From Antedon mediterranea (lineage: Eukaryota > Animalia > Echinodermata): a stretch of 64,000 nt of DNA. Location of the stretch: positions 16,324,871 through 16,388,870 of the forward strand of contig NC_092676.1 of NCBI RefSeq assembly GCF_964355755.1, written 5' to 3'. Of the stretch, positions 1 through 64,000 are shown one piece after another (within the stretch, counting starts at the first letter, position 1; each line of letters starts with the position of its first letter). Made by a program: the position numbers and the translations under genes. Under the pieces are notes generated by a model. That model saw only the letters and a program-made list of their open reading frames with translations, was not told where the DNA came from and made no database searches.

Positions 1-134
1 AATGCATTAAAATATCCTATCATTTTGAAGAAAAAACTCAGGTATCACAACAAATCAACAATGTTTAAAGCTAAATTTAAGTTAAAGTTTAGTCAATATT
101 AATAATACCTAAATTGATTGCATAATTTTCTCAC

Positions 135-3100
135 CTTCCACAAAGCATATACAATAGCAAACAGAAATACAAGACCGACAAACACACTAACAACCACCGC
201 AGCAGGGCTTATGCGACGCTGAGTCGATACCTTGTCAGTATCGGGCACCAATGTAGTGATTACCTAAATGAACATAAGATAATATATATAATAAAAAAAA
301 ACAATTATCTATATATAAATTTACGTAAGGGCAAAATTCGGTAAATCACGCCTTACTTCTAGAATTTTTACTCGATGGTATATAAAGTTGGTTCGTACTT
401 TTGGTACTGATTTTAACCGCCTGATGTAACCCTGTTTACTAATTAAATTGAGTTAGATAATTAGTTATTGACGATTAAAACGAATTTAGGTTCAACGATT
501 TGCCCCAAATAGGGGTGTTTTCCGATCGTGGTATACACTGTCTAATGGATGTCCAACTTGAAAAATACCCGCACACAATAATACGAGGACGCTTCGCATT
601 TTCCTATCTCCTCCTACGATAATTGTTTTTAATAGCTGAAAACCGGTTGAACTGCTCGAGTACAGCATCATAATGTTGAAGACAGGCCGATTTTCTTTAA
701 AAAATACTATTTTGATAGATTTAATTTACGTTTTTACAAATGTATTGATTTGCGATGAATGGAACATTCCAATCTCTCAGTCTGCCAGTTTGGTTTAACA
801 CAAGTAGGTAAATTTATGAGCCCTTGGAGAATAAACTTGCAATACTTTGACAATACAGTACTGCAAATACCGATTAACCATTTTTGGTCGTCATTTGAAT
901 CGAACATTTCTTACTGTGAATACTGTTAGATGTAAAAAAATATATAGGCCTACAAACATTTCTTACTGTGAATACTGTTAGATGTAAAAAAATATATAGA
1001 AATAAACTTTATTACTGTGATTATGGGTAGGCTCTACTGTTAATATACACACGTAATATACAAATAAACTTTATTACTGACAGTTGCTTCTCAACGTTTG
1101 CATTAATTAATAATTACAAAAAATATAAACGTCGTAGTGGTGTATCGTTACATGTACTTTACTATTTCAATCGACTATGACAGTGACAGTTTTAACAAAG
1201 TATTAAATCGCAAATGTTTTACTATATTTAGTCACCGTTAGTGGTATATTATTTATAGGCCTATAAAAAATGAAAACAATATTTCGTTACTGTCGACGTC
1301 GATAAAGAATATATTTAAAAATTGTTCCTCTCTGTACCTATCCTCTTTCCCATCCCTCAACCCTAATTGGGTTTCTTTAAATGAATAAACAATTTGGACC
1401 CATTTTGTGGTAAGTTTCTCTTATTTTTGGTCGTCATTTGAATCGAACATTTCTTACTGTGAATACTGTTAGATGTAAAAAAATATATACAAACATTTCT
1501 TACTGTGAATACTGTTAGATGTAAAAAAATATATACAAATAAACTTTATTACTGTGATTATGGGTAGGCTCTACTGGTAATATACACACGTAATATACAA
1601 AACTTTATTACTGACAGTTGCTTCTCAACGTTTGCATTAATTAATAATTACAAAAAATATAAACGTCGTAGTGGTGTATCGTTACATGTACTTTACTATT
1701 TCAATCGACTATGACAGTGACAGTTTTAACAAAGTATTAAATCGCAAATGTTTTACTATAAATTTAGTCACCGTTAGTGGTATATTATTTATAGGCCTAT
1801 AAAAAATGAAAACAATATTTCGTTACTGTCGACGTGGATAAAGAATATATTTAAAAATTTTTCCTCTCTGTACCTATCCTCTTTCCCATCCCTCAACCCT
1901 AATTGGGTTTCTTTAAATGAATAAACAATTTGGACTCATTTTGTGGTAAGTTTCTCTTTTGGAAGTAATTCCCAGGGTGCTAATTTTGTTTGACTACATA
2001 AATCATTGTGTCTACTTATTCGTTTCTGTAAACGACAATGTATTATAGTCCTGCGGTACGTGCATTTGAAATCGCCAGATTTTTTACCCTGAAATTACTG
2101 TGTATTCGAGAACCATCTGTGGGCACGACATAGATGGTACGCGAGCGAAGCGAGCGTACCATCTAGTATAAGTAAACAACCATTGTATTTACTCGCCATT
2201 ACCTTGATATTTTGGGGTGGCGCGGACGTGGTTAAGTTATCTTTTTTACCATCGTGACGATTAATCACAATGCGACTAAAACTATATAAGTCATTCAATG
2301 TGACTATTATTTACCATTGTGGAAGTTGAATTCCGATGAATAGAGAATCCAATACATTCACTGAGGACAAACAATATCTAGATTTACAGTCCCAATCATC
2401 ATCATTTAAATGTTAATTTGGACTTTGTTACTTATGTGTGATTATGAATGTAAACAATAAATTACCCTATATACTCCTTTTGTTGAGGTCACGATTGGTT
2501 TTGTAGCACTTTGTTCATTCCTTAAAACAATAGCATTCGATACGAACGACACAACATGTGTTAAAACCTGAAACATAATCGTAAATGTAACAGTCATAAT
2601 ACCTATTGGTAACTACTTTTTTAGATTGCTCTGGTCGTCGTTTGTTACCGTTGTAATTTCTATCGTTAAACCTATAATAGTTTGCGTTAATATCGTCATC
2701 GCTTTCTTGTAAATGCAATGAATTGTTACCACCATATTTATCATCACAATGACTGTTTACCGTCGATACGCGTCGTCTTATTTAAAATGTATCACTCTTA
2801 CCCTGTTCTTTGTTGACACCGATTTGTCACTGTTACCGTCTTTTTTTTTTGTTACAGCCGTTTACAACAGTTTACCATCGTCGTCGTTATTGCGGTTGCT
2901 TTTATTTCGTCATAGTTTTTTTTTTTAAATTAGAGCGTTTTTTTTAAATTTCGTGATGGCAGACGAAAGTACGATGAAGAGATACCACAATGACACACCC
3001 TTATCATTGAAATCGTCACTGAAACTGTCGTAATTGCAGTTTCCAACGTTACTATCACTACCATGTAATTCATGGTAGCTTTTATGAATGCAATTAACTT

Positions 3101-6100
3101 GAAGTTGTAATACAGAACATTACCTTTTTGTAATCAATAGCGGCTGATATTTCTACGATCGAGCTCTTGTCAACTTGAAGTTCGGGAAGAATACATCTAA
3201 TAATATGACAGTCAGTATTTGGACAATTCTACAAAGAAGCAAGTCTTTATTTGTTATTGTATTCATGTTTCATATGTTGTGAGTAATTAGATTGCTTGTA
3301 TTACCGGTATATATTCTAATACATTGTATACTATACCATAATATTATCAAAACTTCGTTTTATAGAGTCTTCGTCGTTCATTATTTTGACACATAATCCA
3401 TCTCCAATTATCTGATAATTTAAATGTCAATGCGATGTTAACATTGATAATACGACAAAACATGAATACAATATGCACATGAATGGCTGATGTAGAAATA
3501 ATTAATTAATTTTTGAAAATGTTGGCTGTATAGGCCATAGATAATAGACATTTATAAACAATGTATAATGGTAATAGTATTGACTTATTTCCTTTCATTA
3601 CATAATGCAACTTATAAAACTAATGTGGATAAGTCATTCTTAAGATATATTTTATTTCATTTAGTTTAAAGAAAAAGAAAAAGGTTTGGTGATGATATAT
3701 AAAAATGTAACAACGATTCATATCTCTTTCAAGGATGTAAAATGATTAAAATGATGGGCATAAAAAGATATTTAATTATACAAAATGTAATTTTCTGAAA
3801 ATATACGACGACAAATTTCAAAATTGTAATATGATAGAAATAGGCTCATGCGTCATTTTAATTGTACACTACGGACATATACTACCCATAATATACTAAT
3901 ACATTGAATCAGAGTAGGATCTAAGTAGAAACTAGCCATACTATTATTTGGACAAAGGAGAAAGATGTGGACGTAGCATGTTTTTATTTAACTAAATTTT
4001 ATTTGTTGAATACAATTAGAGGATAACACCCACCATGATTAAATGAGAGCACAACTTTAGTAACTGTAACTTCAAACCTACCTTTACCGACTTAATATCA
4101 ACAGTAACTATGTTGTTCAACACACTAGGAATTTGAATATCAACATTAACTTCCGAATCAATATAGCTAGGACCAAAATTACGAATCTAAAATATAGATT
4201 AAAAAGATTCTTTAGAAAAAACATTTTTAATATTTAATAGCAATCTTGAAATGCAATAATAACAAATAAATAAACAACTTCTTTAAATTGGGTAATCAAT
4301 CAAATAATTTCATGAAATATACCCCTGTTTCGTATTTTTCTTGACTCTAACAGGTTCTTATAGTCATAATAAGAATTATCTGTATTAGTATCAGATAAAT
4401 TTGTGTTTTGTCTTTTTATTAGACAAAACACGGTTTGATACGGTATTAAAGAGTAAGTTGACTCAATAATATAGGCCTAAAACGATTCTTCGTAAATTAT
4501 GACGACGAGACTTCAAGCCTAAATGTATTTGTCTTTTATAAAAAACGTACAGTGTCTTAATATTAGTAAATCCAGATGTTTCATTCTATAACCGTGATGT
4601 CTTGATAATATGTTTATTTGATTGTAAACGACAATATTTTTTAAAAATTACAATATAATTTATCTAAATAATGTTCACATTAATTTACAGTGTAAATCAT
4701 AGGATAATATTTATATTTTTATCAACGTTTTAATTCTTCCTAACTCTAATGAGGATTTTCTAAAGCAATATTTATAGTTCTGTACTCACGGCGAAGATTA
4801 ACTTGAATCTGTGATCGCCGTAGCATGTTCCTCTTTGTAAAGCAGGACTAATTGTTATATTATTTAAACAATCATTCGTGTGAAGACTGTCGTGAACAAT
4901 CTGTTCAGGTATCGATATTCTTATCAAAGAGAAATAGTAGTAGAAATAAAATTATATAAATAGTACAATATATTATAATAATACATAAATATTAAAGAAT
5001 AGTATTGAAATATTTTTTTTCTTTTGGATGATCCATAGATGGCTCTACTCCAACTACGAGATTTCATGGTAACAATTCCAAGTTACATAGACTCACTCAT
5101 AATTAAGCTGTGTCGCTGAACCAGCAAAAGCTAGAGTAAAAACGTTTTACGGTTTTAATCCCTTTGGATCATCCAAAAGAAAAAATTATTTGAATACTAT
5201 ACAGAGATCCAGATGAACCTTTATACTAATATTACAGAATACATTACTCGCATACAAATAAGTTGAATTTTTACATTAAGTTTGGATGCACATTATGTAT
5301 CTTATGGCTTTTACAACACATAAGTTCTCTGTAATTGTATCAGCAATTTAAAAGTCAGTTGATTTGTTAAAAATGATTTTCAGTATTTTATATAAAAATT
5401 GCATACTTTACGGGAGATCCGCACTCTTCCCCAGACTAATCAGGACAAGCCAACTTTTATACAATTATATTAAATTATAACTAAACAACTATCATCATCA
5501 CATCATCATCTCCATGATTAACAAAATATATCGATTAAAATTGTATACAAACCCTGTTATTTTAATGTCAGCAGATACTACCAATGGAATTTTGAGGTGA
5601 AAGACATCTTCAGGTGACGAAACATTATCTGCACTGGCAGAAATCTGGAAGCTGAAATTATCTCCTACGAGGGAATCCCATGAGCTTACAGTACCAAACG
5701 TCATCGAAACATTATACTAAAGTTAAATTGAGAAAATAAACGGTTTTAATATTAGCAATCACAGATCAATAAAAACAAGTCTAATACGAATGTTTATTTA
5801 CAATTATACCATCAAAATACCAAAATACAAATTGATCAGATGTTTGCCTACTCTGACGTTACGCTATCTGACGCTTCTAGTTCGCAGTAGGTAAAATTAT
5901 CATCCTGAAGTACACTACCTTCTGCTTCATTTGAACTAAATCTAACCCTATCAATCAGCACAAACTTGACGGTCTAGAGGCTAGTAATCTGGAAGTCTTG
6001 GGTTCGAGTCCTACTTACTTACTTGTGAATTTTATCAATAATGTAGGCCTACATAAGCATACTGTACAAGGGCGAACAACTGAAAAAAAGCTTCCTGACG

Positions 6101-9100
6101 TAAAACTACTTTCAAGTAATAAAACAAAGTTAAGTAGTTACAGTAAATATATAGGCCTAATTTGATAAGAACTTTCTTACCTTATCATTGAGCAGAAACA
6201 CCTTTGCTATTGAACATTTAAGTAAATATAAATCTATTGAGGTTTGGTATAATTTGCAGTTTATAACTTCTGGCTAAAAAGAAAAAAAGATCACCATCAC
6301 GTGTGATTAGCTGTTAGTACCTCAGGCAGTTAGTGGTTAATATCATTTCCTAACAACAGATCAATATAATGATGATGAATATAATGATTCTCACTGCTTT
6401 AAGAAACTAATAGTATGTACATAGAATAAATATGCAAGAGACTTAAATTGGTATGAACATTTTCAATAGAAATATAAATAATTTTTCTTACTGAAATCTG
6501 ATTAAAATCCACGTATTTAATACGACTAGGAAACTGCATATTTACTTGAACTCCGTATACCATTGGACCAAGGTTTTGAACAGAAACATGCACACTAAAA
6601 GTAGTATCTACGCCAAATTCAAGATGAGGAATATTTCTGTGGCAATCGAATGGAAATGAATGTTTAAAATATAGGAATTAATGTTTGGATTATATACAAA
6701 TTGAGACGTACTACTAAGCTGGAAAAGAAAAGAGTTACACATGAACTGGAAAACCGAATGTATATTTATCGTCACGTAAATTTATCTTGCAGTTTCAACG
6801 CTGACAAAATCTAGGCTATGTCTATTTACAAAAAAAAATATGTTTGTATATTTACCCGCTTGTTCGATAGATTGCATTGATACTTATCTTGTTATTGCAA
6901 TCATAAACAGAGTTACAACTACGAAGTAGAGAAACCTACAAAATAACGTTATCACGAAAAAGTTTAAAGTGGTCCATCGAATGGTCAATTGTACAATGAG
7001 AGCAATTTGTTGAAAAGCAGAAAAATATATTTTGGGAAATAACAAGATTAACTAAACATGTATTTTTAAATATATAGATAAGTTAATCTTTACCGCTCTA
7101 TCAATCCTCAATTAATCGCAATCCGATCGATGAGGCTGGTCGGGTCAAATAGGATTGTGTACAACATGTTTATAACCTTTTCTTTACTTACATTTGAATG
7201 TATGACATTGCAATAATTATTCCATTCAATGAATGCCTACCTCGTTAGAGAATGTGTTTTTCATATTTGGATTCAATATTGGACGGAGTTGAGAAGAAGT
7301 GTTAGTTGGCGTATCATCCACTAAGTCATATGTAATATTGAATGTTGAAGGCAGTATGTAGTTTGCTAGGCTTGCCTGAAATAAAAAATTGACATTCAAA
7401 AAGTAATACAATATAATGCTTATAATATCCAAAAGAGAAAAAAAATAAACGTAAAACGCATAATCTTTTAATTACGGAAGAATTACTTTAATGTAATACT
7501 TATATTACATAGCCTATGTAAATGCGTGATTTGTTGAAATTGCATGACTACCGTTGCGATTCGAAATTGTTATAGATCCTCGAGAAGTGTTATTTTGATT
7601 GTGTAATCAAATGTTATGTGTCAAAAAAATGTGATGTGCCCATATATGGACACGATGATGTCATATCACTACCATATTTAAGCATAGCACTACCATATAT
7701 AGGCAAATCAAACTTTTTTGACACATAAAGTTTGATAGTGTAGACAAGGCTTTAGGCTTATACGTATTCAAAATATTACTAATATTGCTATTGCCACTGT
7801 TAAACGTTACAATAACAGATTTGTTACATTTTTAAACTAAACTTTTGTATTAATCCTTGGCAATTATATTTGTAAAAATACGTATACGTATACATTTATT
7901 TTCCTACCTTTAATAAAACATTCGTGTCGAAACATTGATATTTACGTTGAATTAAAATCATCGTTCCTGAAATGTAGTTCCCAGCATGACTCGTAGAACC
8001 AAATTGATGAGGTTGTTCTTGATTCGATGCAAAATAATCAGCCTTTACTGTGTAGTTAAGTACTATAATAAATAATAAGTACCATCTTCAACATCTAGAC
8101 TAAAATCGTTTAATTTAATGCCGTGTATTTACAGCAAAGATGTTTGCAGATGACACAAAAATATACAATCATCATCAAAAACATTACTGATTGCAATGAT
8201 TTACAGCAGCCTTAAACAATTGTTTTTTTCAAGTTATACCCCATAATTATTTTACAAGACTTAACATTACTACTAACTTTGCTTTTTCCAACCCCCATAT
8301 CTATATATAAATTTACGTAAGGGCAAAATTCGGTAAATCGCGCCTTACTTCTAGAATTTTTAATCGATGGTATATAAAGTTGGTTCGTACTTTCGGTACT
8401 GATTTTAACCACCTGATGTAACCCTGTTTACTAATTAAATTAAGTTAGATAATAAGTTATTGACGGTTAAAACGAATTTAGGTTCCAAGATTTGCCCCAA
8501 ATAGGGGTGTTTTCCGACCGTGGTATACACTGTATAATGGATGTCCGTCTTGAAAAATACCCGCCACAAAAATGCGAGGAGGCTTCGCATTTTCCTATCT
8601 CCTCCTACGATAATTGTTTTTAATAGCTGAAAATCTATATATAAATTTACGTAAGGGCAAAATTCGGTAAATCGCGCCTTACTTCTAGAATTTTTAATCG
8701 ATGGTATATAAAGTTGGTTCGTACTTTCGGTACTGATTTTAACCACCTGATGTAACCCTGTTTACTAATTAAATTAAGTTAGATAATAAGTTATTGACGG
8801 TTAAAACGAATTTAGGTTCCAAGATTTGCCCCAAATAGGGGTGTTTTCCGACCGTGGTATACACTGTATAATGGATGTCCGTCTTGAAAAATACCCGCCA
8901 CAAAAATGCGAGGAGGCTTCGCATTTTCCTATCTCCTCCTACGATAATTGTTTTTAATAGCTGAAAACCGGTTGAACAGCTAGAGTACACCATCATAATG
9001 TTGAAGACAGGCCGATTTTCTTTAAAAAATACTATTTTGATAGATTTAATATACGATTATACAAATCTATTGATTTGCGATGAATGGAACATCCCAATCT

Positions 9101-12100
9101 CTCAGTCTGCCAGAGTTTGGTTTAACACAAGTACTGTAGGTAAATTTATGAGCCCTTGGTTTAACACATACGGTAGGTAAATATATGGGCCCTTAGAGAA
9201 TAAACTTGCGAGATTGTGGATAGGCTCTACTGTTAGATATATAAAAACATTATTATATACAAATAAACTTTATACTGACAGTTCTTTCTCAACGTTTGTA
9301 TTAATTAATAATTACCAAATATAAACGTCGTAGTGGTGTATCGTGACATGGTACTTTGATATTTCAATCGATTATGACAGTGACAGTTTTAACTAAACTA
9401 AATAAAGAATGTTCTCTAATATAATTAGGAATCTCTTGCCATACACGGGAAAAATTAGTGTACAATGAATATTTAAAATAAATAAATAAATAAATAAAAT
9501 AAAAAAAGTATTAAATCGCAAATGTTTTACTGTATTTAGAGGTATATTATTTATAGGCCTATAAAACATGAAAAAAATATTTCGTTACTGAGTGGATAAA
9601 GAATATATTTAAAAATTGTTCCTCTTTGTACCTATCCGCTTTCCCATCCCTCAACCCTAATGTTACATACAAAACACAAATTGGGTTTCTTTAAATGAGT
9701 TCAAATCAAAAACTTAGACTCATTTTGTGATAAGTTTCTCCTTCGGAAGTAATTCCCAGGGTGCTAATTTTAGTTGACTACATAAATCATCGTGTCTATT
9801 TATTCGTTTCTCTAAACGACAATGTATAGGCCTATAGTCCTGCGGTACGTACATTTGAAATCGCCAGTTTTGTTACGCTGAAATTACTGTGTACTCGAGA
9901 ACCATCTGTGGGCACGACCTAGATGGTACGCGAGCGAAGCGAGCGTACCATCTAGTCTATATATAAATTTACGTAAGGGCAAAATTCGGTAAATCGCGCC
10001 TTACTTCTAGAATTTTTACTCGATGGTATATAAAGTTGGTTCGTACTTTCGGTACTGATTTTAACCACCTGATGTAACCCTGTTTACTAATTAAATTAAG
10101 TTAGATAATTAGTTATTGACGATTAAACCGAATTTAGGTTCAACGATTTGCCCCAAATAGGGGTGTTTTCCGATCGTGGTATACACTGTCTAATGGATGT
10201 CCATCTTGAAAAATACCCGCCACAAAAATGCGAGGAGGCTTCGCATTTTCCTATCTCCTCCTACGATAATTGTTTTTAATAGCTGAAAACCGGTTGAACA
10301 GCTAGGGTACAGCATCATAATGTTGAAGACAGGCTGATTTTCTTTAAAAAATACTATTTTGATAGATTTAATATACGATTATACAAATGTATTGATTTGC
10401 GATGAATGGAACATCCCAATCTCTCAGTCTGCCAGAGTTTGGTTTAACACAAGTAGGTAAATTGATGAGCCCTTGGTTTAACACATACGGTAGGTAAATA
10501 TATGGGCCCTTTGAGAATAAACTTGCAATACTTTGACAATACTGTAAATACCTATTAACTATTTTTGGTCCTCATTTGAATCGAACATTTCTTACTTTGA
10601 ATGTTCGTACTGTTAGATGTAATATAAAAATATATACAAATAAACTTTATTACTGAGATTGTGGTTGGCTTCACTGTTAGATATATAAACACATTATTAT
10701 ATACAAATAAACTTTATACTGACAGTTCCCTCTCAACGTTTGTATTAATTATTGATTAATAATTACCAATAATATAAACGTCGTAGTGGTGTATCGTGAC
10801 ATGTACTTTAATATTTCAATCGATTATGACAGTGAGAGTTTTAACAAAGTATTAAATCGCAAATGTTTTACTGTATTTAAAGGTATATTATTTATAGGCC
10901 TATAAAACATGAACAAAATATTTCGTTACTGAGTGGATAAAGAATATATTTAAAAATTGTTCCTCTTTGTACCTATCCGCTTTCCCATCCCTCAAACCTA
11001 ATGTTACATACAAAACACAAATTGGGTTTCTTTAAATGGGACCAAATAAAAAATATTGACTCATTTTGTGATAAGTTTCTACTTCGGAAGTATCCCAGGG
11101 TGCTATTTTTAGTTGACTACATAAATCATCGTGTCTATTTATTCGTTTCTGTAAACGACTGTGTATTGTAGTCCTGAGGTACGTACATTTGAAATCGCCA
11201 GTTTTGTTACGCTGAAATTACTGTGTATTCAAGAACCATCTGTGGGCACGACCTAGATGGTACGCGAGCGAAGCGAGCGTACCATCTAGTTAAATTTAAA
11301 CCAACAAAGGATATCATTTATTGCTGTTGAGTTATGGAACTGTAACATGACATTAAAACTATTGCAAATCGATTTTTATTTATTCAGTAAGGGAATTAAA
11401 TATGTTATTTGGACCGAAATGTAATCACCTATCTTTCACCTATATTTTCCATTGATGAAAATATAATTCTTCAAGGGATATGAAATGTTATATTACACAT
11501 ATCTAAAATACTGTATATTTTACCTATTGTATCTGGTACCATGTGACCATCAAACATTAGGCAAGTCGTAACTGTGGAGCAAGGAATCGCTGCATTTCTT
11601 TGCGTCGTAACACACCCTGAATCTATCTCAAGTATAGAGGAGTTCAGTTGCATTGTTACGTGAATGTCAATCACTGCAGTTGATCTGGAAATATACAATA
11701 ATATGTCTTGATTACAGATAACGAAACGATGAGTGTTATTTATTTATCATTAGAACTATTGAGTCACTAAGGAATTCATAATGAATAAGTGCTAAATGAA
11801 TATAAGCATTTGGATTTAAATTGATATGGATGCCACTACTTTTTGGTAGCTAGCCCTATCAGTCAAATAACCTTTAATTTATTTCTACTATCTCAACATG
11901 TTTGGCAGAAATACCGGTCGAAATATCTTACCTTATCAAAGCAACAGAATCACTATGAAACGCCCCAATTGCTAAGTCTGGATAGCCATTATCATCCACG
12001 TCTATTCCACCTGACAGCGAACTTCCAAATCCTCTTAGGTTTCCGTTAATGGAATGTCCACATATTCGCTATTCAACGATAATATGAAGTATAAACTGGT

Positions 12101-15100
12101 TAGAAATACCTGCTCATATGGAAATAAATATAGTAGCTGATATAGGTAGTTAGGTAATATATTTGTAATTTTGCAATAATGCACACAGCAATATATGGTA
12201 AAAACTTATTGGTTTGAGAAGAAAGACAGATGATAATTAGTTTGGTACAGGATGTAGTAGGAGGTCTAACCATAACAAATGGAATTGGAATAGTTTTTCT
12301 ACTTACGATATACCAAAAATAATTCATGAAGTTGGAAAAGTAGACACGATTAAATTTTGAATCTCACCTGTGCATATTCCTTTCGTATTCCACTTGAAGA
12401 GCCGTGATAAATATATACAGCTCCGGTTATACCTTCATATGGGGCGCCAATGGCTACGTCTGAAATAGATAGGATAAAGATAAAGGATGAATATTATACT
12501 ATTATCTTAAATCTAGTAAAAGATGAAGAACATATATTGCCTTATCTCATTCATAAAAGATGGGATTTCAATGTAATAGTTTACGAGATGGTTTGAAAAC
12601 AATTATTAATTTTAATTATTAGTTTATAAACTACCATGGAATCCGTCACCATTTAGATCGCCTGTAGCAGAAATTGCTGATCCAAATTGCGCGCCAAACG
12701 AACTTGATCCTACAATCTTCCACGAATGAATAATGTCAGTCTAAAAATAGATAAAACACCTTTAAAACAAAACGAATTTATTCTTATCTCTAAACATTTA
12801 TAATTTGGCAGAATTATCTAATAAGCTAATGATTCTTATATGATTATTCACTAATATGTTCCATGTATTCTTAATAATCTCTCAAAAACAAAATACGATT
12901 TAATAATCGTCCAAGATAGAGGTTTTTCTATTTAGAATATGGCTTTAAGAAAAAAAAGCACGAATAATAAAAATGTTCTATTTAGTTGATTAATATTAAA
13001 GAAAACAAAACAAAAGAAATAAAAACAAAACACAACAACTGATATGTTTTAGATGACAAATTTCGTTTTTGTAAAAGCTACAAGTTAACGGAGTACTTAC
13101 TCGGACGTCAAGCATGACCAAGCTGCATTAACACTCCGCAGTCAGTTGAGAATGATCTCTGATAGAGATCAAAACGTCCGAGTAAGTACTCCGTTACCTT
13201 GTAGCTTTTACAAAAACGAAATTTGTCATCTATACAAAATCGAAGCTAAATGAAATTTTTTCATGATATGTTTTAGTTTATTACATTTATGTTGAAGCTG
13301 TATATAAAAACGCTTCCTTGATCTCTCAGTACGTCACTTGATCTGGGTGCTGCCACCAGTAGTTCATCCAAACCGTCTCCATTAAAATCTATAGCAGATA
13401 CAGCAGCTCCAAAATATGAAACGAACTGTAAAAAATAAAACGACTGCTATAAGAAGAATCTCGAACGACAGAGCTTTCATTTTGACCCTGTCAGATAAAT
13501 CATACGCAGCGCTTTTCTCAGGAAACAAATCGGGCACAGTTGGGTGTTGTAAATTTGTCATTACAGCTGCTATATCAGGCAGGTTTGATAGGCGTATTTT
13601 TAAAAACTTTATTCGAATTGTTTTATGCACTGTCTTAACCAGCGCTTTTGATAATGGTTTCATTCTGAGAGCGCTATATCAAATTTGTAATGTAATAATA
13701 TACTACGTTAAATAAATTTACCTCAGATCCAGAAATTTCTTTCAGTAATTCGAAGTTATCGTGGTTGAAAATGATGACGTGACCTTTATGTTTCTTACGA
13801 GGCGCACCTGTTATTCCAACTGCTGCTAACGGCGAAAATAAATATCCAGAAGAAACCGAATATCCTATAGAAATATATATAACAAAATCTAAATCAGCTT
13901 ATGAGTCAAATTATGCTAAAGTAAATAAACGTCGTCAACAAAATGAGGATTTACCAATGTACTGCTTTTGTCGTTCCGTTGAATCCCATCTTCCAGTGTC
14001 TGCAACTCGTGTCATACCACCTTTCGTAGAAATGACAGTACCTTCAAAGAACGAATACAAATAGATGCTATTATCGAGCAGCAAGATATTATAACGTAAT
14101 ACAGTAAAAAGATTTCATATTTCAGTTCTTTCATTTTTTTCTCTCATGCATTGTAATAAGAAATATGATAAAATCATGTTCAGTAAAGCATCTCAAAATA
14201 ATTTAGTTTGAATGTCTTTTCTATACAATTTACAAAGAACTTAGTAGGAAGTATTGATGTTTTAAAGCAAATAATTACGTCTATTTCACATCTATTTTTA
14301 CGGCAGTATGTACGATAAATAATAAAGAATATTCAGAATCAGAAAAAGAGAAAAGAACCTTTCCATGACTGGTAACCAACAGCTCCAAGTACTAGCGACC
14401 TTGAACCTTTTCGATATACTGCACTTATACCAGCTTGACAAAAGCTGTAATCAAACGCATTCAACCTCGATTGCTCCTCTAATACAATTCAACAAAATAA
14501 CACTTTAATAGTCATTTGATGCAATACAATACATTATAAAATGCAATATAAAAAATACATTGCATACATTGTAACAATTTGTTTTTTGTTTTTTAATTTA
14601 CTTACCGTACATACAAGGTCTATGTTTTACCACAGTATCGCAATTTAAGTGTGAATCAATTACGTAACATAAACCATTTGCACTGAAGAAACCTGAAGAA
14701 TAACGATTCTTCCATAAATGAGAACACACCTATAAAATAAATGTTCAGTCAATAAAACACAATACAATACAATATCCATTGCAAATGCTTATCTTTTAAT
14801 GGTTAAAATAGGCCTAATATTTGCACATAGGTATAGTTACTATTTTGATTATGATCATTATACAGATACACACATTATGGTGGAACAGTGAAAGCTAACA
14901 ATGGTATTGCTATGATTTTCACTATGGTGTGATTTATTGTTTGATTTACTGAGTATAATACGTTCCTGACAAAACTTCGGATTACTATTTCAACTTTAGA
15001 CTTACAGCTATTTCACCGTTAATGCTATTTCGAGTAAGAGACACTCCAAGCCATCCATTTCGCTTATCTTCGCGAATCGACGGAAAGTGACTTCTCGATC

Positions 15101-15814
15101 CTTTCGTGTTACCTTCTGTGTCTAATTTTACTTCGTTGCAGTTACTATTGTTTACATCACAGGCATAAAGGACACCTGTTCTCTTCAAAGCCATGTATGA
15201 AGAATTTCCAGTTGGAGCACTTACAAGAACCCTTCAATTAAGTTGGTAATTATAATGCGTAAATATTTTTAACGGTTGATTTAATATGTATGAATGGCAA
15301 AACAATCTAAAGTATAAGTATGAAGAATACTCTTTAGTTATCTATAATTTTATTCAATTCTTAATACCATAATTATCATAATATAACCAATACAATTTAA
15401 TACATCATCTTTTTCTCATTGTTATTCTTCTTTTCATTATTTTCTCTAATCATTCATATGATTGAATCATTACAATATAATCAATAGTATTAGTAAAGAT
15501 ATAAACGTTTACATTCTAGAATCAGTACTTTTATTTTACGTTACGTTATTGTAAATAAAATATCATATTAACTCAAGCAATTAACAAAATAACTTACCGG
15601 TACACAAAATATCAAAACTATACACAGTATATATTATTAAACTGTATACTTACATACTTCCATGCTCATTTTTGTGTAACTGAACTTTATAACCAAATTT
15701 ACTCTGATTTAATCCAATGAATACCTGTGTATTTACAACATCTAAATTGTAAGCAGAAGCACAGTGCTGCAATATATGGAAGTAAGCGAATAACATTAAG
15801 GAATTCGTCATCAT
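135..15814 (-). CDS. Integrin alpha subunit without I-domain, 23 coding exons (about 959 aa); cytoplasmic-tail exon lies beyond the window start
   Basis: GT-AG exons joining in frame: 15654-15814, 15006-15231, 14606-14729, 14359-14478, 13955-14041, 13722-13864, 13285-13425, 12635-12740, 12368-12459, 11932-12068, 11524-11684, 7908-8062, 7241-7375, 6856-6935, 6492-6636, 6181-6273, 5553-5716, 4790-4919, 4082-4186, 3337-3411, 3124-3228, 2315-2377 (least certain), 135-263. Signal peptide then YNLD; FG-GAP repeats ([96 protein letters not shown]); calf motifs ([21 protein letters not shown]); TM helix ending ALWK at a GT donor. Confidence 0.93.
308..2166 (+). mobile_element. Non-autonomous Helitron (intronic) with an internal ~540 bp tandem duplication
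   Basis: Starts A|TCTATATATAAATTTACG, ends with hairpin TAGATGGTACGC..GCGTACCATCTAG|T; inserted between A and T, no TSD. 881-1420 is repeated at 1424-1957. Confidence 0.85.
4999..5200. repeat. Small inverted-repeat element (MITE or Penelope-type fold-back)
   Basis: About 35 bp imperfect arms ATAGTATTGAAATATTTTTTTTCTTTTGGATGATCCA / TGGATCATCCAAAAGAAAAAATTATTTGAATACTAT. Confidence 0.5.
7605..7752. mobile_element. Short MITE, degraded; same family as 61829-61959
   Basis: Shares GTGATGTGCC..ATATGGACA.GATGATG.CATATCACTACCATATTT core and the TAGACA..GCTTTA end with the GART-intron copy. Confidence 0.6.
8138..8212 (+). pseudogene. CR1/L2-type reverse transcriptase fragment
   Basis: Translates [10 protein letters not shown] then (shifted) ITDCNDLQ, the catalytic-motif region of CR1-group RTs. 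Confidence 0.6.
8300..11289 (+). mobile_element. Helitron concatemer: truncated unit 8300-8633, full units 8634-9955 and 9956-11289
   Basis: Three TCTATATATAAATTTACG starts; exact CTAG|TC junction at 9955/9956; final CTAG|T at 11289. Confidence 0.88.
13053..13263 (+). mobile_element. Penelope-type terminal-repeat fold-back insertion with degenerate hammerhead ribozyme core
   Basis: About 58 bp inverted arms (13051-13108 / 13173-13231); TTGAGAATGATCTC-TGATA-GAGATC-AAAACGTC core; 13-bp direct repeat TGATATGTTTTAG at 13040-13052 and 13264-13276. Confidence 0.65.
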
Positions 15815-16589
15815 CAAAATCAATCTTGCGGTCACAATAGTTTACTGTTTAATAGTTTGAGAACAAAAACAAGAAGTTGCTCATTACAATTCAAACTACG
15901 CCAAGTAACTGCACAAAATGTAATCATTGCAATATTTAAGAGGGTATAACTTCACATAGTTTTAAAAGGAGTTTAGTTGCTTAGACATCGATTGTATGAT
16001 ACAATGCACGTTGAACTTAAGCAATGTCAATGAAGTATTCGGTGTATTGTTAACGAAAAATATCTTATACTCAACACAAAACATTCAACACTCTTCTACA
16101 CCATACCATTTGAATTGCAATTGGTAATTTAGGTTTGTTTTCCTCTAAAAATAAAAATCTATAGTTTTGTATTAACATTTTTCTTTTTATAATGTAAATA
16201 GTTACAATAATGTTCTATTTTTCGGAAAATGATAAATATTAATAGTTTTTATATTTCGACAAATGTTTTTCTATACATTTATAATGTTTTTTTTTTACCT
16301 CTTTCATCCACTTCTCTTTTCACAACTAAAGCCCCATATTAATTTTCAAATATTTAGAAAGCATTGTAATCATCACATTACACATAATATAACAACGGCT
16401 TTTGTTTTATATTTATACCTCTACTAAAATTGAATATGAACGAATGTACATTTAAAATATTACTATTTTTTGAAATACAGTGTGTAGCAGCCTTCAGTTT
16501 ATTCACCTTGTTTTTTGCCATTGTGTTCATGAACACAAACCAATTTAAGAGTGAAATTAACTCTCATGACAGCCAAAATTTGGCCAGTC

Positions 16590-17280
16590 AGCTTTGCGGC
16601 AAATCTCGCAAAACTTGTTCATTGGTTGACTATACTCCAAAATTTAAGAGTAACCAAACTGGCAGCATTTTTCGGATAAGACAATCAATTAATTGTCTAA
16701 TCAAAAACGTCATTTATCTCATATACTGTAATATTTGTGGTAAACAGTATGTCGGGGAAACAAAAAAAACCGCTCCGATGAGAATGACACAACACAGATC
16801 AGCTATCAAAACATTAAATCTTGATAAACCTGTAGCCTAGCCAAACATTTTAATTCAGCTGGTCACTCGATTGTAAATTTCAGAGTTATTGCAATAGACC
16901 ACGATGTCAAATGGAGCGACAAAACTCGCAAAGACAAAGAAAACCACTGGGAATTACACCGTCCTTAAAACCACAAAACCTTTTGGACTTAACATTAGGA
17001 ACATACTCCCAGATCGGTAAAATTACTCCATTGACTACCTAAATTTAAGTTTCAATATTAACCACCATTTAAGCTGTTTTTTAATTTTATTCAAAAATTG
17101 TTTATATCCACCAAGCTATTTTCTTTGTTTTCTACACAATACTATAAACACCCTCGATTCACCAGCCTTATGCCTCTTTTATTTTTTTTTCTTTTATTTC
17201 TGTACACTAATGCAGAGCTTGCCTGATATATATCTATCTATCTTGTCCAAGTACCTCCACTTGCACTGATGAAGGGCTGT
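16590..17280 (+). pseudogene. Penelope-like element 3' relic (GIY-YIG endonuclease)
   Basis: NVIYLIYCNICGKQYVGET..RMTQHRSAIK..PVA then stop/frameshift, HF..GHS..ENHW..LKT..PFGLN; CTGATGAAGG at about 17266 typical of PLE terminal repeats. Confidence 0.85.
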
Positions 17281-17281
17281 T

Positions 17282-17410
17282 TTGTGCAAACAACCACATT
17301 TGTGCAAACATGTCGCCTTCAAATATGCAAACAACCACATTTGTGCAAACATGGCACCCTCAAATGTGCAAATCTGTAAAAATGTATTATCTACGAATGT
17401 GCAAACATCA
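17282..17410. repeat. TGTGCAAACA-core short tandem repeat
   Basis: About six TGTGCAAAC/TATGCAAAC cores at roughly 19-bp spacing. Confidence 0.6.
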
Positions 17411-18899
17411 CGCCGTTAAATGTAAGAATGATTAGTTTTAACGTTAAATGTCCAAATAAAATTCTACAAATATGCAAACCATTTTTTTCAACCTAAATCG
17501 TTTATTAAAAATGATAACCATTACGGCCAGGTTTCCCCAAATGGTCAGACATAGTTATAGGAACTCAGAACACGCTTGTTAATGAACTCATCTCTTTATT
17601 TACATTTAGTATTTACAAATCTTGCATTATTTATAAAACAAGCAAACGGATTATCACTTGGAATTTATTTAAGATAGAACTAAAAAATTTAATTTTAAAT
17701 GAATACTTATGTAATCTAAACAAAGCAGAAAGAAAATGGAATGACGTTAAAGAAAAACTACTTGAATCAATTATCTAAAAAGAAAAATAATCAATAAAAT
17801 TTAATTTAATTAAGAAATACACAAGAATAAACATAAACGTACGGTATACAGTATATTTTCTTGATTTAGATCAATTGTTAGTTTACCATCATTATTATAT
17901 TATTGTTTTCTAGGAGGCGCCCGAGTCCGGGATGACCGAGACGCAACTGGTGCTAGCCAGGATTTAAACTAGAACTATTAAAATAAACCTGGCTAGCGAC
18001 GAGGGCGTATCCCCATACTTTGGTTTGGGTTTAGCTTTCCAATGTTTATTTGTTTGTTATTTTATCATATAAATAATAAAAGCAATATTATGTTCAAAAT
18101 GTAAAACTATACAATTTTATCAAAGTATTCAAACAAAACATAATCTTATAATGCAATATACCATTTTATCATATATATTTATATTATATCGAATCACTTT
18201 TTAATACTGAATATCAATCTTTATATCGTTTTAGCTCTGTAATATAACTTTTCTCTGTATACATGTTTGTTTTATCTAGATGTCAACACAATATCAAAAT
18301 ATTTTATATAATCTTTTAACCTCTTTCTGTGTAATATCACTTAAATATTCATTGATAAATCGATAGATAGACATATATACTGTAACCTTCACCATATTGT
18401 TTATCATTGCAATAAAAGTGGGTTTCCCCCACAAAAGAGAAAAAAAATTATAACCTAATTCTAATCAGTCACGGGTTTTTCTAACAATGTTTCCAAGATA
18501 TAGCAACTGTGACATACTTAATTGTAGTACAGGCTGAAATAATCTGTTTTGAAAAACTACATGTCCGGGGATGCATGACTGACAAGTGGTCGCTGCTTGC
18601 TGGAGATGGAGACTTCCATACCATTGGAATCACTTAAAGGAAATTCACAAAACTGATTTTATTTTTGAATTTCCTTTAAATTAAGAGGATAACTGTTTTA
18701 TATTACTTCATTTAAAATGTATTTCTTTTTTTGCGCGATTTGGACAATTTATGCAATTTTAAATTGTGAGCATTTTCTTGCGCAAATCATTTTCTTTAAT
18801 AAAATTAATTAACATGAAAATAATAATAGATAAGGTAGGTATTATGAATATGAATAATCCTTAAGTTAGGCCTTACCTGGTTTCGTAATTATAACAAAC

Positions 18900-18983
18900 C
18901 GAGCACAGAAAGTTGTAATAGAAGTCTTCAGAGTGGTTCCCAGTATCATCAGGTGTCCCACAGGGATCGATTCTGGGGCCATT
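18900..18983 (+). pseudogene. CR1-type RT fragment
   Basis: Encodes VPVSSGVPQGSILGP. Confidence 0.65.
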
Positions 18984-19275
18984 AATTAAATTAAAGAATT
19001 ATGGATACTGTACATTTTCTAAAGTGAGACTTTTGTAAAACCATCATTCATTCATTGTGGCACAATAAGTCTTTCTTAAGTTAAATTAGCACAGGAATTG
19101 TCATCTAAGGATTTAGGATCTTGATTCCTGATAGAACATTTTAGAATTGGTTTGGTCAATGTAGGCTACTTTATATACGAATTAAATCTAATAATTTTAT
19201 TATTTTGACCTTTGACCCACTCTTAAGCGGTTTTGACCCATTCTTAAGTGACTTGGCCCTGGATTTCAACCTTAA

Positions 19276-19421
19276 AGCCGATTTTCCACTAGGCGAATTT
19301 GTTCGCGCCAGCTTGTACGCATGTGTATTCATGTTTACATCTTCCAAATCCTTCTCTACGCATGCGTATTAGCTGACGCCTTCGATTCGCGCGAACAAAT
19401 TCGCCTAGTGGAAAATCGGCT
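19276..19421. mobile_element. PIF/Harbinger-type MITE
   Basis: Perfect TIR of over 30 bp AGCCGATTTTCCACTAGGCGAATTTGTTCGCGC; TAA on both sides. Confidence 0.8.
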
Positions 19422-20261
19422 TAAGAATGATGAATCCTAATCAATATGTTCATATGTATATGTGATGTGAATTTCGTTGATGTACTCAAAATGCTAATTA
19501 AATGTCTAATTAGCGCTAAAGGGCGTTCTTAAGTAAATTTAGGACAGGAATGGTCACTTAAGAATTATGAATATTTATATATTAAATCAAATTTAAGGGG
19601 TAATTTGGGTGGTTCGCCCTTAAAATTGAACAGGACCCGTCACTTAAGAATTGCCATTTCTGGGTCTTATAGACCATATCTAGGCCTACATACTCCACAC
19701 CTCAAACCTTTTGAACTCACATTGCTAATTAAAACCTTCTGGGCTCCGAGACTAATAACAAATTGTTGGAATTGGTCAATTTTGAACTTTGACCCTTAAG
19801 TCTATATCTCGAAAATGCTTCATATCCTGATCGATTACCTTCCAGATTCGTAAACTACCGAAAAGTTGGATGGCAATTTGTCACCTTTCGGGCGGACTAC
19901 ACATTACCTTTTGTAATGACAGACAAAAGCGCGTTTTGGTAAATTACTCAAAAAGTAGCATTTTGTATAAGATAAGATACTTTCTCAAAGTAGGGCAGTA
20001 TATGTCCAAAATAATAGAATTTTTCAAATAGAGACATTCAGATTTTTGTCTGAATGTCTCTATAATATACAAACTCTCTATTTTAGACACAATATACCTA
20101 TAGTTTGATTGTCGCTATTCTGTATAAAATGTTCACATGATGTCTATTTTAACGCACACCAACGACATGTGCGACCGCCGACGACCGACCGAATAGGCAA
20201 GTCCAAATGATATAGAATTACCAAGATAAATATCATGGAATTCCGTCTTTCCGAAATAATT

Positions 20262-20775
20262 GAGAGGTTTCGCAATCTTACGAATACGATAATGAAAACG
20301 GATACGTCACGCACACGTATTCGTTTTCGTAAGTCTGTAAAAAATCTGTTTCGCATGGCAACGAAATATTGAGGCGCGTCCAAAATATGACTGCGGTAAA
20401 TTTGAGCGAAGCGCAGGTGGTACGTGTTGCTTGGTGCTTGACTGCAAGCACCAAGCTAGCGTAACATCAAAGCGAGTGAGGACTTTAAAAAACTGCTATT
20501 TATCTAACTTGACCTGGCATTTTAGTAAATTACTTTAGTAAATTACTTTCAATAAATCTATAATTATATTATAATCATGAATCATTCGTAATTCAAATGC
20601 AAAATGTGCAAAATAGATCAAAAACTATACTCGTTTTGTAGTTACGAATATGACTGGTGATATTCGTCAACACGAATACGCTTTACGAATAAGAAATGGG
20701 GATCAGCTCAAAAGTTTCACAAATGTATGACGTATCCGTTTTCGTTATCGTATTCGTAAGGTTGCAAAACCTCCC
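20262..20775. mobile_element. MITE inserted into a GGAATTCCGTCTTTCC satellite-like repeat (20220-20960)
   Basis: About 48-bp imperfect TIRs GAGAGGTTTCGCAATCTTACGAATACGATAA.. / ..TTATCGTATTCGTAAGGTTGCAAAACCTCCC; ATCATGGAATTCCGTCTTTCC units on both sides. Confidence 0.7.
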
Positions 20776-21331
20776 TAATAGTATTTTGGATTTACGTCTT
20801 TCAAAGAAAACGTATCATGGAATTCCGTCTTTCCAAGAAAAGCTTTCTTGGAATTCTGTCTTATCCCGAAATTATCATGGAATTCCGTCTTTCCAAGATA
20901 ATTATCGTGGAAAGACGTAAATTATCTTGAAAAGACGGAATTCTATTCCGGAAAGACGTCTTAATCTCTGCTTTATTCCGTGTTACAAGATAACTTTATG
21001 TTGGAATCGTGGAAATTTACGGTCACTTTAAGCTTCCGTAGTAATCTTACCTTTGTTAGGTTAATAAGTTTTAGTTAGTTATTATTGTAATATTAAAAAT
21101 AAGTAATTTTTAAAATAAACTTACTTTAGTATTTAAGATTTGTTAGTTAGTAAGGAAAGAAACAAACACAAACATCCCAGTCTGAAGTCGGAGATGCTGC
21201 CTCATCGTGGTAGACTCGTGTAGTGTCAACATCATTGGTGAAACATGGTATCAATGATGGCTAACAGCATCACGCATTTTGTATAAATCGTCACTGAGAC
21301 ACTACACGCGATTTTGTCTTGATGTCACGGA

Positions 21332-21570
21332 CTATCCTAGTGGGCCGGCAAAATTCATTGGAGTGACGTTGGATCGACGTCGAACACTGACGTCGACACA
21401 CCGTTGAAAAGATGCTGGATATGAAAGATGGATCGACGTCATTATGCCAATGTTGTATCAACGTCGGATATCAACATTACACTGACGTCAAATTACGACG
21501 TTGAATCGACGTCATTTTTTTAACGTTGTGTCAACGTCGAAAACCGAAGTTAAGTCGACATTAAATGTGA
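21332..21570. repeat. GACGTC/ACGTTG-rich repeat, probably a partial MITE
   Basis: Many CGACGTC, GACGTTG and CAACGTC subrepeats in a CpG-rich patch. Confidence 0.45.
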
Positions 21571-21756
21571 CATTAAAACGGCATATTAAAAAAAAATTAA
21601 AAAAATATTTTTTCACGGGGACAATACAACTTTAATAATAATATTTGCAGAAATGTTAGAATAAATAATAAAGAATCCTGTATCAATCATAAGCGCAAAG
21701 TAGATAAAGAATAATGTATATAAAAACAAACAAATTGCCTTGACAAAAAGAGAAGT

Positions 21757-21955
21757 AAAAAGGGTGTTACCCCATTTATTTTAACTACTGGACACCTCGG
21801 TGGTACCACTTGTATAATGAACAACTTCGCATCGTCACGCTATCGTCATATCGTAACGAAGTTTGGCATGCTCACTACCTACTCAAGTAACGAAATGCCA
21901 GCAGTTTGGTATACTGTAGTCTGAAAGACCCATGGAAAACATACCATGGGCACCC
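21757..21955 (-). ncRNA. Putative Pol III hairpin RNA, unit U1
   Basis: PSE-like 22001-22019, TATA-like 21973-21986, octamer-like 22163-22170, T5 at 21757-21761, apical GTTACGATAT-GACG-ATAGCGTGAC. Has an internal T4 at 21936-21939. Confidence 0.55.
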
Positions 21956-22628
21956 TAATTGATAATGATGATCTTATTTTATGTACAATAATGATAATAT
22001 TCACAGAAAAGCAGTGGCATTTTACCAAATATTTCAGTATTCTAATATATATTTGATTACGTTGATTAATTGTTTATAATATATAACAGATTATATTTTA
22101 AATAGACATCTTCATTGTAATTTACATTGTTTTTGACTAAAATTGATTTTAAACATATTTACATATTCATGAAGATTTACCGAGTCATATTTGTTTGAGT
22201 ATTATGTTATCTAAATTAAACAATGTTTATCAGAAATGTAGACATGCGTAGATAACCAAATAGTAAAGTTACACACAGAAACGTACAGTAACGTAGTTCA
22301 TAAAATACACAAAAGGATTCAATGTTTCGATATTATTTATAGGTTAATTTGAGTTGAGTTGACTACATTAGTCAACTTTCGGTTGATACCAATTTTAGGG
22401 ACTTGCCAGAAGTAAACATGTTAATCACCTCCTGACCACGAATCACAAAGCTTACCATCACAGAGGTAGGCTGGTATTTGCATCAAGTGCTTATCTTCTG
22501 CAAATTTAACTGAGCAACTATTAAAACATGTCACCGCTTTGACCACTAATCAACATAGGGCTACCATCAAATTACGATCAATTTTGTTGCATGCATTCTA
22601 TGTTAACGGGTGGATTGTCATTACAAGT

Positions 22629-22800
22629 AAAAGAGCTGAATGGGGTTCCCGTTTCATTTTGTTTTCATTCACACTACGGTATGATATCGTAACAGAAAGC
22701 GTTTATGATACTTAAACGAAGATCGTAAAATTACGATAAGTCATAACGTGTAGTGTTACCTCAAAATTTGGAACGTATTCGTAACAAACTGGTCATATCA
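22629..22800 (-). pseudogene. Degraded hairpin-RNA unit U2 (homologous to the 3' module of U8), promoter not recognisable
   Basis: CACACTACGGTATGAT..GTCATAACGTGTAGTGT stem and GGGGTTCCC end match 48974-49130. Confidence 0.45.
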
Positions 22801-23188
22801 TAGCCTTTATTTGTAAGAATACTGTACTCTTGTATTTTGTAACAAGCTAAAATGTCTTTTTATTAGGCCTATGTATGCTATAGGCCTACACAAAATTCTT
22901 TTAAGAACAGCATCAAGACGTCAGTCAAAATAAGCCGCAAAACAGAATCTTGACTTCTTTAATCCTAAAAAAAATAGCACAAATAGAATTCAAAATATTT
23001 AGTAGTTCGTTAAAAATTCCAAAATAGAAAAGCAAAATAAAATAAAGAAATCAAAAAAAATCCCAGTCTAAAGTCGGAGATGCTACCTCGTCGTGTTAGA
23101 CTGGTGTCAACATAATTGGTAACAACAAAGATATAGTTCACTATAATATATCTATGACAACAATGATGGATAACAGCATCATGCTAGG

Positions 23189-24250
23189 TAGACACCTATC
23201 GATGATTTGCAGGAATATCATAGTAAAAACGTTATTGGCTTCAAAATTAACATACCTAGCTTCTACAGTTATTCTACCGAACGAAATCCTAAAACAATTA
23301 AACACAACTTTTTTTAACTTCATATGGAATAGAGCCGAATGTGTTAAAAGAGGAGTAATTAGGTCAACATTTAACCGTGGCAGACTGAACATATTTCACC
23401 TTCCCTCCTTTTTAACATCTATTACCCTATCATGGATTAAGAAATTAGCCGACAACAAGCAATCAATGTGGAAAAATTTTGCCCTATACTTCCTAGATAA
23501 AATAGGCCTAGGCTTAAAACGCTTTATGATCATGAATTTATCAAAGCCGGAATCTTAACGCTTCGGCACATTTATAATTTTGATGATACCTTAAGTTCCT
23601 CAAAACAAATGTTAGAAAAAATCAACCACCCGAAAACACTGATTACACTTTTTCAATTCATAGTTGTATCCCAGCTGACTGGAAAAACGCCTTATCTTAG
23701 GACAAACTATTTGATCCTGTAATCCTTTTTAATAATGTCTGTATTGACAAATGTACTCCAAAAATTGTTAGAGAACATATTCTTTCAAAAATGTATTCAT
23801 TAACAAAATGTCAAAATTATTGGGAACGGTACTTTGATAATTATAATTTTAATTGGAAAAAAATAATAATGGCAACGAAAAATAGACTCTTCCAATGAAG
23901 CTCAGTTAAATGTACTGTCATGGAAAATATTACACAACGTACCCAACAAATAATTATCTGTTTAAAATAGGTAAATCAAACAGCAAGATGTGTAACAGTT
24001 GCAACAAAATCAGTGATATTAACCACATGTTTTACTTCTGCAAACAGGTATTTCCGATATGGAAAAAAGTCGATCTAATTATCCGTTCATACCTGCAGAT
24101 AGACATTACGATCTCAAACTTTCACGTAATTTTTGGTTTTGAATGTCTGAATAAAGTTCATATAAAAACTATTAATAACATTATAAATATTACTAAACTA
24201 TGTAAAAAAAAAATATGTTAATTTGATTATTAAAAATATAGACATACTGC
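23189..24250 (+). pseudogene. L1/Tx1-clade LINE ORF2 3' relic; its AT-rich 3' repeats continue at 24390-24502 and 36688-37200
   Basis: LSMICRNIIVKTLLASKLTY..FNFIWN..GRLNI; YPTNNYLFKIGKSNSKMCNSC..HMFYFC (zf-RVT); many frameshifts. Confidence 0.85.
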
Positions 24251-24502
24251 ATTTGAGAAAAAAATGAATGAATTTATACTATCTGTTGGTCATGACCGAT
24301 GTGTGTGTACCTTACCTTTTATTTTTCTGCATTATATCAAAGAATAATATTACACCCTTAACTCTAATATGAAAGCAATACCAAACCGGTCTAACTAAAG
24401 ATAAAAACACATTTTAATTTGTATTTATTTTCAAGCAAAGCAAGAATTAAAAAGAGGAAACCATTTTTGTTAATTGATATGTATTTATAAAAAACATATA
24501 AG

Positions 24503-27500
24503 TATGGCAAGCCTCAGCTGTCTGAAGTATTCAAAATATTATATTATTATATCATTTTTTTATTATATTATATATTGTATTGTAATGAATTATACGTTTT
24601 GCATTATATTACTTGGTTTTAGCATTATATTATATCTATTTCTAATATATTATGTGAAAAATGTAACAAATTATTGACTTTTTGTATTATATTATTTGGT
24701 TTTAGCATTATATTATGAACATTTAATATTATATTATTAATAAAATACATTATATTATAATATAATTGTATTATATTAAACGCATTTACTTTACTTTATA
24801 ACATACAACATTATTATATTATACGGATTCGTTAGTTATATTATTATTTTGTATGATGTTTATTATACGTCACGGCTTATTTCAGTTCTTCTAACTCTTT
24901 CTCTCCCTCCCCCTGTTCACTAGCAATCAGCGGCCGGCAGAATCTGAATTGTGTGACTGTTGAAGAATAATTACGTACTAGGCCTAGCCTAGGCCTACTA
25001 GGGGATCTAGACAAGTGACCAAGGATCACCGGACAGCTACAACTAATACTACAATACAATAATACTACTACAATAACTACTACTGCTACTACCTAGGCCT
25101 AGCTAGTGAGTAGTAGGTAGGAATATACTACCTAGGCTCTAGGGCGTATGTATGATGTTAACTACTAGGGCCTAGGCCTAGGCTAGGCCTAGAGGCCTAC
25201 TAGTACTAGGCTAGGCCTAGACTTAAGTTGTAGTAGGCTAGGGCCGGGCCTGCTGCCTTAGGCTAGGCTACTACTACTACTACTACTACTAGGCAGCCCA
25301 TGATGGGTACGAGTAAGCCAAAATTTTGGATATATGTAAACCAAAATTTGGGTACGAGCGTGTTGGCATGGCATGGGTACGGGTTGACCTGTATCCTTCT
25401 AGCTAATCGTACTATGCCTAGGCCTCAAGTAAGTCTACGCTACCCAGTCTGGCTACAATATGGTCTATTTTGTAGCTTTATTGATAGCTGGGTTCAAATC
25501 TGGGTTGGGACGGCTTTTTCTCATTTAAAACAGATTTCCTTATCATAATAAAATAATATATGAATTTATTTGTAATATTATTGTAATGTATACATAATAT
25601 AAGTAATTGCCATTGCCTTTATTACTATTAATTATGTATTATACGGTTACTCCTTAATTATACTATAGTATAATTTCCTTGTTATATTTTACAATATTTT
25701 CTTCCTAATTCTACAATTTTGTCTTTCACAGCACAAATTTATCATACTGAATCATCACACACCAAGTCTCATAAATCTCTACTGTATTTGTCCAAGCTAC
25801 TCCAGCTACATGGTATTGCCTTGAGGCTAAACTACACGGTATACTGGCACTACCATCATTCCTGGCTCGTCAACCTGTACCACATAAGCACAGTTTCAGT
25901 TTCAGTTTATTTACCATTTCAATTTCTGAACATAAGAGATGAACAACTTATATGGATGGATAACCGTAAGAGCGGAGCTCGTTTACCGGTCACCCGTTAG
26001 TGCAGTGACATTACAGAAAACATAAAGACAGGACAAAGGTGCAATACTTAACAAGACATGTGAACACTTGTGTTTGCAACCCCTTGGATAAAATAATATA
26101 TTTATATAAAGGAGAAAGTTAGATATTATAATATTTCTTTTTGATCATACAATGATAATTTTTAAATTACTTCTTAAGAAGTCATACTACTGATTCAAAA
26201 TAGTGACTTACACCCTGTGGTCAAGGCTTTCTTTGCTCTTATGCTTATTTCCTCCAACATACAGAGTACATAGGACTTTTTTTATTCATAACTGTTGAAT
26301 TGTTTCCCAATACATAGTACCTATTGGTATTATATCTAAAAATACAAAGGCGGCTAACACAGATAGTTCCATATATACAGTACTCTTTTATAAATAAATG
26401 TATCTCTCCAAACTACTCCCAACTACCTAATCTAATAATAGTACTATTAGCATACTACTATACACTTTGTAGACAAGAAATAAGTTGTATACACTAGAGG
26501 ACTTATGGTAGCACAGTCGATCGCCCTCTCACTGGCCCGGTCAACATAATCTATACCTAGATTATTACAGTAATTAAAGTACATTATTACAGAGTTTTTT
26601 TTTTTTGCAGAAATCAAAGTTATGTGTATAGAAAGCAGTACTCGTATTAAAAACTAAGCAGGTTTTTGAACGCAAACTGGCAGGATATTTTGAATATTTT
26701 TTGTTGTTGAAATGATGGAATCCTAACTTCAATTTCCACGAACCCTTTTATTTAAATTTATTTGAATAGACCTCCATGTAAACTCATTAAAGGCTACATG
26801 ATTGTTTTATATTTTAATATGTGATAGTAGAAAATCATTGTGTATAATGAGGACTATGAATCTGATATTTACTTGCATTCTCATCTTTTTAAATTATTAT
26901 TTATAATGCCGGTAATGAGTTTAAAATTTAATTATATTGACTATTTTTGATAATCATCATGTCCTTATAAATTCATTTATATTTCTTTTGTGTAATATAG
27001 TTCATATATTATGTATTAAGTAAATTGGTAAGGCCCTATACTGTTACTATTTAAGGAAAGTTTATATACACTATTATTTTATGCCTACCAATATTAGTAT
27101 TAATTGTTTATGTAAATATTTTGTCTAATTTCCTTGATTTTTTGTATAGGCCAATGGCATCAATGTTTTTCTCAAAGCAAATTAGCCTAATAATGCCACA
27201 TTTAGACACATGATTCATTGATTTCTGATATTCTGTACTTGTGTATGCATTACTAAAATAGTAGTTAATATATTTCATTTATAATGTATGTATAAACATA
27301 TATTCATATTTTTTTAAACATTTTTAAATTAAAAAAGTATTACAATACCTATCTACCTTTCTGATATTGTTACTATTATATAATATTTTTTGAGGCAGCA
27401 ATAAAAAAAAATTAGAACAATTAATTTGAGTTATACTGTACTATGTTAGTTCAGGAGATGAAGTATGTGTGGGCAGAAACTAGTGTGTTGGAGGTTGGTG

Positions 27501-30500
27501 GTGTGAGGTGTATAGTTGTCACTTTAAGATCTAAATTAGATGTTTTCTGAAGAAAAGAAGTAAGCGCATACGCTTTCAAACAACTCCAAGAAGATTCACA
27601 CAAAAATAATTACTTTTCAATAAAGTAGTATAACAGTGTATATTACAGTACATTGAATAAACTCGAGCGGAATAATAACGCACATAAAAAAACATTCATT
27701 TTCTTTTCGAAAAGTGCCCTCTCTAGTTTTCTATTAATTTATTAATAATTATTATTAATTAATGAGTAATATGAACATATTTGTAACATTCAATGCTGGA
27801 AGCTGGTTCTACTCCTAACAAAGTTTCATATCTCCAAATTTCATCAACGTATTCAAAGCACTTCAATATTAAATATCACATTTAACATAAAAATTCGGGT
27901 TTTGGATAGAATTTTGCTTAAAAACATATACAAAAAACATCGATAAAAAATACTTTTCGTATTCAAAAACATTTGATACTTGGTATAAATGTTCACTATA
28001 GGTTGCTCTATTCACAGAAAAAAATTGCATTCATGAACGTTTTTTGTTGGTTGTTTTTTCAAAATAGTTATTAGCTTGAAAAAAATGAGTTGGAATTGTA
28101 TGGTCTTTCATAAGTGTACATTTTGTAAAAACGTAAATTTAAAAAATCAGTGATATGGCTTGATAGTTATTTTTGGTTTGCAATATGGATGGAGCAACCT
28201 ATATTGAACATTTATACCAAGTATCAAATGTTTTTGAATACGAAAAGTATTTTTTATCGATGTTTTTTGTATATGTTTTTAAGCAAAATTATATCCAAAA
28301 CCTGAATTTGTAATGTTAAATGTAATTTATTTAAGTGCTTTGAATACGTTGATGAAATTTGGAGATATGAAACTTTGTTAGGAGTAGATACAGTTTCCAG
28401 CATTAAATTTTAAAAATATGTTCATATTACTCATTATTTGATAATAATTATTAATAAATTAATAGAAAACTAGAGAGGGCACTTTTCGACAAGAAAATGA
28501 ATGTTTTTTTTATGTGTGTTATTATTCCGCTCGAGTTTATTCAATGTACTGTAATATACACTGTTATACTATTTTATTGGAAAGTAATTATTTTTTTGCG
28601 AATCTTCTTGGAGTTGTTTGAAAGCGTATCCGCTTACTTCTTTTCTTCAGAAAACATCTAATTTAGGTCTTAAAGTGACAACTATACACCTCACACCACC
28701 AACCTCCAACACACTAGTTTCTGCCCACACACACTTCATCTCCTGAACTAACATAGTACAGTATAAGTCAAATAAATTTGTTAATTTTTTTTTATTGCTG
28801 CCTCATAAAATATTATATAATAGTAACAATATCAGAAAGGTATATAGGTATTGTAATAATTTAAAAATATGAATATATGTTTATACATACATTATAAATG
28901 AAATATATTAACTACTATTTTAGTAATGCATACACAAGTACAGAATATCAGAAATCAATGAATCATGTGTCTAAATGTGGCATTATTAGGCTAATTTGCT
29001 TTGAGAAAAACACTGATGCCATTAGCCTATACAAAAATCAAGACAATTAGACAAAATATTTACATAAACAATTAATACTAATATTGGTAGGCATAAAATA
29101 ATAGTGTATATAAACTTTCCTTAAATAATAACAGTATAGGGCCTTACCAATTTATTTAATACATAATATATGAACTATATTACACAAAAAAAGTATAAAT
29201 GAATTTATAAGGAATTTATCATGTAGCCTTTAATGACTTTACATGGAGGTCTATTCAAATAAATTTAAATAAAAGGGTCATAATATGTCTTCGTCTCCAG
29301 TTCGTGGAAATTGAAGTTAGGATTCCATCATTTCAACAACAAAAAATATTCAAAATATCCTGCCAGTTTGCATTCAAGACCTGCAACCTCCTTAGTTTTT
29401 AATACGAGTACTGCTTTCTATACACATAACTTTGATTTCTGCAAAAAAAAAAAAAAACTCTGTAATAATGTACTTTAAATACTGTAATAATCTAGGTATA
29501 GATTATGTTTACCAGGCCAGTGAGAGGGCGTTCGACTGTACTACCATAAGTCCTGTAGGTGTATACAACTTATTTCTTGTCTACAAAGTGTATAGTAGTA
29601 TGCTAATAGTACTATTATTAGATTAGGTAGTTGGGAGTAGTTTGGAGAGATACATCTATCTATAAAAGAGTACTGTATATATGGAACTATCTGTGTTAGC
29701 CGCCTTTGTATTTTTAGATATAATACCAATAGGTACTATGTATTGGGAAACAATTCAACAGTTATGAATAACAAAAGTCCTATGTACTCTGTATATTGGA
29801 GGAAATAAGCATAAGAGCAAATAAAGCCTTGACCACAGGGTGTAAGTCACTATTTTGAATCAGTAGTATGACTTCTTAAGAAGTAATTTAAAAATAAAAT
29901 TATCATTGTATGATCAAAAAGAAATATTATAATATCTAACTTTCTCCTTTATATAAATATATTATTTTATCCAAGGGGTTGCAAACACAAGTGTTCACAT
30001 GCCTTGTTAAGTATTGCACCTTTGTCCTGTCTTTATGTTTTCTGTAATGTCACTGCACTAACGGGTGACCGGTAAACGAGCTCCGCTCTTACGGTTATCC
30101 ATCCATATAAGTTGTTCATCTCTTATGTTCAGAAATTGAAATGGTAAATAAACTGAAACTGAAACTGTGCTTATGTGGTACAGGTTGACGAGCCAGGAAT
30201 GATGGTAGTGCCAGTATACCGTGTAGTTTAGCCTCAAGGCAATACCATGTAGCTGGAGTAGCTTGGACAAATACAGTAGAGATTTATGAGACTTGGTGTG
30301 TGATGATTCAGTATGATAAATTTGTGCTGTGAAAGACAAAATTGTAGAATTAGGAAGAAAATATTGTAAAATATAACAAGGAAATTATACTATAGTATAA
30401 TTAAGGAGTAACCGTATAATACATAATTAATAGTAATAAAGGCAATGGCAATTACTTATATTATGTATACATTACAATAATATTACAAATAAATTCATAT

Positions 30501-31605
30501 ATTATTTTATTATGATAAGGAAATCTGTTTTAAATGAGAAAAAGCCGTCCCAACCCAGATTTGAACCCAGCTATCAATAAACCTATAAAACAAAATAGAC
30601 CATATTGTAGCCAGACTGGGTAGCGTAGACTTACTTGAGGCCTAGGCATAGTACGATTAGCTAGAAGGATACAGGTCAACCCGTACCCATGCCATGCCAA
30701 CACGCTCGTACCCAAATTTTGGTTTACATATATCCAAAATTTTGGCTTACTCGTACCCATCATGGGCTGCCTAGTAGTAGTAGTAGTAGTAGTAGCCTAG
30801 CCTAAGGCAGCAGGCCCGGCCCTAGCCTACTACAACTTAAGTCTAGGCCTAGCCTAGTACTAGTAGGCCTCTAGGCCTAGCCTAGGCCTAGGCCCTAGTA
30901 GTTAACATCATACATACGCCCTAGAGTCTAGGTAGTATATTCCTACCTACTACTCACTACCTAGGCCTAGGTAGTAGCAGTAGTAGTTATTGTAGTAGTA
31001 TTATTATATTGTAGTATTAGTTGTAGCTGTCCGGTGATCCTTGGTCACTTGTCTAGATCCCCTAGTAGGCCTAGGCTAGGCCTAGTACGTAATTATTCTT
31101 CAACAGTCACACAATTCAGATTCTGCCGGCCGCTGATGATTGCTAGTGAACAGGGGGAGGGAGAGAAAGAGTTAGAAGAACTGAAATAAGCCGTGACGTA
31201 TAATAAACATCATACAAAATAATAATATAACTAACGAATCCGTATAATATAATAATGTTGTATGTTATAAAGTAAAGTAAATGCGTTTAATATAATACAA
31301 TTATATTATAATATAATGTATTTTATTAATAATATAATATTAAATGTTCATAATATAATGCTAAAACCAAATAATATAATACAAAAAGTCAATAATTTGT
31401 TACATTTTTCACATAATGTGATAAATGATACTTGACTTGACTTGACTTGACTTGATAATATATTAGAAATAGATATAATATAATGCTAAAACCAAGTAAT
31501 ATAATGCAAAACGTATAATTCATTACAATACAATATATAATATAATAAAAAAATGATATAATAATATAATATTTTGAATACTTCAGACAGCTGAGGCTTG
31601 CCATA
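24503..31605. mobile_element. 7.1 kb foldback element: ~3.5 kb inverted arms (24503-28014 / 28186-31605), ~170 bp spacer
   Basis: TATGGCAAGCCTCAGCTG..CAGCTGAGGCTTGCCATA ends; mirrored identical ORF translations (25719-26000 vs 30058-30339); TSD TATAAG (6 bp) or ATATAAGT (8 bp). Confidence 0.9.
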
Positions 31606-31616
31606 TATAAGTATAG

Positions 31617-34600
31617 TTTTTTTTTTTTTTTATCTTATGTGGGTTCATCCCACTTTTATTTCCATACCACTGTTCTCTTTACATATATTTTTCACTATAC
31701 ACTATACATATCATTATATTTACAATGTTTGTTTAATCATCTGTATACATATACTTATTTAAAGAGTTTTATTCATTTGTTTACATATTATCACATTGAT
31801 TACATAGCTTCCTCTTTTTAGACATATTATCTGTAACACATTTTCATTAACAAGCTTATTTTTTTTTCTTACATAGTTGTTTTTGATTTTTTCATCTACC
31901 ACATTTTCATTTAACAATGCATATTCTCTGTTATACTCATTACTTACTTACATAATATTGTTCTCATCCTTTAACATTAATATTAATATTTTTGTTCTTT
32001 AATGTTTACAAAACCAGCAGATCCTTTTTTGCATCTATAACTTCTTAAATTTTCATTTAACTTTTTTACTTTCTTCTCTTATGTGGATTCATTCCACTTT
32101 TTTTTTTTTACTTATTTTCTTTAAAAAAAAAAAAAAAAAAACTATTTCCATATATTATTTTGTTTATACATACATTATCATTTAACCACATTGATTACAT
32201 AGTTTCATCTTTTTATACATATTATCTATAACACATTTTCATTAACAAAGCTTATTTTTTCTTACATAGTTGTTTTTGGTTTTTTTTTCATCTACATGCA
32301 TATTTATTTCATACAATTATAATACGTTTATGTTTAATAAATCCATCCCATGGGTTTGTCCCATTTTATTTTTCTTTGGATTTATCTATGCAAACATATT
32401 TTCATTTAAACAATGCATATTCTCAGTTATACTAATTACTTACTAACTTTTTACTGTTAACATTATATTTTCCTCATCCTTTAACATTGATTTTTTGGAT
32501 CTTTAAATGTTTACAAAATTTTTTTCCAACAGATTATCCTTTTTTGCATCTACAGTATAACCCATCAAAGTTTCATTTAACTTTTTTTTTTCCTATGTGG
32601 GTTCATTCAATTATTTTTTTTTTACTTATTATTTATTCTATTATTTTTTTATACATACATTATCATTTACCAACATTTGTGTTTAATGATCCATTAAAAA
32701 AAATTTGACATTTTTTTTTCTTTTTAACCATTTTATCATTTCAAAATTCCACATGCAGTAAGAATGTGCAAATTACATATATACGGTATATACCTATAAT
32801 ATGAAAGCTTTGATGAAAACACTTCACCACTTAAACCTAAACCTTCTTATCCTTCATCATTTTTTTTTTATCATCAATCTATAAAAAGCTTTTCACATTT
32901 TGTCTTTTTGTTTTCAAATCATCAAGGTATACATATTTACAAAATATACAGTATAGTAGCAAGGAAAAAAAGAAAAAAAAAAAAAATCTCATTTTCTCAT
33001 TTACATATTTTCTTCCTTAATCTGGTTGAGCATATATAGTATACCTGCAGATTTACATATTTCTTATCTTTTTTTCAGATTTAAACATTTGTAGGAGATT
33101 GATTTTTTTTTCTTTTTCCAATAAACTTAATATCTTTACTTTATAAATACAAAATGCTCCTAAAGTGTATAATTTATTTACGTAATTATTGTCAGTTTCA
33201 AATAAAAGTCTTTTGAAAGAAAAAACAGGAATATGTATGCTTACTGCTCTAATTATTTCGTTTATCTCTCTCCATAAACATTTTACTGTTATGCACTCTA
33301 CTAACATATGTTTATCATTCTCAATAACATTGCATGTGTCACAACATGGGGAATTTACAAGTCTCCACCTATGTAATCTTTCATTTGTTGGCAATATTCT
33401 GTGCAACAATTTAAAATTAAAATGTGCCAGTTTTTTTTCTTTAAGACCAGAAACTTTCTTAACCCATATTTTTGTCCATGGCATATTACCAAATATGGAT
33501 TCCCACTTAACCTGTGCCGTAGGTGTAATATATTGAGCATCTATTATGAATCTATATAATTGTCTAGACGTCATATTTAAGACCTTATTGTTTGTAATAG
33601 GTATATCATTTACATTAATGTCATGTGTTGATTTTAAAATACATTTCCATTCTTTTGGAATGGCTTTCAATATACATGAATATTCACTGATCCAATTTTG
33701 TGTACATCTTAACCTTCTTTTTATCTCTATCGCAGGCTTAAACACATTATTATTTATTACATCATATATTTTTAAAAACCCTGAACTAATCCAGTTACAG
33801 TTATATAACGGCTTCTTTTTAATACATATAAACTCATTACCCCATAATGATTGATTAATAATGTCATCATAGCTTATTGGTTTTTAGTTTGTTTTATCTT
33901 TATACTGGGTGACCTCTTCAGTCAAAGACTGATCTCCCAGAGGGCCCAGTTGGTGATCAGTGGCTGTGATGTACTAGTACACCGGGGTAACCCCCTACTC
34001 GTCTCGAAAGATGTACTAGGTTCTTTAAAGTGCACACGAGCAAGTTGTGTACACTGGACCTACGGTTTATAGTCCTTATCCGAGAAGACTCGTTCTACCA
34101 CCAGAACCATGGAGTGAGTGAGCCTCGAACCCCTGCCGATGTTATGGCTACGTGATTACGGTTCCACTGTCTTAACCGCTCGGCCACTCACTCACTGGTT
34201 CCTTATTTAATCTATTATTACAAGCATTAGCTACTGCTATAGACTTAATAACTGAGAGGTAAAATGGTGGTACGGATATATTACACGGAACTTTTGATAA
34301 ATTTGAGGTTAATGATTTTGGGCCTATCTTTTCTATATAAAATGTAGGTAAATATTTCCATTTGGCATCATCGTTTTCATACAGTCTCCTGTACCATTTA
34401 ACTTGGAAAGATATTACCTGAGATCTGAATTCTACCATTTTTAGACCACCTTGACTGTAATTGGCACACATGGTTTTTCTTTTTATTTTCTCTTTCTTAG
34501 TTTCCCAAATGAATTTAAAAATTAATTTATCCACCTCTTTTATTACTTTTTCTGGTACTAGCAAAATGCAGGAATTGTATATAATTTTTGAGAGCGCTAA

Positions 34601-36687
34601 TGTTTTTACAATAGTAATTCTTCCAAAAAAAGTGAGGTGTCTTTTCTCCCATGTTTTTAGGGTATTTTCTAATGCGTCTATTTTTTCTTTCCAGTTCTTT
34701 TGATAACAATATTCCTTATCATGTCCAACATAGATACCTAATATCCGAATTGGTGTGGATGTCCAAGAAATGTTACCATGTGTGTCCTTGCAGTCTCTTA
34801 AACTGCCAAGCCAAAAAGCATTTGTTTTATTCTTATTTAATTTTAATCCAGAAACCTCTCCAAACTTTTCAATAATACTTATGCTGTTATCTATACTATT
34901 TATATCCTTTAGAAAAAGCACAGTGTCATCTGCTAGCTGTGCAATCTTAATATCTTTAAATATACCATTGCCTGCAGGAACAATCAGGCCTTTGACCATA
35001 TCACATGCTCTTATTTTTGTAGCTAGGACTTCAGCTACTAAAATAAACAATAGAGCAGACAAGGGACATCCTTGTCTAATACCTTGGTGCATTGCAAAAC
35101 TTTCTGATTGCCAACCATTATTTGTGAATATACAATTTGTATTGTTATACAGTGCTTTTACCCAGTTCACAAATGAAATACCAAAATTGAATTTATTTAA
35201 GGCTTCTATTAAAAATGATCTATTGACACTGTCAAATGCTTTTTGGAAATCTAAACTTATAAGTATACCTTCAAGCTGTTCATTTTCCATGTAAGTAATT
35301 ATGTCCTCTATTAGTCTTATATTGTCACCACCAAAGCGACCTTTTACATACCCTTTTTGGTCATTGTTTATTATATACTTTGCAACTCGATGTAATCTTG
35401 TTGTAAGAACAAAAGAAGCTATTTTGTAGTCAATATTGAGTAAAGTGATAGGGCGCCAGTTATTTAAATCTTTGTGATCACCTTTTTTGTAAATAAGGTT
35501 GATTATTCCCCTTCTTTGTGACACAGACATTTCTTGTGTGGCAAAACCATAATTTAGTGCATCACAAACAAGGTCACAGATAAGGTACCAGAAGAGTTGA
35601 TAAAACTCAACTGTTAAACCGTCACTGCCTGGAGCTTTATTTTTTTTCATTTTCTTTATTGCTTGCTCACATTCGAAGAGAGAGAGATGACCCTCACACA
35701 TCTCTTGTTCTGCCTCTGTGAGTTTAGTTAAATTAACATGAGATAGGTACTTATCAATTGATTTGTAAGGAACATCTTGTTTTGCATATATTTTTTTGAA
35801 GAAATTAACCTCTTCCTTCAATATCTCTGTGGAATTTGATATAATGGATCCGTCCTGTTTTTTTTAATTTTTTAATATGTTTTTTATTACTATTATTTTT
35901 CTCTAAACCAAGAACGTATTTAGTGTTTCGTTCGCCATCTTCTATCCACTTTGCTCTTGACCTAATTTGAGCGCCTTTAGCTTCCAATAGGTAAATTTGC
36001 TCAAGTTCATTCTTTTTTTGATCTAATTCTGTTTCATACTGGATATTATTATCAGTATTATCCTTTTTCATAATTAAATCATTAATGATAGCAATTTCCT
36101 GTTGAAGTATTTCTTTTCTTTTGCATTTATTTTTATTTTTCATTTTCCCATATTTTATGGAGAATTCCTTTATTTTTACTTTAATCATTTCCCATTTATC
36201 CTTTGGGTTAAGTTCTTCTAATCTAGCTCTTTCTATTATGTTTTTGATGTTGTTTATATAATCTTCATTATCTAAGTGAGAATTGTTCATTTTCCATAAT
36301 CCTGGGCCTCTTTCTTCATTAGTTAAACTTATTTTTAAGGATATGGCTTGGTGATCAGACATGATTGACGGCCTGATATCACATGTGTTAACATATTCAC
36401 ATAAGTCGTTAGATATAAAAAAAATAGTCCAACCTTCTGTACGTTTGGGTGGATTTCCTTCGCCATGTGAATTGACATGTATCCGGGTTATTTTTTCTCC
36501 AGATGTCATTAAGATTCAGATTTTTCATAAAATGTGTTATTGTAAAAACAGAATTATCTACTCTATCGACACTACCTTTTTGGTCAAATTTTCTGTCTAG
36601 AGCACAATTCATGTCACCACCTATAATTATTTTATCATTTTTGCTTTCTTTGAAGTCAATAATTGTTTTATGTAAAGTCCTGAAGTA
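31617..36687 (-). mobile_element. 5'-truncated L1/Tx1-clade LINE (APE endonuclease-RT-zf ORF2, frameshifted, SINE-interrupted) with 1.4 kb 3' UTR and poly(A)
   Basis: GGDMN, RLDYFF, SDH, GPGLWKMN (APE); KAPGSDG, WRPITLLN.DYKI, LDFQKAFDSV, GIRQGCPLS, QLADD (RT, 34172-35821); CDTC..H...C (33053-33745); poly-T 31617-31632; direct repeat ATATAAGTATAGTT at 31605-31618 and 36690-36703. Confidence 0.95.
33883..34195 (-). mobile_element. tRNA-derived SINE inserted in LINE ORF2
   Basis: A box TGGCCGAGCGG, B box GGTTCGAGGC, core GGACTATAAACCGTAGGTCC (recalls Deu/Nin-type cores); near-identical copy at 63304-63631; LINE frame resumes KEP/ISYDDIINQSLWGN. Confidence 0.88.
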
Positions 36688-37453
36688 ACATATAAGTATA
36701 GTTAATGTATAAGATTATAAAAGAAAGGAAATGTATTAATGATGACATGTATAACAATTAATTAAAGATAAAAACGCATCTTATTTGTATTTATGATGTT
36801 ATTTATTATGTTAATTGATAACGCAAGTATAAAGAAAGGTATATAAGATTATAAAAGAAAGAAAATGCATTAACGTTAACATGTATACAAATTAATTAAA
36901 GATAAAAACGTAGGTTAAGTTGTATTTATTTTCAAGCAAAAGTAAGAATTAAAAAGATAAAAATTGTTAAAAAGAGAAAAAAAGTTTGTTAATTGATAAT
37001 GTATGTATCAAGAATATAAGTATAATTAATATATAAGATTATAAAAGAAATGAAATGCATTGATGATGACGTGTATAAAAAATAGAAAATAACTATGGTT
37101 AATAATGATAATAGGTATAGAAATAAATACAAAAATCATTAGTAATTCAAACAGATGATAACAAAATTTCAATTGCATACATATATATTACTGTTTTGAT
37201 ATGATGTTTGTTTGAAATAAAAGTGGGATGATGAAAAATCATGCTAAATTTCTGTCGAGAAACGCATGGCACGGAATATAGTCAGGCCATCCACAGCATG
37301 AATTGTTTAAGTTGTTTTTGTACATATGTTTTTTGTGTAATAACCTATCGTATTTTGTACTTTAATTGTAATATAACGCTCTAAATTAATTTGAATATAC
37401 CAAGAACCTGAAACATACCATTACACCATTGTGTAGGCAGAATCAGGTAAGTT

Positions 37454-37600
37454 AAAAAAAAGAAGGTTTCCTCGTCTTTAAGCAGTTACTTCGTTACCCA
37501 ATGCTCTTCTCCAAACGCTATGTAAATGACGTTAGGAAGAACAGCACAACAATACCCGTAGGAACGAAGTACTGTGAGATACTAACAAACCACTAATGAC
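37454..37600 (-). ncRNA. Hairpin-RNA unit U3 (family B), transcribed part only, separated from any promoter
   Basis: Near-identical to 42280-42425 and 47073-47220; T8 terminator at 37454-37461. Confidence 0.5.
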
Positions 37601-38279
37601 AGAGTCTTGATGACCATCTTTTGTTTTTTTTTTAATATTTCTTGAAATATAGTCATCACTTGATTTCTAAATTCTTTATTTCACCCTAAACAATATCATG
37701 CGCTTTTAGATTGAAGAGCAGAGAGCAATACAATTTACAGTAAAAAACAATGATTAATTGGTAAATATCTTGAAATAAGGTCAAAATCATTCAAGCGTCG
37801 CTGGAGTTAGCTCCGTGGCGTTAGTTAAGATAGGGTATATAGCTGTCGTTAATAAGCGCCACGGACGTAATGATTTGCGTTAATAACGCCATAAACCATT
37901 TGGAATTGTGTTTGTGTGTGTTGACTTTTATTCATTTTTAAACTTTTTTTTATTATTTCAATGGCTTTGATATTTTTTTGTTTGAGATGTGTTTCCTATG
38001 TTAGTTTTTGCCTTTTTATAGTGTTTTTCTTTAAAATTCAGACATAGCCTATAAAGACATAGCCTATTATGTGCGGCCCTTCAATAATAAGCAGACGTGG
38101 TTTCGAAGGAGATACGTAAAAGTACGCGAAAAAATTAATTGCATTAAAATATAGATACTGATTGACCAGTCCCTGGTGGCCACTCACTAATTAATATTCA
38201 ACATTTAAAAAAATAGCCAAACCACGCGAAATTAAAAATTAGGACATTCTTTATTGTTATCCGTTAATAATATATTTCT

Positions 38280-39826
38280 TCATAATCTGTTATTTTGTCT
38301 CCGTAGTCGTTGAAATACATGATGAGTCTGATAACTAAATTATCTTTGTGTGATCTTCCTAAGACACCCCTAGTCTGTGACATCTTTCCAGCTACCACTC
38401 GTCCACTTTTCAAAGTCAACATCTAACAGATGTCTTTCATTTTTTTTTGCCGGTTTTCCCACATCCTTAACTTATATTAATTTTGTGTTTTTTTAGTTTA
38501 TTTTGTATTTACTGTTTGTTTGAGGGTCCCTAATGATCAGCTGATGCTGGATGGACCACCCTCATAAAATATTGTTGAAATAAATAAATAAAATAAAATA
38601 TTGGATGTCTCGTTCTCGCCTCATTGACAGTCTATGAAGGCGTCTTTTGTTCTGCCTTTCTTCCTCTTCTAGTTTGTACTATTAAAAAAAAGAAGCTTAA
38701 ATTAGAGGCTTTTTATAAATAAAATAAGTCCACTGCCATGTTGACAATCACCATCTCCACTCCACCAACCAACCCTTGCTTATAATATTATATTATTTTA
38801 CCTGGTGGAATTTATTAGCATGTTTAATTCCTTGCATTAGCGAATTATTACGATGACGAGGATGGTTATTTTGAATATTGGTGAAGATTGATAGTAACTC
38901 TCTGTCAACACCAGGACCAAACGATAATTTCAGCTCATTCATGAGTCCGTATCTTGTCGGTGGTCCGTATCGACGTCGTTGGACAGATAACTGACTGTCT
39001 ACTGACATTTCCGATGCAATTCTGAAAAAAGAAGGAATATTTATCATCAACAATGATAGTTGAAGATGATTTGTGATTTGATCATTGACAAAAATTAATA
39101 CTTTATGGCGATGATAATAATGATGATGATGATGATTATTATTATAATGATGAGATAAATTAATTGTGATTATTACGGGTGATAATTACTTTTTAATCTG
39201 ACTGGTTAGAATATGTGCCTCGGCAGTCCAATCATGGTCACCTTTTGAAAAATAAAGTATGAATATATTAACAACTTTGATTCATTTTGGAAATATCTAT
39301 AAATAAATGACAACAATAAACAATATCTTAAATAAACGGTTCCTCTTACCTTCTTGGACCATCTTTACGTCGTCGTCCTCTACGTCCGACCCTAAACTGT
39401 TCCTGTCGTCAGAGTTATCCTCTGGAATAATGAGCTCATCGTCATTTGAATGGATCTTCAGCAATGAGCTGATCGTCATTGTCAGCAATCAGTTCAGCAA
39501 TGGGCTGATCATCGTTGTCAGCAATCAGTTCAGCAATGGTTCTCATCGACTTCTTCAGTGATCGTCGAAGGGTGGCCGAACGGGATTTAGACTTCCTTTT
39601 CTTGTCTTCCCCATCCTTAGTACCCGACAGCTTATCTGTGTCAATTGTCAACGCAGTTACTTAATCATCATCTGCTGTCGTGTTCTTAGATTCAGAACTT
39701 GGCCACTACCGCCGGGACATTTGGAGGATCAACACTACTTCCGTCTTGCAAATTAAATTCTTCGGGATTATCAGCAACGAATTTCTCAACTGAGTTGCGT
39801 TGACATAAGTTCAAAAGATTACCCAT
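38280..39826 (-). pseudogene. Spliced orphan gene relic (acidic/basic low-complexity protein, MG start)
   Basis: Exon-like blocks 39350-39826, 38802-39021, 38678 to about 38600 with GT-AG borders; FHQ|YKLEEEERQNKRR joins in frame; frameshifts and a stop in exon 1; CpG-rich upstream region 39895-40030. Confidence 0.45.
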
Positions 39827-40423
39827 ATGATTTGTAATTAATATAGATACAATACGAGATATGAAATCAATACAAATTTCAGAAAAGGTTTCGTTGATAT
39901 GGCGAATGCGTTCTTTATCGTAGTAACATCGACGCGCGTACAAGGCATCCATGCAAACAAAGCGCAACCGCTATGTGTGACGACGCCGCCCGCTACGTGT
40001 GACGCAAGATGGGGAAGGAAGGGGGTGGATGTCTTAACTATCGATTACAATATACTGTTATATTATATCCATACAAACAAAATAATTAATTTCATTTGAA
40101 ACAATTTTCATTCAACAAAAAGTATTACTATGAAAATAATTAAATTGATTATTAAATCATTATAATAATGTGTACTTTCAAATAATACAGAAAAAAAGTT
40201 ATTACACAATTTAAAAAACATAAAACAAAAATAATTATTCTGTACTAAAACCGTGATATTTTTGTTCATCTACCATTAATTTGGATTTACATTCAAAATA
40301 ACACACAGTACAATACAGTGCACTACTGTATAAAGAAACTATTGAATTCAAATTTTATTTATCAATTTGATTTGACAAAAGTATGCAAAACCTTTTCACA
40401 CATATTTAATATAAATTAGCAAA

Positions 40424-40880
40424 CTATTTCTACACAACTAAAATTTGTGAAAGCAGTGACAATAATTATAACACAATATAAGTTTATGTTATATTATTTG
40501 ATAATTTGAGTTAATTTTAATATATTTTATAATAATATTAATTATTAATAATAATATGTCTCTCTTGTTATTTAGATGATATTATTTCGATTAACATATA
40601 TTTTTAAACAAATCATACATATTCATGAGCTTTTACTGGGTCACATGTATTGATAATACAATCCAACATTGAACAATTTGATCTAAAAATAACATGAGAA
40701 ATTGTCAATACGGTATTAGAATACTGAAGTCAATAGACCCGACGAATCATTTATATATTTTAACTGCATGATACTACAAGCCGTTACGGTGACTCTGAAG
40801 AATAGATGAAATACATATGCTATCCTGATCATATTCAATATTTCAACAGTAAACATTAATGTCAATTGTGTAACAGGATC
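40424..40880 (-). promoter_or_regulatory. Orphaned type 3 Pol III-like promoter block (U4)
   Basis: PSE-like TGTCACTGCTTT at about 40450-40461 and octamer-like ATGAATAT at about 40619-40626; TATA mutated; paralogous to 42464-42850. Confidence 0.5.
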
Positions 40881-40892
40881 CTATCTTATTAA

Positions 40893-41973
40893 TCTATATA
40901 TAAATTTACGTAATGGCAAAATTCGGTAAATCATGCGTTACTTCTAGAATGTTTACTCGATGGTATATAAAGTTGGTTCGTACTTTCGGTACAGATTTTA
41001 ACCACCTGATGTAACCCTGTTTACTAATAAAATTGAGTTAGATAATTAGTTATTGACAATTAAAACGAATTTAGTTCATAATGTTGAAGACAGACCGATT
41101 TTATTAAAAAAATACTATTTTGATAGATTTAATATATGTTTAGGCCTATACAAATGTATTGATTTGTGATGATGAATGGAACATTCCAAATTATTTGGTT
41201 TAACCATAGAGGTATAGGCTTACCTCTATAATTTAACACAAGTAGGTAAATGTATGGGCCCTTTGGAGAATAAACATAAATAGTATTGCAATGCTGTACA
41301 ATACTGCAAATAGGTATTAACAACTTTTGATCGCCATTTGAATCGCAAATTTCTTACTGTGAGTGTTGGTACTGTTAGATATAATATAAACAAATATACA
41401 AATAAACTTTATTACTGTGAGTGTGGGTTAGATTATAAACATATAATATACAAATAAATAAACTTTATTATTGTATTACTGACAGTTGCTTCTCAACGTT
41501 TGTATTAATTAATAATTAAAAAATATATAAACGTCGTAGTGGTGTATCGTTACATGTACTTTACTATTTCAATCGACTATGACAGTGAGAGTTTTAACAA
41601 AGTAATAAATCGCAAATGTCTTACTGTATTTAGTGGTATATTATTTATAAAACATTACAAAAATATTTCGTTACTGAGTGGATAAGAATATATTTAAAAA
41701 TTGTTCCTCTTTGTACCTATCCTCTTCCCCATCCATCAACCCCAATGTTACATACAAAACACAAAATTACGTCCAAATAAAAAAAATTGAAAATTGAAGT
41801 TTCTCTCTCGGAAGTAATTCCCAGGGTGCTAATTTTGGTTTACTACATAAATCATTGTGTCTATTTACTCGTTTTTCTGTAAACGACAATGTATTTTATA
41901 GTCCTCGGTACGTACATTTGAAATCTCAAGTTTTTTTCTCACTAGAATTACTGTGTATTCGAAAACCATCTAG
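40893..41973 (+). mobile_element. Non-autonomous Helitron lacking the 3' hairpin
   Basis: A|TCTATATATAAATTTACG start and ACCATCTAG|T end; the hairpin segment is missing. Confidence 0.85.
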
Positions 41974-42279
41974 TATATGTAACTAATCATATCACGTATC
42001 GCGTGTTAAATGTTTTTATTCGATACAACAAGCTAATTATTCCTATGTTTACATTGGAGTAATACTTTGAAAACTTCAAAAGGCCTTTGCCATATTTTTC
42101 CTGTCTTGGTTGTCTTTGGCCTATACCATCCCTGCATCATTTTGGCAGCTGCAAACAGAATCCCCGTTGAAAAATAAAAGGAAGGAAGGTTTCCTTTGAA
42201 CTTTATAATTTGATACCAAAATTCTGACAACATATAATGCCATTCAACTATGTGTGTAGACATACATAATCCTGTATTG

Positions 42280-42442
42280 AAAAAAAGGTAAATTCTTCGT
42301 CTTTTAGCAGTTACTTCGTTACCCAATGCTCTTCTCCAAACGCTATGTAGATAACGTTAGGAAGAACAGCACAATATCCGTAAGGAACGAAGTACTGTGC
42401 AACATTAACGAAGAAACCACCAACGAAAGAAGGCTACTGCCC
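42280..42442 (-). ncRNA. Putative Pol III hairpin RNA, unit U5 (family B, ~163 nt)
   Basis: PSE-like 42491-42509, TTTAAATAAG 42464-42473, ATGAATAT 42671-42678, predicted +1 GGG at 42442, T7 terminator, no internal T4. Confidence 0.7.
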
Positions 42443-43799
42443 AATTTACGCGACATTGATCCTCTTATTTAAACACAATGAATAATAAAGTTACAACAAA
42501 GCAGTGACAATAATTATTAATTATCAAACAATACATTTATTTTACATTATTTTATTAATTAAGTAGGTGTTTATACATTTTACTATATTATTTTGTATCA
42601 AAACATGTCTCTGGCAATTTAGATGATATGATTTCAATGATTAACACTTACATGTTTAAACAAATTATACATATTCATGATCTAATAAGGATCAAACCAT
42701 TGTGATCTAAAAATAACATCAGAAATTTCCAATACGGATAAGAATACTCTAGCCAATGATATGATACGCATGCGTGACAAAAAGAGTCGAATTGTTAATA
42801 CACATTCATTTCCATTATTTTAACCGTGTAACAGGATCCTATTTTGTATGAATCTATAGGCCTATATATATAAATTTCATAAGGCATCGGAGTATATTGT
42901 GGGGAATAGTATATACAATTACATCGAGACAACTGATAATAAGACCTTTCGTTTGAAATCGAGTGAAACCCTGATAGCCGAGTTGCTGAGTAAGATGGCA
43001 AGACTGTATAACTGTGCGCTATTTGTGTCCCGTTAGGACCCTGATAGATGTCTGCCCATGTTGCAAGTTGTCTAAAAAAACGTCTTCCTTCTTAAGCCGA
43101 AACGGCCCACTGTGTCGCGGTTGGTATTATATTTGAATAAACGCCCGAAACACCTCCCCAATAACACATCACTGAAAATAATAATCGCCCATCCACATTT
43201 ATACGCACAATATTGTATTATATTTAGTTATAATTATACTATTTGTAGTAGAATTCATCGGACTGTTATCTAAAATTTACCAAGCATTTGTTATTCTTTT
43301 TTACCACTTTTCATATTATCTACTAGTGGATTTTTTTTAATTATAAATGTTAGCATATTATTAAAAGTAAAACATCAAAGTATCCCTCGAATACGCACCT
43401 CCCTCAAATTAACTCCGCCTCCCCACCCCCACCCTATAAGTGCCCCACCAAACAATAACAACTATACTTTAAAATGTTAATATCAAAAGACACTGTGAAA
43501 CAGGTTATATAGGTTTAATTAGTTTTACGAATATCAAGCATTTCAATCATGCAACCGGCCGAAAACGTCCAGACCAAAACGCCATTCTAAAACGCCATTC
43601 TAAAAATTTTTAGCCGAGTCATTATCATTCCGAGAACCATCGTCTACATGCGCATGTTAAATTTGGATATTCGATACAAAACATTGATTATGGTTACATT
43701 GGTGTAATAATTTTAAAAGGCCTAAGTTTGCCTTATTTGTCCTGTCTCTGCATCCTTTTTGGCAGGACAAAGATTTTGCTGCGAACAGAATCCCCGTTT

Positions 43800-43953
43800 A
43801 AAAAAAGGAAGTTTTCCTTGTTTGTTTTTTTTTTTGTCTCCTGACACATCGTTATGACGACGTACCTTAAAGAACACTGGTTTCGTTACGCTATCGTCAT
43901 ATCGTAACGAAACAACCTTTATTTAAGGTACGTTTCATAACGATGTGTCAGGC
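43800..43953 (-). ncRNA. Putative Pol III hairpin RNA, unit U6 (family A, ~154 nt)
   Basis: PSE-like 44002-44020, TATATAAATA within 43974-43987, ATGAATAT 44165-44172; near-perfect hairpin 43850-43952, A-rich linker, AGGAAAACTTCCT mini-hairpin, T7. Confidence 0.72.
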
Positions 43954-45597
43954 ACTAAAGTGATACTCGGTGATTTTATTTATATACAAGAAATATTAAA
44001 TTCACCGCAAAACAGTGACAGTATTTTCAAAATCTCTTGTTGGCCAGTTACTTTCAATGTTTTGATTAAGCATTATATTTTGTAATTAGCTATCATATTT
44101 TTTTTAAATTATATAATACTTTAAATATTGTTTCGATTGAAATTAACTTTTATGCAAATCATACATATTCATGCCTTTTTGCCGGGTCACTGGTAATTTA
44201 AAGATCACACTTTAACATAAACAATGTGAGCGAAAAATAAAAAATAATACTAGGGAAATTTCAATACAGGCTCTCATACGCATGCTTAAATAACTACGTC
44301 ATCATGATTTAGAGACTATTATAAATACTCCAAGTATTATTATTATTATTTTGACATAATGTTACTTCCGTGCGTACTAATGGTCTTTTCTGTCTGTATA
44401 CTATCGACACGATAACTCTTAATTTAGTAATGGTATTATTTGTAATCAAAGTAAAACTTCTGATTTACGATAAATGTTAGGCTTATGATATCAATTTGAA
44501 TGATTTTTAAAAATGGTAACAAGATAACACACCTCGTAATAAAAACATAGAAAAGGCCAAATCAAATAACAACATGCAGCGCGTAAAAAAGAAACAAATG
44601 GATCAAGAGTGACCAAGACAATTAATGAGAAATTACGTAGGCCTATACCGTCATGGAAGTAGTATTTTATTAAGTTAGATCAAGACAAAACCTTGCGCTG
44701 TACTAACTGCATTATGGTATGTATGTATGTTTCCAACGTGTTTGATCTGGGGTATTTAGATGTTTCACAACATTATATAAAACCAGGATATTTTGCCTTG
44801 CATTGCAATGTGCTGAACGATACCAATCTAAACACATAATCCATTATGCATGTGATCGCCTCCCGAATCTTGGCTTCTTTAATCCTAAAAAATAGCACAA
44901 ATAGAATTCAAAGTATTACAGATAGTAAACTTTAACATCAATAGTGTCACGTGTCTTGATTTTGTTCATACTTATTGCGATATTGCTATGAGCAAGGCTA
45001 CAACCAACAATAACAAACGAAGAATACAAAGAGTTAGACACGAATCTGTAGAATATTTGATTACGAATAAAATATCTCTTACAACAGTAAAGCCATCCGC
45101 AATAGCATCTTAGTAATTAACGCCATTATAGAGAAACTAGAAATAAGTAGAGAGTTATTTTTTCTGGAGAACTAATATTGAATATAGGTGAAAGAAATTA
45201 AGATACAGTTAACATAAGTTAAGACTTAACAATAATAATAATAATAACAAAATATACGTTAAGACAAAATAAGGAACTTAAAATAAGTTTAAATATACTG
45301 AATATCGTTTGCTAAATTAATTGAGAAACAATATAACAGATTTTAGATGAATCAAAATGTAGAAATCAGAATTGTTGGTGAAAAATTGTAAAATAAAAAA
45401 AAAATTGGAATAGTTATGATAATGTAAAATTAATCTTCACTTTGTTAGGTTTTGGTTTGTAAGAAATACGAAATAAAATAATTAAAAATAGATTATAATA
45501 TCATTGTAATGTTAAAAATAAGTAATTTATAAAAAAAAACGTTTCGTAAAGTTATTAAGCTTTAATATTAGGCCTAAGTAAGATTTTTTTTTTATAA

Positions 45598-45645
<48 letters not shown>

Positions 45646-45987
45646 TCTGAAGTCGGAGATGCTACCTCATCGTAGTAGACTGGAGTCAACATCATTGGTG
45701 AAACGGTACCAGTGATGGCTAACAGCATCACGCTAGATTGATTTGAAACAAGTCTGTATCTTGCATGTTGTACTTGTGTATGTAGCTTACCAATTTCCTT
45801 TACTTATTCTTGTTTTTTTCATTTATTTATTTTTTCATTATTTATTTATTTATTTTTTGACTAGGCTACTCTTGAAATGTTTTATTTTTATATACTTTTT
45901 GATTGTTTTTTTCTGGTGGAACTAGCCTCAAAGCCTCCCTGCTTATTTAAGTTTCTCCAGAATATTAAAGTGCATTCTACTTTCTTA

Positions 45988-46894
45988 GGGTCTGTTTCTG
46001 CTGAAAAAATCAAAATAATCGATTTTTTCCAGTCACCGCAAACCACAAAAATAATCGCGTTGCAATTGAAAATTGCTACGACTTTAATCGGTTATTCAGG
46101 TAATCGGTTTTTAAAATCACGTCATCATTCCCCCACAGCGCAGTTCAAGTTATGAAAGGCCGATGAGAGTTGGTTTGTTTACATCCTATCGCTGCCTAAA
46201 ACTCTCACATGTAGGATTAAAAATTACTCTTACGTAAAGCTTTATTATTTCTAAAATAAACATCTAGGCCTACTACCGTACCACATACAACAGAATAATG
46301 ATGTTATATTAATAAGGACACGTCGGCGAAAAAAGTTCGTTTCGCCGTTCGTTGGTTCTACCTTCGGCCTGCTAGGCCTAGAGGCTATTATATTTCTACC
46401 GAAACAAGTCAACAGACAACAGGCCTACTAACAAATGACATGTAAAACATCGTTAGCCTGGACTGGTGGTATGTAACGGGTGTACTTGTAACACAGAATC
46501 CTGGAGTCTCTCGGTATAATTCTCCCCCACAAAATAATAAAAATCAAATGTTTAACATTTGATTTTTATTCGGTCTACATCGCGATCGTGGTTTTGCTGA
46601 TCGTCGTCGATATCGCGCAAATAAACAGCATGCTTTGTGACGTGAATAAGTTTGTCATACTCTAGAGGTCAAAGTGAGGTCAATAATCGCTATTTGTGTT
46701 GCAGCTCAAAACTGCTCCGCAATAATCGGTTAAAACAAGAAATAATCGATTAAAACACGCAATGGATTGAGTGTTTTTAATCGGTTATTTTTAATCGGTT
46801 ATTTTATTTTGCGCCGTTTCTGCTGCCCAAAAATAATCGATTAAAAAAATAAACGGTTAATAATCGATTATTTCTGCTCAGCAGAAACAGGCCC
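45988..46894. mobile_element. PIF/Harbinger (Tourist-like) non-autonomous element
   Basis: TIR GGGTCTGTTTCTGCTGA / TCAGCAGAAACAGGCCC; TTA TSD; subterminal TAATCG(A/G)TT repeats. Confidence 0.85.
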
Positions 46895-47072
46895 TTAAAA
46901 CTCTCATTTTTGTTATTCCATAATGATGTATCTTATGAAAATAAATAAATATTTTGTAATTGAAACTTGTAAGCATATTTTGTAATATAACGCTTTAGGC
47001 CTAAATTAAGTTGGAGATCAAAAAACATACCATTAAATTCAACATAATTACAGAATAAGAGATTTAAAAATG

Positions 47073-47238
47073 AAAAAGGAGGAGGTTTCCTCACCTTTTA
47101 GCAGTTACTTCGTTACCCAATGCTCTTCTCCAAACGCTATGTAAATAACGTTAGGAAGAACAGCACAATACTCGCAACGAACGAAGTACTGTACACATTG
47201 TAGCGAAGAAACCACCGATGAGATATTACTATTAAACC
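47073..47238 (-). ncRNA. Putative Pol III hairpin RNA, unit U7 (family B, ~165 nt)
   Basis: PSE-like 47283-47301, GTTAAATAAG 47256-47265, ATGAATAT 47446-47453, T5 terminator; closing stem GGTTTCTTCGCT/GGTGAGGAAACC pairs fully only on the minus strand (three G-U). Confidence 0.7.
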
Positions 47239-47639
47239 TGACAAACACTGATGATCTTATTTAACCGCAATAAATATTAATTTCACAAAAAAGCGGTGAC
47301 AATAATTATCAAACAATAGGCTTATGTTAATTATAATCGCAGATTATATAATAATACACATTTTAATATATTGTATATTTCTTTTATGTCTTTCTGGTCA
47401 TTTAAATAATTATTTCGAATAACGTTCATTTTTGAATAATCATACATATTCATGAAATTTAATCGGATCACGTGTAACTAATGATGACATCATCTAACAT
47501 TGAAAGGAATGAATGAACAATGCGATCTAAAAATAATATCAGGAAATTTTAATACTGAATTGATCAAGAATAAGTAAATAGACCACTATGAGCTCTCATG
47601 ATACGCATGCGTAGATAAGCAAGCCTTACTTCACCCGAT

Positions 47640-48460
47640 TATTATTAGTCATAGTCATAGTCATATAGTCATATATACTTTATTGTCCATTTAAAAAACA
47701 GAAATGTGATTTGAAAACTGGCAAAATACAAAAATATAAAATACAATTTACAAAAACACGCACAAAAAGTTAAGAGGCTAAAAATTGTTAAAATTATATA
47801 AAAATTATTATTATTTAATTATATTATATGATTTATTATTATATTGAACTAACGATGATTTAAAGTTTATATAAAAGCATTAAAACTATAAAAATAAACA
47901 AAAGCGGTTACATTTTACCTTTGTACTCTGGAGTTATATAAGTGTATAGCATTAGGTACAAACGAGCACCTAAACCGTTTTGTTTTGGTATTAAGTGCAC
48001 GTAGTCTTATGCCAGAATTCATGGGAGCAAATTGTTTGTGAAGAGGATGTGTTTCATCATCAATGATACTTTTTACTTTTTTTAACACATTTTCTTTATA
48101 CAAGGATTCAACATCAGGTAAGTGCTCTCCTACTAGTCTAATTGCTCTATTTCCTATTCGATTAAGTTTAATTTTATCTTTTTGCATTGTATTACCATAA
48201 AAACAAACATTACAAAAAAGTATTACACTGAGAATTACAGAGTTATAAAACAATTTAAGTATAGTTTTGTCAATTTGTAGGTACTTCATTTTTCTTAAAA
48301 TAAACATCCTTTGGTTGGCTTTGCATGTGGCTTTATTTACATTATTTATCCAATTTAGCTTATTGTCAATTATACAACCCAGATATTTGTACTCATTTAC
48401 TACTTCAATCTCATTTTCATTTATAATCAGAGGTTCTAAGGGTTCTTTAATTTTCCTAAA
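47640..48460 (-). pseudogene. L2/Rex-group LINE 3' relic (DUF1891-like C-terminus) with 3' UTR and (GACTAT)n tail
   Basis: YKYLG.IID..L.W, ILKLFYNSVILSVILF, DETHPLH, RFRCSFVPNAIHLYN. Confidence 0.8.
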
Positions 48461-48973
48461 ATTATTAATTAAATTATTAAATTATTATTATTTGTATATT
48501 ATTACGTTACTTATAATGTTATACTTTCGTACGTATGATCTTTTCGGTCTTTAGATTTATTCATAGAGGTTTAATGGTGTATTTGTCAATACAAGTTGAA
48601 CTAAATTTGAATTTACGATATATGTAACATATCAATCTGAAAGGATTATTTTAAAACGTTGCAACAAGAACATACCACCTGAAAATCAAAACAGAGGAAA
48701 GCCCAAATCACATAATAACCAGGGAAGAGATTCCCTGTAATAAAACAAAATAAATCAACAAAAAATATAAGAAATGCTACTTGACAGTAGGGCCTACTTA
48801 ATAGCTTGACCATTTATGGCCCATGGTTTAGTTTTACACCTAACTCTTCCAAATTAATCAAAGTTGTTCTTTACCGACTTCTAGGACATTTAAAAGAGAA
48901 CGTTTCATTTCTGTTTGGAATTCGATTATATCATATTGTATGTACTGTATATTTTTGTATCATCACTACAAGT

Positions 48974-49230
48974 AAAAAAAGGGTTTCCCTTTTAAATGTT
49001 CACACTACTGGTATGATCGTAACGGCAAGCGTTCTCTGGTCTCTTAACCACCTGATCGCATTGCGAATATTGATATTGAAACGAAAGAACCCATTTCGAG
49101 TCATACAAGACGTGTCACCTGACAATTCGGAACGGACTGTCATTAACGGAAGACGAGCATCGTTACGGTATCATCATATCGTAACGAAGAGGCCTTACGT
49201 TAGAGCATGAGGCGGAACCGACAGTCAGGC
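48974..49230 (-). ncRNA. Putative Pol III two-hairpin RNA, unit U8 (family A plus second module, ~257 nt)
   Basis: PSE-like 49279-49297, TACATAAATA within 49251-49264, ATGAATAT 49450-49457; same predicted 5' end GCCTGAC as U6; AGGGAAACCCT mini-hairpin then T7. Confidence 0.7.
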
Positions 49231-49859
49231 AACCTGAATAACTCTAATAATTTTATTTATGTACATTAAATCTAAAAGTCACAAGTAAACAGTGTCATTA
49301 GCTAGTTATAAGTTATAACGTTGCAGTTATAAGCAAATTATCCTCGCTTATTTTGATTTTACAACTTATCAATTTCAATAGATACCGGGGGTTATACCTG
49401 GTCATTTAAAATAATGTCAATTGAAATTGATTCTTTTAACAGACCATAAATATTCATGTCGTTTGGATGACGCTATCTAACATTAAATACTACTGTAGGA
49501 AGTCAACTACTCACGCTATCAGGCATACACATGCGTCATTGTAGACAACTAAAACAAACACCCGATTCTGTAGCTGTCAGTACACTCAGTATGGAAGACA
49601 AACAAAAAAGATAATGTGTTTAGGCTAGACATCACTATGGATTAATGTAAAGAACCTTTCGTTGTTTTGAATATATTTTCTATTTTGACGTTGGTACCTC
49701 AAAAACTTATTTCACTCTTTTTGTTTGTTATATCAAAGGCCGTGTTGTTAATTTACATTTTTATTGTATAAGAATTTAGCTTGATTTTATTTCATAAAAC
49801 TGTTTTAATTTCTGCAACATTTTCAATTATCTGTACAGTACAATTTGAAAAATGTATAT

Positions 49860-50299
49860 TGTTACGACCACTTTTGGCCTAGGCCGAAATACCTAAATAG
49901 CAACAACGAGGCTTGGAACAAACAATAGTCGACACTCAAAGTATTATGCAAGGAGCACGAGCTCCATTTATTTCCTTTCGCGAAGCACAAAATACATAAC
50001 AACACAATTATAGATACGTATGATACCGAGTGGTTGGTTTGCCTGGCCATCCGTACACATCACAACCTCCCCATTCTTATCGTCCTGCCTCGCTTCCAGT
50101 CTCAAGCACAGTTCTAAACGCAAGCGTCCTTGGCTGGCCCTGTCTCCTGAGTGACTCCCTTCTTTGTATCACACACCCAGCACAGCTTTCCAAAATACCC
50201 CGCACCACCATGCTCCATTCTGATTCGTCCACTTGACCACCGGCGACTTGATTCATTTGCATGTGACATGTGACACCTGGTCTCTCGTCACACGTAACA
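49860..50299 (-). mobile_element. Solo LTR, Gypsy-like
   Basis: TGTTACG..CGTAACA termini, 4-bp TSD ATAT, AATAAA on the minus strand near 49970, GC-richer than flanks. Confidence 0.8.
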
Positions 50300-50599
50300 A
50301 TATTAAAATGTGTATACTGTATATTTCACCAATTATTTTATCAACGGTTCTTCTATTCTATAGCTTCATCTGTATAGAGTCTATTTATCTTTATGCCAAA
50401 AATGTAACTTTATCGTTGATAGATAAACAGACAGATAGACAGATATACAGGCAGACAGACATACAGATAGACATATTTGTACAATAATTCTTTGTCATGG
50501 TTAATCCACTTCCATTTAGCATTAACTAAACTTATTTGGTACATACATTGGTTCCCATACATTTCTTAGTGCCTTGCTTATAATTAAATCTGTAACTTC

Positions 50600-50760
50600 A
50601 TAATGCGCCAATCGCGTTCCATAATAATGTAATCAAACGCCACCACAGGTCCAAAACACGCGCGAGATCAGAATTCCATTCCACATGTGCGTCGTGCATG
50701 GTGGTTGTATAATCCATCCATCCTTGCTGCTTCTTGTATAATACTATTTTTCGGTAAGAT
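50600..50760 (+). promoter_or_regulatory. Probable GART promoter and non-coding first exon
   Basis: CpG-rich patch, CCAAT at about 50608, donor G|GTAAG at 50753/50754; the GART ATG sits just after an acceptor (TTTTACAG at 56091-56098), so an upstream exon is expected. Confidence 0.55.
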
Positions 50761-50769
50761 GTCATGGTT

Positions 50770-51110
50770 TTCTTTGCTAGGTCTACTATCTGGTAGTAGT
50801 AGGCCTCTATAGATGCCCGGGCCAGGCTAGTAACCAGGCTATGGCCTAGCTAGCTAGCTAGCCTTGTAGGCATTGCTTGCTTCTACTAGCCTAGGCCTAG
50901 CTAGCTAGTAGTACTAGGTAGTAGTAGCGGATAGTAGCTAGGCCCTCTGGAGTACGTAATTTGGTAGGCCTATCTAGAGCCTAGGCTAGCAGCATACTGT
51001 AGTAGTAGGGTAGTGGCCTACATACAGTAGTACTACTATACTAGGCTAGGCTAGATGCATGGGGGAAATAGTTAGGCTAGCCTACTACTAGCTAGGCCTA
51101 TTTAGGCTGG
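50770..51110. repeat. CTAG/TAGGCCTA/TAGTAG low-complexity tract
   Basis: Dense TAGGCCTA, GCTAGC, TAGTAG words; similar tracts at 24978-25295 and 30770-31090. Confidence 0.75.
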
Positions 51111-51780
51111 TCGTCTTTCTGGAACTTGAAGCTGATTATCAATTGAATCGGGAACGTTTCGGTCCCGTTTCATCGAAGCTAATAACATGAAAAAAAAGAC
51201 CAACAAAAAAATATTAAAAAAAATTACTAAATTGAAATAAATAAAATACTACTTAAGTTAATCTGGATCAACCTGAGTTTTCGGCATGTATTGAATAAAG
51301 GACTATTCCATTATTATTTATAGGGGTATTAGTCAATGTGTTTAAGTTGGGTGTGCCAGGCTTGTTGAGGCTTCTGTTGTTCGCGAAAAATAAAACAAAA
51401 AACTGCTGCTGTAATTAGCCTTATTATTATTTTACATATCATGTTTTATTTTACATTTCATGTAATATTATTACGAATACATGTTTGTTTTATGTTTTCT
51501 CAACAGCCGAATCAAGTTATATATATAGCCTCTACAAATAACAAGAAAAAAATACATTCAAAATTTATTCACAATAAGGAGAAAACATATACAACTTATT
51601 TAATTTATGTTGTTTTAATTTATATAAATCCAAAGGAAAATTACTGAAAAAATGACAATATGCTGTGGGTATCAGTAGCTGGATCTCAATAGAGATACAA
51701 AAAAAAAAAAAAAAGCGAAACACTAAATCAAAACGATTATGTAAAACAGCCAGAAAAATAATTTATATGAATACATCCAT

Positions 51781-51968
51781 ATTGGAAATATTCTTTTTTT
51801 CAAACCAATAATTAGTAAACTAACCTTGACAGTTTCGCTGTCCTGATCGGACAGCTTCTTCAGACAGCGAAACTGTCAAGGTTAGTTTACTAATTATTGG
51901 TTTGAAAAAAAGAATATTTCCAATATACTTTATACCTACAAACCAGATGAACATTTTCAATCATGTTA
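51781..51968 (-). mobile_element. Penelope-type fold-back insertion with a minimal hammerhead ribozyme core (51826-51864)
   Basis: Minus strand CTGAAGA-A-GCTGTCC-GATCA-GGACAGC-GAAAC-T-GTC; about 60-bp inverted arms; 11-bp TSD AATACATCCAT at 51770-51780 and 51969-51979. Confidence 0.75.
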
Positions 51969-52499
51969 AATACATCCATGTTTGTTTTTTCTCAACAGTT
52001 TATGACTCTGAAAAATTCAGTAGGCCTACACGTAAAGGCATAAGATGAAGAAAAAAATACATTGTGTAACATATTTAATTTAATGTATATATGTTTTATT
52101 TCATCAACCCATTTTTAAGTGTTATTTAGTAGTGTCATGTTTGGTTCAACTTATTTCAATGAGTTAGCAATATGTTCATGAGGTTATCGCTCGAGCTGAT
52201 CCTGACACAAAAACTGAAACAGCCAGAAATAAAATTGCAGAGCTTTCTCTCATGCAACACACACTAACCCTTCCTCAGCACAAGATTTACAGGGCCTACT
52301 ATTATATATGGATTAATAAGACAACAATTATATTCACGAATTTTGAATATGCTTTTTAATGACATTCTCAGTATCCCTCCCGTTACTTACTAATTACCGT
52401 TAATTTGTATGACAGTATGATCTATTTGTTGTCAACTAATAAACTCACCTACAAGAGTAACCAGTAATACAAGTACAATCATAGATCACATTATTTGCA

Positions 52500-52800
52500 A
52501 TAATGATGACAAAATATTACAATTTGGTACTATTGACATAGGGTTAAGTGATCACTCTTTAATTTATTGTACTAGGAAAGTAGCTAGATGTAAAGTAAAT
52601 CATCACAAAGTTGTTAAACTAAGATCTTTAAAAAATTATAATGTTAATGATTTTACTTTAAAACCTTCCAATACTGATTGGTCCACACTTGTTAATTGTG
52701 ATGATATTTGTCATACATGGTCCATGTTTAAATCAATGTGGTTAGATATCATCAATTGCTCCTAAGAGGGAGGTTCGATTACAAAATCGAACAGAACCAA
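52500..52800 (+). pseudogene. L2/Crack-type LINE endonuclease-linker fragment
   Basis: GLSDHSLIYCTRK..RSLKNY..DW. Confidence 0.65.
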
Positions 52801-53447
52801 CCAACCAGTTCGAATTGATGAGAGTGTATTTAGTTACAAAAAGAAGGTATGAACAACTAATTCTTCTTTCATAATTTAAACATTGTCAAATATTTTTTTA
52901 TTTATTTACAGTCAACAAAAATGAGTTCTGACTGGTATTTAAATGCTATATTCATGATGCTATGTTTATTATATTCTAGGAAATATATTAGTATGCTTTA
53001 AATTGCCATATCTCGTAACTATGCTTTTCTTCTTAAACATTGTCGCATAATGTTTTATTTAATTACAGTAAACAAAAATTATTTCTGAATGGTATTTAAA
53101 TGCTGTATTTATGATACCTACCTATATTATGTTTATTATATTCTATACTACTAGAAACATGTTATCATGCTGTAAATTGCCATATCTCGTAACTATCTTT
53201 TCTTCTTCTTCTTAATACACTACACGGATAGGCATAGCAAAGGGATATATCTCTATGCCTACCGTATATTAAGAAAAGAAACTAATGTACATTATTATTT
53301 CATTCCATGTTCAATGTTGATCCAATAACAGGAGTCCACACTTAAAAAATAGAGTCCTACTGGAATCGTGCAAAATTAAAGTTAGAAAGAATGCGAGGGT
53401 GTAAACGGGAATGGCTACCGGAATACCTTGACGAATTTATGTGACGA

Positions 53448-55455
53448 GAAGGATATGGCAAGTCAGGGGAGGAAGCCTTTAATAATATTTTATCTCACAT
53501 TTCTCAAATAGGTACAGTATGCTGGACAAATAAGTAAAAAGATTAAATAAATGGCTATATAAATTAAACAGATTAAGTAAGTTAAAATTGTATATATGTA
53601 ATATGTTCCTTGAGGCTTATTAAATAATGTTAAAGTTCTTGAGCCTTATATTTGAATAAAGTTTGAAGAATGTATATCTCGATCTATCGATTTTTTTCTT
53701 GTTATTTGTAGAGGCTATTTGATTCAACTGTTGAGAAAAAAACAAACATATAAATTAAAACATAAATTGGATATATTTATATAAATTAAAACATAAATTA
53801 AATAAGATTAAAATGTATATGTATATAAATCTTTTTCTTGATCTTTTCTTGTTATTTGTAGAGGCTACTTGATTTAACTGTTGAGTAAAAAAACAACATT
53901 GTTATATAGTGTAAAAAACGATATAATTTACAGACACATAATAAAAGCTATAGGCTAACTACAGCAGCAGTTTTTTGTTTTATTTTTCAAACACAGTAAA
54001 ATACAAAACAATTGGCACAATGACGCGAACAATAGAAGCCTCAACAAGCCTCTCACACCCAACTTAACACATTGACTAACACCCCTGTAAATAATAATGG
54101 AATAGTCCTATATTCAATACATGCCGAAAACTCAGGTTGATCCGTTAATCTTAAGCCTTTTTCATGAAATGGAAGACATCTTATCGATGAAAAACAAATA
54201 ATTTCGGAGGACAAGTTACTTAATTTAAACTTTGGACAGTCTTGTAGACTAAATTTTTACTGTAAAAGTGATTAACCTTAGTAGGCCTACTGTATGATTA
54301 AAAATATCATTGTTTGTTATTGAAAAAGGCTGGCATATATAATTTATAAATAAATATTAACATTTAAATAAAACAATGAATAAATATAAACGAAGCAATT
54401 AAAGAGAAATCAATTAAAATTATGTGTGAATTTAAAAAATCAAATAACTCGAAGGATATGGCAAGTCAGGGGAGGAAGCCTTTAATAATATTTTATCTCA
54501 CATTTCTCAAATAGGTACAGTATGCTGGACAAATAAGTAAAAAGATTAAATAAATGGCTATAAAATTAAACAGATTAAGTAAGTTAAAATTGTATATATG
54601 TAATATGTTCCTTGAGGCTTATTAAATAATGTTAAAGTTCTTGAGCCTTATATTTGAATAAAGTTTGAAGAATGTATATCTCGATCTATCGATTTTTTTC
54701 TTGTTATTTGTAGAGGCTATTTGATTCAACTGTTGAGAAAAAAACAAACATTATATAAATTAAAACATAAATTGGATATATTTATATAAATTAAAACATA
54801 AATTAAATAAGATTAAAATGTATATGTATATAAATCTTTTTCTTGATCTTTTCTTGTTATTTGTAGAGGCTACTTGATTTAACTGTTGAGTAAAAAAACA
54901 ACATTGTTATATAGTGTAAAAAACGATATAATTTACAGACACATAATAAAAGCTATAGGCTAACTACAGCAGCAGTTTTTTGTTTTATTTTTCAAACACA
55001 GTAAAATACAAAACAATTGGCACAATGACGCGAACAATAGAAGCCTCAACAAGCCTCTCACACCCAACTTAACACATTGACTAACACCCCTGTAAATAAT
55101 AATGGAATAGTCCTATATTCAATACATGCCGAAAACTCAGGTTGATCCGTTAATCTTAAGCCTTTTTCATGAAATGGAAGACATCTTATCGATGAAAAAC
55201 AAATAATTTCGGAGGACAAGTTACTTAATTTAAACTTTGGACAGTCTTGTAGACTAAATTTTTACTGTAAAAGTGATTAACCTTAGTAGGCCTACTGTAT
55301 GATTAAAAATATCATTGTTTGTTATTGAAAAAGGCTGGCATATATAATTTATAAATAAATATTAACATTTAAATAAAACAATGAATAAATATAAACGAAG
55401 CAATTAAAGAGAAATCAATTAAAATTATGTGTGAATTTAAAAAATCAAATAACTC
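53448..55455. repeat. Near-perfect ~1.0 kb tandem duplication (53448-54450, 54451-55455)
   Basis: Both units start GAAGGATATGGCAAG and end CAAATAACTC; only a 2-bp indel seen. Confidence 0.95.
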
Positions 55456-56076
55456 GCAGAGTTCAAATTTATAAAACCGCACAGTCTAATTCTTATACCT
55501 TAATGTGAGATTATATACTAATTTGCATGTGTTAAGTTAAGTAAGTATAATAAAAACACACTCTTCTCTGATAAAAGTACTTGACAAATTAATTAAAAAA
55601 ACACTAACGAAAGTATAAAATTATTCGATATTTTTTGTTTTTTTGGTGAGAGCTTTGTTTCTAATTATGCTCAGAAACAGTGATGTGTTTGCAATTGGTC
55701 ACATTTACCTATGGATAAAATAACAAAATACATTTCTGCGGACCAAAACACAATAAGTGTTTACGTAATTGTGGTGGTAAGTTGTTTTCACGTTCAACAA
55801 TATATCAAACCATTTGGAATCAAGTTGCAAACACATCTCATGTGATATAAGTGTGTGAAATAAAACTACTGCATAAAACAAGCAATTTATATTTATTTAC
55901 CAAAACCATACGCACAATAAACCAGCACAAAATATGCCATAATAAGCAGAGACAATATGCATACCAACAGCTGAATTACTTTAGGCAACCTTAAATTGGA
56001 ATGATCAGCTAGCAAAACATAGGTTGTATTTGGTCATCTGACTTAGTTCTGTTGTTATTGATTACAGTATAATTAA

Positions 56077-63272
<7,196 letters not shown>

Positions 63273-63303
63273 GTATGTTATTAATATTGGGTTGGAGAAG
63301 TTG

Positions 63304-63631
63304 AATTGAAATTTATTGAATTGAAATTTATATTTATACTGGGTAACCTCTTCAGTCAAAGACTGGTCTCCCAGAGGGCCCAGTTGGTGATCAGTGGCTG
63401 TGATGTACTAATACACCGGGGTAACCCCCTACTCGTCTCGAAAGATATACTAGGTTCTTTAAAGTGCACACGAGCTAGATGTGTACACTGGACCTACGGT
63501 TTATAGTCCTTATCCGAGAAGACTCGTTCTACCACCAGAACCATGGAGTGAGTGAGCCTCGAACCCCTGCCGATGTTATGGCTACGTAATTACGGTTCCA
63601 CTGTCTGAACCGCTCGGCCACTCACTCACTC
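63304..63631 (-). mobile_element. tRNA-derived SINE
   Basis: Near-identical to 33883-34195; AAGTTG direct repeat on both sides. Confidence 0.88.
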
Positions 63632-63685
63632 AAGTTGCAGTTTAGTTTTTAAAACACATAAGATTCAGACATTAACAGACATGGT

Positions 63686-64000
63686 CTACATCTAATTACA
63701 TTGGAACACCCCCAGCCTACATCTAATTTCCCTTCACACACCCAGCCTACATCTAATTTCCCTTCACACACCCAGCCTACATCTAATTTCCCTTCACACA
63801 CCCAGCCTACATCTAATTTCCCTTCACACACCCAGCCTACATCTAATTTCCCTTCACACCCCCAGCCTACATCTAATTTCCCTTCACACACCCAGCCTAC
63901 ATCTAATTTCCCTTCACACACCCAGCCTACATCTAATTTCCCTTCACACACCCAGCCTACATCTAATTTCCCTTCACACACCCAGCCTACATCTAATTTC
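63686..64000. repeat. 30-bp minisatellite
   Basis: (CTACATCTAATTTCCCTTCACACACCCAGC)n, about 10 copies to the window end. Confidence 0.95.

Follow-up and report, generated by a model that had tools for sequence, protein, structure and literature searches.

The cluster and its decayed relatives

Short fold-back units lie between GART and an integrin-alpha gene in a stretch of 64,000 nucleotides from the feather star Antedon mediterranea (the window). They raise the question whether they are genes for a small structured RNA and, if so, for which one. Five minus-strand units had been picked out from the sequence without database searches (the sequence-only reading), and all five were found at those positions. 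They are paralogous and intact, lie head to tail in one orientation (U1–U5, Table 1) and are accompanied by three decayed copies. The two flanking genes are divergent and both face the cluster with their 5' ends. The region is also rich in repeats and LINE fragments. Predicted RNAs of U1–U5 measure 150–260 nt, and the bodies fall into class A (U1, U3, U5 and the decayed B1) and class B (U2, U4 and the decayed B2).

The pieces that had been listed as broken units are present, and their nature could be refined: that at 40424–40880 is a promoter without a body, and those at 37454–37600 and 22629–22760 are bodies without a promoter. B1 aligns with the 3' half of U5 (score 80 versus a shuffle maximum of 60), and B2 is 82–83% identical to U2 and U4 across the core. 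The orphan promoter (nhmmer E 3.5e-16) lacks the 3' half of the PSE-like box, the TATA-like box and any body; its spacer is nearest to those of U2 (0.70) and U4 (0.69), and it is possibly the promoter of B2, from which an insertion of about 2.8 kb would have separated it. Each half of U5 aligns with U3, with scores of 85 and 75 versus shuffle maxima of 39.5 and 52.

Table 1. Features of the cluster (positions in the window; all RNAs and folds are predicted)
Feature	Position	Strand	Description
U1 RNA	21757..21956	-	~200 nt; 5' hairpin, class-A rod, apical hairpin 21832-21861, 3' triloop hairpin; ends T5
U1 promoter	21957..22249	-	TATA-like ~21974-21981; PSE-like 22001-22019; OCT-like 22160-22171; ACGCATG 22243-22249
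B1, decayed class-A body	22629..22760	-	no promoter; internal T4 runs; LINE fragment upstream
B2, class-B body	37454..37600	-	no adjacent promoter; one apical pair broken; deletion in first stem
Orphan promoter	40424..40800	-	OCT-like 40616-40627; PSE 5' core ends 40461
U2 RNA	42280..42447	-	163-168 nt; class B; apical hairpin 42335-42364; degenerate 3' hairpin; T7
U2 promoter	42448..42775	-	TATA-like 42465-42471; PSE-like 42491-42509; OCT-like 42668-42679; ACGCATG 42769-42775
U3 RNA	43800..43956	-	154-157 nt; near-perfect class-A rod; apical hairpin 43883-43912; A-rich linker, then 3' triloop hairpin; T7
U3 promoter	43957..44287	-	TATA-like 43976-43982; PSE-like 44002-44020; OCT-like 44162-44173; AAGCATG variant ~44281-44287
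U4 RNA	47073..47239	-	~167 nt; class-B three-way fold; apical hairpin 47129-47158; 3' triloop hairpin; T5
U4 promoter	47240..47612	-	TATA-like 47257-47263; PSE-like 47283-47301; OCT-like 47443-47454; ACGCATG 47606-47612
U5 RNA	48974..49235	-	257-262 nt; two tandem class-A rods; apical hairpin 49160-49189 in first rod, diverged in second; 3' triloop hairpin; T7
U5 promoter	49236..49536	-	TATA-like 49253-49259; PSE-like 49279-49297; OCT-like 49447-49458; ACGCATG 49530-49536

Promoter organization

The 19-bp PSE-like box described in the sequence-only reading was matched five times, always on the minus strand, against a shuffle mean of 0.03 (allowing one mismatch added none), and the 12-bp octamer-like box CATGAATATKTA six times, again only on the minus strand (U1–U5 and the orphan promoter), where 0.07 were expected, both counts overstating the significance because the patterns were derived from the units themselves. 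The independent evidence for promoters is therefore the common order, strand and spacing of the boxes. In all five units the octamer-like box occupies the place proposed for a distal element, at about −215 to −232, and lies 152, 170, 153, 153 and 161 bp from the PSE-like box in U1 to U5, respectively. The TATA-like box likewise stood up, as TAAA(A)TAA, a non-canonical form, starts 38 bp past the first PSE base in every unit without any indel. The outermost ACGCATG motif was confirmed in four units and is replaced by AAGCATG in U3; in all five it lies about 78–158 bp beyond the octamer-like box.

The promoter boxes are conserved islands in near-random spacers. Mean pairwise identity among the five units is 0.97 for the octamer-like box, 0.77 for the PSE-like box and 0.76 for the TATA-like box, as compared with 0.33–0.41 for four flanking stretches; the PSE–TATA spacer reaches 0.66, and the spacers between the octamer-like and PSE-like boxes align at 0.54–0.63 versus 0.54 when shuffled. 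The putative transcription start had been placed 63–67 bp from the PSE and proved not to be one fixed position, two registers having been mixed: a pyrimidine–purine step occurs at 62–64 bp and again at 67–68 bp in all five units, leaving the U1 start uncertain by about 5 nt. Each body ends, as proposed, in an oligo-T run (T5–T7). Internal T5 runs occur in none of the five intact bodies and an internal T4 in one (U1, at about +18), which might cause an early Pol III stop.

In the accounts cited here, the human U6 gene has its PSE at −65 to −48 and its DSE at −250 to −170 (PMC9652321), with a nucleosome sitting between the two elements and a TATA box some 30 bp upstream (PMC5855946). Layout, spacing and terminators of the units fit this promoter as described there, in support of the proposed type-3 Pol III reading. 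The box is a candidate for the snRNA PSE of A. mediterranea itself but may differ from it; when metagenomes were scanned for a box of this kind followed by a U6 motif, 62 matches came up, none of which was U6.

Folding and conserved hairpins

All five bodies fold better than their shuffled versions (z of −4.6, −6.3, −12.3, −4.8 and −4.3 for U1 to U5), as expected for the long fold-back RNAs that had been claimed, but some are not simple fold-backs: U2, U4 and B2 are predicted to be able to form a three-way junction, and U5 two tandem rods. The decayed bodies give z of −0.8 (B1) and −2.9. In four of the five units the minus strand gives the more stable fold. Folding by itself is nevertheless unspecific, because the window also contains promoterless hairpins of equal or greater folding strength. 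The longest unbroken helix spans 8–10 bp in four RNAs and 18 bp in U3, up to 11 G–U pairs occur per fold, and pairing of the 5' and 3' ends is not common to the units.

What is new here is a 30-nt apical hairpin common to both body classes, together with a covarying 3' hairpin capped by an AAH triloop. The apical hairpin aligns without gaps, and 93.9% of its 66 cells are paired as compared with 29–48% when the partners are slid, in a test defined, like the motifs, on the units themselves. Two-sided (compensatory) changes occur at 2 of its 11 pairs, a measure that did not beat shuffles (442/500), and both may be single events between classes A and B. Its tetraloop varies between units, as does its distance from the start, and the 3' side of the apex opens with nearly identical seven bases in 6/6 copies. 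In the 3' hairpin (AA(A/C/U) triloop) 26 of 28 cells are paired and all four pairs show two-sided changes, covariation being measured throughout on 6–7 paralogues of one genome. Among 557 T5+ runs seven are preceded by an AAH-triloop hairpin, five of these belonging to the family. This hairpin prevails as the predicted fold in U3 and U5 alone (pair probabilities 0.56–1.0); the values are 0.07–0.14 for U1 and U4, and 0 for U2.

The three class-A rods agree in length and apex register and show two-sided changes at 8 of 33 consensus pairs; bodies with such changes between them are only 45–52% identical. Class-B RNAs have two alternative folds, which in U2 lie within 0.7 kcal/mol of each other. 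The cores of U2 and U4 are 87% identical; downstream of them, identity drops to that of shuffled sequence (0.50 versus 0.48). Gene conversion could explain these near-identical cores, an identity shared by the promoterless B2.

Comparison with known Pol III RNAs

As the sequence-only reading had anticipated, the bodies matched no catalogued RNA: no family reached its gathering score in Rfam covariance-model searches, and 7SK, Y/sbRNA and vault RNAs gave no match at E up to 10. ACAGAG, the motif of U6 and U6atac, is absent from all seven bodies and neither RNA gave an Rfam match; RNase P, MRP and SRP RNAs gave no Rfam match and their core motifs are missing from the bodies. The A- and B-box patterns by which type-2 Pol III RNAs are searched for were found in 0/7 bodies, nor was there a tRNA, and vault or other type-2 (SINE-type) RNAs were rejected. 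Telomerase RNA was rejected as well, since permutations of the telomere template, its search motif, occur in none of the seven. GTCCGA, a Y-RNA motif, is missing from all seven bodies, as had been stated. Y RNAs and sbRNAs have their two ends paired into conserved lower and upper stems and carry UUAUC in the loop; they were rejected on the length of the bodies, the want of a common terminal pairing and the presence of TTATC in only one of five intact bodies. Like Y/sbRNA genes, the units are paralogues grouped in a cluster, with a separate Pol III promoter for each, divergent bodies and few conserved structural motifs; unlike them, they measure 150–260 rather than about 100 nt, have no conserved stem joining the two ends and carry a separate 3' hairpin. 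U3 gave generic matches on both strands to models of pre-miRNAs, the precursors of defined 21–23-nt RNAs, the best at 33.2 bits versus a gathering score of 84.

Type-3 Pol III genes comprise those for U6, 7SK, RPPH1, RMRP and Y RNA, as listed in PMC12193147. With these the units share the distal box, a PSE-like box near −63, a TATA-like box near −30, the oligo-T end, a DSE–PSE gap of about one nucleosome and the absence of an internal A- or B-box match, but their RNA bodies match none of them, and the PSE consensus and octamer-like box are variants. 7SK, as described in PMC10083321 and PMC5175362, resembles the units in its type-3 promoter, folded 5' domain, single-stranded linker, alternative folds (class B) and a short 3' hairpin adjoining oligo-U. 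Its GAUC repeats pair within the 5' hairpin (PMC10083321), and its SL4 has a two-pyrimidine bulge and a five-base loop with an invariant G (PMC5175362). The earlier statement that no GAUC pair exists holds for U1–U4, which lack GATC, and for the 5' hairpin, where no such pairing was found, but two GATC copies lie in the 3' half of U5. SL4 was rejected as a counterpart of the 3' hairpin, whose triloop stands in place of both bulge and loop; the units are also shorter than the 332-nt human RNA, and are multicopy and divergent. The protein partners of 7SK are HEXIM, LARP7, MePCE and P-TEFb.

The snaR RNAs of great apes are a comparable case, as structured Pol III transcripts that are confined to one lineage, have multiplied by local duplication, evolve fast and carry an A-rich/oligo-U tail (in the units most evident in U3). 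They were found through binding to a double-stranded-RNA protein; they have an intragenic promoter and an Alu-monomer origin according to the same source (PMC3337139), whereas the units show no SINE origin or internal promoter. The telomerase RNA of Hymenoptera offers a parallel for a type-3 promoter on an unexpected RNA in one animal lineage, but it differs from the units in its telomere template, and echinoderm telomerase RNA is given as H/ACA type (PMC9841428).

Proposed function and alternative explanations

Judged from sequence, it is highly probable that U1–U5 are transcribed type-3 Pol III genes, and they likely form an uncatalogued small-RNA family that acts via protein binding. Promoter fit, compensatory changes and the lack of an Rfam match all support the expanded family of structured Pol III RNAs suggested previously. 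By analogy with the U6 pathway, a POU factor would bind the distal box and SNAPc the PSE, with one nucleosome bridging them, Brf2-TFIIIB would occupy the TATA-like box, and Pol III would stop at the T-run, La taking the oligo-U end. The product, a rod or three-way fold of 150–260 nt, would stay uncut and serve as a protein-binding decoy or scaffold displaying one conserved 30-nt hairpin. The recognized part would be the apical stem rather than the tetraloop or the long arms, and because conservation centres on that stem, a stem-reading RNA-binding protein is the most likely partner. Local duplication, with copies born and lost as in Y/sbRNA and snaR clusters, would account for the expansion. 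Provided that the genes are transcribed, we somewhat favour this intact-RNP mode, which suits the RNAs better than that of a Dicer substrate because the longest helix is 8–10 bp in four of five. The explanation as a whole, namely type-3 genes making intact protein-binding RNAs and locally expanded, we consider about evenly poised.

That the units are instead natural short-hairpin genes, their transcripts cut by Drosha and/or Dicer into micro- or endo-siRNAs from the arms, appears unlikely. The near-perfect rod of U3 with its long helix and sub-threshold pre-miRNA matches, the two-rod dumbbell of U5, the divergence of arm sequences with pairing kept and the near-constant seven bases at the apex would suit it, but conservation peaks at the apex and not over a 22-nt arm segment, helices do not exceed 10 bp in the RNAs other than U3, the 3' tail of 30–45 nt with its own hairpin is no Dicer-type end, and no body matches anything else in the window over more than 13 nt. 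Somewhat less probable still is a very divergent, amplified crinoid 7SK, Y/sbRNA or vault RNA beyond the reach of Rfam models. Without close homologues, vault and Y RNAs are difficult to find (PMC8704543), promoter class and clustering recall Y/sbRNA genes (PMC4726728), at least as these sources describe them, and the closed 5' domain, linker, 3' hairpin and oligo-U, along with the two class-B folds, recall 7SK; this has to be set against the missing GAUC pairing, the A-rich triloop unlike SL4 (PMC5175362), a length above the 100 ± 20 nt of Y RNAs, UUAUC in a single unit, and the absence of A and B boxes and of any such family among Rfam matches at E up to 10.

We hold it improbable that the units are selfish or neutral, either a promoter and fold-back from a mobile element or functionless duplicates homogenized by gene conversion. 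Three of the eight pieces are broken, the surroundings are repeat- and LINE-rich, and the promoterless B2 retains most of the class-B core; yet box islands and two-sided pair changes at 45–52% body identity are unexpected from neutral decay, and downstream flanks are unrelated between units. Read depth, taken for U4 in run X5 and not equivalent to copy number, was 281–622 across the promoter and the 5' portion and 2,441 across the 3' portion. The flanking repeats reached 14,715–199,389, exceeding U4 by one to three orders of magnitude, which disfavours a high-copy transposon for this unit; the sequencing runs used behave as DNA, and none of those listed as containing the sequence is recorded as RNA. 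A function at the DNA level, as an enhancer cluster of the neighbours or as Pol II snRNA-type promoters making no Pol III RNA, is very improbable. The position between the 5' ends of two divergent genes, the non-canonical TATA-like box and the fact that palindromes can be protein-binding sites speak for it, but the single strand, the fixed PSE–TATA register, the terminal T5–T7, the numerous G–U pairs and the variable distance of the apical hairpin from the start do not.

Animal RNAs made from U6-type promoters form a short list, mostly essential and long known, which would be lengthened by a family with its own covarying motifs, grown and pruned in one cluster. The host belongs to an early-branching echinoderm lineage, for which the literature searched has little even on 7SK, Y and vault RNAs. 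We tentatively suggest, at somewhat less than even confidence, that the units represent a novel class of Pol III regulatory RNAs of animals, crinoid or perhaps echinoderm-wide, in which a 30-nt protein-binding hairpin serves as a module alongside a 3' cap with an AAH triloop, with single, doubled and switchable versions in an undescribed RNP. The predictions can be tested cheaply: they specify RNA sizes, the strand, the RNA ends and a pair of short structural motifs. The cluster also supplies a candidate crinoid consensus for PSE, TATA and distal box, usable to list type-3 genes across the genome and for U6-type promoters driving guide or hairpin RNA in crinoids. The two listed allele differences in the U4 PSE both fall on its two C/T-degenerate positions.

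Promoter architecture of the five units

The 19-bp PSE-like box matched five times in the window, always on the minus strand and with 0.03 matches expected, and allowing one mismatch added none. The 12-bp distal (OCT-like) box with ATGAATAT matched six times, again only on the minus strand, with 0.07 expected. Both patterns were taken from the units themselves, and geometry is therefore a stronger argument than the match counts. In each of the five intact units (U1–U5), the first base of the TAAA(A)TAA box lies exactly 38 bp past that of the PSE, the distal box lies 152–170 bp upstream of the PSE, and ACGCATG or a single-base variant of it occurs farther upstream. Pairwise identity among the five units was 0.97 in the distal box, 0.77 in the PSE and 0.76 in the TATA-like box, as against 0.66 in the PSE–TATA spacer and 0.33–0.41 in the remaining flanking stretches. 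The long spacers between the OCT-like box and the PSE aligned at an identity of 0.54–0.63, compared with 0.54 after shuffling. All five intact units are paralogues, U6-like in layout and conserved in islands, and the four ordered motifs with diverged spacers described in the sequence-only reading were recovered, the outermost when the one-base variant is counted. The start site placed 63–67 bp from the PSE held only in part: pyrimidine–purine steps occur at 62–64 and at 67–68 bp, both in all five units, and because of these two registers a single start cannot be fixed.

A promoter profile run across the window returned zero further promoters, and a metagenome scan combining a U6 motif with the PSE pattern gave 62 matches and 0 U6 genes. 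About 40–90 bp upstream of the OCT-like box most promoters carry an extra, weakly shared AT-rich element, which may be the counterpart of the Staf/ZNF143 site in the distal elements of vertebrates. A single PSE 5′ core lacking the 3′ half, located on the plus strand at 22529–22539, is probably due to chance.

The human U6 PSE is placed at −65 to −48 and the DSE at −250 to −170 (PMC9652321); its TATA box lies ∼30 bp upstream, and Oct-1/SNAPc binding is helped by a nucleosome that separates DSE from PSE (PMC5855946). Insect Pol III snRNA promoters are described as having a near-fixed PSE–TATA spacing and a sequence that drifts across species (PMC1761439), and reference titles within the same paper indicate a TATA-like box and a PSE for sea urchin U6, and little common sequence among sea urchin PSEs.

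Two classes of predicted RNA body and their common modules

When compared with dinucleotide shuffles, the five intact bodies showed folding z values of −4.3 to −12.3, as expected from the long fold-back RNA proposed earlier for each unit, and the decayed bodies values of −0.8 and −2.9. Fold strength by itself is non-specific; among 852 sliding 150-nt windows, three promoterless ones out-fold U3, and U5 lies outside the top 25. Internal T5 runs are absent from all five intact bodies and T4 from four of them, the corresponding figures for random length-matched stretches being 38–56% and 9–23% in a control that ignores the higher GC of the bodies.

Class A, a rod of ∼115–125 nt, comprises U1, U3, both halves of U5 and the decayed body B1. 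Alignment of U3 with U1 and with each U5 half scored above the best of 200 shuffles, and with B1 narrowly so (65 against 60); U1 with B1, and one U5 half with the other, did not exceed the best of 200. When three class-A rods are aligned, their apices coincide, and 8 of 33 consensus pairs show two-sided changes. Class B, consisting of U2, U4 and the decayed body B2, has a core identity of 82–87% and unrelated downstream flanks, and its alternative folds reach −56.5 and −57.2 kcal/mol in U2, and −56.1 and −51.8 kcal/mol in U4. Between the classes overall identity is 0.45–0.52, with local alignment scores within or barely above those of shuffles.

The two classes are linked by an apical hairpin and a 3′ triloop hairpin. 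The former is 30 nt long, gapless in six copies and invariant in 17 columns, with a varying tetraloop; 93.9% of its 66 cells are paired, compared with 29–48% in slid-partner controls. Two-sided changes at 2 of its 11 pairs do not exceed shuffles (442 of 500), and both may be single between-class events. With up to one mismatch, its 18-base core occurs in the window at these six places only, and a covariance model found no seventh copy there beyond its six source sequences, the best other match (17.3 bits) being a tandem repeat at 20886. The class-A apical pattern matched 0 stretches in metagenome contigs, and the two-class pattern none in viral contigs and two in prokaryote genomes. These two matches are one palindrome (L063 501–529 and L064 501–529, stretches from related Deltaproteobacteria) directly upstream of what by eye is a likely antitoxin/PIN-domain gene pair; it was dismissed as a chance operator match.

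The 3′ hairpin consists of four pairs closed by an AA(A/C/U) loop, between an A-rich linker and the T-run. Across seven copies 26 of 28 cells are paired, with two-sided changes at all four pairs, the loop having been chosen as the best-pairing site of each 3′ end. By a criterion set after the units had been seen, it occurs at 7 of 557 runs of T5 or longer on both strands, and five of the seven are family members. It is thermodynamically favoured in U3 and U5 only; in U1 and U4 pairing between the two ends of the RNA is a rival to it, and the U2 copy of the hairpin is degenerate.

Decayed copies, and read depth at U4

The broken units of the sequence-only reading exist as three decayed pieces, none of them complete: one promoter without a body and two bodies without a promoter. 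The orphan promoter has class-B promoters as its nearest relatives and, judging by position and class, would together with B2 represent one gene broken by insertion. No terminal inverted repeats were found in the intervening sequence (37620–40440, ∼2.8 kb), and two ORFs from it had no match in Pfam. This interval contains short unassigned ORFs and a 36-bp tandem repeat. B1 is a class-A remnant with a LINE fragment upstream.

Five sequencing runs from two studies, none recorded as RNA, cover the stretch, which has no bearing on expression. Four were aligned on 45,700–48,400, which spans U4 alone among the units, and all four behave as DNA; run X1 was considered as RNA and rejected, its flanks and repeats being covered as in the DNA runs. 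In run X5, depth was 281–622 over the promoter and 5′ part of U4, 2,441 over its 3′ part and 14,715–199,389 in the flanking repeats. Read depth is no copy number, but this contrast argues against a high-copy element, the transposon origin named earlier as a possible refutation, and leaves room for a few more close copies. Of 63 differences 40 are listed; two of these lie in the U4 PSE, both at C/T-degenerate positions, and two in the predicted U4 RNA, where one is located in a loop and the other past the 3′ hairpin. Among the substitutions listed for the X1 contig, at least seven fall in the 167 bases downstream and at least two in the 167-base body, which hints weakly at constraint on the U4 body.

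Relation to known RNA families and possible function

A search of Rfam gave nothing at gathering score, in line with the suggestion that the RNA might be undescribed. With E values up to 10 allowed, the matches were to snoRNAs, miRNAs and bacterial sRNAs, all of them sub-threshold (U2 via a 13-kb scan only). U6, RNase P/MRP, SRP, Y RNA, telomerase-template and A/B-box motifs are absent from all seven bodies save for UUAUC in U2 and B1, which upholds the earlier remark on U6, RNase P/MRP and Y RNA. The promoter class is known and the RNA is uncatalogued. No crinoid or echinoderm family of such RNAs appeared in the titles and abstract openings of the literature searched, chiefly open-access papers.

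The units would be transcribed by Pol III through SNAPc and Brf2-TFIIIB, La would bind the oligo-U end, and the RNA would act as an intact molecule. A protein-binding decoy or scaffold ranks first as its mode, at about an even chance, and is favoured because the apical stem is kept, its loop and the long arms have diverged, and most helices are short. Processing as a Dicer substrate is regarded as unlikely. Somewhat less probable again is a disguised 7SK, Y or vault RNA. The hallmark GAUC repeats of the 7SK 5′ hairpin (PMC10083321) and the five-base loop with invariant G of its SL4 (PMC5175362) are both missing from the units; GATC occurs among the seven bodies in U5 and B1 only, and the absence of a 7SK GAUC pair noted before therefore stands. 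Y/sbRNA genes, according to PMC4726728, are clustered, Pol III-transcribed and ∼100 nt long with paired ends; their genomic behaviour is like that of the cluster, whereas the RNA is unlike.

That the units are a selfish or neutral repeat is improbable, and that they are DNA-level elements highly so. Two covarying modules common to the units, decayed copies and low read depth at one unit are among the features observed. The spread of such an RNA by local duplication has a precedent in snaR, described in PMC3337139 as a lineage-restricted structured Pol III RNA that spread by local duplication and binds a double-stranded-RNA protein. The family comparison also drew on PMC8406779, PMC12193147, PMC8704543 and PMC9841428.

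Genomic setting of the cluster

Over 96% of its 96 residues, a GART exon in the window shows 100% identity to Antedon mediterranea GART, the second-best protein match being that of Anneissia japonica (83%). For another ORF the match is an integrin-alpha protein, also from Antedon mediterranea. Because the likely first integrin coding exon lies near 15.8 kb and the GART coding sequence begins well beyond the units, the cluster (21.7–49.6 kb) is predicted to be intergenic between these divergent genes, barring a distant untranslated exon. An intronic placement is unsupported by the same coordinates, distant 5′ UTR exons being possible. The likely first integrin coding exon is missing from the database protein P0121, whose N-terminus appears truncated.

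Features of the window other than the intact units
Feature	Position	Strand	Remarks
Integrin-alpha exons	3,097–15,194	minus	protein mapped onto window
Integrin-alpha signal-peptide and first-repeat exon, likely	15750–15830	minus	candidate first coding exon
Repeat with HDV-like ribozyme pairings, 3 copies	21177–21280, 23063–23180, 45642–45735	plus	by eye
B1, class-A body	22629–22760		promoterless
LINE-type element	33053–36714	minus	RT ORF of 563 residues, several broken frames; Pfam RVT_1, E 6e-35
B2, class-B body	37454–37600, 2.8 kb downstream of orphan promoter	minus	promoterless
Orphan promoter	40.4–40.8 kb	minus	without PSE 3′ half, TATA box and body
GART coding sequence	from 56,101	plus	protein mapped onto window

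The region has a GC content of ∼31% and is rich in repeats and LINE fragments. Upstream of GART, at 53561–55460, lies a tandem duplication of ∼1 kb with near-identical copies. The strongest fold of the window (−99.9 kcal/mol) is formed at 51781–51926 by an inverted repeat whose arms, ∼60 bp each, match almost perfectly; it is without the family promoter and possibly represents a miniature transposon. One copy of the HDV-like repeat drew a sub-threshold Rfam match to HDV-F-prausnitzii (25.9 bits against 44, E 0.24), and the copy at 23063 directly precedes a LINE fragment; the repeat is probably a ribozyme at a retrotransposon 5′ end.

Follow-up and report, generated by a model that had tools for sequence, protein, structure and literature searches.

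The window analysed here, i.e. the whole 64,000-nt stretch of DNA, contains six copies (with no more than one mismatch) of the hairpin-tip motif ACG-x-TAT-(4-nt loop)-ATA-y-CGT, compared with a mean of 0.11 and a maximum of 1 in 100 shuffled sequences, none of which (0/100) contained at least 6. The five tips quoted in an earlier note on this DNA (U5, U6, U7, U8, and U1) are all present on the minus strand without a single changed letter. The interval given there, 42309..49190, holds four of the six copies (U5, U6, U7, and U8) but not the U1 tip, nor a sixth copy with one mismatch, also on the minus strand, which was labelled U3; the labels U2 and U4 were likewise given in this analysis (Table 1). 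A search of the window with a model of the tip detected no further unit, the best other match scoring 18 bits.

Table 1. Predicted RNA units and putative promoters in the window (Tn, run of n T residues; the U5 RNA start was placed from the PSE position).
Feature	Positions	Strand	Predicted structure or elements	Motif and remarks
U1 predicted Pol III RNA	21758..21956	-	~199 nt: small 5' hairpin, 126-nt rod, end hairpin, T5	motif 21837-21854; internal T4 at +18
U1 promoter	21974..22171	-	upstream block 22159-22171, PSE-like 22008-22019, TATA-like 21974-21980	
U2	22629..22800	-	folded stretch homologous to U8 second domain (by alignment score)	no motif, no intact promoter
U3	37458..37621	-	U5/U7 paralogue, no intact promoter; 4-nt gap in basal stem	motif 37515-37532, one pair broken
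U4	40420..40740	-	promoter copy: upstream block 40615-40627, PSE-like 40450-40461, TATA changed	no hairpin behind
U5 predicted Pol III RNA	42283..42446	-	~164 nt: basal stem, side hairpin, apical hairpin, T7	motif 42340-42357
U5 promoter	42465..42679	-	upstream block CATGAATATGTAT 42667-42679, PSE-like 42498-42509, TATA-like 42465-42471	
U6 predicted Pol III RNA	43803..43957	-	~155 nt: 120-nt rod (18+12+11+3 bp), A-rich linker, end hairpin, T7	motif at rod tip 43888-43905
U6 promoter	43976..44173	-	upstream block 44161-44173, PSE-like 44009-44020, TATA-like 43976-43982	
U7 predicted Pol III RNA	47074..47238	-	~165 nt, close U5 paralogue, end hairpin, T5	motif 47134-47151
U7 promoter	47257..47454	-	upstream block 47442-47454, PSE-like 47290-47301, TATA-like 47257-47263	
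U8 predicted Pol III RNA	48977..49234	-	~258 nt: 120-nt rod, second folded domain related to U2, end hairpin, T7	motif 49165-49182
U8 promoter	49253..49458	-	upstream block 49446-49458, PSE-like 49286-49297, TATA-like 49253-49259	

On the minus strand, five of the six tip copies belong to gene-like units with a full set of elements: an upstream block, a PSE-like element, a TATA-like element, and a folded domain of ~120 nt, followed by a linker rich in A, a small hairpin at the end, and a T-run. As predicted from these elements, the layout matches that of RNA polymerase III type-3 (U6-like) genes, in which a PSE, together with a TATA box, lies upstream at a fixed spacing (PMC1761439); the labels DSE, PSE, and TATA were assigned by position and consensus rather than by reference to the U6 promoter of Antedon mediterranea itself. 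The PSE-like/TATA-like cassette, searched for with a pattern derived from the units themselves, occurs five times on the minus strand and never on the plus strand, and each occurrence heads a motif unit. The two elements are 38-39 nt apart in five of the six motif units, the upstream block is located 152-170 nt above the PSE in all six promoters, and the promoters share 47-67% identity. A run of T5-T8 ends all six units, the 3' tails of which all exceed 20 nt. The bodies of the units other than U1 are free of T4, which is weak evidence, as the chance of this is 0.09-0.22 for each; the internal T4 of U1 could stop Pol III. The promoter and terminator context was absent from the earlier note.

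The remaining units appear to be broken. U3, in which alone a motif pair is broken, is also the copy that lacks an intact promoter, and it is likely decaying. U2 aligns with the second domain of U8 with a score of 80 (mean of shuffles, 36; largest among 1000, 66) and has a folding z of -2.05. The idea that the U4 promoter and the U3 body are the halves of one split gene was not supported, as the region upstream of U3 aligned no better than shuffles. An ORF on the plus strand over U8 (48806-49210) has no Pfam match.

The stems below the tip were described earlier as otherwise unrelated, a statement that is true of the arm middles of U1, U6, U8, and the U3/U5/U7 type (6-15 of 36 positions identical in register) but not of U3, U5, and U7, which are 92-95% identical (U5 vs U7, 95% over 98 nt; U3 vs U5, 92% over 106 nt). 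Because U3, U5, and U7 are close paralogues, the copies represent four types of stem and two lineages of the tip rather than five independent cases. Nothing but the tip is common to all six copies, 29 nt around it are common to U1, U6, and U8, and the stem ends are also alike between U6 and U8, which share the offset of the tip (+53) and the stem length and differ in their middles. The earlier claim that the lower stems nevertheless pair is borne out by folding z values of -11.5 (U6), -6.4 (U5), -5.2 (U1), -5.0 (U7), -4.0 (U8), and -2.5 (U3). The folded domain spans 117-126 nt in all six units, the minus strand is the better-folding strand in five of them, and each unit contains 1-10 G-U pairs. 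Uninterrupted helices of >10 bp are present in U6 only, those of the other five units being 10 bp or less, and two folds of similar energy, which free or hide one strand, are predicted for U5, U7, and U3.

The motif forms the core of a hairpin tip of 13 pairs, seven of which are invariant and two of which are swapped on both sides between the unit groups. Since these swaps separate only two lineages, i.e. one split, they represent two events at most and do not amount to significant covariation. The x/y pair was reported to be always non-Watson-Crick, and this is the case in all six copies; in three, however, x and y form a U-G wobble with a predicted pairing probability of 0.92-1.0, and a true mismatch is found only in U1, U6, and U8. 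Readings of the tip as a K-loop, an H/ACA element, a telomerase template, or an ADAR site, assessed by eye against consensus sequences, were dropped, as none holds in both lineages.

Within the U3/U5/U7 type, the cores share 80-100% identity, whereas the segments starting 80 nt past the motif start share 40-58%, random pairs sharing 46%. The presence of near-identical cores beside flanks that have decayed to the random level suggests, at the sequence level, that selection has acted on the cores. Changes affect two of 68 paired columns vs nine of 24 unpaired columns, a comparison that hinges on the chosen fold, as a side hairpin can arise in the variable part; this side hairpin is kept in all three copies. 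The arms are near-invariant on both strands. In a contig from another sample, the U7 body is joined to a U5-like upstream region, and recombination between copies could thus account for part of the identity among U3, U5, and U7.

In the reading that we prefer, the motif is the tip of the products of duplicated genes that are likely read by Pol III, and their hairpin RNAs of 155-260 nt likely act whole through one common protein bound at the tip. We give this reading as a whole a probability of slightly under one half (~0.47). Its gene-family part appears highly probable from the sequence, and a function as protein ligands, given such a family, seems a little better than even. The positions of the upstream blocks and known snRNA promoters suggest that the blocks correspond to DSE, PSE, and TATA, that SNAPc and TBP would recruit Pol III there, with a start ~63 nt below the PSE, and that La would bind the U-tail. 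The pattern of conservation is consistent with a protein that would read the tip of 13 pairs, in which the x/y pair is distorted and lies three pairs beneath a free loop of 4 nt, and with an imperfect lower stem that would provide a duplex surface of fixed length and paralogue-specific sequence. By analogy with snaR and NF90, with nc886, PKR, and OAS1, and with adenovirus VA RNA, the RNAs would tune or sequester a double-strand-RNA-binding protein. The idea of a constant handle on variable duplexes, put forward in the earlier note, fits the data in that one tip of 13 pairs is common to all six copies and, in U6 and U8, sits at the same offset on stems with differing middles, but it does not extend to the near-invariant arms within the U3/U5/U7 type.

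One close resemblance is to the snaR RNAs, which are ~117 nt long, are encoded in tandem repeats, end in an A-run and then a U-run, have a common apical stem-loop, and bind NF90 (excerpt of PMC2094060). The crinoid units share a stable hairpin of ~117-120 nt, duplicated tandem paralogues, the A-run followed by the U-run, and a common apical stem-loop with them (excerpts of PMC2094060 and PMC8127991). However, snaR is Alu-derived, has an intragenic promoter, and is confined to great apes, whereas the units are found in a crinoid, have PSE/TATA-like elements upstream and no A or B boxes, and possess a sequence-conserved tip, paralogues that have diverged far more, and an additional end hairpin (same excerpts). 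A second likeness is to nc886 (vtRNA2-1) and the vault RNAs, structured Pol III RNAs with an active apical stem-loop, through which nc886 acts on PKR and OAS1, and with two conformers, as predicted here for U3, U5, and U7; their internal A and B boxes are absent from the units, and no Rfam Vault match was obtained (excerpts of PMC10498592 and PMC10491885). One tip kept on four stem types suggests a family of predicted small RNAs, as yet undescribed, in this feather star (crinoid).

It is somewhat unlikely that the same Pol III hairpins instead serve as small-RNA precursors, which would be trimmed of their tails and cut by Dicer into paralogue-specific miRNA- or siRNA-like products, the tip being a handle for processing. 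Such a precursor would likewise be near-invariant on both strands, as is seen within U3/U5/U7, and U6 contains a near-perfect duplex of 18+12 bp. Precedents exist in miR-snaR, which derives from tail-less snaR-A (excerpt of PMC8127991), and in the Pol III-transcribed, Microprocessor-independent mir-1829 family of Caenorhabditis elegans, which comprises several hairpin genes and includes an upstream T4 that does not halt transcription, as U1 would need (excerpt of PMC12487709). However, mir-1829 has an A/B-box promoter and a 3' flank that is very short, and its Dicer products are proven, whereas the crinoid units have long tails and interrupted stems (same excerpt), and tailed, full-length snaR-A was not diced in vitro (excerpt of PMC8127991). 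By our reading, elements of the GYM type are ordered G, Y, and mismatch from the loop, the opposite of the order in the tip (excerpt of PMC10899750). A duplex of ~22 bp with a short 3' end, a feature of Dicer-processed Pol III hairpins, is absent from the units, although U6 would qualify if trimmed. The 4-nt loop is also small by the standards of pre-miRNAs, and no miRNA family was matched at its Rfam cut-off. The proposal of the earlier note that the arms yield guides or siRNA-like products was not upheld, given the limitation of >10-bp helices to U6, the tails of >20 nt, the base-paired state of the arms, and the lack of any arm match elsewhere in the window, and the units are a doubtful source of siRNAs. 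A broader version, in which the ~120-nt rod of fixed length with its constant protein handle would define a Pol III RNA class new to animals whose paralogue-specific arms would be released as small RNAs or used as guides, i.e. a natural family of modular shRNA-like cassettes in echinoderms, is unlikely.

That the crinoid units represent a known kind of type-3 RNA (Y RNA/sbRNA, 7SK, or vault RNA), so diverged as to lie beyond the reach of Rfam, is in our view quite unlikely. Y RNAs and 7SK do use type-3 promoters, the sbRNAs form multi-gene families of Pol III stem-loop RNAs that, like the Y RNAs, carry a U-tail (excerpt of PMC4726728), and the vault RNA of sea urchin is poorly known. Y RNAs and sbRNAs, however, keep their joined ends constant (bulged C, GUG-CAC) and vary the loop, whereas the crinoid units keep the tip and vary the stems (same excerpt). 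The Ro60 site, i.e. a bulged C with an opposite bulge in the terminal stem, is absent from the predicted folds, and UUAUC, a single-stranded loop motif in the Y RNAs and sbRNAs, occurs in one of the six units, there within a helix. The units share with 7SK an upstream PSE/TATA promoter, joined ends, and a 3' hairpin ahead of the U-run, which resembles the LARP7 site on impression only, but they lack the GAUC-GAUC stem for HEXIM, are shorter than fly 7SK (444 nt), and comprise several diverged genes instead of one or two (excerpt of PMC8406779). GAUC is absent from five of the six units, and, as the fold is predicted, the two copies in the second domain of U8 do not pair with one another. No A box was found in any of the six units, and B-box look-alikes with one mismatch to the consensus are scattered at unrelated places in three. 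Rfam gave no match at the gathering score over the whole window, and ARAGORN predicted no genes there. At E values up to 10, searches of U1, U2, and U5-U8 gave only generic hairpin and snoRNA look-alikes far below the cut-offs (7, 4, and 3 rows) and no Y, sbRNA, 7SK, or vault family.

A neutral origin, in which the tip is inherited sequence kept alike by recent duplication and gene conversion, or a palindromic DNA-binding site, in decaying units whose RNA has no role, is distinctly improbable. The promoter identities indicate one ancestor for all units, U2, U3, and U4 look broken, the hybrid contig suggests exchange between copies, and the motif, like the DNA site of a dimer, is an inverted repeat in which a position is free. 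Against this, identity falls sharply at the edges of the folded cores, changes in U3/U5/U7 avoid the shared helices, the side hairpin of the variable part persists, G-U pairs favour one strand, and the exact spacing is kept in five promoters. A SINE or other dispersed repeat, whose many copies would lack upstream flanks in common, was rejected, as the upstream flanks were co-duplicated with the units. There is very little chance that the variable arms are antisense guides opening onto other RNAs, with the tip holding an enzyme in the manner of H/ACA RNAs, since, despite the same tip and rod length with differing middles in U1, U6, and U8 and the alternative folds of U5, U7, and U3, the arms are paired (almost perfectly in U6) with no open pocket in common, have no complement beyond chance within the window, and match no H/ACA family.

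Known animal genes with U6-type promoters form a short list, mostly from vertebrates, flies, and worms. Crinoids are sister to all other echinoderms, and a multi-gene family of such hairpin RNAs among them would, if true, lengthen this list and show that RNAs like snaR and nc886 can originate outside primates. Both the promoter cassette and the tip motif can be used to search other echinoderm genomes, the tip could serve as bait for the partner protein, and the unit promoters could be used to express hairpin or guide RNAs in an animal that is emerging as a model.

Scans of metagenomes with two exact patterns gave 0 and 0 matches and thus revealed no homologue outside this genome. A 16-base pattern matched 12 loci (six distinct sequences) in viral contigs; none of these continues into a long matching stem within the 102 bases viewed, and the six that were scored reach 25.8 bits or less with the tip model, so they were taken as chance matches. 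Contig depth over U5, the U6 promoter, and the U7 promoter is near the lowest in the stretch, depth being a hint only. Over positions 37000-48000, which take in U3-U7, all four sequencing runs viewed (of five listed), including the one labelled 'RNA?', have a DNA-like profile.

The tip pattern ACGnTATnnnnATAnCGT, representing the apical motif ACG-x-TAT-(4-nt loop)-ATA-y-CGT, has six matches in the window at ≤1 mismatch, compared with a chance mean of 0.11, and none of 100 shuffled sequences reached six. Four matches lie within 42309..49190, where the earlier note had described a shared minus-strand tip on otherwise unrelated stems, and the others at 21.8 kb (hairpin unit U1) and 37.5 kb (U3). 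The quoted tip letters agree with the sequence, and the shared tip stands with six copies, but the stems are not all unrelated: those of U3, U5 and U7 are 92–95% identical over 86–106 nt, whereas the mid-arms of the four stem types are identical in register at 6–15 of 36 positions. In the alignment of the six copies, the tip comprises 13 pairs and is thus wider than first described; seven pairs are invariant, two have both bases swapped (A-U to U-A and C-G to G-C), one changes on one side, and three contain unpaired cells. Pairing extends to 88.5% of the 78 cells, compared with 36–51% when the alignment is slid. Since each both-sided swap separates U1/U6/U8 from U3/U5/U7, the swaps represent two events at most. 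The opposed positions x/y are U-G and predicted to pair in U3/U5/U7, and A-G or A-C and unpaired in U1/U6/U8. The tip-helix word TTCGTT recurs lower in the stems of U1 (two copies), U5 (three) and U8 (two), with the U2 body also named, as if the RNAs had grown via internal duplication of one block.

Hairpin units and neighbouring features in the window
Feature	Position	Strand	Details
Integrin-alpha-like gene	about 11.5-15.8 kb	minus	recognised by eye
U1	21758..21956	minus	
U2	22629..22800	minus	
Fold-back-like element	24489-31622		large inverted duplication; arms of 2.4 kb and 1.05 kb, 93-95% identity
LINE-like element	33053-36509	minus	several ORFs; RVT_1 and zf-RVT matches
U3	37458..37621	minus	
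Exon-like stretches	38500-40000	minus	between U4 and U3; contig depth low
U4	40420..40740	minus	
U5	42283..42446	minus	
U6	43803..43957	minus	
DNA downstream of U5 and U6	42000-42196; 43651-43819		related, 67% over 199 nt
Inter-unit DNA	44428-44573; 48572-48719		related, 71% over 156 nt
935-nt element	45970-46906		between U6 and U7; skipped by some contigs in 3 of 4 runs
U7	47074..47238	minus	
U8	48977..49234	minus	
Inverted repeat	51779-51926		perfect; 2 x 64-nt arms, 20 nt between
Tandem duplication	53448-55459		1005 nt, 99.5% identity
GART exon	56.4-56.7 kb	plus	100% identity to Antedon mediterranea protein, 82% to Anneissia japonica (crinoid) protein
Inverted pair, GART region	57029-57082; 57270-57323		54 nt, perfect, about 190 nt apart

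Five of the six tips reside in minus-strand units of common layout. In the 5′ to 3′ direction, these contain the block CATGAATATGTAT, TGTCACTGCTTT or a close variant 152–170 nt on, a TAAATAA-type box 38–39 nt after TGTCACTGCTTT and a folded domain about 25 nt further; an A-rich linker then leads to a small hairpin and finally to 5–7 consecutive T. By position, we term the three boxes DSE-like, PSE-like and TATA-like, and the first presumably resembles an octamer. The TGTCACTGCTTT-type and TAAATAA-type boxes occur together, on either strand, only at the five unit sites from which the pattern was drawn. Constant PSE–TATA spacing marks Pol III promoters of the snRNA type, as described in PMC1761439. 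Among T5 runs, an end-hairpin pattern picked 4 of 289 for the minus strand, each of them a unit end (those of U2, U5 and U7 were missed), and none of 268 for the plus strand. Counting against Pol III units are a T4 at +18 in U1 and the fact that the T4-free unit bodies are individually unremarkable. Depth in the DNA-like runs is near the lowest of the stretch over U5 and the U6 and U7 promoters (347–390 in run X5, versus 10^4 to 10^6 over repeats); the bins of the U6 and U7 bodies overlap repeats and are hence uninformative.

A folded domain of 117–126 nt is predicted in all six units (folding z, −2.5 to −11.5), and the minus strand folds better in five. U1, U6 and U8 are predicted to form rods whose tip lies about 50 nt from the base (offset exactly +53 in U6 and U8), and a three-way junction and a rod of similar energy are predicted for U5 and U7. 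Both ends of the stem are common to U6 and U8, and weak 3′-arm similarity links U1 with U6 and U6 with U8. U3/U5/U7 share a 98-nt core (80–100% identity), while their segments beginning 80 nt beyond the start of the motif are 40–58% identical, like random pairs (46%). In their rod fold, variation affects 2 of 68 paired columns versus 9 of 24 that are unpaired (p = 6e-5), but the fold was derived from the same sequences, and the variable portion of the domain also retains a side hairpin in each of the three. U3, which has no intact promoter, is the sole copy whose tip contains a broken pair; U4 consists of a promoter with no body, and U2 is related to the second domain of U8. The related DNA downstream of U5 and U6, despite their different RNA body types, is further evidence of common descent. 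In one contig from another sample, the U7 body is joined to a U5-like upstream region, which points to exchange between copies or to the existence of another copy.

Judged from sequence, these units probably form a gene family of Pol III type 3, as yet undescribed, whose hairpin RNAs share a conserved tip. Pol III would transcribe them from the upstream promoter, a protein would recognise the tip, and the lower stem would provide a duplex that is fixed in length but distinct in each paralogue, the full-length RNA possibly engaging a double-strand-RNA-binding protein as its ligand or decoy. We give this whole reading a probability of about 0.47. The handle-plus-variable-arm design proposed in the earlier note survives in the conserved tip and differing mid-arms, whereas the guides or siRNA-like products that it suggested are less favoured. 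That the hairpins are Pol III-made precursors of small RNAs cut by Dicer, for which PMC8127991 and PMC12487709 provide precedents, would fit U6 and the near-invariant arms of U3/U5/U7; it seems unlikely, however, given that a helix of >10 bp is absent from five of the six units, that all units carry tails, that snaR-A with a tail escaped dicing in vitro (PMC8127991), and that the tip order mismatch-C-G runs opposite to that of the GYM motif, as we interpret PMC10899750. The remaining readings are judged weaker: a diverged Y, 7SK or vault RNA is improbable, neutral inheritance or a DNA site slightly more so, and arms acting as antisense guides the least probable.

In mode of working, the hairpin RNAs would be nearest to snaR and nc886. 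According to PMC2094060, snaR RNAs are about 117 nt long, are encoded in tandem, carry an A-run and then a U-run, share an apical stem-loop and are NF90 ligands; the comparison with nc886 draws on PMC10498592. Membership of either is ruled out by the absence of internal boxes and the wrong lineage. Tested against published features, the units also fail as Y/sbRNAs (PMC4726728), as 7SK (GAUC; PMC8406779) and as vault RNAs (A/B boxes; PMC10491885). Rfam yielded zero family matches, and two exact-pattern metagenome scans found no homologue outside the Antedon mediterranea genome. In the literature covered, such RNAs are not described from crinoids or any other echinoderms, although an entry in one of the existing surveys of 7SK, vault and Y RNAs from invertebrates could change this.

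The window consists of AT-rich DNA from an animal, which the GART exon identifies as a crinoid, and the units sit between the integrin-alpha-like gene and GART with many repeats around. The exon-like stretches are perhaps the gene of an inserted element, and the 935-nt element is probably a high-copy repeat whose insertion is polymorphic. The tandem duplication is either very recent or an assembly artefact. The perfect inverted repeat might represent a young MITE or a fold-back introduced in assembly, and is unlike the Pol III units because it contains a T8 run.
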